A stretch of 64,000 nt of DNA from an uncultured Flavobacteriaceae bacterium (GTDB taxonomy: Bacteria; Bacteroidota; Bacteroidia; NS11-12g; UBA955). The stretch covers positions 1,326-65,325 of the forward strand of contig CAYYXG010000014.1 of the NCBI GenBank assembly GCA_964475595.1, in the 5' to 3' direction. The translations under genes were made by a program, and so were the position numbers. The notes below the pieces were generated by a model. It was given only the letters and a program-made list of their open reading frames with translations, was not told where the DNA came from and did not search any database. Below are positions 1 through 64,000 of the stretch, piece after piece (position 1 is the stretch's first letter; every line of letters begins with the position of its first letter).

Positions 1-248
1 TCTGACTTATCAGTAAGCTCTTTGCACATGCCGGCGCTGATTTCTACAGCATCTACCTCATATCCACTCTGAGCAAGTGGAATTGAAAGACGCCCTGTGC
101 CGGCACCGAAATCTATTATGCTGCCTTTATTGGGCTCCGATTTTATTAGCCTCAACATTTCTTCTGTGAGTTGCCTGTAGTAATTACCAAAACACTGCTC
201 GTATACAAATTCATATACATTGGCCCAGCTGTCGTGTGGATGTGGCAT
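1..248 (-). CDS. class I SAM-dependent methyltransferase, partial (3' end beyond window edge)
   Basis: Reverse-strand translation from the ATG at 248 gives MPHPHDSWANVYEF...IIDFGAGTGRLSIPLAQSGYEVDAVEISAGMCKELT. A Rossmann motif I (DFGAGTGR) is present. Not in the ORF track because it is truncated by the window edge. Confidence 0.5.
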   Translation of the reverse strand, partial: MPHPHDSWANVYEFVYEQCFGNYYRQLTEEMLRLIKSEPNKGSIIDFGAGTGRLSIPLAQSGYEVDAVEISAGMCKELTDKS

Positions 249-379
249 ATTCACAAATATAACTTTTTGGAATTCAAAAATTGTTAAAAATTTATTTGAC
301 CCTAAAAACCTGTCAACGTTGACGAAATGATGTCTTTTTATGTAATGGTACTAGTTTTGCAAGTACAACATTCCTTTTT

Positions 380-1255
380 ATGAATACTTTTATGAAAGCA
401 ACACAACAAAACCTTTACAACCACGTCCAGTTTCTTACCGAGCTCCGTCCTTACCGTAACTACCGAAACCTGCAAAGTTTGCAGCGGGTGCGCGATTACA
501 TCATCCGCGAATTTCAGTCTTATGGCCTGCCAACCGAAGAGCAAACCTGGGTAGCCCGAGGCAATGAGTACGCCAACGTAATTGGCGTGTACAATGCCCA
601 CAAAAGCCGCCGCCTGATTGTAGGCGCCCACTACGATGTGTGTGGCGACCAACCGGGGGCCGATGACAACGCCAGCGCCGTAGCCGGACTGCTGGAAACC
701 GCCCGGATGGTGGCTGCCACCCAACCTGACCTGGACTACCGCATTGATTTTGTTGCCTACAGCCTCGAGGAACCGCCCTTTTACGGCACCAAAGACATGG
801 GAAGCTATGTGCACGCCAAATCCCTGCACGATAAAAAAGCGGATGTCATTGGGCTGATCAATTACGAAATGATTGGCTACTTTTCCGACGAGCCGCACTC
901 ACAGCCCTATCCCAGCCCGGCCCTGGCCAAAATGTACCCGCACACAGCCAATTTTATTGTGGTGGTGGGCATTGAGCGGTTCAAGGAGTTTAACAACAAG
1001 GTACACGCGCTGATGGCGAAGGATTCCGGCATTGATGTGCAAATTATCAACTTCCCGCAGGCCAACGACCTGGCGGCCATGTCTGACCAGCGCAACTACT
1101 GGCCCTTCGGCTACCCCGCATTGATGATTAACGACACATCCTTCCTGCGCAACCCCAACTACCACGAAACTTCCGACACCATAGACTCCCTCGATTTTCC
1201 CAAAATGACCGAGGTGGTGAGCAGCACGTTTAAGGCGGTGTGTGGGATGGGGTGA
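380..1255 (+). CDS. M28 family zinc aminopeptidase
   Basis: 291 aa. Contains GAHYDVCGDQPGADDNASAVAGLLE, the M28 metal-binding core. GC-normal. Confidence 0.75.
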   Translation: MNTFMKATQQNLYNHVQFLTELRPYRNYRNLQSLQRVRDYIIREFQSYGLPTEEQTWVARGNEYANVIGVYNAHKSRRLIVGAHYDVCGDQPGADDNASAVAGLLETARMVAATQPDLDYRIDFVAYSLEEPPFYGTKDMGSYVHAKSLHDKKADVIGLINYEMIGYFSDEPHSQPYPSPALAKMYPHTANFIVVVGIERFKEFNNKVHALMAKDSGIDVQIINFPQANDLAAMSDQRNYWPFGYPALMINDTSFLRNPNYHETSDTIDSLDFPKMTEVVSSTFKAVCGMG

Positions 1256-1477
1256 GATAATCAAACGTCCTATCAAAAAGGACAATTAAACTAATTTTTC
1301 AAAAATCCTAAATTTAAAATGTCTATGGTAAATACTCTGATTTTCCACCTATAAATTTAATATCAATCTATTTATTGTAAAAATATAATATTATATTTGG
1401 AGATACAAATAAAGTGAAATAATATTGTGATAGTTAAAATATGAATTGCACAAATACTCAGAAAAAGAAAGGCAGTT

Positions 1478-1945
1478 GTGCAACTTATTGCACATAAATC
1501 AAAGTATAATTTAAAGAACAAGCACATGAATAATAATTTCGAAAATCTAATCAATGAAAAAACGGATGACCAGTTAAGTGAAATTTATTTGAATGCAAAT
1601 GATTATCAACCAGATTTTATTGAATCAGTTGAAGAAGAACTAGTAAAAAGAAAAATTCCATTAGAATCCTTAACCTATATTAGGACGAAAAAAGAAGAAA
1701 TTACTGATGAAAGAATGGCAATTGGTAATCAAGGGAACCAATTCGTGATTATTTTTTCATTTGTTGCTTCCTTTTTCGGTGGTCTTTGGGGAATATTGGC
1801 TGGCTATCACTATGCATATTCTAAACACAAAAACGTAAAGGGTACAGAGTTTTTTTATTACAATGAATCTACAAGAAAATATGGCCGATGGATGCTTGCT
1901 GTAGGATGTTTTGCATTATGCCTAACACTACTTTCTAAAATATGA
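1478..1945 (+). CDS. hypothetical protein with C-terminal TM helices (AT-rich insert)
   Basis: 155-aa ORF in the AT-rich insert. Hydrophobic stretches IIFSFVASFFGGLWGILAGY and WMLAVGCFALCLTLL. Confidence 0.35.
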   Translation: MQLIAHKSKYNLKNKHMNNNFENLINEKTDDQLSEIYLNANDYQPDFIESVEEELVKRKIPLESLTYIRTKKEEITDERMAIGNQGNQFVIIFSFVASFFGGLWGILAGYHYAYSKHKNVKGTEFFYYNESTRKYGRWMLAVGCFALCLTLLSKI

Positions 1946-2070
1946 TGACATTTGCAGAAACAGTATTGACGGTTACCATCCAAAAACGGCAATTCAGGCA
2001 GTTAAGTATAACGTTTATTTGCAACTATGATGGAACCTAATACACTAAAAATTAAAACAGCTTATTAAAA

Positions 2071-2502
2071 ATGATAACAGATAACCATAATCTGAATAGA
2101 TTTCTTGATGCTCAAGCTACAGAATATGAAATTGCATTAAGCGAAATTAAAACCGGAAGAAAACAAAGCCATTGGATGTGGTATATATTTCCACAATTCA
2201 GAGGTTTGGGATTGAGCCCCACATCAATTTATTATTCAATTAAAGACATTGATGAAGCTAAGAATTATTTAAACCATCCAATTCTTGGTCATAGACTAAA
2301 AGAGATAACAAAAGAACTTTTATATCTCAATGAGAATGATGTGAATAAGATATTTGGAAGTCCTGATGACCTAAAATTAAAATCAAGCATGACTTTATTT
2401 GCCGCGATCGATACTTCCGAAGTTAAATTATTCAATAAAATATTACATAAATATTTTAATGGCCTAACATGTAATACTACTTCAAATCTCATAAAAGAGT
2501 AA
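2071..2502 (+). CDS. DUF1810 family protein
   Basis: 143 aa with the characteristic LNRFLDAQ...KQSHWMWYIFPQ motif of the DUF1810 family. Confidence 0.55.
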   Translation: MITDNHNLNRFLDAQATEYEIALSEIKTGRKQSHWMWYIFPQFRGLGLSPTSIYYSIKDIDEAKNYLNHPILGHRLKEITKELLYLNENDVNKIFGSPDDLKLKSSMTLFAAIDTSEVKLFNKILHKYFNGLTCNTTSNLIKE

Positions 2503-2639
2503 ACATGTCTTACGCTGGAACTCTTTGTTGTGGTCTTATTTTCAAGATTCAATAACTAAAATATAAAATAGCGATACTTCTTAACAACTGATATTGGAGA
2601 CCATAAAGAAGTAACGAGTCCTTCATTTTTCAGAAAAAT

Positions 2640-3071
2640 CTATGAAACATTTTCGCGGATGTCATAGGCCTGATCAATTAAGAAATGATTGGCTACTTCT
2701 CTGACGAGCCGCACTCTCAGCCCTATCCCAGCCCTGCCCTGGTCAAAATGTACCCGCACATAGCCAATTTTATTGTGGTGGTGGGCATTGAGCGCTTCAA
2801 GGAGTTTAACAACAAGGTGCACGCGCTGATGGCGAAGGACTCAGGCATTGATGTGCAAATCATCAACTTCCCGCAGGCCAACGACCTGGCGGCGATGTCT
2901 GACCAGCGCAACTACTGGCCCTTTGGCTACCCAGCATTGATGATCAACGACACGTCCTTCCTGCGCAACCCCAACTACCACGAAACCTCCGAAACCATAG
3001 ACTCCCTCGATTTCCCCAAAATGACCGAGGTGGTGAGCAGCACGTTTAAAGCGGTGTGTGGGATGGACTAG
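2640..3071 (+). pseudogene. duplicated 3' fragment of the M28 peptidase gene (~93% nt identity to 841-1255)
   Basis: Nucleotide-level repeat of the last ~430 bp of the 380-1255 gene. The repeat opens with an in-frame TAA (aattaagaaatg vs aattacgaaatg). It is followed by GC-rich flank and a terminator. Confidence 0.75.
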
Positions 3072-3140
3072 TGCTTATGGTACAAAGAATCGCAGTAACT
3101 ACCAATAAAGTTCCCGCGAACCCTACGATTAGGTGTTTTT

Positions 3141-3170
3141 CCCAAAACCGGGCGGCGTTTTGGGTGTTTT
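3141..3170 (+). terminator. rho-independent terminator (probable native terminator of the peptidase gene)
   Basis: cccaaaac-cgggcggc-gttttggg hairpin followed by tgtttt. Confidence 0.5.
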
Positions 3171-3516
3171 AGGGATGGGACGGGGTTGCAGAGGCATAGC
3201 TCTTTCATGATACGGGGTATTGAAGAATCTGTGATGATGTACTGATGGGTTTGACTATAAAGATTTTGGGATAAGCAAGTATACAATCCAAACAATGTCA
3301 GTAATTTATATTTATATAATTTCATCATATTACAAATATTATCTTTTATTTCTCTCGCAACCCCATGGCCGGCATAAAGTTATTAACAAATTTATATCAA
3401 TTACATTCACCTGGAAATTTCTTTTATTGGAAGATAACTTTCAGGCATAATGCTATTAAGGAACACTTTATCAGTGCAAATATTTCATTTCTCAAATCTG
3501 AGAGTTTCAGTGATTT

Positions 3517-4425
3517 TTATTCTTCCAGCTTCTTCAAAAGATCCGCAATTTCTGCATCCGGATTTTCCATTTTTCTGGTCATGAGTTCATTATAAATACC
3601 ATGCAGGAATTTAAATTCAAACAAAGTAATAATGTACTCATGATTAAAAAATTCTGCTGAGAACGCTTTAATTGTTTTCTTCTTATCTTCCTGAAAATTT
3701 CTAGAAAAACCCGCTGTATCTACAAGATCATTTGCCTTGATACGCTTTAAGAAATTTACGGTGATCTCTTTGTAGATGGTATAAAGATCAAGAGATTCGG
3801 TAAGTGAAGTAATATTGGCAGAACCTTCTTTTCCTGATAAATTCTTTAGTCGTTCTTTTGCCTGTTGGATATCCAAAGTTGTTAATTTACCAAGAAGACT
3901 GTTTTTAATATTGAAATACTCAATTGCACTTTTTAACTTTGAACTAAATTCATTGTTACCGGCAAAAAATACTAAATCTCTTTCCAAAATATCCTTATTG
4001 GTTTTGTTTATGATTTCATCCAAAGAGCAGTTGTAATAAACAGACAGTTTATTAATGGTGCTGATTTCTCCCTTCTGAAATGCCAGTTCTTCAGCTTTCT
4101 TCTGATTGCCAATCTGAGATAAGGAGTCTCCTTTTATTTTAATAGATAAATCGATAATTTTTTTTTGTAATTCGGCATTTTTATCCTGAAGTGTGCGGTT
4201 TTCTGACTGTCTTTTTGCGATTTCATTGTTGAGTGAATCCAGTGTTTCTTTCATCAAAAAACCCTTTTCTTTCTCAAAGATATTTTCAACGGCTTTGGTA
4301 ATCTCCGCATTTAACTTATCTCTTTCTGCTATTTTCTGTTTAACAGAATTGATGTCAGATTTTTTTTGAGCGACTGACATAAAAGGTACTCCAAAAAATA
4401 AAAGTATGGATATATTTTTTTTCAT
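3517..4425 (-). CDS. secreted coiled-coil protein (last gene of island operon)
   Basis: 302 aa. Signal peptide MKKNISILLFFGVPFMSVAQ. K/E-rich heptad-like sequence. Confidence 0.55.
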   Translation of the reverse strand: MKKNISILLFFGVPFMSVAQKKSDINSVKQKIAERDKLNAEITKAVENIFEKEKGFLMKETLDSLNNEIAKRQSENRTLQDKNAELQKKIIDLSIKIKGDSLSQIGNQKKAEELAFQKGEISTINKLSVYYNCSLDEIINKTNKDILERDLVFFAGNNEFSSKLKSAIEYFNIKNSLLGKLTTLDIQQAKERLKNLSGKEGSANITSLTESLDLYTIYKEITVNFLKRIKANDLVDTAGFSRNFQEDKKKTIKAFSAEFFNHEYIITLFEFKFLHGIYNELMTRKMENPDAEIADLLKKLEE

Positions 4426-4429
4426 GATT

Positions 4430-5362
4430 TTAATTACAACCTGGATCTTTATATGGGTTATTGAATGGATATATATTATCTAAATATTCACTGAGAGCTG
4501 CTTTTGTGTCATCAAAGCAATTATCATCAATTCCATAAATGTTAGACAAACTATTCAATTGGCTTTTTACTGCCGGCAGATGCTTTAAGGAGAATTCATT
4601 TTTATAAGATGTCGAATGCTCCATTTTGGACAATTGGCTTATTTTAACAATGAAATAATTTACTACTTTTTTAAACAATACTGTAGATATATTTTCAAGT
4701 TCTTTTCTAATTTGAGGGCAATTAACCGGGAAAGTCAAATCTGACAAGTATGATCTTTGTGGTATCATTAATTCGCTTTCTAATTTAGTTTGTGGAAGTA
4801 TATCATTTATAGCAGGTTTTGAATTACCTTTATATAGCGTCAATGCATTTGCTTTGGCAATAAATTGTTTAATCTCGGTATATTTATTAAGCGTGGCTAA
4901 TATATCTTTCAGTTCATTCTTTTTATCTTCATCATTAAGCGATGAATTGGCTTGTGCATTTCCAACTTCCTTTATTAAATTCAACACCAGGCTTTCTTTA
5001 TCTGTTCCATTGGAGATAACATGTTTCGCAGTTTTGATAAGTTTAGAAACATAAGTCTTATACAACCTGTCTGCCAGGTTAAGTTTCATTGTCTCATTTA
5101 AACTGGGATTATTGGGTGCGAATTCAAGGGCGCTGCCCCGCGTTTCAATATCAAATTTTAAAGCATGATACTGTGCCTGATAAATTATGGTATCATCTGC
5201 CAACGCCTCGAAACTGTCAATTCTGCTTATCATCCATTTCTCCTTATCCTGACCAGTTAGGATTGTCAGTGGGTCAGGAATTCGGCCTTTCATCCAGAAA
5301 TAACAAGCAAAACCGATTAGCGAAACAACGGCCAATATGATTATTATTTTGATACTTTTCAT
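4430..5362 (-). CDS. N-terminally membrane-anchored protein, paralog A
   Basis: Start trimmed to the internal M (MKSIKIIII...) to remove overlap. ~65-70% identical to the upstream neighbour. Ends ...NPYKDPGCN. Confidence 0.55.
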   Translation of the reverse strand: MKSIKIIIILAVVSLIGFACYFWMKGRIPDPLTILTGQDKEKWMISRIDSFEALADDTIIYQAQYHALKFDIETRGSALEFAPNNPSLNETMKLNLADRLYKTYVSKLIKTAKHVISNGTDKESLVLNLIKEVGNAQANSSLNDEDKKNELKDILATLNKYTEIKQFIAKANALTLYKGNSKPAINDILPQTKLESELMIPQRSYLSDLTFPVNCPQIRKELENISTVLFKKVVNYFIVKISQLSKMEHSTSYKNEFSLKHLPAVKSQLNSLSNIYGIDDNCFDDTKAALSEYLDNIYPFNNPYKDPGCN

Positions 5363-5366
5363 GATT

Positions 5367-6302
5367 TCATATACAGCCTGGATCTTTATATGGGTCATCA
5401 AATGAATATATATTTTCTAAATATTCAATAAGTGATTGTTTTGTGTCATCAAAACAATTATTATCTATCCCATAAATGTTAGATAAACTATTCAATTGGC
5501 TTTTTACTGCCGGCAGATATTTTAAGGAGAATTCACCCTTATTTAAACCTGGCCATTCCTTTTTGGATAATTGGCTTATTTTACTTATAAAAAAATTTAC
5601 AGATTTTTTGAACAATATGACAGATACATTTTCCACTTCTTTTTTAATGTGGGGGCAATTAACAGGGAATGTCATATCTGCCAAATATGATCTTTGAGGT
5701 ATTATAAAATCATTTTCTAATTCTGTTTGTTGCAGTATATCGTATATACCGGGTTTTGAACCAGCATTACTTAGCGTCAAGCCATTTGCTTTGGCAATAA
5801 AATTTTTAATCTCAGTATATTTATTAAGCTTATCTAATATATCTTTCAGTTCATTCTTTTTATCTTCATCATTAAGCGATGTATTAGCTTGTGCATTTCC
5901 AACTTCCTTGATTAAATTCAAAATAAGGCCTTCCTTATCTGACCCATTGGAGATAACAAGGTTCGCAGTTTTGATAAGTGAAGAAATATATGTCTTATAT
6001 AACATATCCAACAAATCATTTTTTTGTGTTTCATTTAAATCAGAATCATCGGGCGCGAATTCAAGGGCGCTTCCACGGCTTTCAATTTCAAATTTTAGGG
6101 CATCGTAATGTGACTGGTAAATTGCAGTATCTGCCAATGCATCGAAAGAGTCGATTCTGCTTTTCATCCAATTATACTTGTCTGATGGAGGATTTATTAC
6201 CGTTTCACCACCATCTTTACCATCGTCTTTCATCCAATGGTAACACATAAAACCAATTAACAGTAAAACTACAAATACGATAATTATTTTTAAACTTTTC
6301 AT
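5367..6302 (-). CDS. N-terminally membrane-anchored protein, paralog B
   Basis: 311 aa. TM helix IIIVFVVLLLIGFMCY. Tandem paralog of 4430-5362 with shared blocks SRGSALEFAP, NLIKEVGNAQAN, IYGIDNNCFDDTK. Confidence 0.6.
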   Translation of the reverse strand: MKSLKIIIVFVVLLLIGFMCYHWMKDDGKDGGETVINPPSDKYNWMKSRIDSFDALADTAIYQSHYDALKFEIESRGSALEFAPDDSDLNETQKNDLLDMLYKTYISSLIKTANLVISNGSDKEGLILNLIKEVGNAQANTSLNDEDKKNELKDILDKLNKYTEIKNFIAKANGLTLSNAGSKPGIYDILQQTELENDFIIPQRSYLADMTFPVNCPHIKKEVENVSVILFKKSVNFFISKISQLSKKEWPGLNKGEFSLKYLPAVKSQLNSLSNIYGIDNNCFDDTKQSLIEYLENIYSFDDPYKDPGCI

Positions 6303-6318
6303 ATTTTTAAATGTTAAA

Positions 6319-8409
6319 CTATCTTAGTTTTTCACAGAAACAATTTAAATCAGGACACTGTGATATAATATTTTGATTATTTTTATTTTTATTTTTAATT
6401 TTTTCTATATTATCTTTGACTTTCTTAATATTATTGGTTTGATCTTTTGAATTAAATCTATTAATGGTATTCATCAATTTTTCTTGGTCTATAGCACCAT
6501 TGTAATAATCTCTTATTGCCTTATAAACATCATCTTCTTTTGAAGTTGATTTTGGGGGGTCACCTCCGGTCTCCCCCCCCGAACCGGATCCCGTTTTATT
6601 TCCTCCGGATCCGGCAGCACCACCCTTAGATCCGCCGCCACCTTTAACTATCGGGTCTGGTTCCGGATTTTTGTCACCCAGCTTTCTGGCTATTGCAGCC
6701 AATATGGTCTTTTTCAGGCTGTCGGGCCGGCTAATTTTCTCAACAAGGCCTCTCCGATGTATAAGACTATCCGGAGACTTTATGTTCTTCACTGCGGCTT
6801 CAATCTCAATGAGCTGTTTTATGGTATCAATTAATCTGCCCGCTGCTGACAAACTCATGGTACTTATTTGTTCTTTTATTAAATATCCACCAACTCGCTT
6901 TCTTGTATTTTTATCAGAGATTTTAACTATTTCCTCAATAATAATTTTTAGGCCATCATTCTGACCCATATTTGGATCCTTTGACAAATTTTGCTTGATG
7001 ATACCTTCAAAATCGCCCTTGTTCAGCAATTTCCTGAAAGCAATCGCTTTTTGCAACTTTTCACATTCATCCGCATTATAGGTATCTTTAGTTATATCTA
7101 CACAATTTGCATTACTTCTTTTTTCAAGATCTGCTAGCAGCCAGTTATCATTGGTGAGCAGTACCTCGATTTCATTGTCTTCATTTGGCGGAGGAGGAAA
7201 CAGGTACGTAGCACCCAGGAAAATCATCACACAAAGCATAACAACCGCACCTCCCAAATAGAAGGGCTTGAGGTCCATTTTCTTTTCATATTGAGCAATC
7301 AGAACACCATTCATCAATTCAAAACCTGTAAATCTGTATCCTGGATTGGGTTCAATGTAATGCTTTACATCACTTCCATCATGCTTTCCTGAAGTTACAC
7401 CTTTGCGGGAAAGTTCCCCAAATTCTCCGGCAGATACTTTATATCTGGGCGTTAACTGAACATTCGTGGCTATCCTGAAAGAATTGCTTCCCTGCTGAAA
7501 AATCAAGTTTTTATCAGCACCCGCATTTTTCATCGAAATCTTTACTTCCAGGCTTTCATGATTTTCCTTGGAATAAATGATTTTTAGGGAGTCGTTTAAA
7601 CCAAACTTCACCAAATCACCCGGCTTAAGCCCCTCATTGTTCTTAAACACCTGTATCCTAAGTGAACTGGAAGAAGTCGGACAGACCAATGTATATTCTA
7701 CTTTTTCACGGATGATTTTTATTTTTCCGGTCAAATCGGCGTTTCTAGAATAATCCAATACCTTGAGTGGATTATCTGACTGATCCTTTTTTTGCTTATC
7801 TATAAAATAAATCTGTAAATAAGGCTCAAAATCTTTTTGGTACGGGGCGGAAAGAAGACTATTTAATTCCTCTGAGCTTTCATAATATGCATACGCTTTT
7901 GATCTCTGCTTTGGTTCCTGCTCAGATTCAATAAAAGCAAGTGCTTCATCATCTTTTTTTATCTTATTGTTTGAATTATACCTGTCAAGAATTGACTCGG
8001 TAAAAGACCAGTCTGCAGGCATTCCAACATTAGGGGTATGGTCCGTGGCTTCAAGATAAGGTCGGTAATGATTATGAATCTCATCCAAAATGCTTCGAAT
8101 ATCTTCACCCTCCATTTGCTTATTCCAAGGAAGGGTAATAGCAAAATTAAAGGTACCAATTCTGCCACTACCACCGCCATCTTTAACAATTATTGTTTTG
8201 GTATAAACTTTTTTCTGTTTGTAAAATGCAATCGAGTAGACAAAATTTCCTAACCCGATATGTGTTTCCGGACTTACTGCAGAGGGATCCCACACGTCTA
8301 ATCTATCCGGATTGTCCTCAACAAACTGGTTCTTTTCAGTGAATTGATTACGTTTCGGATTTAAAACCTTGTATCCGCTCCTTATCCCATGTACATAAAT
8401 CTGAATCAT
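6319..8409 (-). CDS. large single-pass membrane protein with Gly-rich segment
   Basis: 696 aa. Central TM LGGAVVMLCVMIFLGATYLFPPPP. GGGGSKGGAAGSGGNKTGSGSGG tract encoded by G6/C8 homopolymers. Confidence 0.6.
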   Translation of the reverse strand: MIQIYVHGIRSGYKVLNPKRNQFTEKNQFVEDNPDRLDVWDPSAVSPETHIGLGNFVYSIAFYKQKKVYTKTIIVKDGGGSGRIGTFNFAITLPWNKQMEGEDIRSILDEIHNHYRPYLEATDHTPNVGMPADWSFTESILDRYNSNNKIKKDDEALAFIESEQEPKQRSKAYAYYESSEELNSLLSAPYQKDFEPYLQIYFIDKQKKDQSDNPLKVLDYSRNADLTGKIKIIREKVEYTLVCPTSSSSLRIQVFKNNEGLKPGDLVKFGLNDSLKIIYSKENHESLEVKISMKNAGADKNLIFQQGSNSFRIATNVQLTPRYKVSAGEFGELSRKGVTSGKHDGSDVKHYIEPNPGYRFTGFELMNGVLIAQYEKKMDLKPFYLGGAVVMLCVMIFLGATYLFPPPPNEDNEIEVLLTNDNWLLADLEKRSNANCVDITKDTYNADECEKLQKAIAFRKLLNKGDFEGIIKQNLSKDPNMGQNDGLKIIIEEIVKISDKNTRKRVGGYLIKEQISTMSLSAAGRLIDTIKQLIEIEAAVKNIKSPDSLIHRRGLVEKISRPDSLKKTILAAIARKLGDKNPEPDPIVKGGGGSKGGAAGSGGNKTGSGSGGETGGDPPKSTSKEDDVYKAIRDYYNGAIDQEKLMNTINRFNSKDQTNNIKKVKDNIEKIKNKNKNNQNIISQCPDLNCFCEKLR

Positions 8410-8411
8410 TT

Positions 8412-9755
8412 TTATTTTTTTAGAAATTTTCTGAAGACCGATGTATTTTCATCCGGTACTTGAGCATGTATTGTTTGTATTATTTCATCTGAATATTCCC
8501 TGTTTATCCTACAAATCCTGTTAAAGTATAAGTCTCCTATTGAAAACATCTTTACCCCGAAGTCCATATTAAAATTTTTGCTTTGTTCTCTTAATAAATC
8601 ATAAAAATTTAAAAACCGTTCTTCAATGAATCTTTTTGCCTCTTCCAGTTTCTCTTCCTCAGTATTCCCCGGGATTGAATCTGCTTTGGTAATAATAATA
8701 TACAACCCTTTGGATTTATGTGACAATATCTTCTGGTGGTTTCTAAAGTAATTTGTAGCCGCGGTCAGATATTCTGCCTGGGTAATATCCTGATTTATAA
8801 TATCCCTTGACTTTTCAGCTTCATAATCTATGAAGAAAAAATGCAGTTTAGGATTGGAACTTGCCACCAGTAGTTTTACAGTCTCAAAGGCCTCTAAAAC
8901 TTTTTCGCCTTTGTCTTCATCCAGCTTCTTTACACCTGTAATTACTTCATAAAAATACTTAAATAATTCGCCGCTCAATTCGAAGAAAGAGACATTCTTA
9001 TATTTTCTTCTGTCCCTTTTTTTAAATTGGAAAGGCATATATTGGGTGGATTCCTCCGGTGTACGGTTGGGAAGGCACGCAATATCATTGAGGAAAACAC
9101 GGGTAAGGTCATTTCTGTATGAATTTCCCATGGTTATGCCTACAGGATCTACGATATTATATTTCTTATTCATCGTGCTCAGAATTGCTGCCAGAGCACA
9201 GGTCTTTCCCGATGTAGAAGTTCCCCAGAAATAGACATCTGTAAAATCATCAGGTATCTCATCTTTTGATTTGGGAATATGATTATAATTGGCATTCAGT
9301 GTTGCATATCTAAATTCTTTAACTATCTTAAAATCTATGCCATAATGCCCGCATAGTTCACGCACATTATCTTCACCCAACTTTCTGATAGGATCATCCT
9401 CGATAAACAACAAATTAGGATTATCAATATACTTCTGTAATTCCTGGTTTAGTTTTGCTGCTTTTTCTTCTTTTAGCGCATTGATTTTCGCTATAACCAA
9501 TTCCTGTTTCCGGGAATTTGGATAATCCACCAAAAACTGCTCCAATTGATGGATATCCGTTGCCGCGTTAAAATCATTATTTTCCTGTTCACCTGCACCA
9601 AGCAATTTCCTAACCTCTTGCTGCCTGAGTGTTGCAAAGTCACCTGTATCCTGTAACTCTTCGAATGTAACGTGTCCATCGCTTATGGCAGCCGCAATAT
9701 CACGGTTATCCATATTGCCTACATTATCCAGATAGTATTGTTTATCCTGATGCAT
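8412..9755 (-). CDS. P-loop NTPase
   Basis: 447 aa. Walker A GTSTSGKT and Walker-B-like LHFFFIDYE. Translationally coupled to neighbours (3-nt gap). Confidence 0.6.
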   Translation of the reverse strand: MHQDKQYYLDNVGNMDNRDIAAAISDGHVTFEELQDTGDFATLRQQEVRKLLGAGEQENNDFNAATDIHQLEQFLVDYPNSRKQELVIAKINALKEEKAAKLNQELQKYIDNPNLLFIEDDPIRKLGEDNVRELCGHYGIDFKIVKEFRYATLNANYNHIPKSKDEIPDDFTDVYFWGTSTSGKTCALAAILSTMNKKYNIVDPVGITMGNSYRNDLTRVFLNDIACLPNRTPEESTQYMPFQFKKRDRRKYKNVSFFELSGELFKYFYEVITGVKKLDEDKGEKVLEAFETVKLLVASSNPKLHFFFIDYEAEKSRDIINQDITQAEYLTAATNYFRNHQKILSHKSKGLYIIITKADSIPGNTEEEKLEEAKRFIEERFLNFYDLLREQSKNFNMDFGVKMFSIGDLYFNRICRINREYSDEIIQTIHAQVPDENTSVFRKFLKK

Positions 9756-9774
9756 TTTTCTCTTTTGTTAAAAA

Positions 9775-10734
9775 TTAAATCTCAACAGTAAATTTATTAT
9801 CGCCTCGCTTGTTGTTATTTTTTCCGATTTTGAAACCCAAAAGTGTTTGCTCGTTTTTAAAATCTCTGTCGGTTACCATGTAATCCAGCATCATCAGTAA
9901 ACACAAAATCAATCCGATTGCAATCGCCAATACCCCGGGCTGGCCTTCTTTCTTGAATTTTCCCTGCACATTGGTTAAAGAGATGCCTGGATCGTACGGT
10001 ATAATTGCTGCAGAATCTTCTGCATTTGCCATGTATGCTGTATATCCCCTAAGTTGATTTATTCTGATACTGATATTCTTTTCAAGGTTATTAATTACAT
10101 CAACCACAGCTATCGGTTTCCAATTTTCTATGCTCTCTTTTGCCATATTTAACCAAACGGAATCTGCTGTTTTTTGTGCCTTATAATTTGCAGGAAACAA
10201 TTTACCTTTTAAAACATTTAACAGCGTACCTGCCTGCTGATTTTCGATACTTGGATTAAATCCAAGCTGATCGTACAGCGGGGGATTGAAATTAAGACTG
10301 TGTGCTTTTATAATACTATTTAATTTTATGTCATACTTCGCAATTCTGCTATGGGCATTTTGTTCGTAAACCTTATACATACCTTTGGCCTTGTCAATAT
10401 CAGCAAGTACGACCTTCTGAATGCTGCTTTTCTTTGAGTAAACATGAAAAAAATGAGAAAACGGTTTAATGAGACAGAAACACAGTGCTATATATGACAG
10501 CACCAACAGACGCTCCACCATAATCATCCTCTTAAAATTGTTGTGCGCCTTTTTGGTTGCTCTCGCCATCAGAACAAGAACATACAGGGAAAACATCATC
10601 AAAAATGCCGTCAACAGGGCATCTTTAGCATCTCCTATATTTAGGTAATTCTGTCCCAGAAATGCAATAAATCCATATCCAAGGGCAGCAAGGGCAGCAA
10701 GTACGCCTGCCAGTGAAATTTTCGCCTTACTCAT
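9775..10734 (-). CDS. polytopic membrane protein
   Basis: 319 aa. Three to four N-terminal TM helices followed by a soluble domain. Confidence 0.55.
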   Translation of the reverse strand: MSKAKISLAGVLAALAALGYGFIAFLGQNYLNIGDAKDALLTAFLMMFSLYVLVLMARATKKAHNNFKRMIMVERLLVLSYIALCFCLIKPFSHFFHVYSKKSSIQKVVLADIDKAKGMYKVYEQNAHSRIAKYDIKLNSIIKAHSLNFNPPLYDQLGFNPSIENQQAGTLLNVLKGKLFPANYKAQKTADSVWLNMAKESIENWKPIAVVDVINNLEKNISIRINQLRGYTAYMANAEDSAAIIPYDPGISLTNVQGKFKKEGQPGVLAIAIGLILCLLMMLDYMVTDRDFKNEQTLLGFKIGKNNNKRGDNKFTVEI

Positions 10735-10780
10735 TTTACAAATATTATGGTTTTTTTCTAAACTTTATCGGTTTTATCTG

Positions 10781-13630
10781 TTACGGACGGAGATTTCTTA
10801 ACTCACTGTCAATTCTATCCAGCTCACGTCGAAGTCTTTCCCTTTCGCGTTCAAGTTCATCCCTGTTTCCTCGGGGCGTGCCACCTCCGAACTCCCCACT
10901 GCGGTTATCTGTGTTACCATCTCCGATACCGCCTTCAAGCGTAAATGAACAAATCTTTATTCTGCCTTGACTTTTAGCTATATTTCCTGTGTATTCTTCT
11001 TCCTTGTCACCATAAATCACCTTGATTTTGTAGGGATTGGTTGAGACGTCTGGAAGATGTTGTCGATAGAGCCATAAATAAACTGAATAGGTGCCTGAGG
11101 GTGCTGTTCCGGTGGGCCAGTATATATTTTCAATAGGAGTATTGGAACCGCCTGGCTGAACATTCATATCAATCTCGAGCATTCCACCACTGCCCACACG
11201 CCTGTTTCCATACCAGATGGTTTGCCCAGCCGGATCCACACAGGCCAGGTCCAGATCGTTCTGGTTGTCCCAGTTGAGCAGAATCTGTACATCACCCGTA
11301 GAAGGGGTGGGGTTCTCATTAGCACAATTGACTGCACCGCCTGATTTGACCTTTTGCAGTGCTTTATCAATTTGAATCAAGTTACCGATTTTACCATTTG
11401 CCGGCACACCTGTTGACTGTAAGATACATTTGATCTGCTCGGTTGTTAAATCGGGCTTTATACTTTTCATCAATGCCACAGCACCGGTTACGATGGGTGT
11501 TGCCATACTGGTACCATCCATATATTGATATCCGTCTGAACCTGAGGTGCTGTATATCTTTACACCAGGGGCAGATATGGTGGCATTATTACCATAATTA
11601 CTAAAACCGGCTTTTTTAACTGCTGAACTGGATTGATCCACAGCCGATACAACAATGAAGTGTTTTGGCCTTTTCAACGGATCTACGCCGGCCAGGACAT
11701 TATCGTTTCCTGCTGCGGTAACAATAGTTGCGTTATGAGATTCCGCAATATCCATAATTTTTGTCCACAGCCGCTCTTCCTCCTTAAAATGATACTGCTG
11801 TAATTCACGCTGTTCATTTTCACTGATATTGCCATTGAACTTCATGCCCACAGACATATTTACCACATCAGCACCCTGATACAGTGCGTACAAAACCCCA
11901 TCGAGCAAAGATGTCGTTGTCATAACATCCTGGTCATTCGATACCTGTATAGGCATCAGTGCGCATTCACCGGCAATACCACTAATGCCTGTTCCATTAT
12001 TGATAGAAGCCACTGCCGTTCCGGCAACGTGGGTGCCGTGATCAATATCCTGGGCGCTGATTCTATTATTATGCTTCCACACATTGTAGGGCATAACAAT
12101 TTTATTTTTCAGTTCCGGATGATCCGTATTGAATCCATTATCCACAACTGCGACGGTAATGGTGCGCGAACCTTTTGTTATATCCCATGCCGCTGCTGCG
12201 TTTACTGCTTTCAAATACCATGATTTTTCGTTGTCACTAAAAGAAGGGTCGTTGGGACTAAAATTGCTCTCAAAAAGTGCCTCATCAAAGATAAAAATTT
12301 TAAAATCCGGAGAAACCTGACCGGGGAATTCCTGTTTTATTTTATTTCTATCCTCCGGTGGAACCTTTATCTGCATTCGCTTTACAACATCATCATAATA
12401 AATCACCTCATACTCTTCAGCAGGATACAGTTGTTTAAATTTTCTCGCTAAATCCATGATGCTCTTATTTTCATCTTCAAGCAACACGTTCAGTCGATCA
12501 TTAAAAATAACTGGCCTTCCGGGCTCTCTAACAAGATTAGAAGTATCCGGATCAGGCAGCACACCTTGCTCAGGTGGTAATATATCGCGATATTCAGGTG
12601 GTGTTGGAACCGGCTCGTAGGGATGACCTGGATTGTAAATACCTCCATGACCTGCCCTTGGATCCTTGTCTACCCATGGCTTTTTCTCAATAGGTGATGG
12701 AATAGGTCGTGATTCTACATGGTTACAAGTTCTGAACAACCAGCAAATCAACAATAGCAGCAAGAGAAAGAGCAGTAGATACAGCAACCACTTCAAACAA
12801 CCGGAACCGGTTAACCAAAGCCATAAACGCCTGTACCAAGGCAATCTGACTGCTTTGTATAAAGCTGTAAACTGGACATCCCCGTTTACCTCATGACCAA
12901 GAGGTTGAGTATCCCAACCTGCAAATTTAAAACCATCTTTCGGAACAACAGATGGAATATCACCATCTGTAATGAGGTCACCAGACTTTTTATTTATATC
13001 AATCCACTGCTTATCACTGTTTGAGTTTGGCCCTAATATAAAAGTGACAGTATGGTTGTTCTGAGGAATGGTCTCAGAAGTTGGCTGTTCGTCGACAGAC
13101 TGATTTTCTTCAGTCGGTTGTATCGGGCGGTTCTTGGAGGAGAAAATATTTTTCATGGCTATACCAAGCGGCTCTCGCACATGTTCCCGTAGCTCCATGC
13201 CCCAAATCCCCAATACTACCTTATCATCGTAGCAGTAAACAAAATCTTTATTGACAAACTTTATTGCCCTTTCCAGACAGTCAGCCTCATCAACTTTTCC
13301 AGTTTCTTTTAAATTAGAAATTACAGCATTGTAATGATTGCGGGTTTTCTCTAATATCTCTTCATATCGGCTCAATTCATCGGATTCCAGTTTGGTTAAC
13401 TGCTGTGGAGTTTCAGAATAAGGAACGGCATACCACGTAATTTCTTCCCCGTGAAAAACCGGCTGAGCAAGAAAATGTCTGTATTCAGGCAGTATATTCC
13501 TGTTTACAATACTGGAGAGGGCTTCATACCTGTCAAATAGTTTTCTTCCCCTATATTCCTGAACTGATTTGAAAAAGGTTTCAAATCTTTCGCAACTGCA
13601 AAGTTTGTCTAATCCGTATACTACAGGCAT
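10781..13630 (-). CDS. membrane-anchored subtilisin-like (S8) serine protease with long N-terminal cytoplasmic region
   Basis: 949 aa. Catalytic Asp VAVVDNGFNTDHPEL, His HGTHVAGT, Ser GTSMATPIVTGA. Central TM WLLYLLLFLLLLLLICWLF. C-terminal coiled-coil ERERERLRRELDRID. Confidence 0.8.
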   Translation of the reverse strand: MPVVYGLDKLCSCERFETFFKSVQEYRGRKLFDRYEALSSIVNRNILPEYRHFLAQPVFHGEEITWYAVPYSETPQQLTKLESDELSRYEEILEKTRNHYNAVISNLKETGKVDEADCLERAIKFVNKDFVYCYDDKVVLGIWGMELREHVREPLGIAMKNIFSSKNRPIQPTEENQSVDEQPTSETIPQNNHTVTFILGPNSNSDKQWIDINKKSGDLITDGDIPSVVPKDGFKFAGWDTQPLGHEVNGDVQFTALYKAVRLPWYRRLWLWLTGSGCLKWLLYLLLFLLLLLLICWLFRTCNHVESRPIPSPIEKKPWVDKDPRAGHGGIYNPGHPYEPVPTPPEYRDILPPEQGVLPDPDTSNLVREPGRPVIFNDRLNVLLEDENKSIMDLARKFKQLYPAEEYEVIYYDDVVKRMQIKVPPEDRNKIKQEFPGQVSPDFKIFIFDEALFESNFSPNDPSFSDNEKSWYLKAVNAAAAWDITKGSRTITVAVVDNGFNTDHPELKNKIVMPYNVWKHNNRISAQDIDHGTHVAGTAVASINNGTGISGIAGECALMPIQVSNDQDVMTTTSLLDGVLYALYQGADVVNMSVGMKFNGNISENEQRELQQYHFKEEERLWTKIMDIAESHNATIVTAAGNDNVLAGVDPLKRPKHFIVVSAVDQSSSAVKKAGFSNYGNNATISAPGVKIYSTSGSDGYQYMDGTSMATPIVTGAVALMKSIKPDLTTEQIKCILQSTGVPANGKIGNLIQIDKALQKVKSGGAVNCANENPTPSTGDVQILLNWDNQNDLDLACVDPAGQTIWYGNRRVGSGGMLEIDMNVQPGGSNTPIENIYWPTGTAPSGTYSVYLWLYRQHLPDVSTNPYKIKVIYGDKEEEYTGNIAKSQGRIKICSFTLEGGIGDGNTDNRSGEFGGGTPRGNRDELERERERLRRELDRIDSELRNLRP

Positions 13631-13640
13631 CTTATCTACA

Positions 13641-16499
13641 TTAATTAAAACCTATGGCCGAACATTCATCTAAAACAACTTTAAGGCGCTCATTTGCGCG
13701 GATGTCATAATTTGGAATATCACAAACATAAACAAAACCTGTTTTCAAAGCATTACACCAATTTATGTAGTTTTTTACATGTGGTAATTCATTTAATTCA
13801 GCGGGATTCTCCTGTAGGATTTTATTTAGTTCTTCCAAACGGTTTATATTTAAATCGCTTTTTTTGTTTTGAGCATTGAAGATAGAATCGGATTGTGGAA
13901 AATCGAGAATTAGGTCCAGCGAATTTTTTTCATTAGCAATTTTAAGGTCATTTAAATCTTCAGTAGAAAAATATGCTCTACCAAATGTTGACATAAAAGA
14001 ATTAAGGATTTCGCAACTTATATCAGAAATCATTTCATAGACTACCTCCTGATTCTTAGATCCGTTAACATGAAGCCATATTTTATCCGAAATGTATTTT
14101 GACATTTGTAATTTATTATAGAGCTTCTTGAAAGTATCCAAAATGTTTTCAGCCTCAAGTTCGCTTAAATAATTAACGGTAGACTTCAATTTGGCAGGCA
14201 GACCTTCATTAAACCAATAACGCTCCAACGCTTCCGCCAAAATTTGTGAAAAATGCTTTACCCTGTCAAGTCCACCATAAAACAACTCATTCAGATCCAC
14301 TCCCTGTTCTTCAAAGAATTGTCTGCAGGCTTCAGCACTTTCTTTCTCATAGTGCTGACGCAAATATTCCAGATTTTCATCAAATGATGCATTGGAGTCC
14401 AAACGGGGCACCAACAGCCTAATTGAACTGTAATTGGTTACATCTACATTATTTCTGTGCTCAATATCTCTGATTTCATCGATAAAAATTTCATAAACTT
14501 CTCCGTTAGAAATCATCAAATCTTTAAGCATTGGTCCAAAGAAATGCTGACTTCTGCTGAAGGCAATATCAAGTTTCGCCTTTATTCTGCCTGCCATAGC
14601 CCTGGCTGCCAATATATTTTGGGATTTATCAGAGCTGTTATAATATTCACTCAACAAACTAAAGATGCCATTATTGATGGCTTCAAGATCACGGCGCCAT
14701 TTCTTTTCCCTGGCATTGACAGTGTTCACTGCTGCAATCCCAAGTTTCTCAATAATCAATCCCGTTCCATCTTCGTTAATTCCGGCAGCCCGATCCCAGG
14801 AAACAGCCGGATTTTCAAAATGTTTTTTGACAAAATCATAATCGAGAAATGACTTTCTAAGCTGCTCCCTAAAATCAAGATAATCGTTTGGTTTAATCTC
14901 TTCTGTCTCTATACCATGCCTGCTGTAACCGCTAAACAGGTTGCCCTTTTCAGAATAGACAAAATCCCTTAGCAGATAAATGTTTTGAAAATTAGGCTTG
15001 GAAATGGTCCACTGGCGAAACCAATTGTACGTTTTTACATCCAGTAACTCAGTAGCCAGTGTGCTTTCAAACCTCAGATTCCATCGATGGTTTAATGAAT
15101 CTATATTATCCCGACGATCCTGATTAAGATTATATTCAAGATTTTCATTAAAAAATGTACCTACTATAAACAATGGAGAAACAACAGCGTTTTCGATGAA
15201 CTCTTCCCTGCTTTCAGGGGTTTCTCCAATATAACGTTTCACCCAGTTATTAAGCATTTCCGGCAGGCTGCGCTGTGCAGCCTGTTCATGTTTTGCACAT
15301 AAAATGAAAATGCTGATTTTTTCAGCTTCTGAATATTTATTGAACAGGTATGCAACCTTACCACGAATAAATAAATCGGGGATGTTTTTTTGCTCAAGTA
15401 AAGCAGCCGGATGAGACATTCGTGCTCTTGCTCCCGGAAAATCCAGCAAATCCATCTCTTTTAAAAAAGGCTTGGAATCAAGAATGGATTCCCGGATTGA
15501 AAACACAATTTCCGCCACCATAAGGCACAGGTATGGTTTTTCAACTTCACGGATCTGTTCATTGCAAAATACTTTTGTGGTTGAACAGTATTGCTCGGGA
15601 AGATTTTTTTGCTCTGATATATCTGTATATAATTCTTTCAGTCTCTGAACATCCAAAATGGTTCCGTATTTTGAAAGCACGGATTCAATGGGCAGAAAAA
15701 TGGTTTCAGCAAAATTCAATGCCTTCATTTGTTCCACAGTGGTGCTAAAAAGATTGTGGAATGTGATATTGTTGTTCCATAATGGGGCAAAAACCGCAGC
15801 CCATTTCTCAGGTGCTATATTATTAATTAGCCTGGCAACCACTTTGAAATAATCCGAGCTGAGCAACAGATTTGCTTTGGTTGCAAAATGAGCTTTATAA
15901 TATTCCTGAATACCCCAGATATCATCTTCAGAGAGGGCATTTTGAATATTTTTTCCACCTGAGCTATAGTCAACCTTGAGATTTTCTACAAAATCATTCA
16001 GCACTGCTAAATCAATAATGGAGTCATGATCCACTTTAACATCGTTGTAGTAGCTATCAGATAAGATAAGAATTATATCAGCAGCTGACAGCATTAAAGC
16101 CTTTACAGGAAAATTGGGGTTTTGGGGCTTATAATTCACTGAGAAACGGGTTACCAGACTGGTAGACTCCATTCCCCCACCGGTGGGATTTATGTCCTTA
16201 ATAAAATTGTGATAGGTATTTTCATTCCCCATCACACAAAAAGGTTCATTCGATTCGGATAGCAGGCTGCTAATGAGATAAGATTTGCCAACCTGACTTT
16301 CGCCATAAACGGCAGCTGCACTGTTATCCTGCATGGCGAATTTTTTCTTTTTAAGTTCACGTCGGTAACCTACCAGTTTATTGTATAGAAATTCACCCTT
16401 TTTCCCATGCATAGCCTCCGTTTCTTCAATCCATTTTTCGGAGTTTTTAATCACATTGAGCTGTGCGTTTATTTTATTTATCATTTCCACCTTTTCCAC
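13641..16499 (-). CDS. large P-loop NTPase, possibly SrfC-like
   Basis: 952 aa. Walker A VYGESQVGKSYLISSL near the N-terminus. 11-nt gap to the downstream gene and 1-nt overlap with the upstream SrfB-like gene. Confidence 0.6.
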   Translation of the reverse strand: MEKVEMINKINAQLNVIKNSEKWIEETEAMHGKKGEFLYNKLVGYRRELKKKKFAMQDNSAAAVYGESQVGKSYLISSLLSESNEPFCVMGNENTYHNFIKDINPTGGGMESTSLVTRFSVNYKPQNPNFPVKALMLSAADIILILSDSYYNDVKVDHDSIIDLAVLNDFVENLKVDYSSGGKNIQNALSEDDIWGIQEYYKAHFATKANLLLSSDYFKVVARLINNIAPEKWAAVFAPLWNNNITFHNLFSTTVEQMKALNFAETIFLPIESVLSKYGTILDVQRLKELYTDISEQKNLPEQYCSTTKVFCNEQIREVEKPYLCLMVAEIVFSIRESILDSKPFLKEMDLLDFPGARARMSHPAALLEQKNIPDLFIRGKVAYLFNKYSEAEKISIFILCAKHEQAAQRSLPEMLNNWVKRYIGETPESREEFIENAVVSPLFIVGTFFNENLEYNLNQDRRDNIDSLNHRWNLRFESTLATELLDVKTYNWFRQWTISKPNFQNIYLLRDFVYSEKGNLFSGYSRHGIETEEIKPNDYLDFREQLRKSFLDYDFVKKHFENPAVSWDRAAGINEDGTGLIIEKLGIAAVNTVNAREKKWRRDLEAINNGIFSLLSEYYNSSDKSQNILAARAMAGRIKAKLDIAFSRSQHFFGPMLKDLMISNGEVYEIFIDEIRDIEHRNNVDVTNYSSIRLLVPRLDSNASFDENLEYLRQHYEKESAEACRQFFEEQGVDLNELFYGGLDRVKHFSQILAEALERYWFNEGLPAKLKSTVNYLSELEAENILDTFKKLYNKLQMSKYISDKIWLHVNGSKNQEVVYEMISDISCEILNSFMSTFGRAYFSTEDLNDLKIANEKNSLDLILDFPQSDSIFNAQNKKSDLNINRLEELNKILQENPAELNELPHVKNYINWCNALKTGFVYVCDIPNYDIRANERLKVVLDECSAIGFN

Positions 16500-19400
16500 T
16501 ATTTTAAAGTGACTATTTTTAAATTTTGAAATACCCCGGTATCCATCCAGTATTCGCTATCCTCGCTCATACTTTGCAATTGAAGCGTGAAATAGGCAGG
16601 CGTGATATCTTCACCCTCCCTTGATTCCACACTATCTATTTTAATAATTTCCTTGTCATCCCTGTAACTCTCTCTAATTATTGTAAACTTAAAAGGTTCC
16701 TGCTTTTTCAATTTTTCAAATTCAGCTTGGAATGCCATTTGAATCTCCTGCTTTTGTTCATCAAACAACCCTTTTTTATTTTTAATTTTTTCTTCAATCT
16801 TCTCTCGGTTAAAATCCAAAAAATAAAAGGGCCTTGTCGGATAAAGCTTTGTATCAAGCTGCCTTGTCCATATCCTCCAGGGCAATTGAGGTACTGATAC
16901 TTTGTTGCTGTTAAGCGCTGGTGTTATAAATGCTTCCTCTGTTTCCTTCAATGCGAAGTAATCACTGGTCGGAACCATTTTTTTGCCCAGTTCAGATAAA
17001 TCCAATGCAAAACCATTCAAACTCCCTGCAGTGGAAGAATAATGTCCAATCATCGCTCCCACCGCCACAACCGATTTGGAGTCTTTGAAATATCCGTTAC
17101 CATCTTGAAAAGGATACCATCTTCCAACCCTGTATTTATTCAGTGCAACAATTCTATTAGGTGAAACTGCAAAGTATTTTAAGAATAAATCCGAAATGGG
17201 TTTCAATCCTGTAGGTCTTCCGGAAAGCAAAACAATATCGCATTTATAGTGTGCCAGGATGGCGGAGATCTTACCTACAAGAGAATCAAACACACTTTCA
17301 ACTATCGGGGCAATAATTTTACGGTCATATTGCCAGGCAATATCCTTAAGGCTAAATCCAAAGTGATTTTGGAAATAATCCTGCACTCTCTCCGTAGGCA
17401 TATTATGACTAAAAATATCATTGAAGGTGAGTACACGGGAATTTTGCTTGTCTTCAGCAAGAAGCTCAAGATACTTTACAACGACTGGAACAGAAACCTG
17501 CAAATTAAATTCGCTTCTTATTTGCCGTGCAGTTTTAGACTGACGTGCAGTGTTCTCCCCAAAAAAATCATTGATGAGTTTGGATGCCTCCGCTTTTTTT
17601 AGCTTTTTCAGCCATAATTCCATCGCGCCAAACTCACCTTCTATAATAAGTTTTCTGACCAGGTCTTTAAGCATATCATCACCTGCCAGATAGAAACTCT
17701 CCCAAAACAATGGTTCCGGTTTGAGAAGACACTGCCCAGTATCGCCATAGGTATAATCTGCAATCATCAGATCTGTTGTTCCGGCACCGATGTCTACAGA
17801 GCCGATTGTAAGATGTTTGCTCGTCTCTCCAGATCCGGATTTGCCACCATAGAATTCGAAAAACTCCTTGCAATTATTATTGTATCGTTTATTGATTTCA
17901 GCATACAGATATAAGAATTGCGTGCAGGTGGCTTCGTCATATATCCAGGATTTATCCTCTGAATTTTTTGATACACTTGCAGAACTGGGTATTATCTGTA
18001 CATTTTTTCGAGCAGCTTTTTCATCTAAATCATCAAGATGTGTTTCATTATAAAAACGATCTAACATAATAGCTGCGTCTTCAGCACACTTTCGCAGTGC
18101 TATCTGCTCTACTTTAGACATAGCAGTAGGACATGTTATCAGTATACGATCCAATCTTCTCGGCTTCGCTTCATCACCCCATCTTTGTCTGAAGGCGTAA
18201 CCGTTAATCTGCATTCGTGCCTGGCTAAATATTTCAAGAAAAGCGAAGGTCATCAAAGATCTTCTTGAATAGTTAGAAACAAATCCCCCGCTACCATCAG
18301 TATTAAGGGTACCATCAGCATTAACCTGCTCAGAAATACCCTTAATCCAAATATTTTTGCTGCGTTCCTTGTCAAATGAAATAAACTCCCATTCTTTCTT
18401 TTGAGGTTTAGAGTCCCATAAGAAACGTTTTGGACTGGAAAATGTAGTGATTTTGTCCAGGCCTATATTTAAACTGGCCGTATTGTGAATTAATTCGTTG
18501 GCTTCAATCCCAAGACGAACTGCGCTCGGATAAACGAACTGAGGACTATTTTTAATAAAATGGCCTCCAAAACTTGCTTCATGAAATGCCAGTCGCATGT
18601 CAAAGGGTTCACGGGATTTATTTAGCTCTCCATTAACTACAGGATTGGTAAAATTTTGCAACTCCAGATTCTCTACCTTGGTGAAATCATGGTTATCAAA
18701 TAACACTGCACAGGTGCGCGAATTCCCCATATCCACAACAAGATCTACATCACCATAGGCCACATTTCTGTTTGAAAACAGGGTCACTTCAGGCACAGTC
18801 TTTAGCTGCTGTATATATCTTAGTAAAAAAACATACTGGGCCAAATAACTCATTTTTGGTTTTTTTATCCGCATTCCATCAAGGCTTTTCTCCCCGTGAA
18901 ATAACTCCAGGATATATTCATCAACCCACTCACAATTCATTGATTTTGAGAAAAAATCAATGAGTGAAAATTCACTATTGCATAATGAAAACTGCTTGGA
19001 TCTGTCATAATTTGAAAAAGTTGGTGTTTCTACCAAATCATCAGCTTCAAAACCTTGGCTTTCAAATCGTGTTCGGGTATCAAATGCAATTAACAATGTA
19101 TATTTTCTGACTTGGTCTTTTTGTTCGCCTGGGACCAATTTAAACCTGCACCAGTTTACAGGTCCAAATTTTGACTTGTTATTTTTACCGAGTGCAAAAA
19201 ATGGCATTGGCAACCAATGGTTTTCGAATTTATCCCATTTCAAACGGTTTAGAGATATAGGAAAACAATCGGTTTCATCGCTGTCAGAATTAACATTAGG
19301 GATAACCTCCCTGAACTTTCCGCTTAAAAACTCTTCACTTTTATTTACTGCTGACCAAGGTTCTTTCACAGTCCCAGCCTTAATGAGTTTATCGCCGGAC

Positions 19401-19630
19401 ATTTCATCTGTTTTTTGAAGTGCACCCAACTTTAAAAGATCCTGTTTTCTGACCCAAACGTCCTCTTCTGCGTAATGATGCACCAATTCAAGTTTTAGTT
19501 GATCGTCTTCAGCGTCAAACCATTCATGAAAATACATTTTGAAATTATCGGAGAGCTCAATCTCCAGATCTGTGGAATATAACTGAATCCCCGAGTTGGC
19601 TATCAGACTTATATCTTTTTTCATTACCAC
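16499..19630 (-). CDS. large actin/Hsp70-fold (ASKHA) ATPase, SrfB-like
   Basis: 1043 aa. Phosphate-1 motif DLVVDMGNSRTCAVLFD, phosphate-2 motif SVDIGAGTTDLMIADY, adenosine motif IVLLSGRPTGLKPI. The size and architecture recall the virulence-factor SrfB family. Confidence 0.6.
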   Translation of the reverse strand: MVMKKDISLIANSGIQLYSTDLEIELSDNFKMYFHEWFDAEDDQLKLELVHHYAEEDVWVRKQDLLKLGALQKTDEMSGDKLIKAGTVKEPWSAVNKSEEFLSGKFREVIPNVNSDSDETDCFPISLNRLKWDKFENHWLPMPFFALGKNNKSKFGPVNWCRFKLVPGEQKDQVRKYTLLIAFDTRTRFESQGFEADDLVETPTFSNYDRSKQFSLCNSEFSLIDFFSKSMNCEWVDEYILELFHGEKSLDGMRIKKPKMSYLAQYVFLLRYIQQLKTVPEVTLFSNRNVAYGDVDLVVDMGNSRTCAVLFDNHDFTKVENLELQNFTNPVVNGELNKSREPFDMRLAFHEASFGGHFIKNSPQFVYPSAVRLGIEANELIHNTASLNIGLDKITTFSSPKRFLWDSKPQKKEWEFISFDKERSKNIWIKGISEQVNADGTLNTDGSGGFVSNYSRRSLMTFAFLEIFSQARMQINGYAFRQRWGDEAKPRRLDRILITCPTAMSKVEQIALRKCAEDAAIMLDRFYNETHLDDLDEKAARKNVQIIPSSASVSKNSEDKSWIYDEATCTQFLYLYAEINKRYNNNCKEFFEFYGGKSGSGETSKHLTIGSVDIGAGTTDLMIADYTYGDTGQCLLKPEPLFWESFYLAGDDMLKDLVRKLIIEGEFGAMELWLKKLKKAEASKLINDFFGENTARQSKTARQIRSEFNLQVSVPVVVKYLELLAEDKQNSRVLTFNDIFSHNMPTERVQDYFQNHFGFSLKDIAWQYDRKIIAPIVESVFDSLVGKISAILAHYKCDIVLLSGRPTGLKPISDLFLKYFAVSPNRIVALNKYRVGRWYPFQDGNGYFKDSKSVVAVGAMIGHYSSTAGSLNGFALDLSELGKKMVPTSDYFALKETEEAFITPALNSNKVSVPQLPWRIWTRQLDTKLYPTRPFYFLDFNREKIEEKIKNKKGLFDEQKQEIQMAFQAEFEKLKKQEPFKFTIIRESYRDDKEIIKIDSVESREGEDITPAYFTLQLQSMSEDSEYWMDTGVFQNLKIVTLK

Positions 19631-20031
19631 TCTTTATTATTATTACTTTTATTATTTATCTTATATATTTTCACCATACAAGCTTATGTTTCTATGATGA
19701 CTGGCATTAAGAAGCGAACTTCAAATATATAGAATTAACTGAAAAAAACATTATAAGTGAATATTTTGATATACAATCAATTAAGGATATTAACGCATAT
19801 TTTGAAGATAACCGTTTATTCATTTCGCCTGTAACAGACATTTTTAGCACATTGTTTCTAATTCGTGGCATTTTATTTAAACTATCCAACCGCACATAAC
19901 TCTCATTAAAAAATATGCCCCGCCTTGGCAATGTTTTAGTTGCTTTATGTTTTGATACATACAATAATAACAAACCCAACATCAACAAACCAAACATGTT
20001 GAAAAAATAATCCTCATACAAACAGCTCAAG

Positions 20032-21009
20032 CTACAATACCCGGCCACCAGAGTATAGCTTATCCGCTACCCTCCCCGCCAAATCACCTATTTCCTTGTG
20101 CCTGGCAAGCTGTTGCAGCCACTTTTCTGGAATGTTATCTAAGCCATAATATAGTCCTGCCAGGCCACCTGTGACAGCCCCGGTAGTGTCAGTATCGCGG
20201 CCTAGATTCACTGCTTTTAAAACAGCATCCGGGTAATTGTCTGTCGTTAGAAAACACCATATACTCGCTTCCAGCGTATGTAAAACATAACCGCTACTTT
20301 GTATTGCATCTTTTTCAAGCCTGTGTATGTCACTTTTTAACAAACGAACAAATACAGCAATTTCGGTTGGGTGTACCTTACGGCTGTGCAAATGCGCAAG
20401 AACTTTAGCTTGCAAATTTTTGTATATTTCAAACTTCTCTTTGCCTTCCAAAACCTGCAGCGCAAATTCCATGTAATAAAAACACGCTATAATGGAACGA
20501 ATATGTCCATGTGTGATTGATGAAACCTCTTTGGTAAGTTCAAACCGCTCATAAATGGGCTTATTGTAGATATGGAATAACAATGGCAAAATGCGCATCA
20601 GTGAACCATTCCCATTGTCTTCTTCATTGAAACCACCGGCAAGTTCCGGCTTCGCTCCGCGGGCAAGACGCAAAATGGCATCACTTGTTGCTATGCCAAT
20701 ATCAAACACATCTCCATACGGAGTCCAGTAATTCTCATAGCACCATTTCACAAAGTTTTGCCCGATGGTGTTCAGATCAAATTCCTGCGTTAAGGCTTCG
20801 GCCAGGCAAAAGGTCATGGAGCTGTCGTCCGACCATGTACCAGGCGGCAGGTTGTATGTACCATAACCGATCATATCCGTTACAGGATTTTTTCTTATGG
20901 TTTCGCGGCTCTTAAATTCAACGGGCACGCCCAAAGCGTCGCCCACGGCTAAGCCAAACAGTGCGGATTGAATGTGGTGAAGAGTGGGATGCATATGAAT
21001 TTGAATCAA
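20032..21009 (-). CDS. ADP-ribosylglycohydrolase family protein
   Basis: 325 aa. FGLAVGDALGVPVEF...NGSLMRILPL...RDTDTTGAVTGGLAGLYYG are typical ARH/DraG motifs. GC-normal within an AT-rich island. Confidence 0.8.
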   Translation of the reverse strand: MIQIHMHPTLHHIQSALFGLAVGDALGVPVEFKSRETIRKNPVTDMIGYGTYNLPPGTWSDDSSMTFCLAEALTQEFDLNTIGQNFVKWCYENYWTPYGDVFDIGIATSDAILRLARGAKPELAGGFNEEDNGNGSLMRILPLLFHIYNKPIYERFELTKEVSSITHGHIRSIIACFYYMEFALQVLEGKEKFEIYKNLQAKVLAHLHSRKVHPTEIAVFVRLLKSDIHRLEKDAIQSSGYVLHTLEASIWCFLTTDNYPDAVLKAVNLGRDTDTTGAVTGGLAGLYYGLDNIPEKWLQQLARHKEIGDLAGRVADKLYSGGRVL

Positions 21010-21490
21010 TTAAAATTTTAAAATGCTGCCGGAAACGTAGTAGAGATATTACTTTTGGTCATAGGATCCAGAATTTATGAAAGTGTTACATCAACCTTGT
21101 CATGTGGATGAGAAATTTAGCTTTAACCTTTATACTAAGATAATGGATAATTGTGCTAAAGTTTGATTCCTGATGTGGACCGGTCTGTTCCATTTAGAAC
21201 CGATGTTATCGTGGGCGGGGAATACCCATATTTGCTCATGAACCCAACAAAAGCAATACGGACCAAAACTTACCAAGATCAACGAGGAATAATAAAGTTG
21301 CGGGTATCAAGGCATAAAACAAGCTAATTGTGAAATATGCCAAAACAACAAAAAGGGTATATCTAATGAATTTCATAATACGAATATATGAAATACCTAA
21401 AATGATTTACAAGCTATACAGTTAATTAAAAGTTAAGCTCACAGTGTTTTCTTTTAATTATGATATATCCGTTATTTATAGATATTTACA

Positions 21491-22570
21491 TTACCTCAAA
21501 AATCTAATCTGTAAATTAAGATTAAAAAATAACTTTTCATCCTCTTTGTAAATAGTGCCGAACTCATGTTTTGAACTGCTGGCTGTATCAAATTTAGTAT
21601 TATTCAATAAATAGTTCTCAAATTCGTTTCTATTGTATATATGATAACACAAAATATCACCGTCTTCTTTGACAACTAAATAGCCACCTGTTGCATCAAG
21701 TTCCCCTTCCCATGCTTTTGACGGCATCATGCCTAAGGCTATGTCTGTTAAAAATCGTTTAATCTTATATTTATAAAATGGATGATTATTTTTAAGGTCA
21801 AAATCAAGAGGATTTAATAAGGTTATCTCATCAACTAAATCCTTAGTCTTTGAATGACCCGTGGTGAAGAAAATTAAAATTAATTCTGACAGAATTTCTG
21901 GTAGGGCAGTATCAATCAATCTTAGATTGTTCCCAAAAACAGCACTCTCTGTTTTTCTATAAATAAATTTCCCCGAATAGCTACTGATTTTTTCAATTCT
22001 ATCCTTTATTTTACTTCTTGTATCAATTTCATTAATATTTTGAATTTCTTCATCAGATAAAATGGTATTTTTAATTTCATAAATAAAATTGGTAGTCTTG
22101 CCTGCGTTTAATAGCGTTGATGCACTTCCAAGTTGAGATTTTATACTAAATCCGAGTTCTGGTGTTATTCCTGTCCTTTGGTCATGAATTACTATTCTTA
22201 TGTCGCTTTTTATGGTTGATTTAGCCTTAAGAGAAATACAGTTAAATGATTTAATGAAAGCTTCAATTTCAGGAATTGAGAATGTCGGCGATTTAGTTGA
22301 TTTTAACTTTGAAAGCAGTAAAACCGCATTCTCTCTAAATCTGTTAATAGGAATTTTAAACTCCTCATTTACACCTTTAACAATAATTATATTACCATCG
22401 TAACCATATTCAAAAGTTCCGTTAGATTCATCACGCAGAATTTTAATAATTGGAAATATTAGGCTTTCAATTTTATTTAAATCACTGTCTCCTGTATACA
22501 GCTTTTTATCGGATATGATTTTAAGAAGTGTATATATTTCACTCCATTCACCTATGTTTCCGGTCAGCAT
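21491..22570 (-). CDS. putative type II restriction endonuclease (partner of adjacent Dcm/Vsr)
   Basis: 359 aa with no recognisable motif. Assigned only by its position immediately downstream of the methyltransferase and vsr genes on the same strand. Confidence 0.4.
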   Translation of the reverse strand: MLTGNIGEWSEIYTLLKIISDKKLYTGDSDLNKIESLIFPIIKILRDESNGTFEYGYDGNIIIVKGVNEEFKIPINRFRENAVLLLSKLKSTKSPTFSIPEIEAFIKSFNCISLKAKSTIKSDIRIVIHDQRTGITPELGFSIKSQLGSASTLLNAGKTTNFIYEIKNTILSDEEIQNINEIDTRSKIKDRIEKISSYSGKFIYRKTESAVFGNNLRLIDTALPEILSELILIFFTTGHSKTKDLVDEITLLNPLDFDLKNNHPFYKYKIKRFLTDIALGMMPSKAWEGELDATGGYLVVKEDGDILCYHIYNRNEFENYLLNNTKFDTASSSKHEFGTIYKEDEKLFFNLNLQIRFLR

Positions 22571-22576
22571 TAGAAT

Positions 22577-23848
22577 TTACTTTATTTTATCCAAAATTTG
22601 CTTAGCTGTTGCTTTAATTGCAGGTATGGCCACGGAGTTGCCGAACTGTTTATAAGCAGATGCATCTGCGACAGCATCTATGATAAATTTATCAGGAAAC
22701 CCTTGCAATCTTGCCCATTCTCTGGGAGTCATTTTTCTAATTCCCTCACGATTCACCTCGCCCTTTATGTGGGTAGTAGGGGTGTAGTCCGTAATTCTAT
22801 TGTCAATCACAAGGTTTCTTTCGCGGCCCATACCACCGCAAACCACAGCATTAGCAATGTCGTCATCAGATATGATTTGATATCCAAAACCATTGCCTTT
22901 ATGCTCATGTCTGGCTTTATGATTTTTTAATGTTTGCAAATACTGTGTCGATAGAAAGAACTTGGTAGCCGGAACATTCTTCTCCTTGATGTCGGCAAAA
23001 GTTACTTTTTTATTAGAAGGTTGAGGGTACTCAAATTCGTTTATGCCAAGGTCTTTCCTGAAGCCAACAATAAAAATCCTTTCTCTATTTTGCGGGACTT
23101 CAAAATCTTTTGCATTTATAATTTGAGGTTCGGGTACATAATAACCAAGGTCGTCTCGTAACACATGTAAAATGGTTGATAGTGTCTTGCCTTTATCATG
23201 ATTTCTGAGGCCCTTTACATTTTCCAAGAAAAATGCTTTAGGTTGTTTTCGCTGAATGATTTCTGCCACATCAAAAAATAATGTTCCTCTAGTATCTTCA
23301 AATCCGCCTCTTTTGCCAGCAATAGAGAAAGCTTGACAAGGGAAACCGGCACAGAGAACATCAAATCCATTAGGAATATAACTTTTTGTAAGTTCTTTTG
23401 TGATATCACCGAAAGGCACTTCCCCGAAGTTGGCACGATAAGTTTTCTGCGCTTCTTTATCCCATTCGCTTGTAAAAACACATTTACCTCCCAAACTTTG
23501 CATGGCTAATCTAAAACCACCGATACCTGCAAATAAATCAATGAATTTGAACGTATAATTTTCGGGAGTCGGAAAAGGAACAGCATTTACCTCAAAAAGC
23601 AATTGTTGCAGTGCCTTATCCGAGACTAAGTTCAGACCATCATTTTCATTTTTATATTCTACGTATTCGCTAATTGCCTTAATGGCATCTTCCTCAAAAT
23701 GGCTCGAGACACCGTTGTCGCGGTTATGTAGATAATGTGTCACAATAGCCTTTTTAACATTGGAAACACCCTGTTCTTGTGTTCTAAAAATTTTGTCTTC
23801 AAACTGGTCGATGCTTATTTTCTTTTTTAAACTCATAAATGGCTTCAA
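22577..23848 (-). CDS. DNA (cytosine-5)-methyltransferase
   Basis: 423 aa. Motif I FIDLFAGIGGFRLA, motif IV GFPCQAFSIAGKRGG, motif VI ENVKGL, motif VIII QNRERIFIVGF. Confidence 0.9.
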   Translation of the reverse strand: MKPFMSLKKKISIDQFEDKIFRTQEQGVSNVKKAIVTHYLHNRDNGVSSHFEEDAIKAISEYVEYKNENDGLNLVSDKALQQLLFEVNAVPFPTPENYTFKFIDLFAGIGGFRLAMQSLGGKCVFTSEWDKEAQKTYRANFGEVPFGDITKELTKSYIPNGFDVLCAGFPCQAFSIAGKRGGFEDTRGTLFFDVAEIIQRKQPKAFFLENVKGLRNHDKGKTLSTILHVLRDDLGYYVPEPQIINAKDFEVPQNRERIFIVGFRKDLGINEFEYPQPSNKKVTFADIKEKNVPATKFFLSTQYLQTLKNHKARHEHKGNGFGYQIISDDDIANAVVCGGMGRERNLVIDNRITDYTPTTHIKGEVNREGIRKMTPREWARLQGFPDKFIIDAVADASAYKQFGNSVAIPAIKATAKQILDKIK

Positions 23849-24239
23849 TAATTTTGTCCGTGCAATTTCGCAAGTTTTTGGTAATGTCCTTGCCCCAAAA
23901 ACGCAAAACTTTCCACCCTGATTTCAACAATTCTTCATTAACCTCAATATCTCGCTGAATGTTTCGCTCTATTTTGTTATGCCAAAACTGTTGGTTGGAC
24001 TTATGGTCGTACTTGCGCTTTTCCCAGTCCTTGCCATGCCAAAACTCGCTGTCAACAAAAATGGCCAGCTTATATCTTTTCATGGTAAGATCGGGCTTGC
24101 CAAAAACTGTCTTGTCATTTTTTCTGTAGCGATAGCCCATAGACCAAAGCTCCCGCGCAAGTGCCTTTTCTATCTTTGATCCTGCCGATTTAACGGCTCG
24201 CATGTTTTTACTCCTGGCACTATGTGTTGATATATTCAT
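23799..24239 (-). CDS. vsr: very short patch repair endonuclease
   Basis: 146 aa. N-terminal RSKNMRAVKS and GKPDL...AIFVDSEFWHGK...WKVLRFW match the Vsr family. Overlaps the methyltransferase gene by ~50 nt. Confidence 0.8.
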   Translation of the reverse strand: MNISTHSARSKNMRAVKSAGSKIEKALARELWSMGYRYRKNDKTVFGKPDLTMKRYKLAIFVDSEFWHGKDWEKRKYDHKSNQQFWHNKIERNIQRDIEVNEELLKSGWKVLRFWGKDITKNLRNCTDKIIEAIYEFKKENKHRPV

Positions 24240-24316
24240 AGCATGTAAACTACAAATTTCAAATATAGCTTATATGGATTTTATTTAAGCGATATATTAG
24301 TATATTTGCAATATTA

Positions 24317-24565
24317 ATGACTATAAACAGTAAAACATCAAGCTCCTCAAAACGAAATAGGTTTGAAAAAGTTGCTTCGAATCGAGTAAGCAAGATAATA
24401 GGCCTACTTGATCTTTTGGGAAACTGCGCCAACAAACACAACTACGATTATTCAGAAAAAGATGTAGAATTGATGTTCAGAGAAATTAACCGAGCTTTAA
24501 AAGAATCCAGGGCTCAGTTCAGCAGACAGAGAACCAAATCCAATAAAAGTATATTTAAATTCTAA
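24317..24565 (+). CDS. small basic hypothetical protein upstream of GHKL ATPase
   Basis: 82-aa ORF, K/R/S-rich, 8 nt upstream of the next gene. Confidence 0.3.
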   Translation: MTINSKTSSSSKRNRFEKVASNRVSKIIGLLDLLGNCANKHNYDYSEKDVELMFREINRALKESRAQFSRQRTKSNKSIFKF

Positions 24566-24573
24566 AATAAAAT

Positions 24574-26526
24574 ATGGAAAACAATTGTAAATGGCATTTC
24601 GATAAAAGCGGCATTTCGATTACGGGGCCAAACGACGCAATTCACGAAGTATTCAGAGCCAATCCTTACTATTCTATCGTTCGAGAAGCTGTTCAAAATA
24701 GCCTGGATGCCGTTGATAATGAAGAAGAGCCGGTTAAAGTGGTGTTTGAATTTGATTCTATAGAGAAGCAGTCATATCCAAATTTATTTGCAATAAAAGA
24801 ACATATCGTGGCCTGTTGGCAATTTCATCGTGGAGATGTACAAGCAGAAAAACACTTCAAGCCCATGTCTAATTACATAGACAGACATCATAAAATTAGA
24901 TTCTTGCGGATTGGAGACTATAATACCAAAGGAATGGAGTATTCGACAGTCGACAACAATAGTCCGTTTGTCTCTTTCGTTCGAGGTGAGGGAAAGAGCG
25001 CCAAACAAGCAGGATCGGGCGGCTCCTTTGGCTTTGGTAAAGGAGCGTATTATGTTTTATCACCAATAAAAACCCTGCTGATATCAACCAAAACAAAGGG
25101 AGGGAATGTGTTTTTTGAGGGCAGAACTAGGTTGGCGACACATCAAATCAATGATGAATTGTTCTCTAGAGATGGATTTTATAATGTAAATTATGTAACA
25201 CCTGTTTCAACAGAAGCCGACATGCCAAGGCTATTCATACGAAATGAATCAGGAACAGATGTTTATATCATTGGTTTGATAGAAGCACAAAACAGAAAAC
25301 AAGAAATAATCAAATCAGTTTTAAACAATTTTTGGCTGGCAATACACGATAAGAAATTAGAAGTAGAAATAATTGAAAATGGCGATAGCACGCATATTGC
25401 GAAGGACACCCTCGAAAATATGATTGAATCATATTTTCCGGATATCTTGGAAAAAGGCAAAGCCACTGATATTACAAGTTGGAATCCAAAATCTTACTAC
25501 AAAGCAGTAAGATATTCCGGGCAAAATGAAGATTACCCATATTTTGAGGAGACCCTTCCTAATTTGGGTAATGTAAAATTGTATGTATATCTTGATAAAA
25601 GCCTGCCAAACAGGATTGCTTACTTGAGAAAACCAAGGATGGTTGTTCAAAAGAAAACTATCAATAGTTTAAATGGATATGTGGCGGTTCTGCTTTGTGA
25701 TAATAATGTGGGAAATGAACTGTTGCGACAAATGGAAAATTCGGCTCACAACGAGTGGAAAACTGAGAACTGCAGAGATGATACAAACCAATCTAATATT
25801 AATCAGGCATACAAAGAACTCAATCAATTCATTAATAACAAATTAGAAATGCTTTCCAAAGTTGATGCACAAAGCAGTGTAGCATTTTTAGGCTTGGAGG
25901 AGTTTTTGGCAATTCCGGATGATTTGATTGAAAAAGACGAAGATTCAAACCTGACGGGAGAGAGTGACAATGAATTTTCAGGAGCAGCCACAAACAGGCC
26001 GAACGAAGGTGAAACAGGCATGCAAACCACCAATACTTTCGGAAAAGTTCAAATTACACCAACAATCATTAAACCTAATAATATAAAAGAGGACAAAAAC
26101 ATAGAGCAAGCGGAAGATGGAACGGAAATTATGATGACGGGTGGAGATAACGAATCCGATGGGGGCGATATGCCTGGCCTTGAAGAAGGTGATTCCAAAA
26201 CTATCGGCATGTCGGGTGATGGCAATGAAAATAATCGCGTACCTGTTATTGTGCAATTAAAAATAGCTGCCCAATTTGAGGGTGGCGTATGGTATCATAA
26301 TCTTATAATTAACGCAGTTAAAAGTATTGCAAAAGCTGAAATAGAATTACTGGCAGGTGGAGATAATGAGGATGAAAAAGGAGTAAGTATTGCAACCGCT
26401 AATTCTGGTATAATACAAGGAAACATTTTAAAGAATGTTCAATTGAACACTGGTAAAAATATTATAAGGGTCAGTTTTAACAACAACATAAAACAGTCAT
26501 TAAAAATAAAAGCCTATGAACTTTAA
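24574..26526 (+). CDS. GHKL-superfamily ATPase (HATPase_c_3 / paraMORC-like)
   Basis: 650 aa. N-box VREAVQNSLDA, G1 box IGDYNTKGM, G2 box GSGGSFGFGKGA. Confidence 0.7.
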   Translation: MENNCKWHFDKSGISITGPNDAIHEVFRANPYYSIVREAVQNSLDAVDNEEEPVKVVFEFDSIEKQSYPNLFAIKEHIVACWQFHRGDVQAEKHFKPMSNYIDRHHKIRFLRIGDYNTKGMEYSTVDNNSPFVSFVRGEGKSAKQAGSGGSFGFGKGAYYVLSPIKTLLISTKTKGGNVFFEGRTRLATHQINDELFSRDGFYNVNYVTPVSTEADMPRLFIRNESGTDVYIIGLIEAQNRKQEIIKSVLNNFWLAIHDKKLEVEIIENGDSTHIAKDTLENMIESYFPDILEKGKATDITSWNPKSYYKAVRYSGQNEDYPYFEETLPNLGNVKLYVYLDKSLPNRIAYLRKPRMVVQKKTINSLNGYVAVLLCDNNVGNELLRQMENSAHNEWKTENCRDDTNQSNINQAYKELNQFINNKLEMLSKVDAQSSVAFLGLEEFLAIPDDLIEKDEDSNLTGESDNEFSGAATNRPNEGETGMQTTNTFGKVQITPTIIKPNNIKEDKNIEQAEDGTEIMMTGGDNESDGGDMPGLEEGDSKTIGMSGDGNENNRVPVIVQLKIAAQFEGGVWYHNLIINAVKSIAKAEIELLAGGDNEDEKGVSIATANSGIIQGNILKNVQLNTGKNIIRVSFNNNIKQSLKIKAYEL

Positions 26527-27370
26527 TAACATTTCTTTGCCACATCCGGTTTTAAGATCTAACTATGATGATATTGCAAGTAGGATTGCTTTAGATCCAC
26601 CTCCAAACATTACCGAAAGCAACAATACCTATTATATTACTGTTACGTGTGAGCATGATAATTCTGATTTACATGAATTGATTAAATCCGAAAAGGCTGA
26701 ATATTATTGTGAAGTCACATGTTCCCATACTCTATACAGGAGCTTTGTAACATCTCAAGATAAAACACTATTCATCGAAATTCCCAAAAAACACCTAAAA
26801 GGCAAAGTTGAATTCTCATGCGCATTATTAGCAAAATCATCGTTTTCAGAATATCAAAACAGCAATGCTCATCATGATTATACAGGTTTCCGTTTTGAAA
26901 TCGAATCGGGAGATATATTGGCGTTTTTCGGTAAATTTACTTTCAATGCTGATATCAGATATGAAAAACTAAAAGCAGTATCTTCCTTTATGGAAGTAGT
27001 GGCAAATGAGGATAATAATGTTATTTATACAAATGTTAATTTGAACAAAAATAAAATCGAAGTACAATTGCCTATAGAAGATTACAATCTATTTGCAAAC
27101 GACAGCATATCTAAAGAACCAAAATTTGCATCCGTCTTTCACTCATCAATTGTATTGAATGCACTGTTGATTGCTTTGTATAAAATTGAACATTTCGAGG
27201 ATAAATTGTGGGCTAAAACCATTGAATACCGACTTAATGAAGAAAATATCTCTTTAGATGAAGACAACATTCCTGAAATTGCCCAAAAGCTTTTGGGAAA
27301 TCCTTATAAAAGACTTATAGAAGATCTTCACAATATTACAGTTAATCAACATTCAAGCATCAACGAATAG
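26516..27370 (+). CDS. hypothetical protein (operon partner of GHKL ATPase)
   Basis: 284 aa. Start overlaps the ATPase stop by 11 nt. Confidence 0.5.
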   Translation: MNFNNISLPHPVLRSNYDDIASRIALDPPPNITESNNTYYITVTCEHDNSDLHELIKSEKAEYYCEVTCSHTLYRSFVTSQDKTLFIEIPKKHLKGKVEFSCALLAKSSFSEYQNSNAHHDYTGFRFEIESGDILAFFGKFTFNADIRYEKLKAVSSFMEVVANEDNNVIYTNVNLNKNKIEVQLPIEDYNLFANDSISKEPKFASVFHSSIVLNALLIALYKIEHFEDKLWAKTIEYRLNEENISLDEDNIPEIAQKLLGNPYKRLIEDLHNITVNQHSSINE

Positions 27371-27374
27371 CACT

Positions 27375-28097
27375 ATGAATAAACAACTTGTTTTTAGAGA
27401 AAAATACCTTCAAAAACTTAGGGAAGAGATCAATGTTGAAAGATACCAAAGCAGTGAATTTGTATACGACAGGAAACAAACCCTTATGATGGCCAACATA
27501 ATCCAACCCCTGGATTTGGTTGGAAAACTTAACCACAAAGACGATTTTATTTCCGCTATAGCTATTTATGAAGCATATAAAAATCTAGAACCTATTCAGG
27601 CTTCCGATGAACGTTTCTGGGGCTATTTGGCACATGTTGATTTATATCAATACATGATTAAACGATGGCCAAAAGTGATTAACATAGAAGAAAGCAATCC
27701 GATAAAATATATTAGGGACCACTGGTTTATGGGCACTACATCACAAGGGAACCTCATGCGTCATTCACTGGCAGGACTATGGTGGTCGGTGCATTTAACA
27801 GTTGACGAACAAAGGACAAACAAATATGAATTGACTGAAGTTCTATTCAGTAATCAAACACTTAGAACAAGAACACTCGGTAATTACAGGTTATTTAGAC
27901 ATAAAGAAGCTGTAATTGGTTTGCTTGAATTTTGTAAAGAAAACAAATCTATTTTGAAGAACTTTGATAAGCAGCACCAACAATTAACAGAGCATTTGAA
28001 TTTAATTGGAGGGGTGAAATTTCTAGCTTACCGAGATAGAGATTTCTTTAAATTAGAGCTACTTAAGATACTACCCTTATTGAATAAGAGTAGTTAA
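27375..28097 (+). CDS. hypothetical protein (operon partner of GHKL ATPase)
   Basis: 240 aa. Begins 4 nt after the previous stop. Confidence 0.5.
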   Translation: MNKQLVFREKYLQKLREEINVERYQSSEFVYDRKQTLMMANIIQPLDLVGKLNHKDDFISAIAIYEAYKNLEPIQASDERFWGYLAHVDLYQYMIKRWPKVINIEESNPIKYIRDHWFMGTTSQGNLMRHSLAGLWWSVHLTVDEQRTNKYELTEVLFSNQTLRTRTLGNYRLFRHKEAVIGLLEFCKENKSILKNFDKQHQQLTEHLNLIGGVKFLAYRDRDFFKLELLKILPLLNKSS

Positions 28098-28162
28098 TTT
28101 TATAAATATTGGATTGTATATAATTATATATGTATTCGGAAATGTTACATTGTTCTATATTT

Positions 28163-29659
28163 TTATTTTTTGGATAAAGCAAGGATTCCTTTTTTAATCT
28201 TTCCTGTTATTATTCTATTTAGAACACCTTCCTTTAAATCTAATATTTTTTGTAAAACCGCTATTACTATATCTTCAACAGAATTCCTTTCATCATAGTA
28301 AACATCTGATTCACTAATTTGAGTTAGACCAGTTTGCCTTATTCTAATTACCGGATGCCCATTAGCTTTTAAAAATTCTGTTTTCTCTATATCTTTTTGT
28401 AGCGAATTTTTATGCGTATGAAATGGATCATATTCCAATCCCAAGTGTATCTCCGGAATCCAAATATCTATTGAAGGTATGCTGTTCCTAAACTTAAGCC
28501 CGCTTATTTTGTAGGGAGAATCAGGTATTTGGCTAAAATACATTTGCAAAAGTTTCCTAATTTCTGCTTCAGCTTTTGATGTACCTTGTTTATTCCTTCG
28601 CGTTGAGCATTGAGGACATCCCGTTTTATTTACCCCAGTCCTATTTGCCGGTGTAGCTATCCAGCAGAAACCACAGGTAGGATTCGAACAAATCCAGTTA
28701 ATCTGCTTACTTGATTTTAACGAAACTTTTTCTATTGAATAACCTTTTTTAATATTTGCTTCAGCGTCCCATTCTTCACTTAATAATTTATCAGATGCAA
28801 CACTCTTTTCAGGACTTGTTATAATATTTTTGCAATACGGACAACCTGTTGGCTTGTTCTTTTTAATCCTGTTGTATAAAATAGAATGATATTTGTGTCC
28901 AATTGGGCATATCCAATGTAATTCTGTGGAGCTTAAATTTTTGGCAGTATATTTAAAAGGATTTAGATTGTTTTTTTCAAAGTCCCATTCATTAATTATT
29001 AAATCTAAATGTGTTGAAGCAAGACAATTTTTTAAAGTAGCCGTTTTATCCCTACATTGGGGACAACCTTCCCTATTACTAGTTCTTTTTCTGACCTCAT
29101 TTTCCCATTTAAACTGACACACATGACATACCCATCCGACCTTTGCTTTACTTCCCGGCAATATATCTTGAGCAGTATTTTTATTTACAAACTCATCATA
29201 ATCTTTAGCAATCTCAGGATATTCAGTTTCAAGATTGTATTCCTTTGATGCTAATTTATGGGCACAGTAAGGACATCCCGTAGGTTTAATGCGTGCTCTT
29301 GAATTTATTTGTGCTTCCCATTTATGTTTTAACTTTGTACATTCCCAAGTAACTTTATCCGTGCTTCCCGCAACAACCTCCGAAGGTGATTTTGCATTAT
29401 CACGAGACCACTCTGAAACTAAATGCGGATGAGTGGAAGCCAAGCAATTTCTTGTATTTACTCTATGATTTTGACAGTAATGGCAGTCACGCCCCCTAAC
29501 TAAACGATTATACATACTTGCCTCCCATTCATCTCCAAACTTCACGCATTTCCACTTAAATTGCATTCTCGAATCATCCTTATGCTTGAGTGCATCCTCA
29601 AATTCAAGGACATTATCATTGGAATACTCTAATTTTAAAATATCTAATCTGTTTTGCAT
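28163..29659 (-). CDS. multi-Zn-ribbon protein with C-terminal Vsr/DUF559-like endonuclease-fold domain
   Basis: 498 aa. At least five repeats of W.C...H.W......R.....GCP.C (e.g. WECTKLKHKWEAQINSRARIKPTGCPYCAHK). C-terminus GLEYDPFHTH...GHPVIRIR. Confidence 0.55.
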   Translation of the reverse strand: MQNRLDILKLEYSNDNVLEFEDALKHKDDSRMQFKWKCVKFGDEWEASMYNRLVRGRDCHYCQNHRVNTRNCLASTHPHLVSEWSRDNAKSPSEVVAGSTDKVTWECTKLKHKWEAQINSRARIKPTGCPYCAHKLASKEYNLETEYPEIAKDYDEFVNKNTAQDILPGSKAKVGWVCHVCQFKWENEVRKRTSNREGCPQCRDKTATLKNCLASTHLDLIINEWDFEKNNLNPFKYTAKNLSSTELHWICPIGHKYHSILYNRIKKNKPTGCPYCKNIITSPEKSVASDKLLSEEWDAEANIKKGYSIEKVSLKSSKQINWICSNPTCGFCWIATPANRTGVNKTGCPQCSTRRNKQGTSKAEAEIRKLLQMYFSQIPDSPYKISGLKFRNSIPSIDIWIPEIHLGLEYDPFHTHKNSLQKDIEKTEFLKANGHPVIRIRQTGLTQISESDVYYDERNSVEDIVIAVLQKILDLKEGVLNRIITGKIKKGILALSKK

Positions 29660-29689
29660 TTAATATACTATTACTCCACAACAAAATAT

Positions 29690-30313
29690 TTATCTAATCC
29701 ATAAATTTTTTGTTTCAAATTCCAATTTACAGCTCAATATTCGCTGATTTGTCAACCTTTGTATGAAAGATTGAATATTATTATATGTCATTTTATTATC
29801 TAATTTTGACCAAGGCACCTTATAGCCATCAATTATAAATCTTGCCTGTCCCCCAATTATAATTATATTGTTTAAATCCTCCGCGTTATATTTCCGTTTT
29901 AGTTCAAGAAGTACAATATTATCAATAGGAGCATGAAAATAAGAAAAACTATTAACCAAAAACTTATGTAGTTCATTAAATTTACTATCTTTTTCTGAGT
30001 AATAAAAACAGAAATAATACTTAAATAATATATTAATGACTTTCTGACTTTGGCCAAATGTTAAATTGCCAATTGTTTGAACTTTTTCAGCAGCAGCGTA
30101 AAACCAAACATCAAATTCACCCTGATTTTTAAATTTGAATCTAGGATCATATAACTCAGTATATAGAAATTCTTTAATCTCGGTTCTTTGGGCATTTGTG
30201 GTACCTCCTCTGTTGGTTCTCTGCATGGTGGCAAAAGTTGCTGTAAACCATTTATCTCTATTGAAGGCTTGAAGCCCTATAGTTTCGCAAAAATCAACAC
30301 AAAACTTTTTCAT
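29690..30313 (-). CDS. hypothetical protein
   Basis: 207-aa ORF in the AT-rich island. No motif recognised. Confidence 0.4.
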   Translation of the reverse strand: MKKFCVDFCETIGLQAFNRDKWFTATFATMQRTNRGGTTNAQRTEIKEFLYTELYDPRFKFKNQGEFDVWFYAAAEKVQTIGNLTFGQSQKVINILFKYYFCFYYSEKDSKFNELHKFLVNSFSYFHAPIDNIVLLELKRKYNAEDLNNIIIIGGQARFIIDGYKVPWSKLDNKMTYNNIQSFIQRLTNQRILSCKLEFETKNLWIR

Positions 30314-30377
30314 TTAGTTACGTAATTCACTAACAAAAATACTAATTATATTGATAAATACAAGTTGCAGACACATC

Positions 30378-30647
30378 CTACCCGCATTCCCGGAACCATT
30401 TCACAAAGTTTTGTGCAACGGTATTCAGGTCAAAATCCTGCGTTAGGGCTTCGGCCAGGCAAAAGGTCATGGAGCTGTCGTCCGACCATGTACCAGGCGG
30501 CAGGTTGTATGTACCATAACCGATCATATCAGTTACAGGATTTTTTCTTATGGTTTCGCGGCTCTTAAATTCAATGGGCACGCCCAAAGCGTCACCCACG
30601 GCTAAGCCAAACAGTACGGATTGAATGTGGTGACGAGTGGGATGCAT
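30378..30647 (-). pseudogene. duplicated 5' fragment (codons 1-~88) of the ADP-ribosylglycohydrolase gene
   Basis: ~95% nt identity to 20736-21001. Identity begins ~8 bp upstream of the ATG and ends abruptly at tggt|gctatgag vs tggt|tccgggaa. Stop after 89 codons. Confidence 0.75.
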
Positions 30648-30899
30648 ATGAAGCCTTAATAGATTTTATTGCCACTGTTGTTTTTTGATGATATTTATAT
30701 TCTAGAAAAATTTTGTAACAAACTTGAGCCTACACAATGAAATTCTTTTTTTATTTTCAAAAATAAACAATCTGTATATCTCATTTAGGCACCCATCCAT
30801 ATACGCCCGAAATAATCCTGACATTATTCATCAAAGTATACATTGTTTTCATGATGGTTGCCTAATAAATGGCTCAAGACAATGATAATACAATCATCA

Positions 30900-31520
30900 A
30901 CAAACCAAATGTGTGGAAAAATATAACACACACATATTGCGCGATTATCTGACGGTATATAACAACCTTCCTTGCCATTATACAATCATTAAACGTTCAA
31001 TCGTGATTATCGATGTTCTTATACCACAAACAATCGCGATGATTAATCATGATATACAAATTTGCTTTGCGATTAATCAGATCAACCATTTCTGCGCCTC
31101 CAGATAATCAAGTTCAACATACATTTTATATGGTCTCGTTCCGCGATTAATATAATTGCATTATTCAGCAATCACGACATATAAACAGCCAATGAGAATG
31201 TGTGTGTCAATCATCACATTTAACCGACTATCGATAATAATCAATACGGTCTCATTTTACGTTCAATACAATTGCACTCTCAATATATCATAATATATTA
31301 ACGACAATCCCGACTCAATATACATCATACATCTGACATGCCGTCACAATACAATGTTGATTAATCATAAATGGTGTTAAAATCCTGTGAATTCACGGAA
31401 ATTTATCACAAGCAAAATAGCTGGTTTATCATTGTCATTTTTCACATTTTGTTTGTTGATAGCATGTTTGTCATAGCTCGTGTTATATCATTGATCATTT
31501 ATCATTTTATTGATTTATAC
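30900..31520. repeat. non-coding AT-rich region with reiterated palindromic TGATTAATCA / CGCGATTA motifs
   Basis: No ORF longer than 64 aa across 30650-32020. At least 8 copies of GATTA(A)TCA-type motifs, including the 12-bp palindrome ATGATTAATCAT. Further ATCATT reiterations at 31420-31520. Confidence 0.45.
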
Positions 31521-31956
31521 CAGGCCCAGAATATTCCAAAAACAAAATGATTGTTGTTTATCATCGTTCATACTTTGATATACATAAACTGTATTATCCG
31601 GGAACAGCGAAAAGACCGATTCGATTATTTGTTTGTTAGCCGATATATCAAGTTGGATGGTGTATGTTGTTTATTCATCCAATCCTTCCAAAATTACAAT
31701 GGCTGAATTTGATGATTATCTGAGTATCCAACTCAAACCACTATCCCAAAAAATTGATGGTGCGTAAAAGTGGTAAATGGAATAATGACACTTTGAATGT
31801 TAACCTTCACGAAATTTTACATTCATGTATATAATTTATACGAAACAGAATCTACTGAAAATACCGGCGATGAATGAAAACATATGCTGGTCAAAAAAAG
31901 CCATTGAAAAAGCGATCACATCTTTCTTTGAGAGTATTTCACCAAACCCCTTAAAG

Positions 31957-31992
31957 TAAAAAAGCCAACTACCCTGGGCAGTTGGCTTTTTC
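31957..31992. terminator. bidirectional rho-independent terminator
   Basis: aaaaa-agccaact-accctgggc-agttggct-ttttt. Confidence 0.5.
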
Positions 31993-32023
31993 GAGCTGTT
32001 TAGCAAGTTTCTAAAAGGCCTTG

Positions 32024-32212
32024 TCAGTCGGAATTGCAGGCGCCATCCTGGATGAAGCTATATAAGTCCTCCTCCTTGTACCAAACAGTGGCGGTTCCCT
32101 TGGGTTTGTAGTACTTGAGACCCCTTTTTTTCATTACGTGAAACCAAGTGCGCTTTTTGCCAAGCAATTCCATGGCCTGTTTTTCGGTTAAAAATGTAAA
32201 TTTTTTGTCCAT
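32024..32212 (-). CDS. helix-turn-helix DNA-binding protein, excisionase (Xis/AlpA)-like
   Basis: 62 aa. LTEKQAMELLGKKRTWFHVMKKRGLKYYK is typical of small HTH Xis proteins in Bacteroidota mobile elements. Lies next to the integrase module. Confidence 0.5.
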   Translation of the reverse strand: MDKKFTFLTEKQAMELLGKKRTWFHVMKKRGLKYYKPKGTATVWYKEEDLYSFIQDGACNSD

Positions 32213-32273
32213 AATATTTTATGTTTATACCTACAAAACAAAAACCGAAAAGTTCCCGGGAATTTTAAAATGT

Positions 32274-33161
32274 TCATACTTTAACGAATTCGTAGTTAAG
32301 CTTACGGATAATTTTTTTTCTTGCGCCAAGATAGTCACGATTATTGACAAAAGTGGCTATATCGGTTTTGTAATAATTGGGATATATTATATTTATTAAC
32401 GCAGCATGCTGTTTTAAAAAGTGCCATATTTTCCCACTACTATATTTGCAAATAATAGGTTCGGATTTTACAAACCCCAGGCTGTCCAGGAACATAAAAT
32501 CGATTAGGTGTTCGTCAGAAGGGTTATTCATCAGAACGAAATCTTTGAAATTTCTGCAGCGTATAGGTTTGGAAGATTTGACATCGTCCGTAAATGTCTG
32601 CCAGGAGGAGCGATCAATTTTGTTGATATCAATGTCAGGCATGGTTATTTGCGTCTGCCCCAGATAGCGCAGAAATGTCACATCCGAATCGCTTCTCCAT
32701 GTTGTCATTTCAAAGTTCCACTGAAACTGCTTGAGAAAATTGCCTGTTAGGGTATTAACGGCATTGCGCAAAAGCAAGGATGTGTCAAATTCAAAACCCA
32801 GATGACCCAATCGCTCGACCTCGTTAATGATGTTATCCAGTGGTGTAAAAAAAGAGCGTAACAAAGGCCTCAGGGGTATTTCCACCATAGTCTGTTTAGC
32901 CAGAATGGATTCCTTTACCACCGGATTTGTACTTAAACAGGCGAAGGGCAGAATCTCATAGAAAACACAAAAAAGCTTTAACAAATCCGATTTCTCTTCT
33001 TCGCTGTCAAACGATTCATGGCCCTTATTGGACATAAATTCTTTCAAACGCGTGATATCGGCAAAAACACTGTCAGCATTGTCAAGCAACATGCGCTCTG
33101 CCAGACTGACTTTCTCTCTATAATTAGCCATCATTCGCTGCATTTCAGATTCGTTTGTCAT
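32274..33161 (-). CDS. hypothetical protein (integrase-module gene)
   Basis: 295 aa. Stop overlaps the integrase gene region (4-nt overlap with the int stop side). Confidence 0.45.
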   Translation of the reverse strand: MTNESEMQRMMANYREKVSLAERMLLDNADSVFADITRLKEFMSNKGHESFDSEEEKSDLLKLFCVFYEILPFACLSTNPVVKESILAKQTMVEIPLRPLLRSFFTPLDNIINEVERLGHLGFEFDTSLLLRNAVNTLTGNFLKQFQWNFEMTTWRSDSDVTFLRYLGQTQITMPDIDINKIDRSSWQTFTDDVKSSKPIRCRNFKDFVLMNNPSDEHLIDFMFLDSLGFVKSEPIICKYSSGKIWHFLKQHAALINIIYPNYYKTDIATFVNNRDYLGARKKIIRKLNYEFVKV

Positions 33162-34399
33162 GCGCTTAGTATTAGGGATTCTACTTCACGTAGCTTTTTC
33201 AGCATCGTCATATTTGAAATATTGCGAGAGTATCGCGCAGACATAGAGTTGTTGGCATGCCCCATTATTTTATCTTTGATAATATCAGAGCCGTCGGTGC
33301 CCGCATTGCTTATAGAACTGCTAAGGGTATGACGTGATAGGTGAAAGGTCAAAGGCTCCTCATGCCAGTTTATCATCTCCTGCAGCTCCTTCAGCTTTTT
33401 ATTGGTTTTTTGGTTGGAAACCGTCGGCAGCAGCCGGTCAAGCCCAGCCGTCAATGGATGGTCTTTGTATTTATTGATAATATCCAATGCACTGCCAACC
33501 AATGGGATTCTGTTAGCGACTTTCTTATTGGAAGCCATGGTTATTTCTTCACTGCGTAAAAGCACGTAAGCATCAATTTGTTCATCAAAGTACATGTTTT
33601 TCGGGGATATTTTCCTGCTGTAGCTAAATCTTAATCCCGTAAAACAGCAAAACAAAAAACAATCCCGGGTTATCTCAAGTTCGGGCCGGTTTGAGAGGTC
33701 TAATTGCATGAGCTTTTTGACATAGTAATAGTCTAAACCCGACCGTTCGCTTACCTCTTTCTTTATACGATGCCCCATAAACGGATTCCTGTTTATCACC
33801 TCTTGCTGATAGGCATATATAAAAATCGCTTTTATCTTGGTGAGGTATTTATGGATGGTATTTGTCTTAAACGGCTTGCTGTGCACACCATATTTCTTGT
33901 TTTGCAGAAATACCTCAAAGTCCCGCAGGTTAGCCTGTTTGAAGTCTGCCAATAGCATGTCAGGGCATTTGTTTTTAATCAGAAACTCTTCCAGATAACC
34001 TACGGCCACTTCAGCTTGCCTTATGATCACTTTTTCTCCCTCTTCGCCCTTCCTTTTGTTGATGTAATAGCGGGCATATTCCAATATGGTGTATTCGGTT
34101 TTGTGATTATTCAGCAGTATTTGTTTCAGTGTAGCTGCTGTAAGCGTTTTATTGCTATTTTGGTAGTTTAGCCTAATGTTCAGGATACTATTCTCAATCT
34201 GGATCAGGCCATCATTCACCTGGCTGTGTTTTGTACGGCAGCGTTGCAACGCTTCATCCCAATCCTCGGGAGCACATTTAAACCCCGTGGCAAATTCGCT
34301 TTTTTTGCGGTTGATGATGACCCTGCCGTAAATGGCATGTTGCTTGGTTGACTGGAGTTCTCTCAAGTAGAATTTTGTAATAATTTTGATTTGTTTCAT
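33158..34399 (-). CDS. tyrosine-type site-specific recombinase/integrase
   Basis: 413 aa. C-terminal catalytic region LSRHTLSSSISNAGTDGSDIIKDKIMGHANNSMSARYSR (H-x-x-R ... Y) and an N-terminal SAM-like domain. ~320 bp from ssrA. Confidence 0.8.
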   Translation of the reverse strand: MKQIKIITKFYLRELQSTKQHAIYGRVIINRKKSEFATGFKCAPEDWDEALQRCRTKHSQVNDGLIQIENSILNIRLNYQNSNKTLTAATLKQILLNNHKTEYTILEYARYYINKRKGEEGEKVIIRQAEVAVGYLEEFLIKNKCPDMLLADFKQANLRDFEVFLQNKKYGVHSKPFKTNTIHKYLTKIKAIFIYAYQQEVINRNPFMGHRIKKEVSERSGLDYYYVKKLMQLDLSNRPELEITRDCFLFCCFTGLRFSYSRKISPKNMYFDEQIDAYVLLRSEEITMASNKKVANRIPLVGSALDIINKYKDHPLTAGLDRLLPTVSNQKTNKKLKELQEMINWHEEPLTFHLSRHTLSSSISNAGTDGSDIIKDKIMGHANNSMSARYSRNISNMTMLKKLREVESLILSA

Positions 34400-34651
34400 A
34401 TTTTTTTACGTGGGTTTAAATGCTTTCGGCAAAGGTTGGATCAGAAAGTTCCCGAAATTTTTAAAAGTGGGAGGGTGGGGATGAATCCTGAATATTATTG
34501 GGGTCTTTGGTTGTCTTGGCAACAGGGGTTGGCTTTGGCGTTGCATTGCAGCCAAAAGTGAAGCATTTTGGGGCTCAGGTGAAACACTCAGGGGCCCAGG
34601 TGAAACAGAAGTGAAACAAAATGCGGTTTGAAACGAAAAGTTCCGAGCAGC

Positions 34652-34684
34652 TAAAAAAAAGAAAACCCTTGCCATGACAAGGGT
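34652..34684 (-). terminator. rho-independent terminator of ssrA
   Basis: On the minus strand: acccttgtcatggcaagggt hairpin followed by ttttctttttttt. Confidence 0.5.
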
Positions 34685-34719
34685 TCAAAGGAATACGAAA
34701 AATTCCGAAAACTAATCAG

Positions 34720-35086
34720 TGGAGCTGGAGGGAATCGAACCCTCGTCCAGAGATGCGACTACTGGCGCTTTCTACATGTTTATTTCTGTTTGTTGTCGGG
34801 ATGGGGCGGGTACAGAAATAACCTTACTCCATCCTTATCCGGCGTGTTAATGGCTCACCTGGCCGGTGTGAGTGACCATACCTGTGTTCGTCGATTGCTC
34901 CGTTTCGTCAGTTACACAGACAAAAGCGACGGGAGCAACACGCAATGCTAATTACTCCGAATTAGGCAGCGAGGGCGTAGTTATTTTCGCCTCTTATGGT
35001 TTTGAACATTGAGATTTAAGTGCCTACATCCAAAGCACTACATGCTTACACCGCAACCAATCATCCTGTCAAGTCCGGTCAGCCCC
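34720..35086 (-). ncRNA. ssrA: tmRNA (transfer-messenger RNA)
   Basis: On the minus strand: 5' GGGGCTGACCGGACTTGACAGG... An internal ORF GGC GAA AAT AAC TAC GCC CTC GCT GCC TAA encodes GENNYALAA*. 3' tRNA-like GGGTTCGATTCCCTCCAGCTCCA. Confidence 0.85.
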
Positions 35087-35220
35087 AAAGAACGTAACCC
35101 CAAATTTACAATAATTTTTGAGAAAAGTCAAGGGGTTTGGGAGGTTTTAGTGTCTTTTTTTATTTAGACTAAGGCCAATTTCCGTTTGCAAGCCCACCCA
35201 ATACACCACATCTTTGCAGT

Positions 35221-36243
35221 ATGCCATCCGTTGTAAAAGCCGCACAATATCCATGGGATGGCAAAACCCTCATTGATGTGCGCAGTGAGGGTGAATTTGA
35301 GCGTGGGCATATTCCCGGTGCCATTAACATTCCGCTATTGCGCAATGATGAACGGGTGCTCGTAGGAACCACATACAAACAACAGGGCAGAGATGCTGCA
35401 GTGGCACTGGGTTTTAAGCTGATTGGGCCGCGATTTCATGAACTCTATGAGGCGTTCAAGACAGTAGGTCCGGAACCCGTTTTTTACTGCTGGCGCGGTG
35501 GGCTCAGAAGTCACATTTCCGCTACCCTGCTGGAATGGGGCGGACAGCCCGTGGGCTTGATTTCGGGAGGGTACAAGGCCTATCGCCATTTTGTGCAGAG
35601 AGCGCTGGCTGAGCCCCGAAAGTTTTTTCTACTGGGCGGCATGACCGGTGTGGGGAAAACCGAAATTTTGCAGTTGCTGGTCCAAAAAGGATTTGCTGTG
35701 GTAGATCTGGAAGCCCTGGCATCGCACCGGGGCAGCGTTTTGGGGAGTCTGGGCATGCCGGCGCAGCCAACGGTGGAAATGTTTGAAAATCTTTTGCATC
35801 AGGCCGTGACTTCATTCCCCGATGGCAGCACCATCCTCATGGAAAGCGAAAGCCGTAAAATAGGCGCCTGTGTGATGCCGGATGAATTCTGGAAGAGCAT
35901 GTTGCAAAGCCCAGTGCTCGATATTGTGGTGCCGCAAGCCCAGCGCCTGGATCGACTGGTAAAGGAATACGCAAATTTTGATGCACAGATTCTTGCAGAT
36001 AAAACCGAAAAACTGAGTAAACGGCTGGGGGGCTTGCTCTGCAAGCAGGCCAAAGAGGCCATTCTGGAAGGCAGAAAATCGGATTGGGTGCAGATTTTGA
36101 TGGGGTATTACGACAAATCGTATCGTTATTTTGTGGAGGAAAATGGTTACAGGCCCGAACCCATGGAGTGGGAATGGAATCAAACCGAAAAAAGTGTTGG
36201 ATTGTTAATAGATAAATTAAAAGAATATGGAATTGAAAAATAA
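35221..36243 (+). CDS. selU: tRNA 2-selenouridine synthase-like (rhodanese + P-loop)
   Basis: 340 aa. N-terminal rhodanese domain and P-loop LGGMTGVGKTEIL. Confidence 0.7.
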   Translation: MPSVVKAAQYPWDGKTLIDVRSEGEFERGHIPGAINIPLLRNDERVLVGTTYKQQGRDAAVALGFKLIGPRFHELYEAFKTVGPEPVFYCWRGGLRSHISATLLEWGGQPVGLISGGYKAYRHFVQRALAEPRKFFLLGGMTGVGKTEILQLLVQKGFAVVDLEALASHRGSVLGSLGMPAQPTVEMFENLLHQAVTSFPDGSTILMESESRKIGACVMPDEFWKSMLQSPVLDIVVPQAQRLDRLVKEYANFDAQILADKTEKLSKRLGGLLCKQAKEAILEGRKSDWVQILMGYYDKSYRYFVEENGYRPEPMEWEWNQTEKSVGLLIDKLKEYGIEK

Positions 36244-36916
36244 AATAGCGGTGATTACCGGGGCCAATAAGGGCATTGGGCTGGAGTGTGTGAAAATGTT
36301 GCTGGAAAAAGGCGCCATCGTATATGGAATATGCCGAAGCGGCTGCAGTCTTCAGCATGAAAATTACCATTGTCTGCACGCGGATGTAGGAAATCAACAG
36401 CAGGTAGATGCGGTGATGGATGGCATACTGCAACAGCACAATGCGGTGGATATTTTAATTAACAATGCAGGGCTGGGGTATTTTGGGCTTTGTGAGGAGT
36501 TGAGCACAGCCCAATGGCAGGAAATGTTCAATACCAACGTGAGCGGTATCTTTTATTTCACCCGCAGAGTACTGCCGGGCATGAAAAAGCAAGATTCGGG
36601 GCATATTGTGAACATCGCGAGCATTGCCGGACTGGAGGGTTATCAGCAGGTATCGGGGTATTGCGCCACCAAGTTTGCAGTGCGTGGTTTCAGCGATGCG
36701 CTGTATAAAGAGGTTCGCGATTTTGGCGTGAAAGTAACCTGTGTGTACCCGGGCAGTGTAAAAACCGACTTTTTCAGGCACAGTGAAAACATCAAGCCCC
36801 ACGACAATATGCTGATGCCTGAGGATGTGGCCTCACAGATTGTGTTTGCACTGGAAAGCCCGGCCAATTATCATCCGGTGAACCTGGAGATCAGACCGCT
36901 GAAACCCAGGGGTTGA
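36227..36916 (+). CDS. SDR family oxidoreductase
   Basis: ITGANKGIGLE (TGxxxGxG), NNAG, YCATKFAV (YxxxK). Confidence 0.8.
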   Translation: MELKNKIAVITGANKGIGLECVKMLLEKGAIVYGICRSGCSLQHENYHCLHADVGNQQQVDAVMDGILQQHNAVDILINNAGLGYFGLCEELSTAQWQEMFNTNVSGIFYFTRRVLPGMKKQDSGHIVNIASIAGLEGYQQVSGYCATKFAVRGFSDALYKEVRDFGVKVTCVYPGSVKTDFFRHSENIKPHDNMLMPEDVASQIVFALESPANYHPVNLEIRPLKPRG

Positions 36917-37047
36917 GGTTCCGGAAATATGGTGTGGCATAGCTCGGCGAGGTTGGCCCCGTAGGCTTAATACCAACTGAATTCAATACACAACATTTTA
37001 ATAACTTGTTTTTTTAACCCGTTGTATATATTTGTGGTTTATTCACC

Positions 37048-37464
37048 ATGAAATACAGCTACTTACTGCTTATTTGTCTGCTTGGTTCCGGCGTTTTTGC
37101 CGCTTGTAACAAGGACGGTAAATCCACTGACTTAACGAGGGCCGAAATGCTCAGGTCAGATGGTTCCAAGACATGGCAACTGGAAAAAATGTATGTCAGC
37201 GATACCCTGTATATCTTATCTGAAGAGGAGCTTGCTTATAACATAACGTACAAATCCGACAATACTTTTGTGGATTCTGATGGCATGGGGGGTACGTATC
37301 AGTTCGATGAAGGAGCCAACAAAATCACTGAAACCATCACTACCGGCGGAACCGGAAAACTTGTTTACAACGTAGAAGCATTATCTGCGGGCAATTTGGT
37401 ATTGCGTCTGATTGACGATGGATCCGGAAATCCAAACGTACAAATTCATTATCGTGCGAAATAA
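37048..37464 (+). CDS. lipoprotein
   Basis: LLLICLLGSGVFAAC lipobox. Confidence 0.5.
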   Translation: MKYSYLLLICLLGSGVFAACNKDGKSTDLTRAEMLRSDGSKTWQLEKMYVSDTLYILSEEELAYNITYKSDNTFVDSDGMGGTYQFDEGANKITETITTGGTGKLVYNVEALSAGNLVLRLIDDGSGNPNVQIHYRAK

Positions 37465-37951
37465 TATCATACTTATCGGGCTGCTGCTTTCAACCTTCAC
37501 GGCTGTTAAAGCCCAGACACTGGTGTTTGGCGGGTTTGCTTCATTTGCCATATCAGACAGCGCGAGTGCCAACTCGGGTGGCGCCATTGTGTGGCAAGAC
37601 AGCCGAACACGATGCATCATGGTTCAGGGTGGCCACATATACGGGCAATCAGAACTGTATAATGCTGCCGGCAATTTCAGGGAAAACTGCATAGAAACGC
37701 CTGAGGTATCGGATTTGCGCCTGTATCCCAACCCGGGTTTTGGTCAATACTGGCTGGAAGGTTCCGGAATCAGCGGGTTAGAAATTTACGACAATACCGG
37801 TCGCTTTATCAGCAGTCAGCATGTGGTGTTGTCAGAAAATCAGCGCATAAACATTTCTCTTGCGGGCCAATCTGAAGGTAATTATTTTGTAAAGGTTACC
37901 GGAGCAGAGGGTTTGAACCGTGTTTTTTCTATCATTAAACTGAAATCATAA
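37412..37951 (+). CDS. secreted protein with T9SS C-terminal sorting domain
   Basis: C-terminus LYPNPGFGQYW...GNYFVKVTGAEG...IIKLKS resembles a type A Por-secretion tail. Start uncertain (overlaps previous gene). Confidence 0.45.
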   Translation: MTMDPEIQTYKFIIVRNNIILIGLLLSTFTAVKAQTLVFGGFASFAISDSASANSGGAIVWQDSRTRCIMVQGGHIYGQSELYNAAGNFRENCIETPEVSDLRLYPNPGFGQYWLEGSGISGLEIYDNTGRFISSQHVVLSENQRINISLAGQSEGNYFVKVTGAEGLNRVFSIIKLKS

Positions 37952-37987
37952 GTCCGATAGTTAGCTACAAAATAAAAAGACATACAT

Positions 37988-39022
37988 ATGATAAAAATTG
38001 CCTTAAATCTTTACAATTTTTTAAATGTTAATGTAGTATTACATACCCCTGCATTGAATGTTAATGCAATTAGACTATGGGGGGCAAATTGGCAGAATGT
38101 TTATAATCATTATAGTTCTTACTTATTAAATATTCAAGCACCTAATTCAGCAGGGCCAATTGAAAAGCATCCATATATTGATCTTTATTCGGCTGATTGT
38201 AACTTTCAGAGGGAAACATTATTATTGGGAACTTTTCCGCCATCATCTTATATTAACAATTTGCCAGTACAAAACTTACCGAATCCTAATGTTCAAAATA
38301 ATAATCCAACTCATTATTTTTATGGTAATATGAATGATTTGTGGTTTTACTTATTTGGACTTAATGGTAGGGCATTAACAATCCAAACTATTCAAGAAGC
38401 ATTAATTGCGAATGATATATCTATTTCTGACGTTTTTGCTTATGTGCAAAGAAAAACAATGATTAGTGCTTTTGATAGCGAATATAAAAACATTGTTTTA
38501 AATTGTAATTTAAGAGAAATTTTCAACCTAGAATCGAAGATTAATACAATTCTTTTTACAAGTGGCAGTTTAAGCTCATTTTTAACCAATACAACATCTG
38601 CCTTAACAGGATTTCGGTGGATATTAGAAGATTGTTGTAACGGACTAAATAATTTCACGATTAGTGGAGATGTTAATGGGAATGGTCCATATTATCCAAT
38701 TAATATGAATGGAGTTCGAAATGCAGTAAATCAGCAAAAAGATGGAATAGTTTGGTGGTTAAAATGTGGAGCAAAAAAAATCAGAATTATAAACTTGCCG
38801 AGTCCTGCACCAATGGCAGCGCAAAGAATGATTAATAGTCCTTTCTTCAAAAAATGGATTAATTACAAGGCAAAGGAAAATGGAATTCCACCACTAGTTT
38901 TTGGAGCAAATTTAAAGCAACATTTAAATTTATATCCTAGAATATTTAATGAGCCATTCACAAAGCAATATAGAAGAGAGACATATCAAATGGTTTTAAA
39001 TAATACAATTCATCTTGTTTAA
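37988..39022 (+). CDS. AT-rich gene encoding a protein with a UDG-superfamily (family-6/hypoxanthine-DNA-glycosylase-like) core
   Basis: LLLGTFPPSSY...HYFYGNMNDLWFYLFGL resembles the LILGSFPS...YYA.P.N.FW motif pair of HDG/MUG-type glycosylases. ~33% GC in ~50% GC surroundings. About twice the size of canonical family members. Confidence 0.35.
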   Translation: MIKIALNLYNFLNVNVVLHTPALNVNAIRLWGANWQNVYNHYSSYLLNIQAPNSAGPIEKHPYIDLYSADCNFQRETLLLGTFPPSSYINNLPVQNLPNPNVQNNNPTHYFYGNMNDLWFYLFGLNGRALTIQTIQEALIANDISISDVFAYVQRKTMISAFDSEYKNIVLNCNLREIFNLESKINTILFTSGSLSSFLTNTTSALTGFRWILEDCCNGLNNFTISGDVNGNGPYYPINMNGVRNAVNQQKDGIVWWLKCGAKKIRIINLPSPAPMAAQRMINSPFFKKWINYKAKENGIPPLVFGANLKQHLNLYPRIFNEPFTKQYRRETYQMVLNNTIHLV

Positions 39023-39116
39023 TATACAGCAGCTAACAGCGTGTAAGCAACATTGCCTTGCCGCCCCGAAAGTTTTCGGGGCAACACAAGGCAACATCGC
39101 CTCGACGCAAAACGAT

Positions 39117-39500
39117 ATGAGAAATGTGCTAATAATTCCCCTCTTTTTGATGTTTGGGTGCATGGTCTCCGAATCCAATGCGCAAAATCTTCAATTTAGC
39201 AAGGCCAAGCTGGTTTCTTCTACTGCCGATACAGTTCCTACGGGCCGGGTATGGAAAATAGAGAGTTTTCTGTTTAGCCGCAATCTTTCTACCTATCCCA
39301 ATTTGGCCTGGGGGGAAGACGATAAAATTGAGGTAAATGGCGATGTGTTTGTAGTTCGCGCATACCGAACGGATGCCGGCAACAGGCGCTATTTTGTTTG
39401 GAAACAGGATTTACCCATCTGGCTACCTGCCGGCTCTGTGGTGAAAGCGGATGTAGGGGTAAAACACATCAGTATTATCGAATTTAAAGAGGTACCGTAA
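39117..39500 (+). CDS. small secreted paralog S0 (divergent member of array family)
   Basis: Start moved to the internal M. Signal peptide ...SESNA-QNLQF. Conserved DTVPTGRVWKIESF and WLPAGS...IIEFKEVP. Confidence 0.55.
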   Translation: MRNVLIIPLFLMFGCMVSESNAQNLQFSKAKLVSSTADTVPTGRVWKIESFLFSRNLSTYPNLAWGEDDKIEVNGDVFVVRAYRTDAGNRRYFVWKQDLPIWLPAGSVVKADVGVKHISIIEFKEVP

Positions 39501-39528
39501 TTAAAAACACCAATAAAACACCAATAAA

Positions 39529-40827
39529 ATGAAAAGAATAATACCATTTTTTGTGCTCTTTTGGCTTGTGGGAGCCCAAAATGTAAAGGCACAGACAACA
39601 TCGCCTAACGGAATGATTTACCAGGCGGTAGCCAGGGATGGAAGTGGCAATCTGGCTGCCAAACGCAGCATCTTGGTGCAAACCACCATTCACAAGGGCA
39701 GTGCCACCGGAACCGTCATGTACCGCGATGAACACAAGGTGAACAGCAATGCCGACGCCATGTTTACGGTTATTGTGGGTCAGGGCACATTTTTGTCCGG
39801 ACTGCATAAAAAGATTGTGGACATTCCGTGGGGCAGCGACAAATACTTCTTCAACCTGAAAATATGCGTTACCCCTTCCATTCCTCGTTGGGGCTGGAAA
39901 CCTGTTTACACAGACATGGGTACCACACAATTTTGGAGCGTTCCTTATGCCCTGTCTTCAGGCAGCAGCGCAGATTCGCTTCAACTGACGGTGGTTGGAA
40001 ATAACAGGATGCTGAAGCTGGGCGGTTATCAGCCCATTTTATTCTCTGTTTCGGATGGTGACAGTGTTGCAACCAATGAAATTCAAAAGCTGACCCGCAC
40101 CGGCGGTCGCTTGCTGCTGAGTTTGAATGGCGGTATGGTAAGTCTTCCCGATTCCAGTGCGGTAAATGAATTGCAGAGCATCATCAGAACCGGTGGCAGA
40201 ATATCTTTGAGCATGGGAGGAGGGGTAATCACCCTTCCGGATAGCAGCTCTACCAATGAATTGCAAACACTTTCACGCATTGGAGGGAGAGTTATCCTCA
40301 ACCAGGGAGGAGGCGTAATCAACTTACCCGATAGCAGTGCTACAAATGAGCTGCAGGTGTTGACCAAAAAAGACGATCAGATAACCTTGAGCAATGGCGG
40401 TGGAACCGTCACCGATGCGGATTCACAGACCCTGGCCATCGATACCAATAAACTGGAGCGCACCATACGCATCAGCAAGGGCAATAAGGTGAGTTTTGAT
40501 GTGGCAGATGGCGATACAACGCACTGGAAGCAGGCCAAAACCACTACTTATTACAACAAAGGCAGCGTTGGGATTGGAACTTCAGCCGTAGATTCAACCG
40601 CAGCGTTTCAGGTGAACTCTACTACCCAAGGCGTGCTGTTTCCCCGAATGACGGAGGCACAGCGTTTGTTGATTAGCAAACCGGCTACGGGCTTGCTGGT
40701 TTTCCAAACGGATAAAACCGGCGGTTTCTACTATTATGAAGGTACGGCCTGGATACGCCTCAGTTCGGGAAGTGGCAGTGGCGGGGGCAGCAGCAACACC
40801 CTCATTTACACTACCCAAGGATTTTAA
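39529..40827 (+). CDS. large secreted repeat protein L1 (NELQ-repeat family)
   Basis: 432 aa. Signal peptide. N-terminal domain shared with L2. Four ~20-aa repeats (LPDSS..NELQ...GGRI.L..GGG). C-terminus GVLFPRMTEAQR...GLLVFQTD...YYYEGTAWI. Confidence 0.65.
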   Translation: MKRIIPFFVLFWLVGAQNVKAQTTSPNGMIYQAVARDGSGNLAAKRSILVQTTIHKGSATGTVMYRDEHKVNSNADAMFTVIVGQGTFLSGLHKKIVDIPWGSDKYFFNLKICVTPSIPRWGWKPVYTDMGTTQFWSVPYALSSGSSADSLQLTVVGNNRMLKLGGYQPILFSVSDGDSVATNEIQKLTRTGGRLLLSLNGGMVSLPDSSAVNELQSIIRTGGRISLSMGGGVITLPDSSSTNELQTLSRIGGRVILNQGGGVINLPDSSATNELQVLTKKDDQITLSNGGGTVTDADSQTLAIDTNKLERTIRISKGNKVSFDVADGDTTHWKQAKTTTYYNKGSVGIGTSAVDSTAAFQVNSTTQGVLFPRMTEAQRLLISKPATGLLVFQTDKTGGFYYYEGTAWIRLSSGSGSGGGSSNTLIYTTQGF

Positions 40828-40841
40828 AGCGATCGTATAGC

Positions 40842-41258
40842 ATGATGGCTAAGCTTTATATCTTTGGGTTGCTTTTCTTTTCTTTTAACGGACTGTCAGC
40901 CCAGAATTTACAATTTGGAACCACCAAGCTGATAGATAGCAAATCCGATACTGTACCTGCAGGAAAGATATGGAAGATAGAATGCTTTGTATATTCACAG
41001 CCCATAGCACAATGCCCAAACAGCGGTGCTCCCAAAGTAAATATTTCTGATTCTATTATCTTGAATGGGAAACCCATGATGGTGAGAGCCCAGCGTTTCT
41101 CAGCGATGTATGAGAATACCTGGGATGATTATGGCTGGAATACTGAATTTTTTCTGTGGGAACAAAAAACCCCGATGTGGCTACCTGCAGGTAGCACCCT
41201 GTCAGTTGGAAGTGGTGTACGATACATCAGTGTGTTAGAGTTTAAGGAATCGCCCTAA
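40842..41258 (+). CDS. small secreted paralog S1
   Basis: 138 aa. Family consensus AQNLQFGKTKLIDSK.DTVP.GK.WKIESFVYS...CP...VNISDSI.LNG....VRAQRF...PEF..WEQKTPMWLPAGTTLAAGRGV.YISVLEFKE.P. Confidence 0.65.
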   Translation: MMAKLYIFGLLFFSFNGLSAQNLQFGTTKLIDSKSDTVPAGKIWKIECFVYSQPIAQCPNSGAPKVNISDSIILNGKPMMVRAQRFSAMYENTWDDYGWNTEFFLWEQKTPMWLPAGSTLSVGSGVRYISVLEFKESP

Positions 41259-41731
41259 TGCAAAAGCCAGCCATAAAAGCAGTATTGCAAAGCAGATGGA
41301 CAGAAAAGGATACTGTCAAAAATAGTATCAGGGGGTTGATATGCTTTTTGTTATTCATGACAGCCGGTGGATTAAGTGCTCAGAACCTGGAATTTGTGGA
41401 TGCCCGCATGGTGGATTCAAAAACCGATACGGTACCTACTGGCAGGATCTGGAAGGTGGAGAGCATTGTGTATTCGCAGGGAGTTACCCATTGCCCTACC
41501 AGCAGCAATTACATTAACATTTCCGATTCAATCATGTTAGACGGTAAAGGGACCATGGTGAGGGCGCAGCGTTTCTCGGGTTTGCATCCGGGTTGGAGTT
41601 CACAAGCGTTTTCTCCGGAATTTATCGTGTGGGAACAAAAATTGCCCATGTGGCTTCCCTCCGGAACAACGGTGGCTGCGGGTCGTGGGGTAATGTACCT
41701 CAGTGTGCTGGAATTTAAGAAAACCCCTTGA
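41258..41731 (+). CDS. small secreted paralog S2
   Basis: Family consensus. Start shares a nucleotide with the previous stop. Confidence 0.6.
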   Translation: MQKPAIKAVLQSRWTEKDTVKNSIRGLICFLLFMTAGGLSAQNLEFVDARMVDSKTDTVPTGRIWKVESIVYSQGVTHCPTSSNYINISDSIMLDGKGTMVRAQRFSGLHPGWSSQAFSPEFIVWEQKLPMWLPSGTTVAAGRGVMYLSVLEFKKTP

Positions 41732-41737
41732 TGCAAA

Positions 41738-42181
41738 ATGAATAAACCGATGAGAAATAGTATACTGATATTGCTCAAATCCTCCCTGCTACTGGGATTG
41801 TTGGTTGTAAGCCAAAATCTTGTCGCACAGAATCTTCAATTTGGCAAAACCAAGTTAATTGGCAGCAAAACCGATACTGTGCCCACAGGAAAGGTTTGGA
41901 AATTAGAGTCCATTATCTACAAGCAAGGCATTGTGCCTTGCCCCACCAGTGGTGTATCTATAGATATTTCCGATTCCATCGCGCTGGACGGAACCAAATT
42001 AATGGTGCGGGCTCAGCGTTTTTCGGGATTATATGAAAATATCAACTATCGTTATGCCCATGCTCCTGAATTTTTGGTATGGGAACAAAAGCTGCCCATG
42101 TGGTTGCCGGCGGGCACTACGCTAGCGGCAGGTCGTGGTGTTTTTTACCTCAGTGTTTTGGAGTTTAATGAAACCCCTTAA
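41738..42181 (+). CDS. small secreted paralog S3
   Basis: Family consensus. Confidence 0.65.
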   Translation: MNKPMRNSILILLKSSLLLGLLVVSQNLVAQNLQFGKTKLIGSKTDTVPTGKVWKLESIIYKQGIVPCPTSGVSIDISDSIALDGTKLMVRAQRFSGLYENINYRYAHAPEFLVWEQKLPMWLPAGTTLAAGRGVFYLSVLEFNETP

Positions 42182-42187
42182 AGTACT

Positions 42188-42607
42188 ATGCATACAAAAA
42201 TAAAATTAATTACCGTCTTGTTACTGGTGCTGTCAGGTATGCCCTTGAACGCGCAAAACCTGCAGTTTGGGAAAACCAAGCTCATCGACAGTAAAACTGA
42301 TACCGTGCCTAATGGGAAAATATGGAAGATTGAGAGCTTCGTATATTCCAAGACCCTTGCCGACTGCCCGGGCAGCGGTGCAACAGTTAATATTTCGGAC
42401 TCGATTGTGCTGAATGGCAATAAGCTATCGGTGCGGGCACAGCGCTTTGCAGGGCTGGTTGATTGGCGTAACTGGAACACATCACCCTCACCGGAGTTTC
42501 TGGTATGGGAGCAAAAAACGCCCATGTGGCTTCCTGCGGGGACAACGCTTGCGGCAGGTCGTGGTGTGTTGTATATTAGTATATTAGAGTTTAAAGATGT
42601 TCCATAA
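42188..42607 (+). CDS. small secreted paralog S4
   Basis: Family consensus. Confidence 0.65.
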   Translation: MHTKIKLITVLLLVLSGMPLNAQNLQFGKTKLIDSKTDTVPNGKIWKIESFVYSKTLADCPGSGATVNISDSIVLNGNKLSVRAQRFAGLVDWRNWNTSPSPEFLVWEQKTPMWLPAGTTLAAGRGVLYISILEFKDVP

Positions 42608-43064
42608 TATGGTTATGGTTGAATATATCGGGACTGTACACCGTTTTATGCTCTTTTTTAGGTATATGATCATGTTGTTGGTTCTAGGCATGGGCACCCG
42701 TTTATCTGCCCAAAACCTGCAATTCGGAAGAACCAAGCTCATCGACAGTAAGACGGACACGGTTCCGGTTGGTAAAATATGGAAGATAGAAAATTTTACC
42801 TACAGTAAAAGTCTGGCAAATTGCCCAACTGGTGGATCTGTGGTGAATATTACAGATTCCATTGTGTTGAACGGCAACAAAATGGCGGTGCGGGCGCAGC
42901 GATTTTCAGGGGTAGATGACCTTAGGCCTTGGGGTACCTCGCTTGCACCTGAATATTTGTTATGGGAGCAAAGAACCCCCTTGTGGTTACCGGCAGGAAC
43001 TACATTGGCAGCAGGTAGGGGTGTGCTGTATATCAGTGTATTGGAATTTAAAGAGTCGCCATAA
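42597..43064 (+). CDS. small secreted paralog S5
   Basis: Family consensus. The true start may be a downstream Met. Confidence 0.6.
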   Translation: MFHNMVMVEYIGTVHRFMLFFRYMIMLLVLGMGTRLSAQNLQFGRTKLIDSKTDTVPVGKIWKIENFTYSKSLANCPTGGSVVNITDSIVLNGNKMAVRAQRFSGVDDLRPWGTSLAPEYLLWEQRTPLWLPAGTTLAAGRGVLYISVLEFKESP

Positions 43065-43079
43065 TCACAGAATTTACGC

Positions 43080-43490
43080 ATGATGAAAAAACATATATTT
43101 TGCAGTTTGTTAATGATGGTCTTTGCCATGGGGTTGTATTCTCAAAACCTCCAGTATGGGAAATCCAAGTTGATTGACAGCAAGGTGGATACTGTTCCTG
43201 CAGGCAGGGCCTGGAAGCTGGAGGGATTCGTCTTTACGAATAGCATAGCTAACTGTCCCAGCAGTTCAACCGAGGTAAATATTACTGATTCTATTCTCTT
43301 GAATGGAAATAATTTTGCGGTGAGGGCCCAGCGATTTTTCGGACCTACTTACACTTCACGTGGTTCTACCGCTCCTACATATTTAATATGGAAGCAGGAA
43401 ACACCACTTTGGTTGCCTGCAGGCACTACGCTGGCAGCAGGCCGTGGTGTGAGTTATATCAATATAATAGAATTTAACGAGTCGCCATAA
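43080..43490 (+). CDS. small secreted paralog S6
   Basis: Family consensus. 5' ~150 bp nearly identical to S7. Confidence 0.65.
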   Translation: MMKKHIFCSLLMMVFAMGLYSQNLQYGKSKLIDSKVDTVPAGRAWKLEGFVFTNSIANCPSSSTEVNITDSILLNGNNFAVRAQRFFGPTYTSRGSTAPTYLIWKQETPLWLPAGTTLAAGRGVSYINIIEFNESP

Positions 43491-43505
43491 TCACAGAATG
43501 TACGC

Positions 43506-43916
43506 ATGATGAAAAAACATATATTATGCAGTTTGTTAATGATGGTCTTTGCCATGGGGTTGTATTCTCAAAACCTCCAGTATGGGAAATCCAAGTTGAT
43601 TGACAGCAAGGTGGATACTGTTCCTTCAGGTAGGGCCTGGAAGGTTGAAGGGTTTATTTTTTCCAATACCATGGCCAACTGTCCCGGCAGCTATTCTGTT
43701 GTCAATATTGATGATTCTATCGTACTAAATGGTCACAGAATGGCCGTGAGGACACAGCGTATGTACGGACCGTCATCCAATTCTTGGGGAGCCATTTCAC
43801 CACAATACATACTTTGGCAGCAGACAACGCCCATGTGGCTACCGGCAGGGGCCACGCTGTCGGCGGGCCGAGGCGTGAAATTTATTAATGTGATTGAGTT
43901 TAAAGAGGTACCATAA
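43506..43916 (+). CDS. small secreted paralog S7
   Basis: Family consensus. 5' ~150 bp nearly identical to S6. Confidence 0.65.
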   Translation: MMKKHILCSLLMMVFAMGLYSQNLQYGKSKLIDSKVDTVPSGRAWKVEGFIFSNTMANCPGSYSVVNIDDSIVLNGHRMAVRTQRMYGPSSNSWGAISPQYILWQQTTPMWLPAGATLSAGRGVKFINVIEFKEVP

Positions 43917-43924
43917 TTCCAGAA

Positions 43925-44350
43925 ATGAAGATGTTGCGTTTAATAGCTGTTTTTTTTATTTATGTATGCGTTGTTAAGGTGCATGCGCAAAATTTGCAGT
44001 TTGGCAAGTCTAAGCTGATAGACAGTAAAAGGGATACAGTGCCTTCCGGCAAGGTATGGAAGATAGAGAGTTTTGTATATAAGCTGCCTCCGGCAAATTG
44101 TCCTACCGGTAGCACCGCCATTAATATTACAGATTCAATTGTACTGAATGGAAACAAAATAGGGGTAAGGGCACAGCGATTTACAGGAACGGTAACCTAT
44201 CAGGCGGGCAGTCAAGGGGTAGCAGCTACTTCGCCCAATTTGGTAATTTGGGAGCAAAAAACGCCCATGTGGATTCCTGCCGGAACTACGTTGTCGGCAG
44301 CAGGTGGGGTGTTGTATATCAATGTATTGGAGTTTAATGAAACCCCTTAA
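43925..44350 (+). CDS. small secreted paralog S8
   Basis: Family consensus. Confidence 0.65.
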   Translation: MKMLRLIAVFFIYVCVVKVHAQNLQFGKSKLIDSKRDTVPSGKVWKIESFVYKLPPANCPTGSTAINITDSIVLNGNKIGVRAQRFTGTVTYQAGSQGVAATSPNLVIWEQKTPMWIPAGTTLSAAGGVLYINVLEFNETP

Positions 44351-44789
44351 ATGTAAAGATTCCGTGAAAAATAGCTATTTATTAATCGTCATCCTGGCCA
44401 CGTTTGGTTATACTCATCAGGTGGGTGCACAAAACCTGCAGTTTGGCAAGTCTAAACTGATAGATAGTAAGACAGATACGGTACCTGTTGGTAAGGTATG
44501 GAAGGTTGAAAGCTTTATGTTCTCTAAAGCCATTACCGATTGTCCTACCAATACCACGCCAGTCAACATTACCGACTCTATTGTGTTGAATGGAAATAAG
44601 ATGCCTGTTAGGGCTCAGCGCTTTGTTGGTACCATCGTTAATTATTATGTAAATGCCACTGCCGCTTCCTCCCCTGAGTTTATCATTTGGGAACAAAAGA
44701 CCCCGATGTGGTTACCTGCCAAAACAACCTTGTCGGCGGGTAGGGGTGTTTTGTATATCAATGTATTAGAATTTAATGAAACACCCTAG
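44337..44789 (+). CDS. small secreted paralog S9
   Basis: Family consensus. Start trimmed to MKPLKCKDSV.... Confidence 0.6.
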   Translation: MKPLKCKDSVKNSYLLIVILATFGYTHQVGAQNLQFGKSKLIDSKTDTVPVGKVWKVESFMFSKAITDCPTNTTPVNITDSIVLNGNKMPVRAQRFVGTIVNYYVNATAASSPEFIIWEQKTPMWLPAKTTLSAGRGVLYINVLEFNETP

Positions 44790-45228
44790 TATTCAAAAAC
44801 ATAAAAGGCCAATGCATCAATATTTAAAGTCTGTAATGCTCATGTTGATAGGTTGTCAAGCCGGAATATTATCTGCTCAAAACCTTCAATTTGGGCTTAC
44901 AAAGCTGGTAGGAAGCAAGCAGGATACTGTACCTACCGGAAAAATATGGAAGATAGAGAGTTTTGTTTATTCCAGAACACTGGCCGATTGTCCCGGAGGT
45001 TCTACATCCATAAATTTATCTGATTCTATTGTGCTAAATGGTTTTAATACTGCGGTGCGTGCACAGCGGTTTGCAGGTCTTTGGAATCCGTGGAGATCGG
45101 ATACATACGGTCCGGAATTTTTTCTTTGGGAACAAAAAACACCCATGTGGCTGCCTTCCGGTACAACCCTTGCCGCAGGAACCGGTGTCAGGTATATCAG
45201 CATACTGGAATTTAAAGAAACACCATAA
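44776..45228 (+). CDS. small secreted paralog S10
   Basis: Family consensus. Confidence 0.6.
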   Translation: MKHPSIQKHKRPMHQYLKSVMLMLIGCQAGILSAQNLQFGLTKLVGSKQDTVPTGKIWKIESFVYSRTLADCPGGSTSINLSDSIVLNGFNTAVRAQRFAGLWNPWRSDTYGPEFFLWEQKTPMWLPSGTTLAAGTGVRYISILEFKETP

Positions 45229-45252
45229 AAAAGCAAAGAATAAACAAATAAT

Positions 45253-45681
45253 ATGCAAAAAATATCGTGCTTCACCATACTGCTCTTGATATTGATATGT
45301 CAAAAACTGATTGCCCAGAATCTTCAATTCGGGAAGTCTCGGCTGGTAAGCAGCAGGACCGATACGGTTCCGACCGGTATGGTATGGAAAATTGAGAGTT
45401 TTGTATATTCAAGGCCTGTAGCAGATTGTCCTGCGGGCACAACACCGGTTAACATATCGGACTCAATTGTTATTAACGGCAATAAGCTGATGGTGAGGGC
45501 ACAGCGTTTCTCGGCCCAGAACGCTAGTTACCAGTGGAGTCATGGCTTTGGAGTCTCATGGTCACCGGAGTACATCATTTGGGAGCAGAAAACACCCATG
45601 TGGCTACCGGCTGCCACTACCATTGCCGCCGGCAGCGGTGTTTTGTATATCAGTGTGCTGGAGTTTAAAGAGACCCCCTAA
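45253..45681 (+). CDS. small secreted paralog S11
   Basis: Family consensus. Confidence 0.65.
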   Translation: MQKISCFTILLLILICQKLIAQNLQFGKSRLVSSRTDTVPTGMVWKIESFVYSRPVADCPAGTTPVNISDSIVINGNKLMVRAQRFSAQNASYQWSHGFGVSWSPEYIIWEQKTPMWLPAATTIAAGSGVLYISVLEFKETP

Positions 45682-47411
45682 TGAAAATTACTGCTGGTAT
45701 GTTGTACGAAATTTTATTAGGCAGAAAGCCGGTTGTCCTATTATGGGCTTTATTGTTCATGGCTATCTGCTATTGCACCGGGGTAACAGCTCAGACTGCA
45801 CCCAACGGCATGTTGTATCAGGCCGTGGCCAGGGATGGAAGTGGCAACCTGGCAGCGAAACGCAGCATACTGGTGCAGACCACCATATTAAAAAGCACAG
45901 CCACAGGAACCGTGATGTATAAGGATGAACACAAGGTGATGAGTAACGCCGATGCCATGTTCACCGTGGTGGTAGGTCAGGGCAAGTACCTATCCGGGAC
46001 GTACAAAAAAATCACGGATATCCCCTGGGGCAGCGATAAGTATTTTTTCAACCTAAAGATATGTGTAATGCCTTCAATACCGCGTTGGGGATGGAAACCG
46101 GTTTACACAGACATGGGTACGACACAGTTTTGGAGTGTGCCTTATGCCTTGTCATCGGGCAGTAGTTCAGACTCGCTGCAACTGACCGTGATTGGCAACA
46201 ACAGACAACTGAAACTGGGCAATTATAAACCTGTTTCGTTTTCTGTGTCGGATGGAGACAGTTTATCCACCAACGAACTTCAGAAACTTACCCGCGTGGG
46301 TGGTCGTTTGCTGCTGAGCCTGAATGGTGGAACATTATTTTTACCCGATAGCAGTTCTACCAATGAGCTGCAAAGCATTAGCAGAATTGGGGGAAGGATT
46401 ATACTGAATCAAGGTGGTGGTATGATCACAGTGCCGGATAGCAGCGCATCAAACGAGCTGCAAAGCATCAACCGAAACGGGGGCAGAATTATCCTCAGTC
46501 AAGGAGGGGGCATAATCTACTTGCCAGATAGCAGCGCAGTGAATGAGCTACAGGTTCTGACCAAAAAAGGCAATCAGATTTCCCTGAACAATGGGGGTGG
46601 AACCATCACAGATGCTGATTCTCAACAGCTTGTGGTAACTGCCAGCAACATGGACAGAACCTTAGAAATCACCAAAGGGAATTCAGTAACCTTTAGTGTG
46701 GCTGATGGCGACACAGCCAACTGGAAACAGAACAGTTTGGTAAGTTATTACCCAAAAGGGCCTGTGGCAATTGGGACATCCAAAGTAGATACTGCAGCGT
46801 TATTTCAGGTGAATTCAACCCAAAAAGGGGTGTTGTTTCCAAGGATGTCAAAGATACAGATGCAGGCAATTAAAAGCCCGTCTGCCGGTTTGCTGGTTTT
46901 CAACACAGATGATAATCTATTTTATTACTGGGAAGGGGCAAAATGGATTGCCTTGGTAAATGCAGGAACATCACCTTCAGCCGCCAAAGGCACTGTGGTA
47001 TTGTTGAATGCGGATGAATCTCAAAGTAGCAACATCAATGTCAATTACTCGCCCTGTGGCACCGGAACCAGCAGCGGAACCATCAAAACCTATTCCCTTG
47101 CGGCCAATACGTATAGCCGCATCATTGCTGAAGCAGAGGGTTACATGGAAATTGGGGCCAATGGGGGGTCATTCAATTATGGAGAGGTAACCATTGCCTT
47201 GCCCAGTGGTCCAAGCACCACAACCCAGGCGCGGCGAAGTGTAACCGGCGGGGGCACCGGCAATACGGGCTGGATTTTTCCGTTCAAGGTATCTGTTTCC
47301 GGGGCCAGCACAACGGCAGGAAACGTTGTTTTATCCGGGGTGCTCGGCCTCGGAGGCTGCACAGGAGGCAGAATTACGGTAACCTCCATGCGAGTGTATG
47401 GGGTTTATTAA
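45681..47411 (+). CDS. large secreted repeat protein L2 (NELQ-repeat family, with C-terminal extension)
   Basis: 576 aa. Collinear with L1 through the GVLFPRM...GLLVFNTD...YYWEGAKWI block, then ~170 extra Gly/Thr/Ser-rich residues. Confidence 0.65.
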   Translation: MKITAGMLYEILLGRKPVVLLWALLFMAICYCTGVTAQTAPNGMLYQAVARDGSGNLAAKRSILVQTTILKSTATGTVMYKDEHKVMSNADAMFTVVVGQGKYLSGTYKKITDIPWGSDKYFFNLKICVMPSIPRWGWKPVYTDMGTTQFWSVPYALSSGSSSDSLQLTVIGNNRQLKLGNYKPVSFSVSDGDSLSTNELQKLTRVGGRLLLSLNGGTLFLPDSSSTNELQSISRIGGRIILNQGGGMITVPDSSASNELQSINRNGGRIILSQGGGIIYLPDSSAVNELQVLTKKGNQISLNNGGGTITDADSQQLVVTASNMDRTLEITKGNSVTFSVADGDTANWKQNSLVSYYPKGPVAIGTSKVDTAALFQVNSTQKGVLFPRMSKIQMQAIKSPSAGLLVFNTDDNLFYYWEGAKWIALVNAGTSPSAAKGTVVLLNADESQSSNINVNYSPCGTGTSSGTIKTYSLAANTYSRIIAEAEGYMEIGANGGSFNYGEVTIALPSGPSTTTQARRSVTGGGTGNTGWIFPFKVSVSGASTTAGNVVLSGVLGLGGCTGGRITVTSMRVYGVY

Positions 47412-47631
47412 AATAGCAGCGAATTATGAAGTTGAGCTAGCTACCCGCAGATTTTCTGTATCGGTTTGTGCATTCAGGACAAATCCTAACTCAATCAGAA
47501 TGAACATCAGTGCAATCTGATTGGGTAGCTTGATGACAGCGCATTAAACTTAATCGGCGAAGCGCTTCACATGTGGTTTTTAATGGAAATAATTAGCGCT
47601 TCGAGGGCTGCCTGTATTTAAAGCCTTACTT

Positions 47632-47844
47632 TTATTGCTTTTGTACCTTGCAGGTGCTAATACCTAGCAGGGCGTAAATGCCACAAAACTGAAGAAATGC
47701 GGTGGCAAGCAGTGCGCCACCAATCAACAATAAAACCAACCCAACGATTCCACCAACGGTACCGGTAAAATAGAGTACCGAAAAGATCAGTGAAAGGGTA
47801 ATGCGCACCAAACGGTCTGTTTTTCCGATGTTTGTTTTCATCAT
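47632..47844 (-). CDS. DUF2892 (YgaP-like) small membrane protein
   Basis: Trimmed to MMKTNIGKTDRLVRITLSLIF...GGALLATAFLQFCGIYALLG. The upstream extension of the ORF is probably spurious. Confidence 0.4.
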   Translation of the reverse strand: MMKTNIGKTDRLVRITLSLIFSVLYFTGTVGGIVGLVLLLIGGALLATAFLQFCGIYALLGISTCKVQKQ

Positions 47845-47932
47845 GTATACCTTCAAATATACGATAAATGTCTCAAAATTCCTAATTCCTGCTTTGATTA
47901 AAATTTTGCATCTTTGCATTTCCTTTAAACCT

Positions 47933-50104
47933 ATGAAAAAAACCATCTTTTCTTTATTGCTTGCTGTGTTCAGCACTTTCGGATTGCGTGCTGATGAAGG
48001 CATGTGGCCCCTGACCATGGTGGCAAAACTGCAGGATCCCATGCAGGCAAAAGGCCTGAAACTTACCGCAGAAGACATTTACAGCATTAACAATGCTTCA
48101 CTCAAAGACGCTGTTGTGCGCCTCATGAGCAAGCAGGGCCGTATGTTTTGTACCGGTGAAATCATTAGCCGTGAAGGATTGTTTCTTACTAACCACCATT
48201 GCGGTTATGGCGCTATTCAGGAGCTTAGCACCCCCCAGGACAATATTCTGAGTAATGGTTTCTGGGCCAAATCTAAAGAGGAGGAGCGCCCTGCCAATTT
48301 TAATATTGGATTGCTGCGCAAAGTGGAGGATGTTACAGAGCAGGTGCTTGCCATCATTCCCATTAATATGGTGGAAGCCGACCGCAATAAAGCCGTGATG
48401 GAATCGGTGAGCAGGTCTAAAAAAGAGCTGGAAGCATCCCTTGGCGATGATAAGGCAAACTACATTGTGGAATTGGTGCCTTTTTGGGGAGGAAATCGCT
48501 TTCTTGCCATGTATTACGAGGTGTATCGCGACATTCGCCTGGTAGGCACGCCACCCGAAAACGTGGGCAAATTCGGTGGGGAAACCGATAACTGGCGCTG
48601 GCCCCGTCATACCTGCGATTTCAGCATGTTCCGCATTTATTCCGGCACCGACAATAAGCCCGCCGACATGAACAAAAACAACAAGCCCTACGAGCCCAAA
48701 AAGTTTTTCCCGGTTAGTCTGAAGGGTGCATCAACAGGCGATTTTGCTATGATTATGGGCTATCCCGGCCGCACCACCCGTTACACCTACAGTGAAGGTG
48801 TGCGCTACCTGGGTGGCAAAGAGCGTCCCATGCGTGTGCAGGTTCGCCGCGATATCATGGACGTGTATGAAAAATACATGAAGCAGGATGCCAACATCCG
48901 ACTGATGTACAGCGATAGACTGGCAGGTCTGGGCAACTACTGGAATAAGTTCAACGGGGAGGCCGGAGAGCTCAGCAAGCCCGAGATTTTTGCGGCCCGT
49001 AAAAAAGTAGAACTTGAATTTGAAGCATGGGTGAAAGCCAACAATAAACAGGATGTGTATGGCGAGGTGACATCGCTGTACGACGAAGTTTATCAAAAAC
49101 TGAATCAATATGGGTTGTATCCGGTGTATTTGCAGGATGGTATTGCCAACAGCCAGCCCATGATGTTTGCTCTGCAGTCTTCTGCGTTGTTGCGCGATGC
49201 CAAAGACGGTAAAATGGGACCTGAGGGTATTAAAACGGCTGAAAGAATGTCGGGCATGCTGGATGAAATGTTCAAGGAATTTCATGCTCCCATTGAGAAA
49301 GAAGTTCTATCAGCTGTGCTCAAGCATTTGTATGAAGATTTAGACCATGCCAATCTGCCAGTGAGTCTCAATAATTTGGTAGTAAAGCATAAGCGTGATT
49401 ACAACAAGCTTGCAGCATATCTATGGAAAAGCAGCATATTCACCGACAAGGCCAAACTTGCTAAGTTTATGAAAGCCCCTAAGGTTGCTGTCCTAACCAA
49501 AGATCCCATATTTGCTATAGTGAGCGGCTACAATGGAAAACTAAATGGTGATCTGAAACCCATTTATGATGATATCACTGCCAAAAAAGCCCGTGCTGAA
49601 CGATTATTTCTGGCAGCTTTGAGCGAAATGAATCCTGAGAAGGTAATGGCTCCCGATGCCAATGGAACCATGCGTATGACCTATGGCACGGTGTTGAACT
49701 ACGATCCAAAAGATGGTGTTGTATACAAAGAATTCACTACGGCAAAGGGTTATCTGGAGAAGTACAAGGCCGGAGATTTTGAATTTGATGCGCCGTCTGC
49801 CTTGCTGGATTTGATTCGCAAAAAGGACTATGGCATGTATGCAGATAAAGACGGAGAATTGCACACCTGCTTCCTCACAGATAATGACATTACCGGCGGC
49901 AACAGCGGTAGCCCTGTAATCAACGGAAATGGGGAGCTGATTGGTACTGCATTTGACGGAAACTGGGAGGCCATTGCCAGCGACTTTGGTTTTATGCCTG
50001 CCGTTCAGCGCACCATCAGCGTAGACATCCGTTTCACCCTGTTTATCATGGATAAACTGGGTGGTGCCGGACACCTCCTTAATGAAATGACCCTTGTAAA
50101 ATAA
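47933..50104 (+). CDS. S46 family dipeptidyl-peptidase (DPP7/DPP11-like)
   Basis: Start at MKKTIFSLL.... Hallmark ADEGMWPL after the signal peptide and catalytic-Ser region TGGNSGSPVINGNGELIGTAFDGNWE. Confidence 0.85.
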   Translation: MKKTIFSLLLAVFSTFGLRADEGMWPLTMVAKLQDPMQAKGLKLTAEDIYSINNASLKDAVVRLMSKQGRMFCTGEIISREGLFLTNHHCGYGAIQELSTPQDNILSNGFWAKSKEEERPANFNIGLLRKVEDVTEQVLAIIPINMVEADRNKAVMESVSRSKKELEASLGDDKANYIVELVPFWGGNRFLAMYYEVYRDIRLVGTPPENVGKFGGETDNWRWPRHTCDFSMFRIYSGTDNKPADMNKNNKPYEPKKFFPVSLKGASTGDFAMIMGYPGRTTRYTYSEGVRYLGGKERPMRVQVRRDIMDVYEKYMKQDANIRLMYSDRLAGLGNYWNKFNGEAGELSKPEIFAARKKVELEFEAWVKANNKQDVYGEVTSLYDEVYQKLNQYGLYPVYLQDGIANSQPMMFALQSSALLRDAKDGKMGPEGIKTAERMSGMLDEMFKEFHAPIEKEVLSAVLKHLYEDLDHANLPVSLNNLVVKHKRDYNKLAAYLWKSSIFTDKAKLAKFMKAPKVAVLTKDPIFAIVSGYNGKLNGDLKPIYDDITAKKARAERLFLAALSEMNPEKVMAPDANGTMRMTYGTVLNYDPKDGVVYKEFTTAKGYLEKYKAGDFEFDAPSALLDLIRKKDYGMYADKDGELHTCFLTDNDITGGNSGSPVINGNGELIGTAFDGNWEAIASDFGFMPAVQRTISVDIRFTLFIMDKLGGAGHLLNEMTLVK

Positions 50105-50153
50105 TCATTCAGAGCGGCGCCGAACGGCGCCGCTTTTTTCATCATCATCACCC

Positions 50154-50900
50154 ATGGAACTCACCACCCGCAAATTCTGGTCAGATTACTGGCACAGCAA
50201 GATAGAGGAGTTTGAAAAACCCGTAAGAACCGAATACGTTTTTACCCGTCTTTTTCAAGAAGTAATGACCGGAAAGACATTCGAGAATGCATGCGAACTT
50301 GGCGGGTTCCCCGGTACTTTTTCCATTCACGTACAGCGCGATTTGGGACTTCCCTGTTCTCTGGTTGATTATTTTATTGATGAATCATTGTTGCACCGGT
50401 TTCTGAGTGCCAATCACCTTGACAAGGATGCATTGAAATGGAAAGAGGCCGATATTCTGGCAGCCGAGCCGGCGCACCAAACCTTTGATTTTGTTTTTTC
50501 CATTGGTCTGATTGAGCATTTTGAGGATACTCAAGCCATTCTGAAGGCCCATGTAAAATATGTGAAATCCGGTGGCAGACTTTTTCTGATACTTCCCAAT
50601 TTTACCGGTATTAACGGCTGGTTTCAGCGCAAGTTTGACAAGGAAAATTATGACAAGCATTTTATCCCTTGCATGGATCCCGAATTGTTGAAGCGCATGC
50701 TGGCAGGGCTGGGAGGGAAGCAGGTACAGGGTGGTTACTGGGGTAATTTCAGTATATGGCTGGAAAACTATGCTTCACAGCCCGCGTGGGTCAAACTTTT
50801 CTTCAAGGCCTCATGGTTTTCGGGAAAAGTTATCGCCAAATTATTGGGGTTGAAGGGTAAAACAACCGCTCCCTATATCTGGGTTGCTTGTGATGTGTAG
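50154..50900 (+). CDS. putative SAM-dependent methyltransferase
   Basis: CELGGFPGTF and DFVFSIGLIEHFED resemble class I methyltransferase motifs. Confidence 0.4.
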   Translation: MELTTRKFWSDYWHSKIEEFEKPVRTEYVFTRLFQEVMTGKTFENACELGGFPGTFSIHVQRDLGLPCSLVDYFIDESLLHRFLSANHLDKDALKWKEADILAAEPAHQTFDFVFSIGLIEHFEDTQAILKAHVKYVKSGGRLFLILPNFTGINGWFQRKFDKENYDKHFIPCMDPELLKRMLAGLGGKQVQGGYWGNFSIWLENYASQPAWVKLFFKASWFSGKVIAKLLGLKGKTTAPYIWVACDV

Positions 50901-50901
50901 A

Positions 50902-52191
50902 TCAATCAGCCCCTAGATTAGCGGCATGATAAATTGGCATAAACTGCAATGCCCCTTCATTTCCCGGGGCCATCTTAGCCATGACAATGCCTTTTTTAAC
51001 GTGTTGGTTTTCTTTTAGCAAGAGATGCATACTTCTCAATTTACCCGATCGACCGGATTTTACTTCGATGGGTATTATTTCACCGTTTTGTTCGATGACA
51101 AAATCCACCTCAGCGCTGCTGTTTTTTTGCATTCTTGCCCAGAAATACAGAGGATTGCAGCCCCTGCACAGCAATTGCTGACCTACAAATTGTTCTGCCC
51201 AAGATCCGGAAAAATTGGAATTTATATCCTTATTGTGAAAAAGGTTTTCCCAGGCCACATTGCTGCGGCAAAGCAATAATCCTATATCCAGGAACAACGC
51301 CTTGAATTGTTTGCCGGTTTTGGAAAATGGCAGGTCCTGTACCGACACATTGCTGACTTTGTATATCAGTTTGGCGGTACTAAGCACTTCAAATCCCTTT
51401 TTGATGGTGGGAAGGGTAAATCGATTGCTAAGCTTGGTATAGATAATTTGTGACCCAACATTAAGGGAAACATTATCCAGTATGTCAAGTAAGCAATCTT
51501 TGTTTACCATAGGGTTGTAGCTGGAAAAATCCTGTTGGAATGTGAACAGCAAATCCTGTTGTATTTTTCTTACTTCACGATAATTCTCACTGCAGATAAA
51601 TTCATACACACAAGCCGGCATACCCCCAACCCAAAAGTAATTGAGTAATTCTTGGTAAATCTTCTGCTCGATAAGCTGAGGAATGCTTTTCTGTGGGCTG
51701 CTTATGTGTTTGAGTAAGGCCTCATTATTCCTGGCCCTTAAAAATTCCTCGAAGTCCATTGGAAACATGTCCATTAGCTCAACCCGGCCCACTGGAAACG
51801 ATATCTCTTTCAGCTGAAATTCCAACAGTGAACCTGCAGCAATTACATGCAGGTGGGGCAGGTCCTCATAAAAATAGCGAAGAGCAACAATGGCCTTGGG
51901 GCATTGCTGTATTTCATCAAAGAACAGCAAGGTTTTGTTGCTGATGGAAACATTGAGCAACACCTCCAATTCTTGCACGATGCGGCTTACATTCAGGTCT
52001 TGCTCAAAAAGCGTTGACAACTGCGGTGTTTTTTCAAAGTTGATCTCTATATAGTTGCCGGCATATTTTGTTTTGCCAAGCTGTCGCACTGTCCAGCTTT
52101 TACCAATTTGTCTTGCACCATTGATAATCAGTGGTTTTCGTCTGGGTTTGGAAGCCCATTTCTCCAGTTGATTTATCGCCTTTCTGTACAT
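50902..52191 (-). CDS. AAA+ ATPase (DUF4143-type)
   Basis: PLIINGARQIGKSWT Walker A with a DUF4143-like C-terminal region. Confidence 0.7.
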   Translation of the reverse strand: MYRKAINQLEKWASKPRRKPLIINGARQIGKSWTVRQLGKTKYAGNYIEINFEKTPQLSTLFEQDLNVSRIVQELEVLLNVSISNKTLLFFDEIQQCPKAIVALRYFYEDLPHLHVIAAGSLLEFQLKEISFPVGRVELMDMFPMDFEEFLRARNNEALLKHISSPQKSIPQLIEQKIYQELLNYFWVGGMPACVYEFICSENYREVRKIQQDLLFTFQQDFSSYNPMVNKDCLLDILDNVSLNVGSQIIYTKLSNRFTLPTIKKGFEVLSTAKLIYKVSNVSVQDLPFSKTGKQFKALFLDIGLLLCRSNVAWENLFHNKDINSNFSGSWAEQFVGQQLLCRGCNPLYFWARMQKNSSAEVDFVIEQNGEIIPIEVKSGRSGKLRSMHLLLKENQHVKKGIVMAKMAPGNEGALQFMPIYHAANLGAD

Positions 52192-52318
52192 TGGATTTAA
52201 AATAACAAGGCAAAAATAGTATTATAACTTTAATATACCAAGGTAAAAAATGAAGTGTAACTTTAATAAACCAAGGTAAAAATAAAATATAAAGTTTAAA
52301 ATACCAAGGTATTTGGGT

Positions 52319-53866
52319 TTATCCGCCCCAGTTTTCTCTGTCCAGACTGCGGTAGTGAATGGCCTCTGCCAGGTGTTCAATTTTAATATTGTCTGAACCC
52401 GCCAGATCAGCAATGGTGCGGCTTACTTTCAAAATTCTGTCGTAGGCACGGGCACTGAGATTGAGTTTTTGCATGGCAGATTTCAGCAGAAGCTGACCGG
52501 CTGCATCAATGCCACAGACGTCATGAACTTTATTGCCGGGAAGCTGGGCATTGCAGTAAACCCCATTCCATTCGCTGTATCGCTGTTGCTGAATATCGCG
52601 CGCCTGCTGCACGCGGGCCCTGATATCGGCGCTTTTTTCAGTTTGTCGGTTTCGGGCGGTAAGCTCATCAAACCCCACCGGAGTAACCTCAATGTGGATG
52701 TCGATTCTATCCAGCAGCGGACCTGAGATGCGGCTCAGGTAGCGATCTACCACACCCGGTCCGCAAACGCAGTCTTTTTCAGGATGGTTGTAGTAACCGC
52801 AAGGGCAGGGGTTCATACTGGCCACCAGCATAAAACTGGAAGGGTAATCTACGGTCCATCGAGCGCGGGAGATGGTTACTTTGCGCTCTTCCAGGGGTTG
52901 CCGCATTACCTCCAGGACGGTGCGTTTAAATTCGGGCAGTTCATCCAAAAACAGTACCCCGTTGTGGGCCAGACTGATTTCACCGGGCTGTGGGTGGTTT
53001 CCGCCGCCCACCAGGGCTACATCGCTGATGGTATGGTGCGGACTGCGAAAGGGTCTGTGCGCCACAAGGCCGCCGCTGTTGCCCAGTTTTCCTGCTACAG
53101 AATGAATTTTGGTGGTTTCCAGGGCTTCATGCAGGTTTAATGGGGGCATAATGGTGGGAAGGCGCTTTGCCAACATGGTTTTCCCTGCACCCGGAGGGCC
53201 GATGAGTATGATGTTGTGTCCGCCGGCAGCGGCAATTTCCATGGCCCGTTTGATGTTTTCCTGTCCCTGAACATCGCAAAAGTCCACATCGTACTGTTGC
53301 TGTGCCTCCTCAAATTCGCTGCGAGGGTCGGCAAAAGCCCGTGTGAGTTGGGTTTTACCGGACAGAAAATCGGCTACTTCCTTCAGGTTTTTAACACCGT
53401 ATACTTCAAGGTCTTTGACTATGGCGGCTTCCCGGGCATTTTGTTCCGGCAGAATCAAGCCTTTGAAACCGTCCTTCATGGCCTGTATGGCGATGGGCAA
53501 TGCTCCGCGGATGGGTAAAATTCCACCATCCAGGCCCAGTTCGCCCATGAGGATGTAGTGACTGAGTGAGTGGTCAGAAAGCTGATAGGTAGCGGCCAAC
53601 ATCCCGATGGCAATGGGCAAATCGTATGCACTGCCTTCCTTTCGCAGGTCTGCCGGTGCCATGTTCACCACTACGCGCTGCCGGATGGGTTCAAAACCGC
53701 TGTTTTTAATGGCTGCATCTGTCCTGAACAGGCTTTCTTTAACGGCATTGTCCGGTAGCCCGATGACAAATGTTTTAAATTCGGCCCCGGTAGTTGCGTT
53801 TACCTCTACTGTAATAGGCGTAGCGTTCACACCGTGAACGGCGCTCGCAAATAATTTTACCAGCAT
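52319..53866 (-). CDS. yifB: YifB/ComM family Mg-chelatase-like ATPase
   Basis: 515 aa. MLVKLFASAVHGVNATPITVEV start. ATPase core GPPGAGKTMLAKRL. Confidence 0.85.
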   Translation of the reverse strand: MLVKLFASAVHGVNATPITVEVNATTGAEFKTFVIGLPDNAVKESLFRTDAAIKNSGFEPIRQRVVVNMAPADLRKEGSAYDLPIAIGMLAATYQLSDHSLSHYILMGELGLDGGILPIRGALPIAIQAMKDGFKGLILPEQNAREAAIVKDLEVYGVKNLKEVADFLSGKTQLTRAFADPRSEFEEAQQQYDVDFCDVQGQENIKRAMEIAAAGGHNIILIGPPGAGKTMLAKRLPTIMPPLNLHEALETTKIHSVAGKLGNSGGLVAHRPFRSPHHTISDVALVGGGNHPQPGEISLAHNGVLFLDELPEFKRTVLEVMRQPLEERKVTISRARWTVDYPSSFMLVASMNPCPCGYYNHPEKDCVCGPGVVDRYLSRISGPLLDRIDIHIEVTPVGFDELTARNRQTEKSADIRARVQQARDIQQQRYSEWNGVYCNAQLPGNKVHDVCGIDAAGQLLLKSAMQKLNLSARAYDRILKVSRTIADLAGSDNIKIEHLAEAIHYRSLDRENWGG

Positions 53867-53869
53867 GGT

Positions 53870-54355
53870 TTAATAGATTTTACCGGTTTTTACCACCTTG
53901 AGCCCTACATCGCTTACCCCGGAGAGTTTTTCATCGCGCATATTCTGTGCGAGTTCTACGGTGTATTGCCCCGGTTTAAGTTTCAATCCGCTCACAAAGG
54001 GTTTTTCGTAGCTGATCAGATTGCCCTGGCCTTTGCCAAGCCATTTCCCGGTATTATCTGAAAGGACTATCTCAAACTGATTTTTTTGGGAACCAACCGG
54101 CCCATCCAGTTTGTAGACCATCCATATGTTGGAGTAGCTGTAACCGGTTTGAATTCTCAGACCGCAAATCAATGAATAGTAATAAGTGGAATCTTCAACG
54201 GTAAAAGTAAACTTTTTGCCTTGCTTCCATTGCCAGCCGCCGGCATCGGTTTTTTCAAAAGTGTTTAAGACCACATTTTCATCAGTGGTGCAGGAATGAA
54301 ACAAAGGCAGAGTGAATAGTAAAACAAACGCAAAACGAAAAAATAGATGATTCAT
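53870..54355 (-). CDS. small lipoprotein (possibly GldH-like)
   Basis: LFTLPLFHSC lipobox. 161 aa. The family call is weak. Confidence 0.45.
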   Translation of the reverse strand: MNHLFFRFAFVLLFTLPLFHSCTTDENVVLNTFEKTDAGGWQWKQGKKFTFTVEDSTYYYSLICGLRIQTGYSYSNIWMVYKLDGPVGSQKNQFEIVLSDNTGKWLGKGQGNLISYEKPFVSGLKLKPGQYTVELAQNMRDEKLSGVSDVGLKVVKTGKIY

Positions 54356-54371
54356 AACTCAACAAATAAAA

Positions 54372-55373
54372 TTAATTAAATAATATGCGAAGAAACGCAT
54401 CTTCCTGTTGAAAAAGAAATTTTGGGGTGGTAAATGTCATAAAAATTCGTCTTTTCATGTCATCCGGTAAACCTTGCATTCTTGCAAAATCCTTGCGGGT
54501 AGTGACAATTGCGTTGGTTTGAGACTCAGACAAGAACTTTTGCCATTGCTTGTAATCACCATCACTAAAAAGGTAATGGTCAGGATAACCCTTGCAGTCA
54601 ATTACATGGGAGCGTTGCTTCACCCAATGCTGAAATACTTCATTATTTGCCAAACCCGAAACAACCATTATGTGGGCGTCTGAGGGGCATTTGTTTCCGA
54701 GATTATTTTCCGGATCAGCGTTTATATAATGGCAGAAAAACACAGGTTTATCATATTTTTCTAGGCGTCTGCATATTATATCTGCTTCGGTCTCCTGCAA
54801 ATCAATTGGGCATTTGGTAACCACAATAACATCCGCCTGAGATGCCGTGCAGGCGAATTCTCGCAATCTTCCTGCAGGCATAGGCCAATCCTTGTAAAAG
54901 GGTAAATTAAAATCGGTAAGTAGCACATATTTATTGGCGAGCAGTGGTACGTGCTGAAAGGCGTCATCCAGAATAACCGTTTCAGTTTGAGGAAGCAGCT
55001 TTTTTATGGATGCAATGCCTTCGAGGCGTTTTTCACAAACGAATACGGGCAAATTCGGATTCGCAATTTTCATTTCAAGGGGCTCATCACCGCACAAAGC
55101 AGCATCATCGGTTAACTGCACCTCCCTGAAACCTTTGGTTTTGCGTTTATAGCCCCTTGAGAGCATGGCTGTTGCGTTTTTGGTGTGTTGGGCAAGGTAG
55201 AGTGCCATTGGGGTTTTTCCAGTGCCTCCTACGGCCAAATTTCCAACAGCAATAGAAAATAGGGTACTCCTTTTTCGTTTATGAAGGCGCTGAAAATACT
55301 GCCTGCGAAACCAGGCGGCTAACGCGTAAATGAAACCTAAGGGGATTAAAAAAACCTGAAGTAAAGCCCTCAC
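54372..55373 (-). CDS. lpxK: tetraacyldisaccharide 4'-kinase
   Basis: VGNLAVGGTGKTPMALYLAQ motif. Confidence 0.8.
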   Translation of the reverse strand: MRALLQVFLIPLGFIYALAAWFRRQYFQRLHKRKRSTLFSIAVGNLAVGGTGKTPMALYLAQHTKNATAMLSRGYKRKTKGFREVQLTDDAALCGDEPLEMKIANPNLPVFVCEKRLEGIASIKKLLPQTETVILDDAFQHVPLLANKYVLLTDFNLPFYKDWPMPAGRLREFACTASQADVIVVTKCPIDLQETEADIICRRLEKYDKPVFFCHYINADPENNLGNKCPSDAHIMVVSGLANNEVFQHWVKQRSHVIDCKGYPDHYLFSDGDYKQWQKFLSESQTNAIVTTRKDFARMQGLPDDMKRRIFMTFTTPKFLFQQEDAFLRILFN

Positions 55374-55389
55374 AATGGAACAAAGGTAG

Positions 55390-55935
55390 CTAATCCAGAA
55401 TATGCTTCAGCACATACCAGCCGGAATGCAGGATTCGGTTCATTTCTTTTTCGCCCCATGCCAGTAAAAATCCGGGGCCAGGATGATTGGGCAGTAACAT
55501 CCATCTTTCTCCGTTCTCAGCGATAAAGACGAGGGTATTTTCTGTTAACTGAGTTTTGTCACGCACACCGCTGCTATCCCTTGTTTTTTCTGCCCAGATT
55601 TCTATCTTTCGTATCACGAAGGGTTTGTTAAATTGAAAAACCGCCGCGTGGTGTTTGGGTGGCTCGTTGTCAATTCTCAGGGCAAAGCTAATGGGCACGT
55701 CTTCCATTGCTATTTCTTCCTGCCAAACCTTTATGGGCTGTCCCAATGGATGAAGTATCAGTCCCAGTTCAGATGAAAGGAACATTTCTTTTGCAGTCCA
55801 GTCTTTTTGCATCTGAGCGGCGGAGATACTGAGTATTTCTTTGCCAATCCATGATTTACAGGTTTCCATGACCGAATCGCTAAGCCGCAGATAGAATTTT
55901 AGTGCTTCCATTGCACCAAAAATAAGAAAGGCCAC
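55390..55935 (-). CDS. hypothetical protein
   Basis: 181-aa ORF, GC-normal, co-directional with lpxK. Confidence 0.45.
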   Translation of the reverse strand: MAFLIFGAMEALKFYLRLSDSVMETCKSWIGKEILSISAAQMQKDWTAKEMFLSSELGLILHPLGQPIKVWQEEIAMEDVPISFALRIDNEPPKHHAAVFQFNKPFVIRKIEIWAEKTRDSSGVRDKTQLTENTLVFIAENGERWMLLPNHPGPGFLLAWGEKEMNRILHSGWYVLKHILD

Positions 55936-55969
55936 CTTTCGGGTGGCCTTTCCATGATATAGTTCAGTT

Positions 55970-57556
55970 TTAGTAGGTTACAACAATTTCTACGCGACGG
56001 TTGGTGGCTTTATTAACCACACTGGTGTTGGGAACCTTAGGACGGGTGTCACCAAAACCTACTGCTTTCATGCGCTCAGGCGAAATTCCTTTGCCTAACA
56101 TGTACACAACAACTGCATCGGCACGGCGCTGAGAGAGGTCCAGGTTTTTGGCAGGATCACCGTCAGAATCTGTGTGCCCCTCGATGGTTACAGAAGCTTC
56201 AGCATATTCCTTCAGAATTTTCACCAGACGGTCAATGTCGTCATAAGATTCTCTCTTCAGGATATCTTTGCTGGTTTCGAAGAAAATATTTTTCGCTGCC
56301 TGTTCGATGGCTCTCTTGGTTTCCACCTTGATTTCAGGACAACCCTTATTGGCAGCGATACCGGGCTTGGTTGGACACTTGTCCAAGTGATCGAATATTC
56401 CGTCACCATCGGTATCGGGGCAACCTTCACCGGCTATGCTACCGGCCACATCGGGACATTTATCAGAACCATCCTCTACGCCGTCTCCATCGCGGTCAGG
56501 GCAGCCATTGAGGGCGAGGATACCGGCCACGGTGGGGCATTTGTCGTCTTTATCGAGTACACCATCACCGTCAGTGTCAGGGCAGCCGCCGCTCTCGGGA
56601 CTTCCCGCATCCTTAGGACATTTGTCTTTACTATCTTCAATACCGTCACCGTCAGTATCGGGGCAACCGGCAAATTTTTTCAGGCCTTTTACATCCGGGC
56701 AGGCGTCATCTGCATCATAAACTGAATCTTGGTCACGATCTGCAGGGCAACCCACGCTGTCAACATATTTGCGGTATTTTTCAGGCGTGTTTTTACAGAG
56801 GTCGTATTTGTCACAAACACCATCTTCATCTTTATCCTTGCACCTGCTTGGGCCTTTGCTTTCACCCAATGCAAGGGTAATGCCGATGGCATTGTAACCC
56901 CACATATCGTTGGTTTTCCAAAGTTTGTTTACCAAGGGCATTGAAGGGTCTGCGTCACCTGGCTGATTGGCACCATCCCAACGATCGTTCATGGTATAAG
57001 TAGCGGTCCATGACCAACGAACTCCGATGCGATCACTTACGTTGAAAGATACGCCCAGACCACCTTGAACAGAGGCTCCCATTTCCGTGATAGCATTCTG
57101 GATTTCGTTTTGATTGCCCCAGCGCACCTGGCTGTGAACATAATAACCTCCAAAACCACCATACACGTAGGGAATAATTTTGGATTCTTCGTTGAAGAAT
57201 GAATTTAACTTAAATCGAGCACCCAGGGTAAGGTCCATGGTGTTGGCTCTGAAGGACTGATACTTCCAAGGTTCAGTTTGCCAGTCAACCACCCTTTTGA
57301 AACCCACATCACCGGCAGTAAAATTTACAACACCGTCGAACATAGGGTTCAGGTAATAGCCGAAGTTGATACCGGCACCCTGGTAGTCGGGTTTTTTGGC
57401 GAAGAACAGGGAAGAACCCTGGTCACCTAAATATTCTCTCAAGCCAAAGTTGGCTTCAACACTCATTGGGGCATCTGCAGTCTGTGCCTGCGCAACTGTG
57501 AAGGTTGTGAAAGCCAGCGCTGTGCTTAGTAATCGTCCCAGGTATTTTTGCATCAT
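55970..57556 (-). CDS. OmpA family outer-membrane protein with thrombospondin type-3 repeats
   Basis: Repeated CPDTDGDG.D..DKCP units and a C-terminal OmpA domain ...LSQRRADAVVVYM...RRVEIVVTY. Confidence 0.8.
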   Translation of the reverse strand: MMQKYLGRLLSTALAFTTFTVAQAQTADAPMSVEANFGLREYLGDQGSSLFFAKKPDYQGAGINFGYYLNPMFDGVVNFTAGDVGFKRVVDWQTEPWKYQSFRANTMDLTLGARFKLNSFFNEESKIIPYVYGGFGGYYVHSQVRWGNQNEIQNAITEMGASVQGGLGVSFNVSDRIGVRWSWTATYTMNDRWDGANQPGDADPSMPLVNKLWKTNDMWGYNAIGITLALGESKGPSRCKDKDEDGVCDKYDLCKNTPEKYRKYVDSVGCPADRDQDSVYDADDACPDVKGLKKFAGCPDTDGDGIEDSKDKCPKDAGSPESGGCPDTDGDGVLDKDDKCPTVAGILALNGCPDRDGDGVEDGSDKCPDVAGSIAGEGCPDTDGDGIFDHLDKCPTKPGIAANKGCPEIKVETKRAIEQAAKNIFFETSKDILKRESYDDIDRLVKILKEYAEASVTIEGHTDSDGDPAKNLDLSQRRADAVVVYMLGKGISPERMKAVGFGDTRPKVPNTSVVNKATNRRVEIVVTY

Positions 57557-57730
57557 AAGCTTATTTTTTACTTTTTAAACGGGGTTATCAGGCAACAAAT
57601 ATAGGAACTTCATGTAAAAAAAAAGTTTTTTAAAAAAATTTAATGTCAGCAAAATATTTCATTTTGTCACAGCAGTGTCAAAAATAAAGGCCTTGTTCGC
57701 TGATTTTCAAATGCCCGGCAAGGGCATGAA

Positions 57731-58177
57731 TCAATTGTAAACGAAAAGTAAATTTCCGGTTCTACTAATGTTGTATCGCGCTAAAGAACCTGCTGCAGGT
57801 CCTTTTACAGGCAAGCCATTGAACATGTAGCGGCTTTCGCAGCATGTTTCAAATTTGCCGGGGCGGGGTGTTCCGCAACGTAGCTGGATGGCCTGCGTAT
57901 CTACCCAAATGCGGGAGCAGGAATTGAGTGGCTGCCAGGCGCAGGTTCTTTCAAATGCATGCCAGGTATCGTCATAATCATGGATGATAAGCACTCCTTT
58001 TACCCCACCATCGGCATAGGTAAAACTTCCGGGAACTATTAGGTGTTGGTAATCCAGCAGATTCAAATCGAGGGTGACGTTGACCGGGCCGGTGGGTATG
58101 GCTTCTGTAGCATTGTTATTGCGGCAATTACCCAGTAACAACAGCATGCATGCTGATAGAAAAAACCTATTCCTCAT
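57731..58177 (-). CDS. putative lipoprotein
   Basis: Trimmed to MRNRFFLSACMLLLLGNC lipobox-like start. Overlaps the hbd 3' end slightly. Confidence 0.35.
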   Translation of the reverse strand: MRNRFFLSACMLLLLGNCRNNNATEAIPTGPVNVTLDLNLLDYQHLIVPGSFTYADGGVKGVLIIHDYDDTWHAFERTCAWQPLNSCSRIWVDTQAIQLRCGTPRPGKFETCCESRYMFNGLPVKGPAAGSLARYNISRTGNLLFVYN

Positions 58178-59018
58178 ATCGATAAAAACCCTGACCGGAC
58201 TTTCTGCCATGGTGGCCTGCATCAACTTTTTGTTTTTGTATGCGGCTGGGTCTGAATTTGGCATCTTGTCCAAAAAGATTAAACATAGAGCCGGTGACAG
58301 CGTAGTTGGTGTCTACTCCAATAAGGTCCATGAGCCGGAACGGTCCCATTTTAAAACCCGAGGCCTCGCAAAGTCTGTCTATACTTTCCAGTGGCGCTAC
58401 CTGCTCTTCCAGTATTTTCAATCCTTCTACGTAGTAATGTCGTGCTACCCTGTTCACAATGAAACCCGGTGCATCTGCTGCATATACGGCAGTTTTACCC
58501 AATGACTCTGCCCAATCAAAGGCCTTTTTAGCTATGTCACAGTGTGTTTCTGCGCCTGAAATAATCTCAACCAGTTTCATGATATGTGCCGGGTTAAAGA
58601 AATGCACACCCACTACACGTTCCGGATGTTGAAGTCCCCGTGCAATCTGGGTGATAGGAATAGAGCTGGTGTTGGTAGCGAGAATGGTATCTGAAGGATT
58701 GATGGCTTCCAGTTGCTGAAAAAGCGTTTGTTTTATTTCCAGATTTTCCAGAACTGCTTCTATGATGATGTCCGCGTGCAGTGCCGTAACCTCTGTAACG
58801 GGAGTGAGTAGCTGAAGTGCGGATTGGGCTTTGTCGCCGGTTAATTTTCCTTTTGCAACTGCCTTTTCGAGCTCTTTTTGGATATAGGATTTCCCTTTCA
58901 GGAGTGCGGCTTCATTGACATCAAACAACAGGGTTGTATAACCTGCCTGAATGCTACTTAGGGCAATTCCGGCTCCCATCACGCCTGCACCTGCTACGGC
59001 CACTTTCATCATATACAA
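58167..59018 (-). CDS. 3-hydroxyacyl/3-hydroxybutyryl-CoA dehydrogenase
   Basis: MKVAVAGAGVMGAGIA NAD-binding N-terminus. 283 aa. Confidence 0.8.
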   Translation of the reverse strand: MYMMKVAVAGAGVMGAGIALSSIQAGYTTLLFDVNEAALLKGKSYIQKELEKAVAKGKLTGDKAQSALQLLTPVTEVTALHADIIIEAVLENLEIKQTLFQQLEAINPSDTILATNTSSIPITQIARGLQHPERVVGVHFFNPAHIMKLVEIISGAETHCDIAKKAFDWAESLGKTAVYAADAPGFIVNRVARHYYVEGLKILEEQVAPLESIDRLCEASGFKMGPFRLMDLIGVDTNYAVTGSMFNLFGQDAKFRPSRIQKQKVDAGHHGRKSGQGFYRYEE

Positions 59019-59030
59019 ATATAAGACTGA

Positions 59031-60299
59031 TTAGCGAGAAGTAAGCCAGCCGGCTGGGTTTAACTTTGATTGGCCTTGCCAAAGTTGAAACTGTAGAATG
59101 GTTTTGGATTCATCATCGGTCCATACGGTTCCCAGCACCTGTTTGGCTTCCACCTGTTGGCCCCTACTCACGTATACCTGACTCAGGCGGCTGTATACCG
59201 TATAATATTCCCCATGATTGAGCAATACGGCTTTTTCTTGTCCGGGTATTTCCAAGATGGCAGAAACCGTGCCCTTGAATACAGCCCTTGCTTTGCTGCC
59301 ACCGGCAGTAGTAATATCCACACCATTATTCACCAGGGTAATACCGGCAAGGTCAGGGTGGGCATGGACTCCAAAATATTGTGAAATGTAACCTCTTTCA
59401 ACGGGCCACGGCAGACTACCTTTTCCGGATTCAAAATTATCACTGATCAATCTGGCTTCGGGAGTGAGTAGTATTGCGCCTGCCGATTTAGCTACACTGC
59501 CCCCTGTAGACTTACGAGCAGCCGAAGCTACATTTGCATTATCCCTTTTTGCTTGCTCTCTGGCGCGTTTTTTAGCTGCAGCAATTTCACGGGCAATCAT
59601 AGCAGATATGGCAGAATTGAGTTTCGCTATGGCCTTTTCGTTCTGTTTAATTTTTTTTCGGAGTTCAGCTTCTTTCCCTGCTAAAGACTGCACCAGTTTA
59701 GTTTTTTGCTGTTTATCAGTTTCCAGCTGCTGTTTTTCTTGTTTTTCGGCCAGTAGTATCCCGTTTTTTTCCTGCCGAATTTCTTCCAGTGTTTCCAGTC
59801 CGTTTTTTACTTCTGCTGCTTTGGATTGCAATAGACCAATCTGCTGGTTGCGGTAGTCAGAAAGGCTGCTCAAGTAGTACATTCTACGCACGGCTTGCCG
59901 GAAGGAGGCTGCTGCAAAAACAAAAGCCAGGCGGTTTGCTGATTTTCTGCCTTTATATGCCTTGAGTATTGTTTTTCGAAGTTTGAGCTGCTCTGACTGA
60001 TAGGATTCTTTTAGTTGTTCCAGCGTTTCAGTTTGTTTGCTGATTTCGTTATCTGCCTCTGAAAGTTCTGTATTTAGGTCCTTAATAACCTCTGCTTGTT
60101 GATCGATAATACGGTTGAGAGCTCCTATTTTATGGAGTGTGGCACTTTTTTCTGCGCTTGTTTTTTGTAGAATACCCCTCGTATATTGTATTTCTTGCTG
60201 AACTTTTTTGCGTTTTTTTTCCAGTTCCCGTCGGGATTGGGCTAATCCTGAAAAGGGAATTAGCAGCGATAAAAACCCTATGCAGGCGAGGCGCAACAT
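59031..60299 (-). CDS. M23 family peptidase with N-terminal coiled-coil (EnvC-like)
   Basis: Signal peptide, long Q/K/E-rich coiled-coil, C-terminal M23/LytM block ...HGEYYTVYSRLSQVYV. Confidence 0.7.
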   Translation of the reverse strand: MLRLACIGFLSLLIPFSGLAQSRRELEKKRKKVQQEIQYTRGILQKTSAEKSATLHKIGALNRIIDQQAEVIKDLNTELSEADNEISKQTETLEQLKESYQSEQLKLRKTILKAYKGRKSANRLAFVFAAASFRQAVRRMYYLSSLSDYRNQQIGLLQSKAAEVKNGLETLEEIRQEKNGILLAEKQEKQQLETDKQQKTKLVQSLAGKEAELRKKIKQNEKAIAKLNSAISAMIAREIAAAKKRAREQAKRDNANVASAARKSTGGSVAKSAGAILLTPEARLISDNFESGKGSLPWPVERGYISQYFGVHAHPDLAGITLVNNGVDITTAGGSKARAVFKGTVSAILEIPGQEKAVLLNHGEYYTVYSRLSQVYVSRGQQVEAKQVLGTVWTDDESKTILQFQLWQGQSKLNPAGWLTSR

Positions 60300-60301
60300 A
60301 T

Positions 60302-61066
60302 TTACTTTTTTGGGGTGTAGCCCGGAGGAATGCTGAATGGGTACGAAGGTATTGCAGCATCGCTTGGCTTTGTGAACGATGCCTGCAAGCGTACAGTATT
60401 TTTGTCACCAAAAGCGGTAAGGCGCATCTGGCTTGGCACAGAGAAAGCTCCGGAACGTTGTTCGCCCTCATAAACCACCTTAATTTGTCTGTTTTTTTCG
60501 GTATCTGCAATCACAGAACTGTCAATATTGCCATTGCTATTGGTGAATAGGAGATTGGTAACAGGAGGGTTTGCCGAAAACCAAGCACCGGTAGGGGTGT
60601 CTTTACGATAAAACAGGGTGTCGAAAATGGGGTTAGAGACGATCAGATTTTGGAGCTCCCTGAGTGAAACGGAGGCTCCCAGCATTGAAGAAAGATCGTT
60701 AATACCCAGTCGCATATATTCTTTATGATACAAGTCCAGCACCAGCACACTGTCTTGGGTGATAATGCCTTTGGCAACCTGTATGCCGAAGGCAACCGAA
60801 ACGGAAAACCAGAGTATGCTGTCGTTGCGCATGCGCAAGCTTAGGGTACCGCTCATTTCCTGACCATCGTCGGATGTGTAATCAATGCTGAGTTTATCTG
60901 AGAAATGGGACCAGCTTTTTCGGTTAATATTGTCGCCTTTCAGCACTGTGATGGTATCAGCATTTAGTGTTCCTAAGCGCACAGGAGCATCTGTAAAGGC
61001 ATGTTTTTTTGATTTACAAGCGATGGTTGAAGCCAGAATGGCAAGTAAAACGATAAGATTTCTCAA
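60302..61066 (-). CDS. lipoprotein (DUF4292-like)
   Basis: LAILASTIACKS lipobox. 3-nt gap to the M23 peptidase gene. Confidence 0.4.
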   Translation of the reverse strand: MRNLIVLLAILASTIACKSKKHAFTDAPVRLGTLNADTITVLKGDNINRKSWSHFSDKLSIDYTSDDGQEMSGTLSLRMRNDSILWFSVSVAFGIQVAKGIITQDSVLVLDLYHKEYMRLGINDLSSMLGASVSLRELQNLIVSNPIFDTLFYRKDTPTGAWFSANPPVTNLLFTNSNGNIDSSVIADTEKNRQIKVVYEGEQRSGAFSVPSQMRLTAFGDKNTVRLQASFTKPSDAAIPSYPFSIPPGYTPKK

Positions 61067-61073
61067 TGGATGA

Positions 61074-62831
61074 TTAACGTTTTTTAAGGATGTTTATTTT
61101 TTGAATTACCGAGTTTTTATTGGGAAAGGAGGAACAAAGCAGTGCTTTTTCATAACATTTCAGGGCTTTTTGGGTGTCCGTGTCATACAAATCTCCCATC
61201 AATTCCAGTGCCAAAGCGTTTTCCGGTAAGTACTTAGTTAGTAAAGCAATGGCTGTTTCCGGGTTTTGACGGGTGATTTTGGCGAGTCGGGCTTGTTGTA
61301 GCACACACTGAAAAAACGACCAGCAATCTCCCGTATTATACCCGCTGTAGCGTATTTCTTTTAAGATTTTAGGATTGCCGAACAGATTATTGAGTAAGGT
61401 GGTTGCTTCAGTGGAGTTATTTTGGGTTAAAGCCCATTCCACATTCACCATTAACGCATCGGTATTGATGGATGAATCTACTAATAAATAGCCAAGATCG
61501 GGTTTTTCGGTGGGAATCCCAATCTGCAGGGTTATATAGGATTTTAGTGCTGATAGGGCCAAATCATCCTCAGTGAAATTCTCTCCCTGAATACAAAAAA
61601 GCAGCGCTTCATCCAAATTGTTGTGGATATAAGCGGCAATGGCTTTCATTCGATATCCGGCGGGAATTAAGGGATATAACTCTGTAATAGAATCTGATTG
61701 TGAAACCGCCTTCAAGGTTTCGCAACCATAAGAGAGCGCGGTGATATATTGTTGCCAGAGCATGAGATTTTGCTCACCATCCTGAAGACGTGCCTTGAGA
61801 AATTCTGCTGCTTCGGCATGTTTCCCATGAAAGAGACACCATAATCCCAGGGCGTTTAAGGGGGTAAGTTCATCGGGGTGTGTTTCATGAAGACTACGCC
61901 ACAACCATTCACTGGAATCATAGGAGGGGTGACGTGGATGGTTATAGTTTTCAAGACATTCCCATTTGGTATCGAAAGAAAGTTTATTGGATTTTGCAAT
62001 TTGCAAAAGGTATGCGGGCAGTTCAGTATCAAGGCCACTACCCCTTGTTTTGCAGAGCAATATCTGTAATTCGGGGTTTTCCGGGTCTTTAGAGATCATG
62101 CTATCAAGCAGTCGGGCTGCTGCTTCGGTTTGGTTACCTTCTGTCAAAGTACTAACCTGTTTGAAAATATAATTTCTGCGATCCGGGTATTTTCTGCTCA
62201 AGGCGGCCCATTGTTCTGCTGCTTTCACCGGTTCATCCATCATATTCAGGGCCTGAGATTTATATTCCACAATGGGTTCTAAGAGCCCAAATTGCTGTTC
62301 CCATCGTTGGCACAGGTTGAGCACGTCTGACCATTCCCCGCCTAGGGAATAGTATTTTGCAGCATCTGAAAAGCAGGTCCAGGAGCGGGGGTGTTTCAGA
62401 GTATATCGGGCATAAATATCACCGGCATTTTTATAATCCCCCTTTTTTTGGAACAAACTTGCTTGCAGCCAAAGCCAATCCTCTACAGTACTATCGGTTT
62501 TTATAGCCTTTAAATTCCAGTCGAATGCATAATCTGTTTTGCCTGTTTTTACGGCGATACATGCTAACCGATGGTAGGCAGGGCCTGAGGGGAGTCCGCT
62601 TTGAATGTATCTTTTGAAGAGAGAGTCTGCCAGTTTCCAATTTTCCTGCACGTATTGTACTTCGGCGGCATAATACAATTCCCTAACTGCGCTGGTATCT
62701 ATGGCTTTGGATGATGCATCGGGAATTGGTTTTCGGGTTCCGCATCCCCATGCCAGCCAAAGCAACGGCAGCAAATAACTGCCGAGTCGAATCATGACTG
62801 TGTGGAATAATCGCCAATGCTGAGCTCGCAA
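61074..62831 (-). CDS. tetratricopeptide-repeat protein
   Basis: 585 aa with recurring W/LG/Y/A/F/P TPR-like spacing. Confidence 0.55.
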   Translation of the reverse strand: MRAQHWRLFHTVMIRLGSYLLPLLWLAWGCGTRKPIPDASSKAIDTSAVRELYYAAEVQYVQENWKLADSLFKRYIQSGLPSGPAYHRLACIAVKTGKTDYAFDWNLKAIKTDSTVEDWLWLQASLFQKKGDYKNAGDIYARYTLKHPRSWTCFSDAAKYYSLGGEWSDVLNLCQRWEQQFGLLEPIVEYKSQALNMMDEPVKAAEQWAALSRKYPDRRNYIFKQVSTLTEGNQTEAAARLLDSMISKDPENPELQILLCKTRGSGLDTELPAYLLQIAKSNKLSFDTKWECLENYNHPRHPSYDSSEWLWRSLHETHPDELTPLNALGLWCLFHGKHAEAAEFLKARLQDGEQNLMLWQQYITALSYGCETLKAVSQSDSITELYPLIPAGYRMKAIAAYIHNNLDEALLFCIQGENFTEDDLALSALKSYITLQIGIPTEKPDLGYLLVDSSINTDALMVNVEWALTQNNSTEATTLLNNLFGNPKILKEIRYSGYNTGDCWSFFQCVLQQARLAKITRQNPETAIALLTKYLPENALALELMGDLYDTDTQKALKCYEKALLCSSFPNKNSVIQKINILKKR

Positions 62832-63793
62832 CTTTCGCCGTTTAGGGTCACGTGGTTGCCGATCATGCTGTTGGTGAAGTTTAGGTTGCTGATTTGACTG
62901 TTGTTTTGAATGATGCTATTGGAAACCACGCAATTTTCGAGTTTTGAATGGTCTCCAATGCTTACATAAGGTCCAATCGTACAACCTTTCAGTTCCACGT
63001 TTTCTCCAATGAAACAGGGCTGAATAATTTGAGTTCCTCCGTTATACCTTTCAGGGGCAATGTGAAACAGTTCACGGCGGGTTTCCAGCAGACGCTTATT
63101 GGTATTTACGGTGGCGTCTTTGTTGCCGCAATCCCACCATTCATCCACCGCACCGGGCTTGAATCGCATGCCTTTGTTTTTCATGTTTTCCAGTGCATTG
63201 GTCAGCTGATATTCGCCTTTTTCTCGGATGTTGTTATCAATCAGATATTGCAGTTCGGTGTGCAATGTCTCACCACTCTTGAAATAGTAGATGCCGATGA
63301 TGGCCATGTCAGAGACAAACTCAGCCGGTTTTTCTACGAAATCGGTGATATAGTTTTCGTTATCGAGTTTTACCACGCCAAAGCTGGATGGATTGTCTAC
63401 CCTGTGCACCCAGATTACCCCATCGGGGTTGGTATCGAGGTGAAATTTTGCCCTGAAAAGGGTATCTGCAAAGGCCACAATGACTTCACCTTGGAGACTT
63501 TCTTTGGCACACAAAATGGCATGGGCTGTGCCCAGCGGGTCGTGCTGATAGCAAATTCTGCCTTTCGCGCCAACACTTTCCGCTATCTGCAGAAGATGTT
63601 TTTCGGTTTCGGTTCCAAAATCGCCAATCACAAAAGCAATTTCGTCTATGGGTTGATCACAGACAGCTGCAATATCTTCAATGAGCCAGTGAACGATGGG
63701 TTTGCCTGCTACGGGAAGCAGCGGTTTAGGTACGGTAAGTGTATGGGGCCGCATGCGTTTGCCCATGCCGGCCATGGGAATAATTAATTTCAT
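62792..63793 (-). CDS. sugar-phosphate nucleotidyltransferase with C-terminal left-handed beta-helix
   Basis: MKLIIPMAGMGKRMRP...PKPLLPVAGKPIV nucleotidyltransferase signature and hexapeptide-repeat tail. Confidence 0.65.
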   Translation of the reverse strand: MKLIIPMAGMGKRMRPHTLTVPKPLLPVAGKPIVHWLIEDIAAVCDQPIDEIAFVIGDFGTETEKHLLQIAESVGAKGRICYQHDPLGTAHAILCAKESLQGEVIVAFADTLFRAKFHLDTNPDGVIWVHRVDNPSSFGVVKLDNENYITDFVEKPAEFVSDMAIIGIYYFKSGETLHTELQYLIDNNIREKGEYQLTNALENMKNKGMRFKPGAVDEWWDCGNKDATVNTNKRLLETRRELFHIAPERYNGGTQIIQPCFIGENVELKGCTIGPYVSIGDHSKLENCVVSNSIIQNNSQISNLNFTNSMIGNHVTLNGESCELSIGDYSTQS

Positions 63794-64000
63794 GTATCAG
63801 TCAGGTTTTGGGTTTTTGCCCAAAAACAATGCAAATTAAATACAAAGGTATCAATTTTGATGTTTTGTTAACATTAAGTAAGCCAAGAATCATGTGAGGC
63901 TGGTCATAGCATCGTGTTATTGTAAATAATACAATATGCCGTATGAATGGCCATTGATTGCGTATGGGAAAAGCACTATTTTAGATTAAATATGCAGGTA

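Follow-up and report, generated by a model that had tools for sequence, protein, structure and literature searches.

The SrfA/SrfB/SrfC 'virulence factor' trio is known but poorly understood, and nine genes of an uncultured Flavobacteriaceae bacterium raise the question of what such proteins do in the company of a membrane-anchored subtilase. The original prediction for the 64,000-nucleotide stretch of DNA analysed here (the window) was that these genes form a single unit, containing a SrfB/SrfC pair, that may serve conflict or defence rather than virulence. We find that the operon is a conserved, horizontally mobile eight-gene unit of Bacteroidota. As judged from the protein sequences, it combines the complete trio with a subtilisin-type protease in the periplasm, a further GTPase and four other proteins of the membrane or periplasm. 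New here are the conserved extended gene set, the SrfA identity of the subtilase protein and the assignment of g5 as a putative DO/YcjX-type GTPase; the latter two had been overlooked before, as had the dynamin-like character predicted for SrfC.

Layout of the operon

The features of the locus, with their predicted folds and locations, are as follows.

19631..20031, minus strand: AT-rich leader/promoter region upstream of srfB, read from the sequence
16499..19630, minus strand: g1, SrfB, soluble actin/Hsp70-fold (ASKHA) ATPase of ~1040 aa (Pfam)
13641..16499, minus strand: g2, SrfC, soluble large GTPase of the dynamin superfamily (mitofusin/BDLP-like)
13061..13630, minus strand: g3 residues 1-190, cytoplasmic SrfA-N-like domain (NCBIfam SrfA_fam)
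12716..13060, minus strand: g3 residues 191-305, membrane-proximal β-domain (Listeria-Bacteroides-repeat type) and TM helix 273-305
12191..12715, minus strand: g3 residues 306-480, periplasmic Pro-rich linker, then a conserved ~100-aa domain
11351..12190, minus strand: g3 residues 481-760, periplasmic S8 subtilase catalytic domain (Pfam)
10784..11350, minus strand: g3 residues 761-949, C-terminal β-sandwich (Golvesin_C/DUF2135/PPC-like), then a charged coiled-coil tail
9775..10734, minus strand: g4, inner-membrane protein with four TM helices (hydropathy and positive-inside analysis)
8412..9755, minus strand: g5, soluble TRAFAC GTPase of the YcjX/DO-GTPase type
6319..8409, minus strand: g6, bitopic Gly-rich protein (TM by hydropathy)
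5367..6302, minus strand: g7, periplasmic protein with an N-terminal membrane anchor, uncharacterised family
4430..5401, minus strand: g8, tandem duplicate of g7
3517..4425, minus strand: g9, secreted coiled-coil protein with a signal peptide

As predicted, the nine ORFs at 3517-19630 all lie on the minus strand and are tightly packed, with spacers of 2-46 nt or short overlaps that vanish when ATG starts backed by orthologues are used. The true start of SrfB is probably the ATG at 19624, and those of SrfC and g8 are likely the ATG at 16484 and position 5362, respectively. The nine genes encode eight families, since g7 and g8 are, as anticipated, tandem paralogues (70% identical as proteins and 82-87% in nucleotides, with a period of 937 nt). 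This duplication was found in the window only; other loci hold a single copy at this position, including the closest relative. Hydropathy analysis gave one TM helix each for g3 and g6 and four for g4. It assigned an anchor at the N-terminus to both g7 and g8 and a signal peptide to g9, while no TM segment or signal peptide was detected in SrfB, SrfC or g5. Of the eight families, three are thus predicted to be soluble NTPases and five to be membrane-bound or secreted.

The srfB leader contains TATATTTG at 19729-19722, which we take, as a weak inference, to be a match to the Bacteroides -7 consensus TAnnTTTG. A sigma-70 scan of the leader is uninformative for Bacteroidota. A 113-aa ORF at 19707-20048 in the same region is probably spurious.

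Conservation, mobility and genomic context

A scan of 185,579 species genomes returned 167 positives, and 80-83 loci were fetched for gene-order comparison. The order B-C-A-g4-g5-g6-g7(-g9) was kept in essentially every uncut locus, with unrelated flanks, so the co-occurrence expected of a single conserved unit is decisively established in about 80 Bacteroidota loci. The hosts are mostly free-living or commensal, and include freshwater Flavobacterium and Runella, Niastella, and termite-gut symbionts among the termite-gut and gut Bacteroidales; a classical animal-virulence locus is therefore unlikely. Identity to clade-1 orthologues falls from 54% for SrfB and 53% for whole g3 through 45% for SrfC, 32% for g5 and 29% for g4 to 21-23% for g6, g7 and g9. 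Together with the local g7 duplication, this gradient suggests that the periplasmic parts are diversifying specificity components, but weak constraint alone may explain their quick divergence.

The window island carries, as had been noted, an integrase and a restriction-modification system; the latter is HpaII with Vsr, and a tmRNA gene flanks the island. Integrases and transposases are also the commonest neighbours of the cassettes elsewhere, and one MAG holds two divergent cassettes. In a Runella plasmid the cassette lies directly behind BREX, and PglZ adjoins one cassette in another genome. In other genomes, only about 4 of the 149 nearest neighbours matched defence models, which amounts to no consistent defence-island context, and viral contigs almost entirely lack the cassette (a relative in 1 of 2.9 million). 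No PADLOC system model was matched by the cassette. Among single PADLOC models, the S8 domain of g3 matched that for subtilase at E 4e-19 and gave a weak match to IetS (E 0.0015); the other eight proteins had no model match, apart from a coiled-coil-level match of g9. The preference for defence over virulence is thus upheld as far as the hosts speak against animal virulence, while neither PADLOC nor the neighbourhoods as a whole establish a defence role, which stays plausible.

The ADP-ribosylglycohydrolase gene reported immediately upstream does lie on the same strand and belongs to PF03747 (E 8.6e-80), with a GC content of 0.446 versus ~0.31-0.40 for most of the operon. It is not adjacent, however, being separated from SrfB by ~400 nt of AT-rich DNA, and it was absent from all 83 other loci; on both grounds we rejected it as part of the unit.

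Predicted architecture of the encoded proteins

The Pfam search confirmed the proposed SrfB/SrfC pair. SrfB matches PF07520 over its full length (residues 4-1034, E 1.1e-191), and the actin/Hsp70-fold motifs noted earlier, phosphate-1 (D298-x-G-N-S-x-T), phosphate-2 (D611-x-G-A-G-T-x-D) and adenosine (G802-R-P), are invariant in 64 orthologues. It is ~26-28% identical to proteobacterial SrfB, and a search for a relative of solved structure found none. SrfC matches PF10139 (E 1.2e-106), with a G domain at the N-terminus and a C-terminal half that is long and helical; its NTPase motifs are invariant across orthologues. Its fold matches include dynamin-like proteins that fuse or repair membranes, such as IniA, and also the dynamin-like LeoA, whereas no sequence similarity to dynamin-like proteins was detected, even by profile search against PDB. 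LeoA is linked to vesicle-associated toxin secretion.

The subtilase protein g3 is, judging by its N-terminal domain, a SrfA homologue, which would complete the SrfABC trio in the order B-C-A. In the window protein this domain matches SrfA_fam (NF040486) with an E-value of 5.6e-5, and 20 of 66 orthologous N-termini match it as well (best 1.6e-9), all below the curated cut-off of 150 bits; no other family recurs among the 66. Hydropathy and positive-inside analysis place the N-terminus inside and the C-terminus outside a single TM helix. The region 190-260 matched multi-repeat proteins in a representative search, and the pre-TM β-domain is common to g3 and g6 (hhalign to g6 residues 324-403, E 1.3e-4).

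The S8 domain (Pfam Peptidase_S8, E 3.8e-44; hhalign to subtilisin BPN', E 1e-43) shows the highest conservation in the cassette, with 64% identity. The catalytic residues, already reported as complete, are D497, H531, N642 and S708 and are kept in 70 of 72 orthologues, so the protease is predicted to be active. An I9-like propeptide had been proposed as well but finds no support. The segment 306-480, whose ~100-aa domain lies in propeptide position, is 54% identical in clade 1. Inhibitor_I9 was not matched ahead of S8 in 66 orthologues, this domain showed no alignable similarity to the BPN' propeptide, and no propeptide or inhibitor able to gate the protease was detected. At the C-terminus, Golvesin_C (PF25275) was found in 24 orthologues (best 9.4e-6), DUF2135 in 8 and PPC in 2, followed by the coiled-coil tail RDELERERERLRRELDRIDSELRNL.

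Orthologues of g4 occupy the same position in nearly all loci and matched no Pfam family; its loop of ~170 aa (residues 91-262) is predicted to be periplasmic. The 447-aa g5 consists of a helical, TPR-like region (1-165) and a G domain (166-447). It had been taken for a Walker A/B ATPase, but the invariant TKxD together with the TRAFAC fold marks it as a GTPase; its Walker B motif carries Glu. Its best structural match is YcjX, DO-GTPase1 and DO-GTPase2 matches are weak but recurrent (all under curated thresholds), and the NTPase motifs are invariant across orthologues. In g6, a cytoplasmic N-domain of ~320 aa, the pre-TM β-domain and TM 379-407 precede a periplasmic C-region that evolves fast and contains a Gly-rich tract (23% identity for the whole protein); no Pfam family and no GAP1 domains were found in 52 orthologues. 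A signal peptide was present in g9 and in all 13 orthologues inspected, and Pfam gave a sub-threshold match to the DivIC coiled coil. Orthologues of g9 occur in 26 other loci and were detectable only in the clade in which SrfC is 40-50% identical.

Possible function and its alternatives

The literature describes srfABC only from alpha-, beta- and gammaproteobacteria (PMC6950479). The proteobacterial systems (Salmonella, Xenorhabdus; SsrB-regulated factors, 'SrfABC toxin') share SrfB PF07520, SrfC PF10139 and a bitopic protein with a SrfA-like cytoplasmic N-domain, all in one operon, but in the order A-B-C (e.g., on a Rahnella plasmid). Their periplasmic SrfA lipocalin is replaced here by a Pro-rich tether, the putatively active protease, a β-sandwich and a coiled coil, and the operon has another four to five conserved genes besides (g4, the GTPase g5, g6, g7 and g9). 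The Lol-like ABC, vWA and SUMF1 neighbours seen in Haemophilus and Xenorhabdus are absent from the commonest neighbour families of the cassette. In Xenorhabdus, the three proteins form a heteromeric complex by native PAGE and co-immunoprecipitation (PMC6950479), and a model casts SrfA as a platform, anchored in the membrane, that serves first SrfB and then SrfC (bioRxiv 10.64898/2026.09.18.752743). Because of these two studies we predict that the SrfA-N-like domain of g3 is a docking platform for both.

By extrapolation from these distant homologues, we lean towards an extended, self-contained and mobile SrfABC module that would form an inner-membrane-spanning complex and act as an envelope-directed surveillance or conflict system. 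On the cytoplasmic side, the SrfA-N domain would recruit the ATPase SrfB and the GTPase SrfC, while GTPase g5 and bitopic g6 would make up a second membrane-tethered pair alongside g3. On the periplasmic side, the protease would sit on its long Pro-rich tether, followed by the β-sandwich and coiled-coil tail, and be surrounded by the g4 loop, the g6 C-region, anchored g7 (here also g8) and secreted g9. A membrane or envelope perturbation, or an invader, may trigger nucleotide-dependent assembly or conformational change of the NTPases at the membrane, which would gate the protease to cleave envelope or invader proteins. DO-GTPases have been predicted to take part in systems for conflict and membrane stress (PMC7159879; bioRxiv 10.1101/2020.09.24.301986), and protection against phage is described for one bacterial dynamin-like protein (PMC8844932); an anti-phage role specifically is one tentative possibility.

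Parts of this module recall other systems. As in the 'GTPase-centric' DO-GTPase/GAP1 conflict systems (Kaur, Burroughs, Iyer and Aravind 2020, PMC7159879) and YcjX, g5 is a TRAFAC GTPase, the 'double GTPase' theme is echoed by degenerate g5 paralogues accompanying it in gut Bacteroidales, and TM components, an Hsp70-fold protein and a peptidase are common themes. Here, however, SrfB takes the place of DnaK/GrpE/DnaJ as the Hsp70-fold component, no GAP1/GASH domains were detected downstream of g5, tubulin, variable cytoplasmic effector domains and EADs are lacking, composition is fixed and the enzymatic output is predicted to face the periplasm. SrfC shares the dynamin-type G domain and helical bundle with bacterial dynamin-like proteins (Campylobacter DLP1/2, BDLP, DynA, IniA, LeoA/Eleos), many of which likewise lie in operons with partner NTPases and work at membranes, as predicted for SrfC. 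Unlike them, it lacks its own TM segment or an obvious paddle and would be recruited via SrfA-N, and no characterised system of this kind has an ASKHA ATPase and a periplasmic protease as partners. IetAS, the PADLOC 'subtilase' models and the ESX mycosin MycP also encode an S8 protease with NTPases, but the likeness is generic to S8, the partners differ, and the anchor is C-terminal in MycP versus N-terminal, via SrfA-N, in g3.

Non-conflict envelope maintenance would make the cassette an accessory module for stress tolerance that repairs or remodels membranes and handles quality control in the periplasm (cf. DynA, IniA, YcjXF/Psp). This reading overlaps with the favoured surveillance module, the main difference being what acts as the trigger. 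SrfC is similar to proteins that fuse and repair membranes, IniA among them, g5 resembles YcjX, DO-GTPases are linked to membrane stress and psp operons (bioRxiv 10.1101/2020.09.24.301986), and most cassette neighbourhoods are not defence islands. Nevertheless we consider it unlikely, because patchy, mobile distribution (167/185,579 species genomes; integrase- or transposase-adjacent, plasmid-borne and duplicated cassettes) and rapid periplasmic divergence are unusual for housekeeping repair functions.

A dedicated machine for export or maturation, comparable to ESX/type VII secretion, seems improbable to us. In it, NTPases would power translocation via g4 and g6, and a mycosin-like subtilase would process or stabilise either the apparatus or what it handles, be it g7, g9 or unlinked cargo. 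The parts list (NTPases, polytopic and bitopic proteins, a tethered S8 protease, small secreted proteins) does resemble a secretion machine, and in NCBIfam the S8 domain matches the T7SS mycosin best (E 4.7e-35); at 121 bits against a cut-off of 279, however, this reflects generic S8 similarity only. Neither a translocation ATPase of the FtsK/EccC type or any other known type nor a channel-forming family was found, g4 has only four TM helices, and g9 and g7 need no special exporter, having their own Sec signal peptide and signal anchor. We give still less credence to a secreted tripartite toxin or virulence factor, exported for example in membrane vesicles to intoxicate eukaryotic cells, with the protease and accessory proteins aiding processing or release. 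Lysates of X. stockiae and purified SrfA, SrfB and SrfC show cytotoxicity towards insect cells and HeLa cells (PMC6950479), export by outer membrane vesicles has been proposed in a preprint (bioRxiv 10.64898/2026.09.18.752743), public annotation reads 'virulence factor SrfB/SrfC', and LeoA, with its vesicle-toxin link, is among the SrfC fold matches. The Xenorhabdus evidence, however, comes from lysates and ectopic expression, and the hosts here are mostly free-living or commensal. Moreover, SrfB, SrfC and g5 lack a signal peptide or TM segment, g3 appears to be a stable bitopic inner-membrane protein, and intact NTPase sites in three cytoplasmic proteins suit an intracellular machine better.

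The nine-gene operon and its products

The operon consists of nine consecutive ORFs on the minus strand of the window (3517-19630), separated by spacers of 2-46 nt, and its original description as one tightly packed unit was accurate. The short overlaps between ORFs disappear when the ATG starts backed by orthologue alignments are used (19624 for SrfB, 16484 for SrfC, and 5362 for g8, the second of two tandem paralogues). The G+C content is 31-40% over most of the operon and 42-45% over the S8-coding part (11-13 kb), and reaches about 45-50% in the core DNA past 35 kb. The operon is carried by a composite island with an integrase gene (33158-34399) beside the tmRNA gene (34719-35086) at one edge; this integrase and an HpaII-type R-M system with Vsr, also in the island, correspond to the expected integrase and R-M cargo. 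Among repeats of at least 16 nt, no tmRNA-derived att repeat was found at the far end of the island. A scan for sigma-70 promoters and terminators was set aside as uninformative for Bacteroidota.

Topology was assigned by simple hydropathy analysis. SrfB, SrfC, and the P-loop protein g5 have no TM segments, while the subtilase protein g3 has a single one (residues 273-305), g4 has four, the Gly-rich g6 has one (residues 379-407), and g7 and g8 have N-terminal anchors. The latter two are 70% identical tandem duplicates with a 937-nt period, in agreement with the pair of membrane-anchored paralogues anticipated here. The coiled-coil protein at the operon end, g9, had been expected to be secreted and does possess a signal peptide, as do the 13 g9 orthologues inspected.

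The proposed SrfB-like and SrfC-like pair was confirmed by Pfam. SrfB matches PF07520 over its full length (E 1.1e-191, 640 bits with a cut-off of 27), and the phosphate-1, phosphate-2, and adenosine motifs of its ASKHA fold do not vary across 64 orthologues. SrfC matches the P-loop family PF10139 (Virul_Fac; E 1.2e-106, 358 bits with a cut-off of 28), and its orthologues are named 'virulence factor SrfC family protein' by NCBI. SrfC is a dynamin-superfamily GTPase: its large G domain, which has the G1-G4 motifs, leads into a helical bundle or stalk, as in dynamins. G1, G2, and G3 are invariant, as is an LRD motif, and the pLDDT of the AF2 model is 85.3. The second P-loop protein, g5, had been taken for an ATPase. 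The P-loop is present, but g5 is a GTPase, with invariant GxxxxGK, ELSGE, and TKxD motifs and an AF2 model pLDDT of 90.8. Sub-threshold Pfam matches to DO-GTPase2 and DO-GTPase1 were obtained for 15 and 8 of the 61 g5 orthologues, respectively. The structure-model alignments of SrfC and g5 were built from database homologues, and PDB sequence and profile searches with SrfB, SrfC, and g5 gave only noise, e.g., nanobodies and designed repeat proteins. The possibility that SrfC and g5 are close paralogues forming a 'double GTPase' pair was rejected, as hhalign matches only the P-loop (E 0.05).

In the cassettes of gut Bacteroidales, the active g5 is joined by one or two degenerate paralogues without Walker A. 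One such paralogue (194-320 aa) precedes the active g5 at loci L055, L060, L062, L066, L068, L070, L076, and L078-L081, and a further one follows g7 at L055, L060, L067, and probably L050, L079, and L080. These sets look like active/inactive GTPase pairs.

Of the remaining accessory proteins, g4, g7, and g9 resemble no described family. A β-domain preceding the TM segment, together with the TM segment itself, is common to g6 and g3 (hhalign E 1.3e-4). No recurrent Pfam family of any kind was found in 52 g6 orthologues, and g6 was rejected as a GAP1 homologue since Pfam gave no support among them. Pfam scans of the g4, g7, and g9 orthologues returned only coiled-coil or TM noise. Sub-threshold matches to ETRAMP (g7), Gag_p24_C (g8), and DivIC and PDC-S66 (both g9) were dismissed as low-complexity or coiled-coil similarity.

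Judged by its sequence, g3 would be the SrfA counterpart in the cassette. The NCBIfam model SrfA_fam is matched by the first ~190 residues of g3 (E 5.6e-5) and independently by 20 of the 66 orthologous g3 N-termini (best 1.6e-9) at model positions of about 53-188; no other recurrent family was found in these 66 N-termini. All SrfA_fam scores are far below the 150-bit cut-off, which was set for the full-length protein, and the relationship is therefore one of N-domain homology and not of equivalog membership. The layout of g3, an N-domain followed by a single TM helix, is likewise SrfA-like: SrfA has been described as having its SrfA-N domain in the cytoplasm and, beyond a TM helix, a lipocalin in the periplasm, and modelled as a platform binding SrfB and then SrfC (preprint 10.64898/2026.09.18.752743). 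A heteromeric SrfA/B/C complex has been found in Xenorhabdus by co-IP and native PAGE of the X. stockiae proteins (PMC6950479). No lipocalin family was matched in g3, the SrfA C-terminus having a lipocalin-like domain with FLNGxW and four Cys.

In place of the lipocalin, the periplasmic part of g3 comprises a Pro-rich tether, a conserved pre-catalytic domain, the S8 domain, a β-sandwich that is Golvesin_C/DUF2135/PPC-like according to the family matches of orthologues, and a charged coiled-coil tail. As predicted, the S8 domain is complete (Pfam Peptidase_S8 E 3.8e-44; hhalign to BPN' E 1e-43), with the catalytic triad and the oxyanion Asn in canonical order (D497, H531, N642, and S708) and kept in 70 of 72 orthologues. 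The I9-like propeptide that had been claimed alongside it was not substantiated: there were no matches to PF05922 in 66 orthologous pre-catalytic regions and no alignable similarity between g3 and the BPN' propeptide. The propeptide position is occupied by the conserved pre-catalytic domain of about 100 aa. What looked like a non-S8 third gene in some gut Bacteroidales came from a drifted g4 HMM and an overly strict motif regex; the proteins in question all align across the S8 domain, with the catalytic residues retained.

Conservation, distribution, and gene neighbourhoods

The full-length g3 architecture is found in >120 protein clusters at 50-57% identity. The first three neighbourhoods retrieved (Runella, a Bacteroidota MAG, and Candidatus Symbiothrix) share one order, SrfB-SrfC-S8-g4-g5-g6-g7-g9, with unrelated flanks. 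A scan of reference genomes with the single SrfC sequence gave no match, and relatives emerged only with an alignment as the query, which detected them in 167 genomes at one genome per species. The loci studied include the best 80 from these 167 SrfC-positive genomes, and their gene families were assigned by iterative HMMs built on the loci themselves. They include Flavobacterium, Gelidibacter, Niastella, Mongoliitalea, Paludibacter, Prevotella/Segatella, Bacteroides, Alistipes, and Muribaculaceae, and also the Fibrimonas/Chitinispirillia group.

The order SrfB-SrfC-g3-g4-g5-g6-g7 is present in essentially every fetched locus not cut by a contig end, and g9 is detectable only in the clade with SrfC 40-50% identical to that of the window. 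This conserved order between unrelated flanks bears out the proposal of a single unit, which comprises eight gene families. Identity to the clade-1 orthologues is 54% for SrfB, 53% for g3 (64% for the S8 domain alone), 45% for SrfC, 32% for g5, 29% for g4, and 21-23% for g6, g9, and g7. Composition is fixed across the loci, and variation is limited to how far g6, g7, and g9 have diverged in sequence and to the paralogue copy number of g5 and g7.

An ADP-ribosylglycohydrolase (ARH) gene, predicted upstream of the operon on the same strand, is indeed located there:

20032-21009, minus strand: ADP-ribosylglycohydrolase (E 9e-80), upstream of SrfB

No ARH was found in the 83 other loci or in the closest relative, and the gene was rejected as a part of the system. 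The closest relative, whose SrfC is 81% identical, has a single g7 copy and different upstream genes. Both the ARH gene and the g7/g8 duplication are thus local features.

The 149 nearest neighbours of the cassettes are heterogeneous in Pfam content (144 families matched), the commonest families including integrases (5) and transposases (3). About 4 of the 149 are defence-like by their matches to PADLOC models (PglZ, PDC-S02, AbiEii, and PDC-M34B), so that a consistent defence-island location was not seen, and individual cassettes adjoin BREX, PglZ, or, in this window, an R-M system. One MAG carries two divergent cassettes with SrfB proteins 58% identical to each other, and a relative was found in only one of 2.9 million viral contigs. 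From the heterogeneous neighbours, a plasmid copy, the double cassette, and the near-absence from viral contigs, we conclude that the cassette is an accessory, horizontally moving module that is sometimes, not regularly, located in defence islands.

The plasmid copy is a divergent Srf-S8 cassette (SrfB 34.5% identical) on pSP2_1 of Runella sp. SP2 (NZ_CP031031.1, 43566-78604; locus L086). Immediately upstream of it is a complete BREX type 1 system with an inserted pair of AAA ATPase and restriction endonuclease genes, and more hypothetical genes follow it than follow the cassette of the window.

Relation to known systems and possible function

The closest known entity is the proteobacterial srfABC. 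Two of its defining proteins, SrfB and SrfC, are unambiguous in the cassette and the third, SrfA, is probably present as a domain homologue, whereas gene order, periplasmic output domain, extra conserved genes, and phylum differ. srfABC has three genes in the order A-B-C, the canonical order seen on a Rahnella plasmid, while all Bacteroidota-type loci fetched have the order B-C-A and 4-5 further conserved genes. In the DO-GTPase/GAP1 systems (PMC7159879), the DO-GTPase is a TRAFAC protein with a Walker B Glu, GAP1 (GAP1-N/M/C) is encoded downstream of the GTPase, and the effectors are highly variable. The matches of g5 orthologues to DO-GTPase1/2 are sub-threshold. No GAP1 is found in the 52 g6 orthologues, and the cassette has a fixed composition with the S8 domain intact in 70 of 72 loci. 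PADLOC-DB v2 gave only generic subtilase and IetS matches for g3 and a coiled-coil-level PDC-S66 match for g9, and no match for SrfB, SrfC, g4, g5, g6, g7, or g8. The cassette falls outside the definitions of the DO-GTPase/GAP1 systems, any PADLOC system, and ESX. No paper was found on the Bacteroidota cassette, on an SrfA-S8 fusion, or on a dynamin-like SrfC; public annotation already uses the names 'virulence factor SrfB', 'SrfC family protein', and 'S8 family serine peptidase'. The original prediction of an undescribed membrane-associated conflict or defence system is borne out in part. The gene set does form a conserved, undescribed, membrane-associated system based on SrfABC, its defence role is putative, with no match to a PADLOC system and no consistent defence-island location, and several details had to be corrected.

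The analysis establishes which proteins make up the cassette, their predicted topology, that the catalytic sites are intact, and that the genes are strictly co-inherited, and we infer a two-sided inner-membrane complex. On the cytoplasmic side, the SrfA-N domain of g3 would dock SrfB and SrfC, and the g5 GTPase with the N-domain of g6 would constitute a second, membrane-tethered NTPase unit. On the periplasmic side, the tethered S8 protease would act with the g4 loop, the C-region of g6, g7, and g9; that the g3 tail pairs with g9 via coiled coils is a guess. An envelope perturbation or an invader would then lead to nucleotide-gated control of periplasmic proteolysis. The fold relatives point to a link with membrane stress. 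YcjX and dynamin-like proteins, e.g., IniA, act at stressed or remodelled membranes. Proteins of the DO-GTPase family have been predicted to function in membrane-related stress (PSP preprint 10.1101/2020.09.24.301986) and as switches of conflict systems (PMC7159879), and DynA confers phage resistance (PMC8844932). These membrane-stress and conflict links of the fold relatives would favour nucleotide-gated periplasmic proteolysis.

As to the biological role, we lean towards an envelope-directed surveillance or conflict system, while a specifically anti-phage role is possible but doubtful. A membrane-maintenance module outside any conflict would suit the folds and the fact that most neighbourhoods are not defence-like. 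It accounts less readily for a distribution that is patchy and mobile and for periplasmic parts that diverge fast, and we consider it unlikely. An ESX-like apparatus for export or maturation, its protease acting like mycosin, is less likely still, as the likeness is of a generic S8 kind only (the S8 domain of g3 scores 121 bits on TIGR03921, the cut-off being 279) and the translocase is absent: Pfam and NCBIfam searches detected none of the ESX Ecc families (EccC-type ATPase, EccB/D/E). The topology, the intact NTPase sites in the cytoplasm, and the way the hosts live all speak against SrfABC as a secreted toxin, which appears very improbable.

Within the envelope-directed surveillance or conflict role, a more far-reaching and rather speculative reading is that the cassette represents a new class of envelope-spanning immune or conflict machine with an 'inside-out' protease response. 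The dynamin-like GTPase and the actin/Hsp70-fold ATPase would detect a sign of infection or attack in the cytoplasm or membrane, and this signal would cross the inner membrane via the SrfA anchor and unleash the tethered periplasmic protease. If so, the proteobacterial SrfABC would be conflict or envelope-surveillance systems with exchangeable periplasmic outputs (lipocalin or S8).

SrfABC has been labelled a "virulence factor" for >20 years without a mechanism. Domain comparison suggests that SrfA is a transmembrane adaptor with an exchangeable periplasmic domain, here an S8 protease that is predicted to be active. In the Bacteroidota version, SrfC is a dynamin-like GTPase and SrfB an ASKHA ATPase, and the trio is accompanied by a GTPase of putative YcjX/DO type and by periplasmic partners of its own. 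The cassette is not a categorically new entity; it supplies a long-unknown 'virulence factor' with a mechanistic model that can be tested, and carries it into a new phylum. NTPase-gated periplasmic proteolysis is a concrete hypothesis for which about 170 species are available for testing, including cultivable Flavobacterium, Niastella, Gelidibacter, and Mongoliitalea strains. Should envelope-directed defence prove true, it would be a new mechanistic class of bacterial immunity, and thousands of genes now annotated "virulence factor SrfB/SrfC" would need a different label.

Other features of the window

The ARH gene, unlinked to Srf cassettes elsewhere, has a normal GC content inside the low-GC island. 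It could be an orphan immunity-type ARH, of which Tri1 is an example, or what is left of core DNA that insertions have split. Its 5' part is duplicated (20742-20999 and 30395-30652, 9.6 kb apart, 95% identity over 258 nt), and the copies bracket the HpaII R-M, Vsr, 650-aa, 284-aa, DUF6339, and DUF4379 genes. This suggests that the R-M block was inserted into or next to the ARH gene with a duplicated target, and the duplication around the block indicates that the island is composite. A similar repeat is found for a Peptidase_M28 gene (380-1255, plus strand), the 3' part of which recurs with 94% identity over at least 300 nt (839-1138 and 2655-2954), the second copy being a truncated ORF at 2685-3071. 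About 1.5 kb with a 155-aa ORF and a DUF1810 gene lies between the repeats, which probably reflect a gene end duplicated when DNA was inserted at the island's far edge.

Between the R-M/Vsr block and the gene of a DUF4379 treble-clef zinc-finger protein (28163-29659, minus strand) lie three co-oriented genes (24574-28097, plus strand) encoding proteins of 650 and 284 aa, both without a Pfam match, and a DUF6339 protein. These may form another defence-like cassette.

In the GC-normal core DNA, 12 paralogous genes for small secreted proteins are arrayed in tandem (39015-47411, plus strand; 136-161 aa, 37-73% pairwise identity), the proteins having no Pfam assignment. Each has a signal peptide followed by the conserved motif NLQFGK(T/S)KLIDSK(T)DTVPxGKxWKxE, and two larger secreted paralogues that are 70% identical (39529-40827 and 45681-47411) bracket the array.

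What the first reader, a model, noticed from the sequence alone, without database searches (positions are those of the whole stretch)
20736..30652. Duplicated 5' end of the ADP-ribosylglycohydrolase gene brackets the 9.4 kb R-M/GHKL insert
Codons 1-~88 of the ARH gene plus ~8 bp upstream are present twice at ~95% nucleotide identity. One copy belongs to the full-length gene (20736-21001). The other is a dead fragment 9.4 kb away (30378-30652). Identity ends abruptly on both sides. The full gene therefore reads from an insert-derived promoter region, and the fragment retains a different upstream sequence. This is the footprint expected from an element that inserts into a gene 5' end carrying its own replacement end. 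I see no recombinase between the repeats, so it could also be homologous-recombination-mediated capture. An additional imperfect ~48-bp direct repeat (acaat.ataa.ac...catcaacaaaccaaa.[at]gt.g.aaaaa.ataa) occurs at 19958-20007 and 30876-30927, flanking the whole ARH + insert + fragment unit.
Basis: seen in the sequence. Interest (0 to 1): 0.55.

Follow-up and report, generated by a model that had tools for sequence, protein, structure and literature searches.

The report
Defence-gene insertion leaving an ARH gene stub
A 9.4-kb block of anti-phage defence genes was captured into the front of an ADP-ribosylglycohydrolase gene by recombination that used a copy of that gene's own start as its homology arm; this left the old start as a dead stub, which is a known kind of footprint and not a new mobile element.

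Summary
The repeat is real: 20742-20999 and 30395-30652 are 245/258 identical. Four metagenome contigs (L054, L055, L141, L142) show the uninterrupted locus, in which the sequence upstream of the fragment (30653-31117) runs straight into one full-length ARH gene. The fragment is therefore the resident gene's first 87 codons. It matches L055 at 259/261 positions and is cut after nt 261 (junction 30387|30386).

The full-length gene is a mosaic:
- Its 5' end sits behind insert DNA.
- Nt ~219-402 belong to a foreign "B-type" allele (129/133 to L059 against 90/133 to L055 over nt 273-405).
- Between 20593 and 20584 it switches sharply back to the resident type (538/558 to L055).

The insert carries an HpaII-type R-M system with Vsr, the PDC-M33 candidate system, a zinc-ribbon nuclease and an unknown 207-aa protein. 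No recombinase was found.

The best reading is homology-anchored capture: one homologous crossover inside ARH plus one non-homologous joint (HFIR-like). Single crossover of a recircularised fragment is the main rival. The case also meets the published criteria for "R-M insertion with long target duplication".

The 48-bp repeats flank ARH in the empty sites too, so they predate the insertion. This is a new member of a known kind and of modest interest.

The parts
30653..31117 (-). Native upstream (promoter-side) region of the resident ARH gene, now attached only to the stub
   Evidence: Contiguous with a full-length ARH gene in L054, L055, L141 and L142 at 94-98% identity.
30387..30652 (-). Stub: resident (A-type) ARH from nt -5 to nt 261 (codons 1-87). 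The stub ORF 30378-30647 ends in 9 nt of insert DNA.
   Evidence: 259/261 identical to empty-site L055 and 53/53 over nt 209-261. A-type at every informative site.
30386..30387 (.). Non-homologous junction between resident ARH nt 261 and the left end of the insert (...TTCCGGGAA|TGCGGGTAG...). A CCGG site lies at 30390-30393.
   Evidence: Empty-site alleles continue with AACTACTGG where the window has TGCGGGTAG. The junction is reproduced in L056, L057 and L058. CCGG position.
29690..30313 (-). o207, a 207-aa protein of unknown function at the edge of the insert
   Evidence: No hit in Pfam, NCBIfam, PHROGs or PADLOC. It is a real family (92 representatives). AF2 model pLDDT 96.5, with no PDB fold match at E<1.
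28163..29659 (-). 498-aa protein with five DUF4379 treble-clef zinc-finger repeats, nuclease-like
   Evidence: PF14311, E=5e-57, 5 stretches. PHROG 681 endonuclease, E=1e-29.
24317..28097 (+). Candidate defence system PDC-M33: small ORF o82 (24317-24565), M33A (24574-26526), M33B (26516-27370), M33C/DUF6339 (27375-28097)
   Evidence: PADLOC PDC-M33A 3e-98, M33B 3e-55, M33C 1e-33. PF19866 5e-53.
21491..24239 (-). HpaII-type Type II R-M operon: Vsr (23799-24239), C5-cytosine methyltransferase (22577-23848), HpaII-family endonuclease (21491-22570)
   Evidence: PF03852 2e-29, PF00145 9e-102, PF09561 4e-138. PADLOC REase_II, MTase_II and Vsr.
21000..21490 (-). Right end of the insert, now the DNA upstream of the functional ARH gene
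   Evidence: No similarity to the native upstream region or to any other fetched locus except L056. Identity between the two copies begins at 20999.
20032..20994 (-). Full-length mosaic ARH gene: nt 1-117 A-backbone, nt 219-402 B-type tract (20593-20776), nt 411-963 resident A-type
   Evidence: PF03747 8e-80.
20585..20592 (.). Interval that contains the homologous crossover (switch from B-type to A-type)
   Evidence: The last B-type site is nt 402 (20593) and the first A-type site is nt 411 (20584). Of the 30 informative sites from nt 411 to nt 519, 27 are A-type and 3 isolated ones are B-type.
19981..20006 (-). Downstream copy of the 26-nt flank motif. It is not part of the insertion event.
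   Evidence: The motif is present on both sides of ARH in the empty sites.
30896..30921 (-). Upstream copy of the same motif. A third, inverted partial copy lies at 31443-31460.

Best explanation
A resident single-copy ARH gene (A-type, close to the L055 allele) was hit by incoming DNA. That DNA carried a 9.4-kb defence block followed by its own ARH 5' end, which contained a B-type tract. The incoming ARH segment acted as the homology arm. One RecA-type crossover inside ARH, between window 20593 and 20584, joined donor to resident sequence. The other end of the donor DNA (30386) was joined non-homologously to resident ARH nt 261 (30387). About 144 nt of the resident gene (nt 262 to ~405) were replaced by about 9.8 kb. 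The resident promoter and codons 1-87 were left behind as a dead stub, and the gene was rebuilt with a donor 5' end behind insert DNA. This has the topology of homology-facilitated illegitimate recombination (HFIR) of a linear fragment. The 258-nt 'duplication' arises only because the unpaired donor tail also carried the conserved ARH start. Shown: the empty sites, the resident origin of the stub, both junction positions, the allele mosaic and the absence of a recombinase. Inferred: which haplotype was donor and which was resident, that the incoming DNA was linear, and how it entered the cell.
For: Empty sites: L054, L055, L141 and L142 join the native upstream region to one full-length ARH gene. 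The stub is 259/261 identical to L055 and A-type at all informative sites up to its last base. In the full copy, nt 273-405 match B-type L059 at 129/133 but L055 at only 90/133. Nt 406-963 match L055 at 538/558 but L059 at only 406/546. The switch falls between nt 402 and nt 411. Every segment that resembles L055 (upstream region, stub, 3' part) is then resident and every segment that does not is donor, which needs only one resident and one donor haplotype. None of the six other A-backbone alleles (L054, L055, L141, L142, P0121, P0123) carries the B tract. No recombinase or transposase domain was found in any insert ORF by Pfam, NCBIfam, PHROGs or PADLOC. The o207 model is confident and matches no solved recombinase fold. 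Both insert junctions are reproduced in an independent assembly. The definition of HFIR (a homologous joint at one end, an illegitimate joint at the other, and insertion coupled with deletion) is taken from PMC3240628. The same mechanism has been proposed for gene stubs in T6SS and Rhs arrays (PMC5361080).
Against: No donor configuration was found, so microhomology at the 30386|30387 joint cannot be checked. The assignment of donor and resident haplotypes rests on parsimony, not observation. The donor ARH would itself have to be a mosaic: A-backbone at nt 1-117 (CAT codon, nt 15, 33, 43, 102) followed by a B tract. In the one experimental system read here (E. coli conjugation, PMC3240628), partial duplications of the homologous locus came mostly from single crossover of recircularised molecules, not from true HFIR. 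HFIR has been shown mainly in naturally transformable species, and competence is unknown for this uncultured, probably Bacteroidota, organism. The connection across the 84-nt stretch that is identical in both copies (nt 118-201) rests on short-read assembly.
Confidence: 0.55

Rival explanations
1. Single crossover (Campbell-type) of a circular molecule. A linear donor fragment (defence block plus ARH from -5 to nt 261), or a circle excised from another strain with the same structure, was circularised; the circularisation joint is 261|30386. It then recombined once with the resident ARH somewhere in nt 118-201, duplicating the segment from -5 to nt 261. In this model the B tract (nt 219-402) already belonged to the resident gene, and the A-type end of the stub came from the donor.
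For: It predicts exactly the observed order: upstream region, stub, insert, full gene. In E. coli, 56 of 60 events that had been expected to be HFIR were such single crossovers, with duplications of 109-950 bp of the homologous locus (PMC3240628). The two copies are identical over nt 118-201, which leaves room for a crossover. Entry by conjugation, which yields circles, is common in Bacteroidota (my own knowledge).
Against: It needs a resident A-backbone allele that carries the B tract, and none of the six other A-backbone alleles has it. It also needs the tract to straddle the end of the duplication by chance. L055-like and non-L055-like segments would then have to be shared out between both parents.
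Confidence: 0.25
2. R-M-driven 'insertion with long target duplication' in the strict sense (Nobusato/Furuta/Kobayashi). The block inserted at staggered breaks about 266 nt apart in the resident gene, so both copies were resident-derived. The B tract was added to the right-hand copy later by an unrelated gene conversion.
For: The case meets the operational criteria: R and M genes inside, insert under 20 kb, repeat over 30 bp and single-copy in the empty site (PMC2853133). A CCGG site (the likely specificity of an HpaII-family enzyme) lies 3 nt from the joint and is the only one in the first 760 nt of A-type alleles. The chance of this is about 2-5%, judged after the fact. ARH alleles are visibly mosaic elsewhere, for example in the 3' ends of L054 and L055.
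Against: It needs two independent events, and the conversion tract (nt 219-402) would have to cover the duplication boundary by coincidence. The joint retains CCGG plus GAA, so it is not at the C^CGG cleavage position. The B tract adds two new CCGG sites at nt 346 and 356, so there is no sign of site avoidance.
Confidence: 0.08
3. A dedicated integrative element that targets the ARH 5' end by site-specific recombination and carries a replacement 5' end.
For: The gene is restored by an element-borne 5' end, as happens with elements that integrate into gene or tRNA ends. A tyrosine integrase lies 2.5 kb away.
Against: There is no recombinase between the repeats. The nearby integrase sits next to the tmRNA gene, outside the repeats. 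The foreign tract extends 141 nt beyond the repeat and ends in a homologous switch. The mismatches follow allele differences, with no identical core. No other stub-plus-full pair was found among 140 ARH loci.
Confidence: 0.03
4. Assembly phase swap across the identical 84-nt stretch. In this reading the true molecules are an intact hybrid ARH gene plus a 9.65-kb circle or tandem array (the product of recombination between the repeats), or a mixture of two strains.
For: The Logan contigs L056-L058 and L143 break inside the repeat, so only the window assembly links the native upstream region to the stub.
Against: The stub-to-insert joint and the insert-to-ARH-start joint are both real in independent contigs. 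An 84-nt identical stretch is shorter than a typical read. No hybrid allele (stub N-terminus plus B tract) exists in the 5-member 90% protein cluster.
Confidence: 0.04
5. The fragment is a decayed second ARH paralog.
For: None beyond the presence of two copies.
Against: Relatives have one ARH gene at this position. The fragment is 99% identical to their 5' ends, has no frameshift, and has a sharp end.
Confidence: 0.01

Closest known systems
Insertion of R-M systems with long target duplication (Nobusato et al. 2000; Furuta, Abe & Kobayashi 2010, PMC2853133)
   Same: An R-M-containing block under 20 kb with no mobility gene inside, flanked by long direct repeats (here 258-266 nt) that are single-copy in an empty-site relative. 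The repeat identities (about 93-95% between copies) resemble their H. pylori and Burkholderia cases, e.g. 368/393 and 384/412.
   Different: Here one repeat copy is visibly not a copy of the target. It belongs to a different allele whose foreign tract continues 141 nt beyond the repeat and ends at a homologous switch, so the 'duplication' was brought in by the donor rather than made at the target. The block also carries non-R-M defence genes. A tyrosine integrase lies within five genes of it, which their screen would have excluded.
Homology-facilitated illegitimate recombination (de Vries & Wackernagel 2002; Prudhomme et al. 2002; Meier & Wackernagel 2003; summarised in PMC3240628)
   Same: One homologous joint and one non-homologous joint. 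Insertion of foreign DNA is coupled with deletion of recipient DNA next to the anchor (about 144 nt here).
   Different: The insert is much larger (about 9.8 kb against about 1 kb on average). The unpaired tail contains a second stretch homologous to the target, which produces a direct repeat. Microhomology at the joint and linear-DNA uptake could not be tested.
Single crossover of recircularised one-arm DNA giving partial duplications of the target (Amarir-Bouhram et al. 2011, PMC3240628)
   Same: A direct duplication of 109-950 bp of the homologous locus brackets the inserted DNA, and one copy is a truncated gene.
   Different: That was a laboratory plasmid system in E. coli. For the window it requires the resident allele to carry the B tract, which has not been observed.
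Displaced gene stubs in T6SS effector/immunity, Rhs and CDI arrays (Kirchberger et al. 2017, PMC5361080)
   Same: Incoming modules use a conserved part of a gene as the anchor and leave orphaned remnants of the previous allele beside the new one. HFIR was proposed as the mechanism.
   Different: Those cases displace 3' ends and immunity genes of toxin loci. Here the 5' end of an ARH gene is displaced, and the cargo is a defence island inserted between stub and gene.

Membership tests
R-M insertion with long target duplication (criteria of Furuta et al. 2010) | Both R and M gene homologs lie inside the inserted sequence | tested here: met
   RE_HpaII 4e-138 and DNA_methylase 9e-102, plus Vsr. 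PADLOC REase_II and MTase_II.
R-M insertion with long target duplication (criteria of Furuta et al. 2010) | Insert shorter than 20 kb, and an empty-site relative that aligns on both sides | tested here: met
   The insert is 21000-30386, 9387 nt. Empty sites are L054, L055, L141 and L142.
R-M insertion with long target duplication (criteria of Furuta et al. 2010) | Flanking direct repeat longer than 30 bp that is single-copy in the empty site | tested here: met
   258 nt at 95%. One copy in each empty-site contig.
R-M insertion with long target duplication (criteria of Furuta et al. 2010) | No mobility-related gene within the unit or among the five flanking genes | tested here: inconclusive
   None inside the unit. 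A tyrosine integrase at 33158-34399 lies within five ORFs of the stub, next to the tmRNA gene.
R-M insertion with long target duplication (criteria of Furuta et al. 2010) | Both repeat copies derive from the target (a true duplication) | tested here: not met
   The right-hand copy carries donor-type states from nt 219 onward, continuous with a foreign tract that runs to nt 402.
Homology-facilitated illegitimate recombination | One joint lies within homology shared by donor and recipient | tested here: met
   Sharp switch from B-type to A-type between nt 402 and nt 411 inside an intact ORF.
Homology-facilitated illegitimate recombination | The other joint is non-homologous, usually with 3-10 bp of microhomology | tested here: inconclusive
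   The joint is located at 30386|30387 and no homology continues across it. Microhomology needs the donor sequence, which was not found.
Homology-facilitated illegitimate recombination | Deletion of recipient DNA between the two joints | tested here: met
   Resident-type nt 262 to ~405 are absent from the window and are replaced by donor sequence. This holds only under the HFIR assignment of haplotypes.
Homology-facilitated illegitimate recombination | Linear incoming DNA and dependence on RecA | not testable with these tools
   Needs genetics in a cultivable relative.
Site-specific integrative element targeting a gene end | A recombinase is encoded within the element | tested here: not met
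   No integrase, resolvase or transposase domain in any insert ORF. The o207 fold matches no solved structure.
Site-specific integrative element targeting a gene end | The same element recurs at the same target in independent genomes, with a conserved core at both ends | tested here: not met
   The block occurs only in runs SRR14492177, SRR14492188 and SRR14492199, with 100% identical sequence. No stub-plus-full pair was found in 140 ARH loci.

The most novel reading that the evidence does not exclude
The HpaII-type R-M system promoted its own capture. On entering an unmethylated cell it cut the resident ARH gene at its only 5'-proximal CCGG (nt 255-258, 3 nt from the joint). The break was repaired from the incoming DNA through the adjacent ARH homology, which installed the R-M genes and their neighbours. 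That would be a natural, sequence-resolved example of the long-hypothesised break-driven self-insertion of R-M systems. The second partial-gene duplication in the same window (839-1250 / 2655-3066) would suggest the process recurs in this lineage.
Probability: 0.07. Interest if true: 0.6.

Novelty: new member of a known kind. Interest (0 to 1): 0.3.

Why it matters
This is a clean, base-resolved natural example of a defence island entering a chromosome with no recombinase of its own. A conserved, horizontally mobile gene (ARH) served as the homology arm, and the previous allele's promoter and first 87 codons remain as a datable scar. The allele mosaic shows that at least one copy of a 'long target duplication' next to an R-M system can be donor-borne rather than made at the target. 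This bears on how that class of R-M footprints should be read. It also has practical consequences:
- The native ARH promoter now faces o207 and the zinc-ribbon nuclease gene.
- ARH itself depends on insert DNA for expression.
- The 258-nt repeats allow RecA-mediated loss of the island, which the R-M system would penalise.

None of this is a new kind of system.

Tried and rejected
- **Second att site for the tmRNA-linked integrase.** The tmRNA 3' end was searched with up to 3 mismatches and found once only. Local alignment of the tmRNA-proximal region against 19600-20100 scored below the shuffled mean. The best hit elsewhere (1532-1556) was reached by 1 of 60 shuffles. No island boundary is claimed.
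- **Rfam scan of 19000-36000 at E<0.1.** It found only the tmRNA, so the flank motif and the 1.3-kb non-coding stretch match no known RNA family.
- **Search for the donor or other carriers of the block.**
  - Plasmid database: no match.
  - GTDB genome and JGI metagenome scans with ARH: only the ARH gene is shared, and no context is shared.
  - Viral contigs with the upstream pattern, the HpaII enzyme and ARH: nothing useful.
  - Exact-protein look-ups of o207 and the HpaII enzyme: only the same population.
  - The window's own ARH and the stub ORF are not indexed.
- **Word-based homolog search for o207.** It found only itself. The full HMMER scan found a family of 92.
- **PDC-M33A against PDB sequences.** I only see an ExxxNxxD-like motif by eye.
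- **HpaII cleavage as the cause of the joint.** This was considered, but the joint is not at the cleavage position and the B tract adds CCGG sites.
- **Similarity between the insert's right end and the native upstream region.** None.


Full report
**Observation**

The window contains a direct repeat, 20742-20999 and 30395-30652, of 258 nt at 95% identity, with start-to-start spacing of 9653 nt. Both copies lie on the minus strand. One copy is the start of a full-length ADP-ribosylglycohydrolase (ARH) gene, 20032-20994 (320 aa, PF03747, E=8e-80). The other is an 89-codon ORF, 30378-30647. In the pairwise alignment, identity starts 5 nt before the ATG (TTCATATG) and stops at ...GAAATGGT. A Logan contig from run SRR14492199 (L056, 9585 bp) matches window 30476->20892 at 100%. 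It crosses both the fragment-to-insert joint and the insert-to-ARH-start joint, so these joints do not depend on one assembly.

**What lies between and around the copies**

The 9387 nt between the copies (21000-30386) encode, in order along the + strand:
- an HpaII-family endonuclease (21491-22570);
- a C5-cytosine methyltransferase (22577-23848);
- a Vsr nicking enzyme (23799-24239);
- a small ORF, o82 (24317-24565);
- the three proteins of the PADLOC candidate system PDC-M33 (24574-28097);
- a 498-aa protein with five DUF4379 zinc-finger repeats and a PHROG endonuclease match (28163-29659);
- a 207-aa protein with no family hit, o207 (29690-30313).

No ORF has an integrase, resolvase or transposase domain in Pfam, NCBIfam, PHROGs or PADLOC. 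o207 sits where an integrase would usually sit. It belongs to a real family of about 92 representatives. Its model is very confident (pLDDT 96.5), mostly helical, and matches no solved structure (best Foldseek E=1.2).

Outside the repeats, 2.5 kb beyond the fragment, there is a tyrosine integrase (33158-34399) next to a tmRNA gene (34717-35086). I found no second copy of the tmRNA end. On the other side, ARH is followed by an SrfB/SrfC-like operon.

**Empty sites**

The ARH protein belongs to a 90%-identity cluster with four other members. Two of their contigs could be read (L054 and L055), together with two contigs of an 84%-identical allele (L141 and L142). All four join the sequence that precedes the fragment in the window (30653 up to 31117) directly to one full-length ARH gene. 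For example, L055 positions 1-591 align to window 30974->30387 at 97.6%, and positions 326-1364 align to window 20999->19960. The fragment is therefore not a decayed paralog. It is the resident gene's own 5' end.

Against these alleles the fragment is homologous through ...TGGTTCCGGGAA. That is nt 261, codon 87, window 30387, which is 8 nt beyond the point where it stops resembling the full copy. The next bases (TGCGGGTAG) are insert DNA. The fragment matches L055 at 259/261 positions.

**The full copy is a mosaic**

Site-by-site comparison used A-type alleles (L054, L055, L141, L142) and B-type alleles (L059, L060, L048; 82-84% identical overall). It gives a clean pattern.

| Segment of the full copy | Best match | Evidence |
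|---|---|---|
| nt 1-117 | A-backbone | CAT codon and nt 15, 33, 43, 102 are A-type; the few differences from the stub also occur in empty-site alleles L141/L142 |
| nt 118-201 | Uninformative | Identical in both window copies |
| nt 219-402 | B-type | Over nt 273-405: 129/133 to L059, 90/133 to L055 |
| nt 411-963 | A-type | Over nt 406-963: 538/558 to L055, 406/546 to L059 |

The last B-type site is nt 402 (window 20593) and the first A-type site is nt 411 (20584). So 13 of the 18 mismatches between the two copies (nt 202-261) are simply the start of this foreign tract. The 'abrupt end' of the repeat is the true breakpoint blurred by allelic divergence. The B tract is also seen at protein level in alleles P0002-P0004, P0125 and P0126, but in none of the six other A-backbone alleles.

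**Mechanism**

Two joints need explaining. The first is a non-homologous joint between resident nt 261 and the left end of the insert (30387|30386). The second is a homologous switch inside ARH (20585-20592).

The simplest account uses one resident haplotype and one donor haplotype. The resident is close to L055 in the upstream region, the stub and the 3' part. The donor is the defence block followed by an ARH 5' end with the B tract. The donor paired with the resident gene downstream of nt ~405. Its long unpaired tail was joined illegitimately at resident nt 261, 144 nt from the anchor. This replaced nt 262-405 with about 9.8 kb. That is the topology of homology-facilitated illegitimate recombination as summarised in PMC3240628. 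A direct repeat appears only because the tail also contained the conserved ARH start.

The main rival has experimental precedent in the same paper: duplications of 109-950 bp in 56 of 60 events. In it, a fragment running from the block's left end to ARH nt 261 was circularised and integrated by a single crossover within nt 118-201. That model fits the gene order equally well. It requires the resident allele to have carried the B tract, which is not seen in any relative, and it requires the tract to cover the end of the duplication by chance. I weight the two models about 2:1. Both amount to capture through homology to ARH, not element-encoded integration.

A strict 'target duplication' model (staggered breaks, both copies resident-derived) needs an extra conversion event. 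A site-specific element is contradicted by the missing recombinase, the lack of an identical core, and the foreign tract that extends beyond the repeat.

**Comparison with known cases**

Operationally the locus fulfils the criteria of Furuta et al. (2010) for R-M insertion with long target duplication: R and M genes inside, insert under 20 kb, repeat over 30 bp, and an empty site available (PMC2853133). Their screen would have excluded it because of the nearby integrase. The allele data also show that one repeat copy is donor-borne, which differs from a literal duplication of the target. The stub left beside a rebuilt gene also parallels the displaced remnants in T6SS and Rhs arrays, for which HFIR has been proposed (PMC5361080).

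**The 48-bp repeat**

The 48-bp repeat is real. Its core, TTTTTCMACAYRTTTGGTTTGTTGAT, occurs at 19981-20006 and 30896-30921 against 0 expected, with an inverted partial copy at 31443-31460. The same unit lies upstream and downstream of ARH in L054 and L055, extending to about 110 nt in L054. It therefore predates the insertion and is not one of its ends. Downstream of this unit, the window, L055 and L054/L141 each continue differently. Its sequence contains TTTG, 18 nt, then TATCATTG, which resembles the Bacteroidetes -33/-7 promoter pattern. That reading is my own and was not tested.

**Context of ARH**

Close homologs (70-76% identical) occur in MAGs assigned to many phyla and share no flanking genes. 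In the B-type contigs, the gene lies 3-3.6 kb from a tRNA-Phe gene:
- L048 has two extra copies of the tRNA 3' half plus a 451-aa ORF between them.
- L059 has an AbiE pair directly upstream of ARH.

Upstream sequences differ right up to the start codon in every allele. ARH thus behaves as a conserved gene at the edge of variable, defence-rich DNA, which makes it a natural homology anchor.

**Limits**

No donor was found, so microhomology at the joint, the direction of transfer and the form of the incoming DNA are inferences. The link across the 84 identical bases rests on short-read assembly. The organism is uncultured. A Bacteroidota origin is suggested by the integrase domain set, the tmRNA tag GENNYALAA and the closest ARH relatives, but was not established.

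**Verdict**

The feature is a well-resolved new member of a known kind of footprint and is of modest interest.

Noticed in passing
window 839-1250 and 2655-3066: A second partial-gene duplication. The last 412 nt of a Peptidase_M28 gene (380-1255, +) recur 1.8 kb downstream at 94.4% identity (23 mismatches, no gaps) as a 3' fragment ORF (2685-3071). The two copies bracket 1.4 kb that holds a 155-aa ORF and a DUF1810 protein (2071-2502). It mirrors the ARH case at a gene's 3' end.
   Followed up: partly
window 30390-30393 (ARH nt 255-258): The only CCGG in the stub, and the only one in the first 760 nt of A-type ARH alleles, lies 3 nt from the insertion joint. CCGG is the recognition site expected for an HpaII-family enzyme. 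The chance of such proximity is about 2-5%, judged after the fact. The joint is not at the cleavage position, and the B tract adds two CCGG sites.
   Followed up: partly
window 33158-35086: A tyrosine integrase (Arm-DNA-bind_5, SAM_5 and Phage_integrase domains) lies immediately beside the 3' end of a tmRNA gene (tag GENNYALAA), the classic layout of an integrated island. No second att copy was found in the window, so the extent of the island is unknown.
   Followed up: partly
window 19981-20006, 30896-30921, 31443-31460; also L054 and L055: A conserved motif (core ATCAACAAACCAAATGTG) lies within a 50-110-nt unit that flanks ARH on both sides in every related contig. A third, inverted copy sits in the 1.3-kb ORF-free stretch 30653-32000. 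Sequences diverge between genomes just downstream of the distal copy. It could be a promoter/operator or a recombination site; this is undecided.
   Followed up: partly
window 39015-47411: An array of about 11 tandem paralogous ORFs of roughly 140 aa (40842-45681, period about 430-450 nt, 60-86% identity, no Pfam hit). It is bracketed by two larger paralogs (39529-40827 and 45681-47411) that each contain three 90-nt repeats.
   Followed up: no
window 29690-30313: o207 belongs to an uncharacterised family of about 210-aa proteins (92 representatives at E<1e-3). It has a very confident, mostly helical AF2 model and no match to any solved structure or Pfam family.
   Followed up: partly
L048 2763-4885; L059 213-326: In B-type ARH contigs the gene lies a few kb from a tRNA-Phe gene. 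L048 has the tRNA plus two further copies of its 3' half, which bracket a 451-aa ORF; this looks like tandem integrations at tRNA-Phe. L059 has an AbiE toxin-antitoxin pair between the tRNA and ARH.
   Followed up: partly
window 3517-6302: Three adjacent paralogous genes (302, 323 and 311 aa, minus strand) share 82-87% identical stretches (4419-4919 against 5356-5856). They lie downstream of the SrfB / SrfC-like / subtilase operon.
   Followed up: no
L132 2669-3175; L044 327-993: Other damaged ARH genes occur in unrelated metagenome and genome contigs. L132 has an internal deletion (residues 7-92 joined to 231-312). L044 is a 5'-truncated copy that starts at residue 90.
   Followed up: no

What the first reader, a model, noticed from the sequence alone, without database searches (positions are those of the whole stretch)
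21491..30313. Defence-type cargo: type II R-M with Vsr, GHKL/paraMORC-like ATPase three-gene operon, and a multi-Zn-ribbon endonuclease-fold protein
The Dcm (all four diagnostic 5mC-methyltransferase motifs), Vsr and a 359-aa partner lie on one strand and form a classic 5mC restriction-modification unit. Vsr is needed because 5mC deamination gives T:G mismatches. Directly adjacent is a 650-aa GHKL ATPase with N-box, G1 and G2 motifs of the HATPase_c_3/MORC type, translationally coupled to two unknown genes (284 and 240 aa). Bacterial MORC-like ATPases are known to associate with R-M loci, but this particular three-gene arrangement is not one I recognise as a named system. Next is a 498-aa protein with at least five treble-clef-like Zn-ribbon repeats (W.C..H.W...GCP.C) fused to a Vsr/DUF559-like endonuclease-fold C-terminus. 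That architecture suggests a nucleic-acid-targeting effector.
Basis: partly seen in the sequence, partly recalled or inferred. Interest (0 to 1): 0.65.

Follow-up and report, generated by a model that had tools for sequence, protein, structure and literature searches.

The report
Methylase-linked GHKL ATPase defence-like cassette
A 9.4-kb cassette in a Bacteroidota-type genomic island carries an ordinary HpaII-type restriction-modification system with Vsr, a stand-alone zinc-ribbon nuclease, and a four-gene GHKL-ATPase operon (the untested PADLOC candidate PDC-M33 plus a small gene nobody had listed) that in related genomes almost always sits beside a cytosine-5 DNA methylase, which suggests an uncharacterised methylation-coupled system.

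Summary

- **Restriction-modification part.** R.HpaII-family endonuclease, C5 methylase and Vsr form a textbook system. This is already known biology.
- **Zn-ribbon protein.** The 498-aa protein has five DUF4379 zinc ribbons and a C-terminal Vsr-like nuclease domain (hhalign probability 96%). It accompanies the ATPase operon only in this window.
- **The "three-gene GHKL operon".** This is PADLOC candidate PDC-M33 (A/B/C), which is catalogued but unpublished and untested.

New results here:

- A conserved ~80-aa gene immediately precedes A, so the operon has four genes.
- Of 23 dereplicated related loci with enough flank, 20 have a C5 methylase within 4 kb. The methylase usually abuts the operon. 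In 12 of 71 A clusters, and in viral-collection locus L094, it lies inside the operon.
- The methylases are interchangeable (22-79% identity), whereas A, B and C co-evolve tightly.
- B and C have confident AF2 models with no significant structural match in the two libraries available (PDB and BFVD, Foldseek). No nuclease signature was found in either.

GHKL status of A rests on invariant Bergerat-type motifs and only weak profile support.

Best reading (inference): the operon is an ATP-driven, methylation-coupled restriction-like module that shares the methylase with R.HpaII. A role in repairing 5mC damage remains a serious rival.

The parts
20742..20999 (.). Left copy of a 258-nt direct repeat: the 5' part of the intact ADP-ribosylglycohydrolase gene (20032-21009, minus strand)
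   Evidence: the repeat finder D1: 95% identity to 30395-30652, spacing 9653 nt. Protein-level identity is 91%.
21491..22570 (-). R.HpaII-family type II restriction endonuclease (359 aa)
   Evidence: Pfam RE_HpaII 4.1e-138, covering 6-357 of 359 aa. PADLOC REase_II 1e-118.
22577..23836 (-). Cytosine-5 DNA methylase, M.HpaII-like (419 aa as called; the ORF extends to 23848)
   Evidence: PF00145 9e-102 and TIGR00675 8e-97. Motifs I, IV, VI, VIII, IX and X read. Its closest relatives (58-79% identity) are always next to an R.HpaII gene.
23799..24239 (-). Vsr very-short-patch-repair T:G mismatch nicking endonuclease (146 aa)
   Evidence: TIGR00632 1e-42 (145 bits, cutoff 97.85) and Pfam Vsr 2e-29.
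24240..24316 (.). 77-bp AT-rich divergent intergenic region between vsr and the small gene. Presumed to hold both promoters (inference only).
   Evidence: Sequence read. Not tested.
24317..24565 (+). Conserved small protein 's82' (82 aa), first gene of the GHKL operon. Absent from PADLOC's PDC-M33 model.
   Evidence: phmmer finds it in 48 related loci (37 of 71 clusters), 0-24 nt upstream of A (87 nt in L087/L088), or upstream of MTase-A. It has a conserved motif RxRFxkvAxxRxxkxxxxLxLLgNCsNxxxYEY. No PADLOC, Pfam, NCBIfam or PHROG family.
24574..26526 (+). Protein A (650 aa): divergent GHKL-type ATPase, PADLOC PDC-M33A
   Evidence: PDC-M33A 3e-98 over the full length. Invariant E38/N42/D45, D115/N117/G120, G150/G153/G155/K156 and G227, plus R352, E388xxxH392xxW395. 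The family has 2936 50%-identity representatives at E<=1e-3. No Pfam or PDB sequence hit.
26516..27370 (+). Protein B (284 aa): PDC-M33B. Predicted N-terminal beta-sandwich plus C-terminal helical domain.
   Evidence: PDC-M33B 3e-55. AF2 pLDDT 84.8, pTM 0.53. Foldseek against PDB gives only weak FN3-like hits, TM ~0.25. No conserved acidic catalytic set.
27375..28097 (+). Protein C (240 aa): DUF6339, PDC-M33C. Mostly alpha-helical model without a significant structural match in the libraries available.
   Evidence: Pfam DUF6339 5e-53 and PDC-M33C 1e-33. AF2 pLDDT 89.4, pTM 0.87. No fold match in PDB (best E 4) or BFVD. Invariant W82, R97, W136, W137.
28163..29659 (-). 498-aa protein: five DUF4379 treble-clef Zn ribbons plus a C-terminal Vsr/DUF559-like nuclease domain. 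Independent cargo gene.
   Evidence: Pfam DUF4379 5e-57, 5 stretches. C-terminal family against a Vsr alignment: hhalign probability 96.3%, E 1.9e-9. Homologues carry PF18741 or PF04480. Not seen next to A-B-C in any of 92 other related loci, L001-L091 and L094.
29690..30313 (-). 207-aa protein of unknown function. No family hit; not linked to the operon elsewhere.
   Evidence: No hit in Pfam, PADLOC, NCBIfam or PHROGs. phmmer finds it only in the window.
30378..30652 (-). Truncated duplicate (89 aa) of the 5' end of the ADP-ribosylglycohydrolase gene; right copy of the 258-nt direct repeat
   Evidence: Pfam ADP_ribosyl_GH, profile positions 2-83 only. 91% aa identity to the N-terminus of the intact copy. 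Repeat D1.

Best explanation
The region is one 9.4-kb cargo cassette bracketed by 258-nt direct repeats. It holds three functional units.

1. **A complete HpaII-type type II restriction-modification system.** The C5 methylase marks host sites (presumably CCGG) and the R.HpaII-family enzyme cuts unmarked DNA. Vsr repairs the T:G mismatches that 5-methylcytosine deamination creates.
2. **A four-gene operon, s82-A-B-C.** A is a divergent GHKL ATPase. s82, B and C have no known family function. This is PADLOC's untested candidate PDC-M33 plus the small gene.
3. **Two unrelated cargo genes.** One is a stand-alone nuclease with five Zn ribbons and a Vsr-like catalytic domain. The other is a 207-aa unknown.

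My proposal for unit 2 is inference, not demonstration. I think it is a second, ATP-driven restriction-like arm that uses the neighbouring C5 methylase as its 'self' marker. A would dimerise on DNA with ATP, as GHKL clamps do. B, C or s82 would read the methylation state or contact the conserved methylase core. DNA lacking the mark would then be blocked or handed to a nuclease. The partner methylases are freely exchanged between specificities. So the module must read something generic (5mC itself, or the methylase catalytic core) rather than a particular sequence.

Shown: gene identities, operon structure, and the methylase linkage and its interchangeability. Inferred: defence function, dependence on methylation, and the roles of s82, B and C.

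The confidence given (0.5) is for the mechanistic proposal for unit 2. The annotation of units 1 and 3 and the methylase linkage itself I hold at about 0.9.
For: - **Gene identities:**
- **Cassette borders:**
- **Four-gene operon:** s82 is conserved in 37 of 71 clusters and lies 0-24 nt before A in nearly all of them (87 nt in L087/L088).
- **Methylase linkage:** C5 MTase is the commonest neighbour family after A, B and C (47 of 71 clusters at 90% A identity, many of the rest on short contigs). It is present within 4 kb in 20 of 23 clusters with at least 3 kb of flank on both sides.
- **Minimal unit:** locus L010 carries only MTase + s82-A-B-C between housekeeping genes, with no REase and no Vsr.
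- **MTase inside the operon:** 12 of the 71 A clusters (gaps of 15 nt or less). L094 is a single co-directional operon s82-MTase-A-B-C-Vsr.
- **Partner independence:** the MTase partners range over 22-79% identity. They come with different REases or none: HpaII-like, MutH/Sau3AI-like, HNH_2, LlaJI-like McrBC.
- **Co-evolution:** A, B and C identities correlate at rho ~0.8 with one another but only ~0.15 with the MTase.
- **Mobility and diversification typical of defence genes:** 91-96% identical systems sit in different flanks (L010 vs L011). Tandem second copies occur (L053). The window copy lies on a low-GC island next to a tmRNA gene and an integrase.
- **N6A variant:** five clusters replace the C5 MTase with an Eco57I-like N6A methylase plus a PLD-SNF2 helicase. 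That fits restriction better than 5mC repair.
- **Prior concept:** GHKL (MORC/paraMORC) genes with Dcm, Vsr and HNH neighbours were predicted to be R-M components (PMC2292703).
Against: - No experiment exists. PDC-x systems are unpublished candidates (PMC11811056), and no paper in the library mentions PDC-M33 or DUF6339.
- No nuclease or other effector domain was detected in s82, A, B or C.
- GHKL status of A is not statistically established with the tools available. No structure model of A was made.
- If the module needed a physical contact with the methylase, free exchange of methylases only ~23% identical would be awkward.
- The near-exclusive tie to C5 (not N6A) methylases and the frequent in-operon Vsr are equally what a 5mC-damage repair helper would show.
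- Three of 23 well-flanked loci lack a nearby C5 methylase.
- CCGG is not avoided in the window: 252 matches against 130 expected. So there is no sequence footprint of restriction pressure.
Confidence: 0.5

Rival explanations
1. 5mC-damage repair helper. s82-A-B-C is a MutL-like accessory machine that works with Vsr (or replaces it). It would find and repair T:G or U:G mismatches, or other lesions, created by the resident C5 methylase. This would lower the mutational cost of carrying the methylase. It would not be a defence system.
For: - The association is almost exclusively with C5 methylases, the only class that creates T:G by deamination (47 clusters against 5 with N6A).
- Vsr is present in 28 of 71 clusters. 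It is sometimes the last gene of the operon directly after C (L018, L050, L090, L094).
- A is a GHKL ATPase like MutL. From my own knowledge of the E. coli literature, MutL stimulates Vsr.
- No nuclease is found in A, B or C, so Vsr could be the catalytic partner.
- Independence from methylase specificity is expected for a lesion-directed system.
Against: - More than half of the loci have no Vsr nearby.
- L010-type cassettes would then be an orphan methylase plus its repair kit, with no obvious reason to be mobile.
- A subset pairs the operon with an N6A methylase and a PLD-SNF2 helicase, where deamination is irrelevant.
- Tandem paralogous sets (L053) and an island or conjugative-element location fit conflict systems better.
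- A has no MutL family hit and no MutL C-terminal endonuclease motif.
Confidence: 0.2
2. Autonomous defence system. s82-A-B-C senses and blocks phage by a mechanism that needs neither the methylase nor methylation. The methylase adjacency reflects co-mobilisation of defence genes in the same cassettes.
For: - PADLOC lists A/B/C alone as the candidate.
- A, B and C evolve independently of the methylase (rho ~0.15).
- Three well-flanked loci have no C5 methylase.
- The methylases often have their own REase.
Against: - 20 of 23 is far more than island clustering normally gives.
- The methylase is inside the operon with gaps of 15 nt or less, or overlaps, in 12 clusters and in L094.
- In L010 the cassette holds nothing else.
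Confidence: 0.12
3. Guard or abortive-infection module. The operon monitors the methylase or the R-M system, for example against phage anti-restriction proteins or SAM depletion, and triggers growth arrest when it is inhibited. This would be analogous to PrrC guarding EcoprrI.
For: - The methylase is the one constant neighbour, whatever REase is present.
- No DNA-cleaving domain is evident.
- Interchangeability of methylases fits a sensor of the conserved catalytic core or of SAM status.
Against: - No toxin-like effector domain was detected.
- There is no precedent for a GHKL ATPase in this role.
- The idea is purely analogical.
Confidence: 0.08

Closest known systems
HpaII restriction-modification system with adjacent Vsr (type II, CCGG)
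   Same: The R.HpaII-family endonuclease, C5 methylase and Vsr lie on one strand, all intact. Four other loci show the same M.HpaII-like plus R.HpaII pairing.
   Different: Nothing of note for these three genes. Recognition sequence and methylated base are inferred from family membership, not measured.
PADLOC candidate system PDC-M33 (A, B, C)
   Same: All three proteins hit the PDC-M33A/B/C models over their full length, in the same order.
   Different: The PADLOC model has no small first gene and no methylase. Here the conserved unit is s82-A-B-C plus a C5 methylase, often with Vsr. PDC-x systems are unpublished and untested.
MORC/paraMORC GHKL ATPases in predicted R-M operons (Iyer, Abhiman and Aravind 2008, PMC2292703)
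   Same: GHKL-type ATP-binding motifs and neighbourhoods with Dcm, Vsr, HNH, SNF2 helicases and PLD nucleases. An ExxxH motif after the ATPase core is described for paraMORC2.
   Different: - A does not reach the Pfam HATPase_c_3 threshold.
- An S5 domain could not be checked.
- The obligatory partners s82, B and DUF6339 are not mentioned in the text of that paper that I read.
- Bona fide HATPase_c_3 + Hypoth_Ymh genes co-occur as separate genes in some loci (L001, L009, L013, L014).
Methylase-coupled multi-gene defence systems (DISARM class 2, Druantia type II, BREX)
   Same: A DNA methylase is genetically tied to several large proteins without an obvious classical REase. The methylase is presumed to mark self.
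   Different: None of their signature proteins is present. There is no DrmA/DrmB, DruE, PglZ or BrxC hit in PADLOC. The methylase matches DrmMII and DruM models only as a generic C5 methylase.
MutL-Vsr cooperation in very-short-patch repair (E. coli)
   Same: A GHKL ATPase and Vsr are encoded together with a Dcm-type methylase.
   Different: A is not a MutL family member (no Pfam or NCBIfam MutL hit; hhalign against the MutL N-terminus aligns only the G2 region, probability 5%). The B and C partners are unknown in VSP repair.
DUF4379 multi-zinc-ribbon proteins fused to DUF559/MTES_1575 Vsr-like nucleases
   Same: Five DUF4379 repeats plus a Vsr-like C-terminal domain. Hundreds of homologues have the same layout, some annotated 'very-short-patch-repair endonuclease'.
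   Different: The family itself is uncharacterised. The closest solved DUF4379 domains are kinetoplastid mitoribosome proteins.

Membership tests
Type II R-M, HpaII type | Endonuclease of the R.HpaII family | tested here: met
   Pfam RE_HpaII 4.1e-138, profile 2-359 of 359.
Type II R-M, HpaII type | Adjacent C5 methylase with catalytic motifs I, IV (PCQ), VI (ENV), VIII and X | tested here: met
   PF00145 9e-102. Motifs read.
Type II R-M, HpaII type | CCGG recognition and methylation of the inner cytosine | not testable with these tools
   Inferred only. MTases 58-79% identical to this one always sit beside an R.HpaII gene.
Vsr | Score above the curated cutoff of the Vsr model, with conserved catalytic Asp and His region | tested here: met
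   TIGR00632 145.2 bits against a cutoff of 97.85. FGKPDL and FVDSEFWHG seen.
PADLOC PDC-M33 | Three co-linear genes matching the PDC-M33A, B and C models | tested here: met
   3e-98, 3e-55 and 1e-33, near full length.
PADLOC PDC-M33 | Demonstrated anti-phage activity | not testable with these tools
   No paper in the library mentions PDC-M33. PDC-x are described as unpublished candidates.
GHKL ATPase superfamily (Bergerat fold) | N-box ExxxNxxD, G1 DxGxG-like, G2 GxxGxG and a GT motif, in that order | tested here: met
   E38/N42/D45, D115-N-T-x-G120-M, G150-G-S-F-G-F-G-K156 and G227-T are invariant or nearly so in 65 divergent homologues.
GHKL ATPase superfamily (Bergerat fold) | Significant profile or structural match to a known GHKL domain | tested here: inconclusive
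   - HATPase_c_3 is the top Pfam family, but for only 3 of 43 members, best E 0.0024.
- hhalign alignments are in register but not significant.
- The PDB profile search found nothing.
MORC / paraMORC (Iyer et al. 2008) | S5-fold domain with a basic finger after the GHKL domain; family-specific motifs (GhXhhpXXRhl for MORC, ExxxH for paraMORC2) | tested here: inconclusive
   Invariant R352 and E388xxxH392 exist downstream of the ATPase core. The S5 fold was not checked, and no reference paraMORC2 sequences were available.
MutL | MutL N-terminal family match and C-terminal dimerisation/endonuclease domain | tested here: not met
   No MutL model in Pfam or NCBIfam hits A. hhalign against the E. 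coli MutL N-terminus gives probability 5%.
DISARM / Druantia / BREX | Signature helicase, PglZ or BrxC-type proteins next to the methylase | tested here: not met
   PADLOC gives only generic C5-methylase hits (DrmMII, DruM) for the MTase and nothing for the other genes.
DUF4379 + Vsr-like nuclease proteins | Repeated DUF4379 treble-clef Zn ribbons | tested here: met
   Pfam DUF4379 5.1e-57, 5 stretches.
DUF4379 + Vsr-like nuclease proteins | C-terminal Vsr/DUF559-type PD-(D/E)xK domain | tested here: met
   - Single-sequence Pfam hits are sub-threshold (DUF559 0.013).
- The family alignment against a Vsr alignment gives hhalign probability 96.3%, E 1.9e-9.
- Homologues carry PF18741 or PF04480 at the matching segment.
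DNA sliding clamp (for protein B) | DnaN-like clamp domain | tested here: not met
   - 14 of 48 B homologues give weak PF00712 hits, best 1.4e-4.
- hhalign against E. coli DnaN gives probability 0.7%.
- The PDB profile search found no clamp.
- The 50 Foldseek matches listed contained no clamp.

The most novel reading that the evidence does not exclude
s82-A-B-C would be a prokaryotic methyl-mark-guided, MORC-like DNA-entrapment system without a nuclease. DUF6339 (a fold without a match in the libraries I could search, with an invariant Trp/Arg set) or B would read 5-methylcytosine independently of sequence context. The GHKL ATPase would clamp and immobilise or silence DNA that lacks the mark. 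Any frequent-cutter C5 methylase could therefore serve as the self marker. That would be a bacterial counterpart of eukaryotic methylation-linked MORC function and a new class of 5mC reader.
Probability: 0.1. Interest if true: 0.85.

Novelty: new variant of a known kind. Interest (0 to 1): 0.58.

Why it matters
The R-M unit and the Zn-ribbon nuclease are routine annotations.

The GHKL operon is more interesting. Its A family is widespread, with about 2,900 50%-identity representatives. It is catalogued only as an untested candidate.

- **Catalogued gene set is incomplete.** A conserved small first gene is missing from it. A C5 methylase, and often Vsr, belongs to the conserved unit.
- **Methylase partners are interchangeable.** This implies a read-out that does not depend on the target sequence. 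That is unusual for restriction systems and directly testable.
- **B and C are structurally unplaced.** Both have confident AF2 models with no significant match in the libraries I could search (PDB and BFVD by Foldseek).

If the module reads 5mC or controls DNA through a MORC-like clamp, it would link bacterial R-M biology to eukaryotic MORC and methylation silencing. If it is instead a repair helper, it would be a second mobile system, after Vsr, that offsets the mutational cost of cytosine methylation.

Tried and rejected
- **PDB sequence and profile searches.** A, B and C gave nothing useful.
- **Beta-clamp lead for B.** Weak PF00712 hits were not supported.
- **Does C co-vary with the methylase?** Only a weak residual correlation was found (rho 0.14, non-independent pairs). 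The L028/L030 case (A 99%, B 98%, C 69%, unrelated MTase) fits a recombination breakpoint between B and C, because C abuts the MTase.
- **Island att repeat.** No repeat of the tmRNA 3' end was found in 1-33000.
- **CCGG avoidance.** Not seen; the site is over-represented.
- **Literature.** No hits for PDC-M33 or DUF6339. Searches on GHKL or MORC with phage defence gave nothing specific. The supplement of the 2008 paraMORC paper holds no sequences.
- **Source organism.** It could not be named.

Full report
**Observation.** On the minus strand:
- 21491-22570 is a full-length R.HpaII-family endonuclease (Pfam RE_HpaII 4e-138; PADLOC REase_II).
- 22577-23848 is a C5 DNA methylase (PF00145 9e-102; TIGR00675 8e-97). 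Motifs I (FAGIGG), IV (PCQ), VI (ENV), VIII (QNRER), IX and X (GNS) are all visible in the translation.
- 23799-24239 is Vsr (TIGR00632 145 bits against a cutoff of 98; catalytic region).

On the plus strand lie A (24574-26526, 650 aa), B (26516-27370, 284 aa, 11-nt overlap with A) and C (27375-28097, 240 aa, 4-nt gap). Back on the minus strand are the 498-aa protein (28163-29659) and a 207-aa ORF (29690-30313).

**Setting.** The window has a low-GC stretch (31-40%) from about 1 kb to 34 kb. It ends at a tyrosine integrase (33158-34399) and a tmRNA gene (34719-35086, tag GENNYALAA). This is a genomic island of the kind that integrates at ssrA, in a Bacteroidota-like genome; homologues of the operon are mostly from Bacteroidales, Flavobacteriia and Sphingobacteriia.

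Inside the island, a 258-nt direct repeat (95% identical; 20742-20999 and 30395-30652) brackets exactly the region of the finding. The repeat is the 5' end of an ADP-ribosylglycohydrolase gene. The left copy belongs to an intact gene and the right copy to an 89-aa stump. The nine genes between them therefore look like one cassette. It was probably acquired by a single crossover at that gene (inference).

**The R-M unit.** It is ordinary. Four related loci (L016, L017, L029, L040) pair a methylase 58-79% identical to this one with an R.HpaII gene, while all other methylases in the data set are below 48% identical. I infer CCGG specificity from this. CCGG is not avoided in the window (252 matches against 130 expected).

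**The 498-aa protein.**
- Pfam finds five DUF4379 treble-clef ribbons.
- The C-terminal 143 residues alone give only sub-threshold DUF559/MTES_1575 hits.
- phmmer links them at 1e-10 to 1e-13 to segments of homologues that carry PF18741 or PF04480, or are named very-short-patch-repair endonuclease.
- An alignment of 75 such segments matches an alignment of Vsr proteins with hhalign probability 96.3%, E 1.9e-9. The match aligns the catalytic Asp strand, the (E/V)-x-D-G-x-x-x-H segment and the C-terminal R/K-D...G...IR strand.

This protein and the 207-aa ORF were found next to A-B-C only in the window. I treat them as independent cargo.

**The GHKL operon is a catalogued candidate with a missing gene.** A, B and C match PADLOC's PDC-M33A/B/C models over their full length (3e-98, 3e-55, 1e-33). 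C is Pfam DUF6339 (5e-53). PDC-x entries are unpublished candidates (PMC11811056), and no paper in the library mentions PDC-M33 or DUF6339.

The 82-aa ORF at 24317-24565, 8 nt upstream of A, is a real gene. phmmer finds it in 48 related loci, 0-24 nt upstream of A in nearly all of them (87 nt in L087/L088), or upstream of MTase-A. It has a well-conserved motif (RxRFxkvAxxRxxkxxxxLxLLgNCsNxxxYEY...DV..mFxEI). Independent gene callers also call it. It has no hit in any family library. The operon therefore has four genes.

**Is A a GHKL ATPase?** Across 65 homologues down to about 28% identity, the invariant residues are:
- E38/N42/D45 within RExxQNxxDA (N-box);
- D115/N117/G120 within DYNTxGM (G1-like);
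- G150/G153/G155/K156 within GGSFGFGK (G2);
- G227 of a GT motif.

These occur in the order expected for the Bergerat fold. Further invariant residues are H190, R223, R352, C375 and E388xxxH392xxW395.

Statistical support is thin:
- No Pfam hit for the window protein.
- HATPase_c_3 is the only family hit by more than one of 43 members (3 members, best E 0.0024).
- The PDB profile search found nothing.
- hhalign against Hsp82, MutL and five bona fide HATPase_c_3 proteins from related loci aligns G1, G2 and GT in register, but with non-significant scores.

I accept GHKL as likely (about 0.8) but not proven. It is not MutL. The ExxxH motif recalls what Iyer et al. describe for paraMORC2, but I could not test that membership.

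**B and C.**
- AF2 models built on 48-sequence alignments are confident. B has pLDDT 84.8 and pTM 0.53, with a beta-sandwich at about residues 24-185 followed by a helical domain. C has pLDDT 89.4 and pTM 0.87 and is mostly helical.
- Foldseek against the PDB gives only weak FN3-like matches for B (TM ~0.25) and nothing for C (best E 4). BFVD gives nothing for C.
- Profile searches of PDB sequences are empty.
- With divergent members included, B keeps only P11, C69, T72, R75, Y113, G132, I181, L217 and W232. C keeps A76, W82, L85, R97, W136 and W137. Neither keeps an acidic set of the kind nucleases need.
- A weak recurrent PF00712 (beta-clamp) signal in B (14 of 48 members, best 1.4e-4) was not supported by hhalign, the PDB profile search or the listed Foldseek matches.

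**The key result is linkage to a C5 methylase.** I collected 91 related loci. Four came from genomes, seven from exact look-ups of B homologues and 80 from a metagenome scan with an alignment of A. I annotated them with HMMs of A, B and C and phmmer searches of the window's other proteins.

After dereplication at 90% identity of A (71 clusters), an unbiased clustering of all neighbours within 5 kb gave these counts (identities):

| Neighbour family | Clusters (of 71) |
|---|---|
| A | 71 |
| B | 66 |
| C | 64 |
| C5 methylase | 47 |
| s82 | 37 |
| Vsr | 28 |
| HNH_2-like | 6 |
| HATPase_c_3 + Hypoth_Ymh | 6 |
| R.HpaII | 5 |
| MutH/Sau3AI-like REase | 5 |
| McrB-like AAA_5 with a DUF2357/PDDEXK_7 partner (LlaJI-like) | 5 |
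| PLD-SNF2 helicase | 5 |

- Among the 23 clusters with complete A-B-C and at least 3 kb on both sides, 20 have a C5 methylase within 4 kb.
- The methylase nearly always abuts the operon. It is divergent upstream in 19 clusters (as in the window), downstream on the same strand in 14, upstream on the same strand in 7, and convergent downstream in 7. In 12 clusters it is co-directional with a gap of 15 nt or less, or an overlap.
- The one locus from the viral collection, L094, is a single operon s82-MTase-A-B-C-Vsr.
- L010 carries only MTase + s82-A-B-C between a pseudouridine synthase gene and arginine-biosynthesis genes.
- The exceptions are informative. L004 and L075 have a PLD-SNF2 helicase next door, and relatives of L004 have an Eco57I-like N6A methylase nearby. 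L077 sits in a conjugative-element-like context.

**The methylase is interchangeable.** The closest relatives of the window's A (45-50% identity) sit beside methylases only ~23% identical to the window's. The M.HpaII-like methylases sit beside A proteins of 33-48% identity. Over 37 loci, pairwise identities of A, B and C correlate with one another at rho ~0.8 but with the methylase at only 0.07-0.16. So s82-A-B-C is one co-evolving machine that has repeatedly changed methylase partner and, with it, REase partner or none.

**Interpretation.** The constant partner is a C5 methylase, not a particular REase and not always Vsr. The most economical reading is that the operon functionally depends on cytosine-5 methylation or on the methylase. 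I favour a restriction-like, ATP-driven module that uses 5mC as the self mark.
- A cassette of methylase plus operon alone (L010) is then a complete selfish or defensive unit.
- The family is patchy and mobile (L010 and L011 share 91-96% identity but have different flanks).
- It occurs as tandem paralogous sets (L053).
- A minority pairs it with an N6A methylase and a PLD-SNF2 helicase, which is a restriction-type context.
- It fits the earlier comparative-genomic prediction that MORC and paraMORC ATPases next to Dcm, Vsr and HNH genes are R-M components (PMC2292703).

Because partners are exchanged freely, the read-out must be generic: 5mC itself or the conserved methylase core. This makes the invariant Trp/Arg set of DUF6339 a candidate reader, which is speculation.

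The main rival is a repair helper for 5mC damage. That would also explain the C5 bias, the in-operon Vsr, the MutL-like ATPase and the lack of a nuclease. I cannot exclude it and give it 0.2. An autonomous defence system (0.12) and a guard of the methylase (0.08) are less likely.

**Novelty and verdict.** The R-M unit is already known. The Zn-ribbon nuclease is a member of a known but uncharacterised family. The GHKL operon is a new variant of a known kind (GHKL-associated R-M-like systems, listed as PDC-M33). What this analysis adds:
- the fourth gene;
- the near-obligatory but interchangeable C5 methylase;
- frequent inclusion of Vsr;
- two partner proteins without a significant structural match in the libraries available;
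- the absence of a recognisable nuclease signature in s82, A, B or C.

Interest is moderate to fairly high, because the system is widespread (2936 representatives at E<=1e-3), untested, and directly testable.

Noticed in passing
window 20742-20999 and 30395-30652: A 258-nt direct repeat (95% identical) brackets exactly the finding region. It is the 5' end of an ADP-ribosylglycohydrolase gene: intact at 20032-21009(-), truncated to 89 aa at 30378-30647(-). This suggests the nine-gene cassette entered by a single crossover at that gene.
   Followed up: partly
window 33158-35086: A tmRNA gene (34719-35086, minus strand, tag GENNYALAA) lies next to a tyrosine integrase (33158-34399). The roughly 33 kb to its left has low GC (31-40% against ~45% elsewhere), so this looks like an ssrA-integrated island. 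No att-like repeat of the tmRNA 3' end was found in 1-33000.
   Followed up: partly
window 6319-21009 (minus strand): A long co-directional gene run: three proteins without any family hit (696, 447 and 319 aa), a 949-aa protein with an S8 subtilase domain, a SrfC-like 'Virul_Fac' protein (952 aa), a SrfB family protein (1043 aa), a 113-aa ORF and the ADP-ribosylglycohydrolase. Apart from a generic subtilase hit on the 949-aa protein, the members scanned (all but the 113-aa ORF) matched no PADLOC model. It may be another conflict system.
   Followed up: partly
window 30650-32270: About 1.6 kb with no ORF of 100 aa or more lies between the truncated glycohydrolase and a 295-aa unknown gene next to the integrase. 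A 62-aa ORF (32024-32212, minus strand) looks like a small excisionase or HTH-type protein by eye. It was not scanned.
   Followed up: no
L053 8123-17937; L067 and L071: L053 has two tandem paralogous A-B-C sets, followed by an unusually long (637-aa) C5 methylase. L067 and L071 have two C (DUF6339) genes in tandem, and L071 also has two methylases. This may hint that C copy number tracks methylase number.
   Followed up: partly
L028 vs L030: A is 99% and B 98% identical, but C is only 69% identical and the downstream methylases are unrelated. This indicates a recombination breakpoint between B and C that swaps C together with the methylase.
   Followed up: partly
L005, L006, L008 (vs L007): In these loci an HNH_2 gene plus a 73-aa ORF replaces Vsr, s82 and the first 117 codons of A, including the N-box. 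B, C and the methylase remain 99-100% identical to L007. The operon there is probably a remnant.
   Followed up: yes
L003, L004, L049, L058, L062, L068, L075: A minority of loci lack a C5 methylase. Several instead carry a PLD-SNF2 helicase family (median ~1070 aa; 1119 aa in L004) beside the operon. Some also carry an Eco57I/MmeI-like N6A methylase fusion (1164 aa).
   Followed up: partly
L001, L009, L013, L014, L024: Bona fide HATPase_c_3 proteins fused to Hypoth_Ymh sit between the methylase and Vsr in the same loci as s82-A-B-C. In L009 there is also a HEF_HK plus Response_reg_2 pair. These loci therefore carry two different GHKL-type genes.
   Followed up: partly
window, whole: CCGG, the presumed target of the resident R-M system, is about twice as frequent as dinucleotide-preserving shuffles predict (252 against 130 matches counted on both strands). 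There is no avoidance.
   Followed up: yes
protein B family (alignment A1): 14 of 48 B homologues give weak hits to the N-terminal domain of the DNA polymerase III beta clamp (PF00712, best E 1.4e-4). hhalign, the PDB profile search and the listed Foldseek matches do not confirm this.
   Followed up: yes
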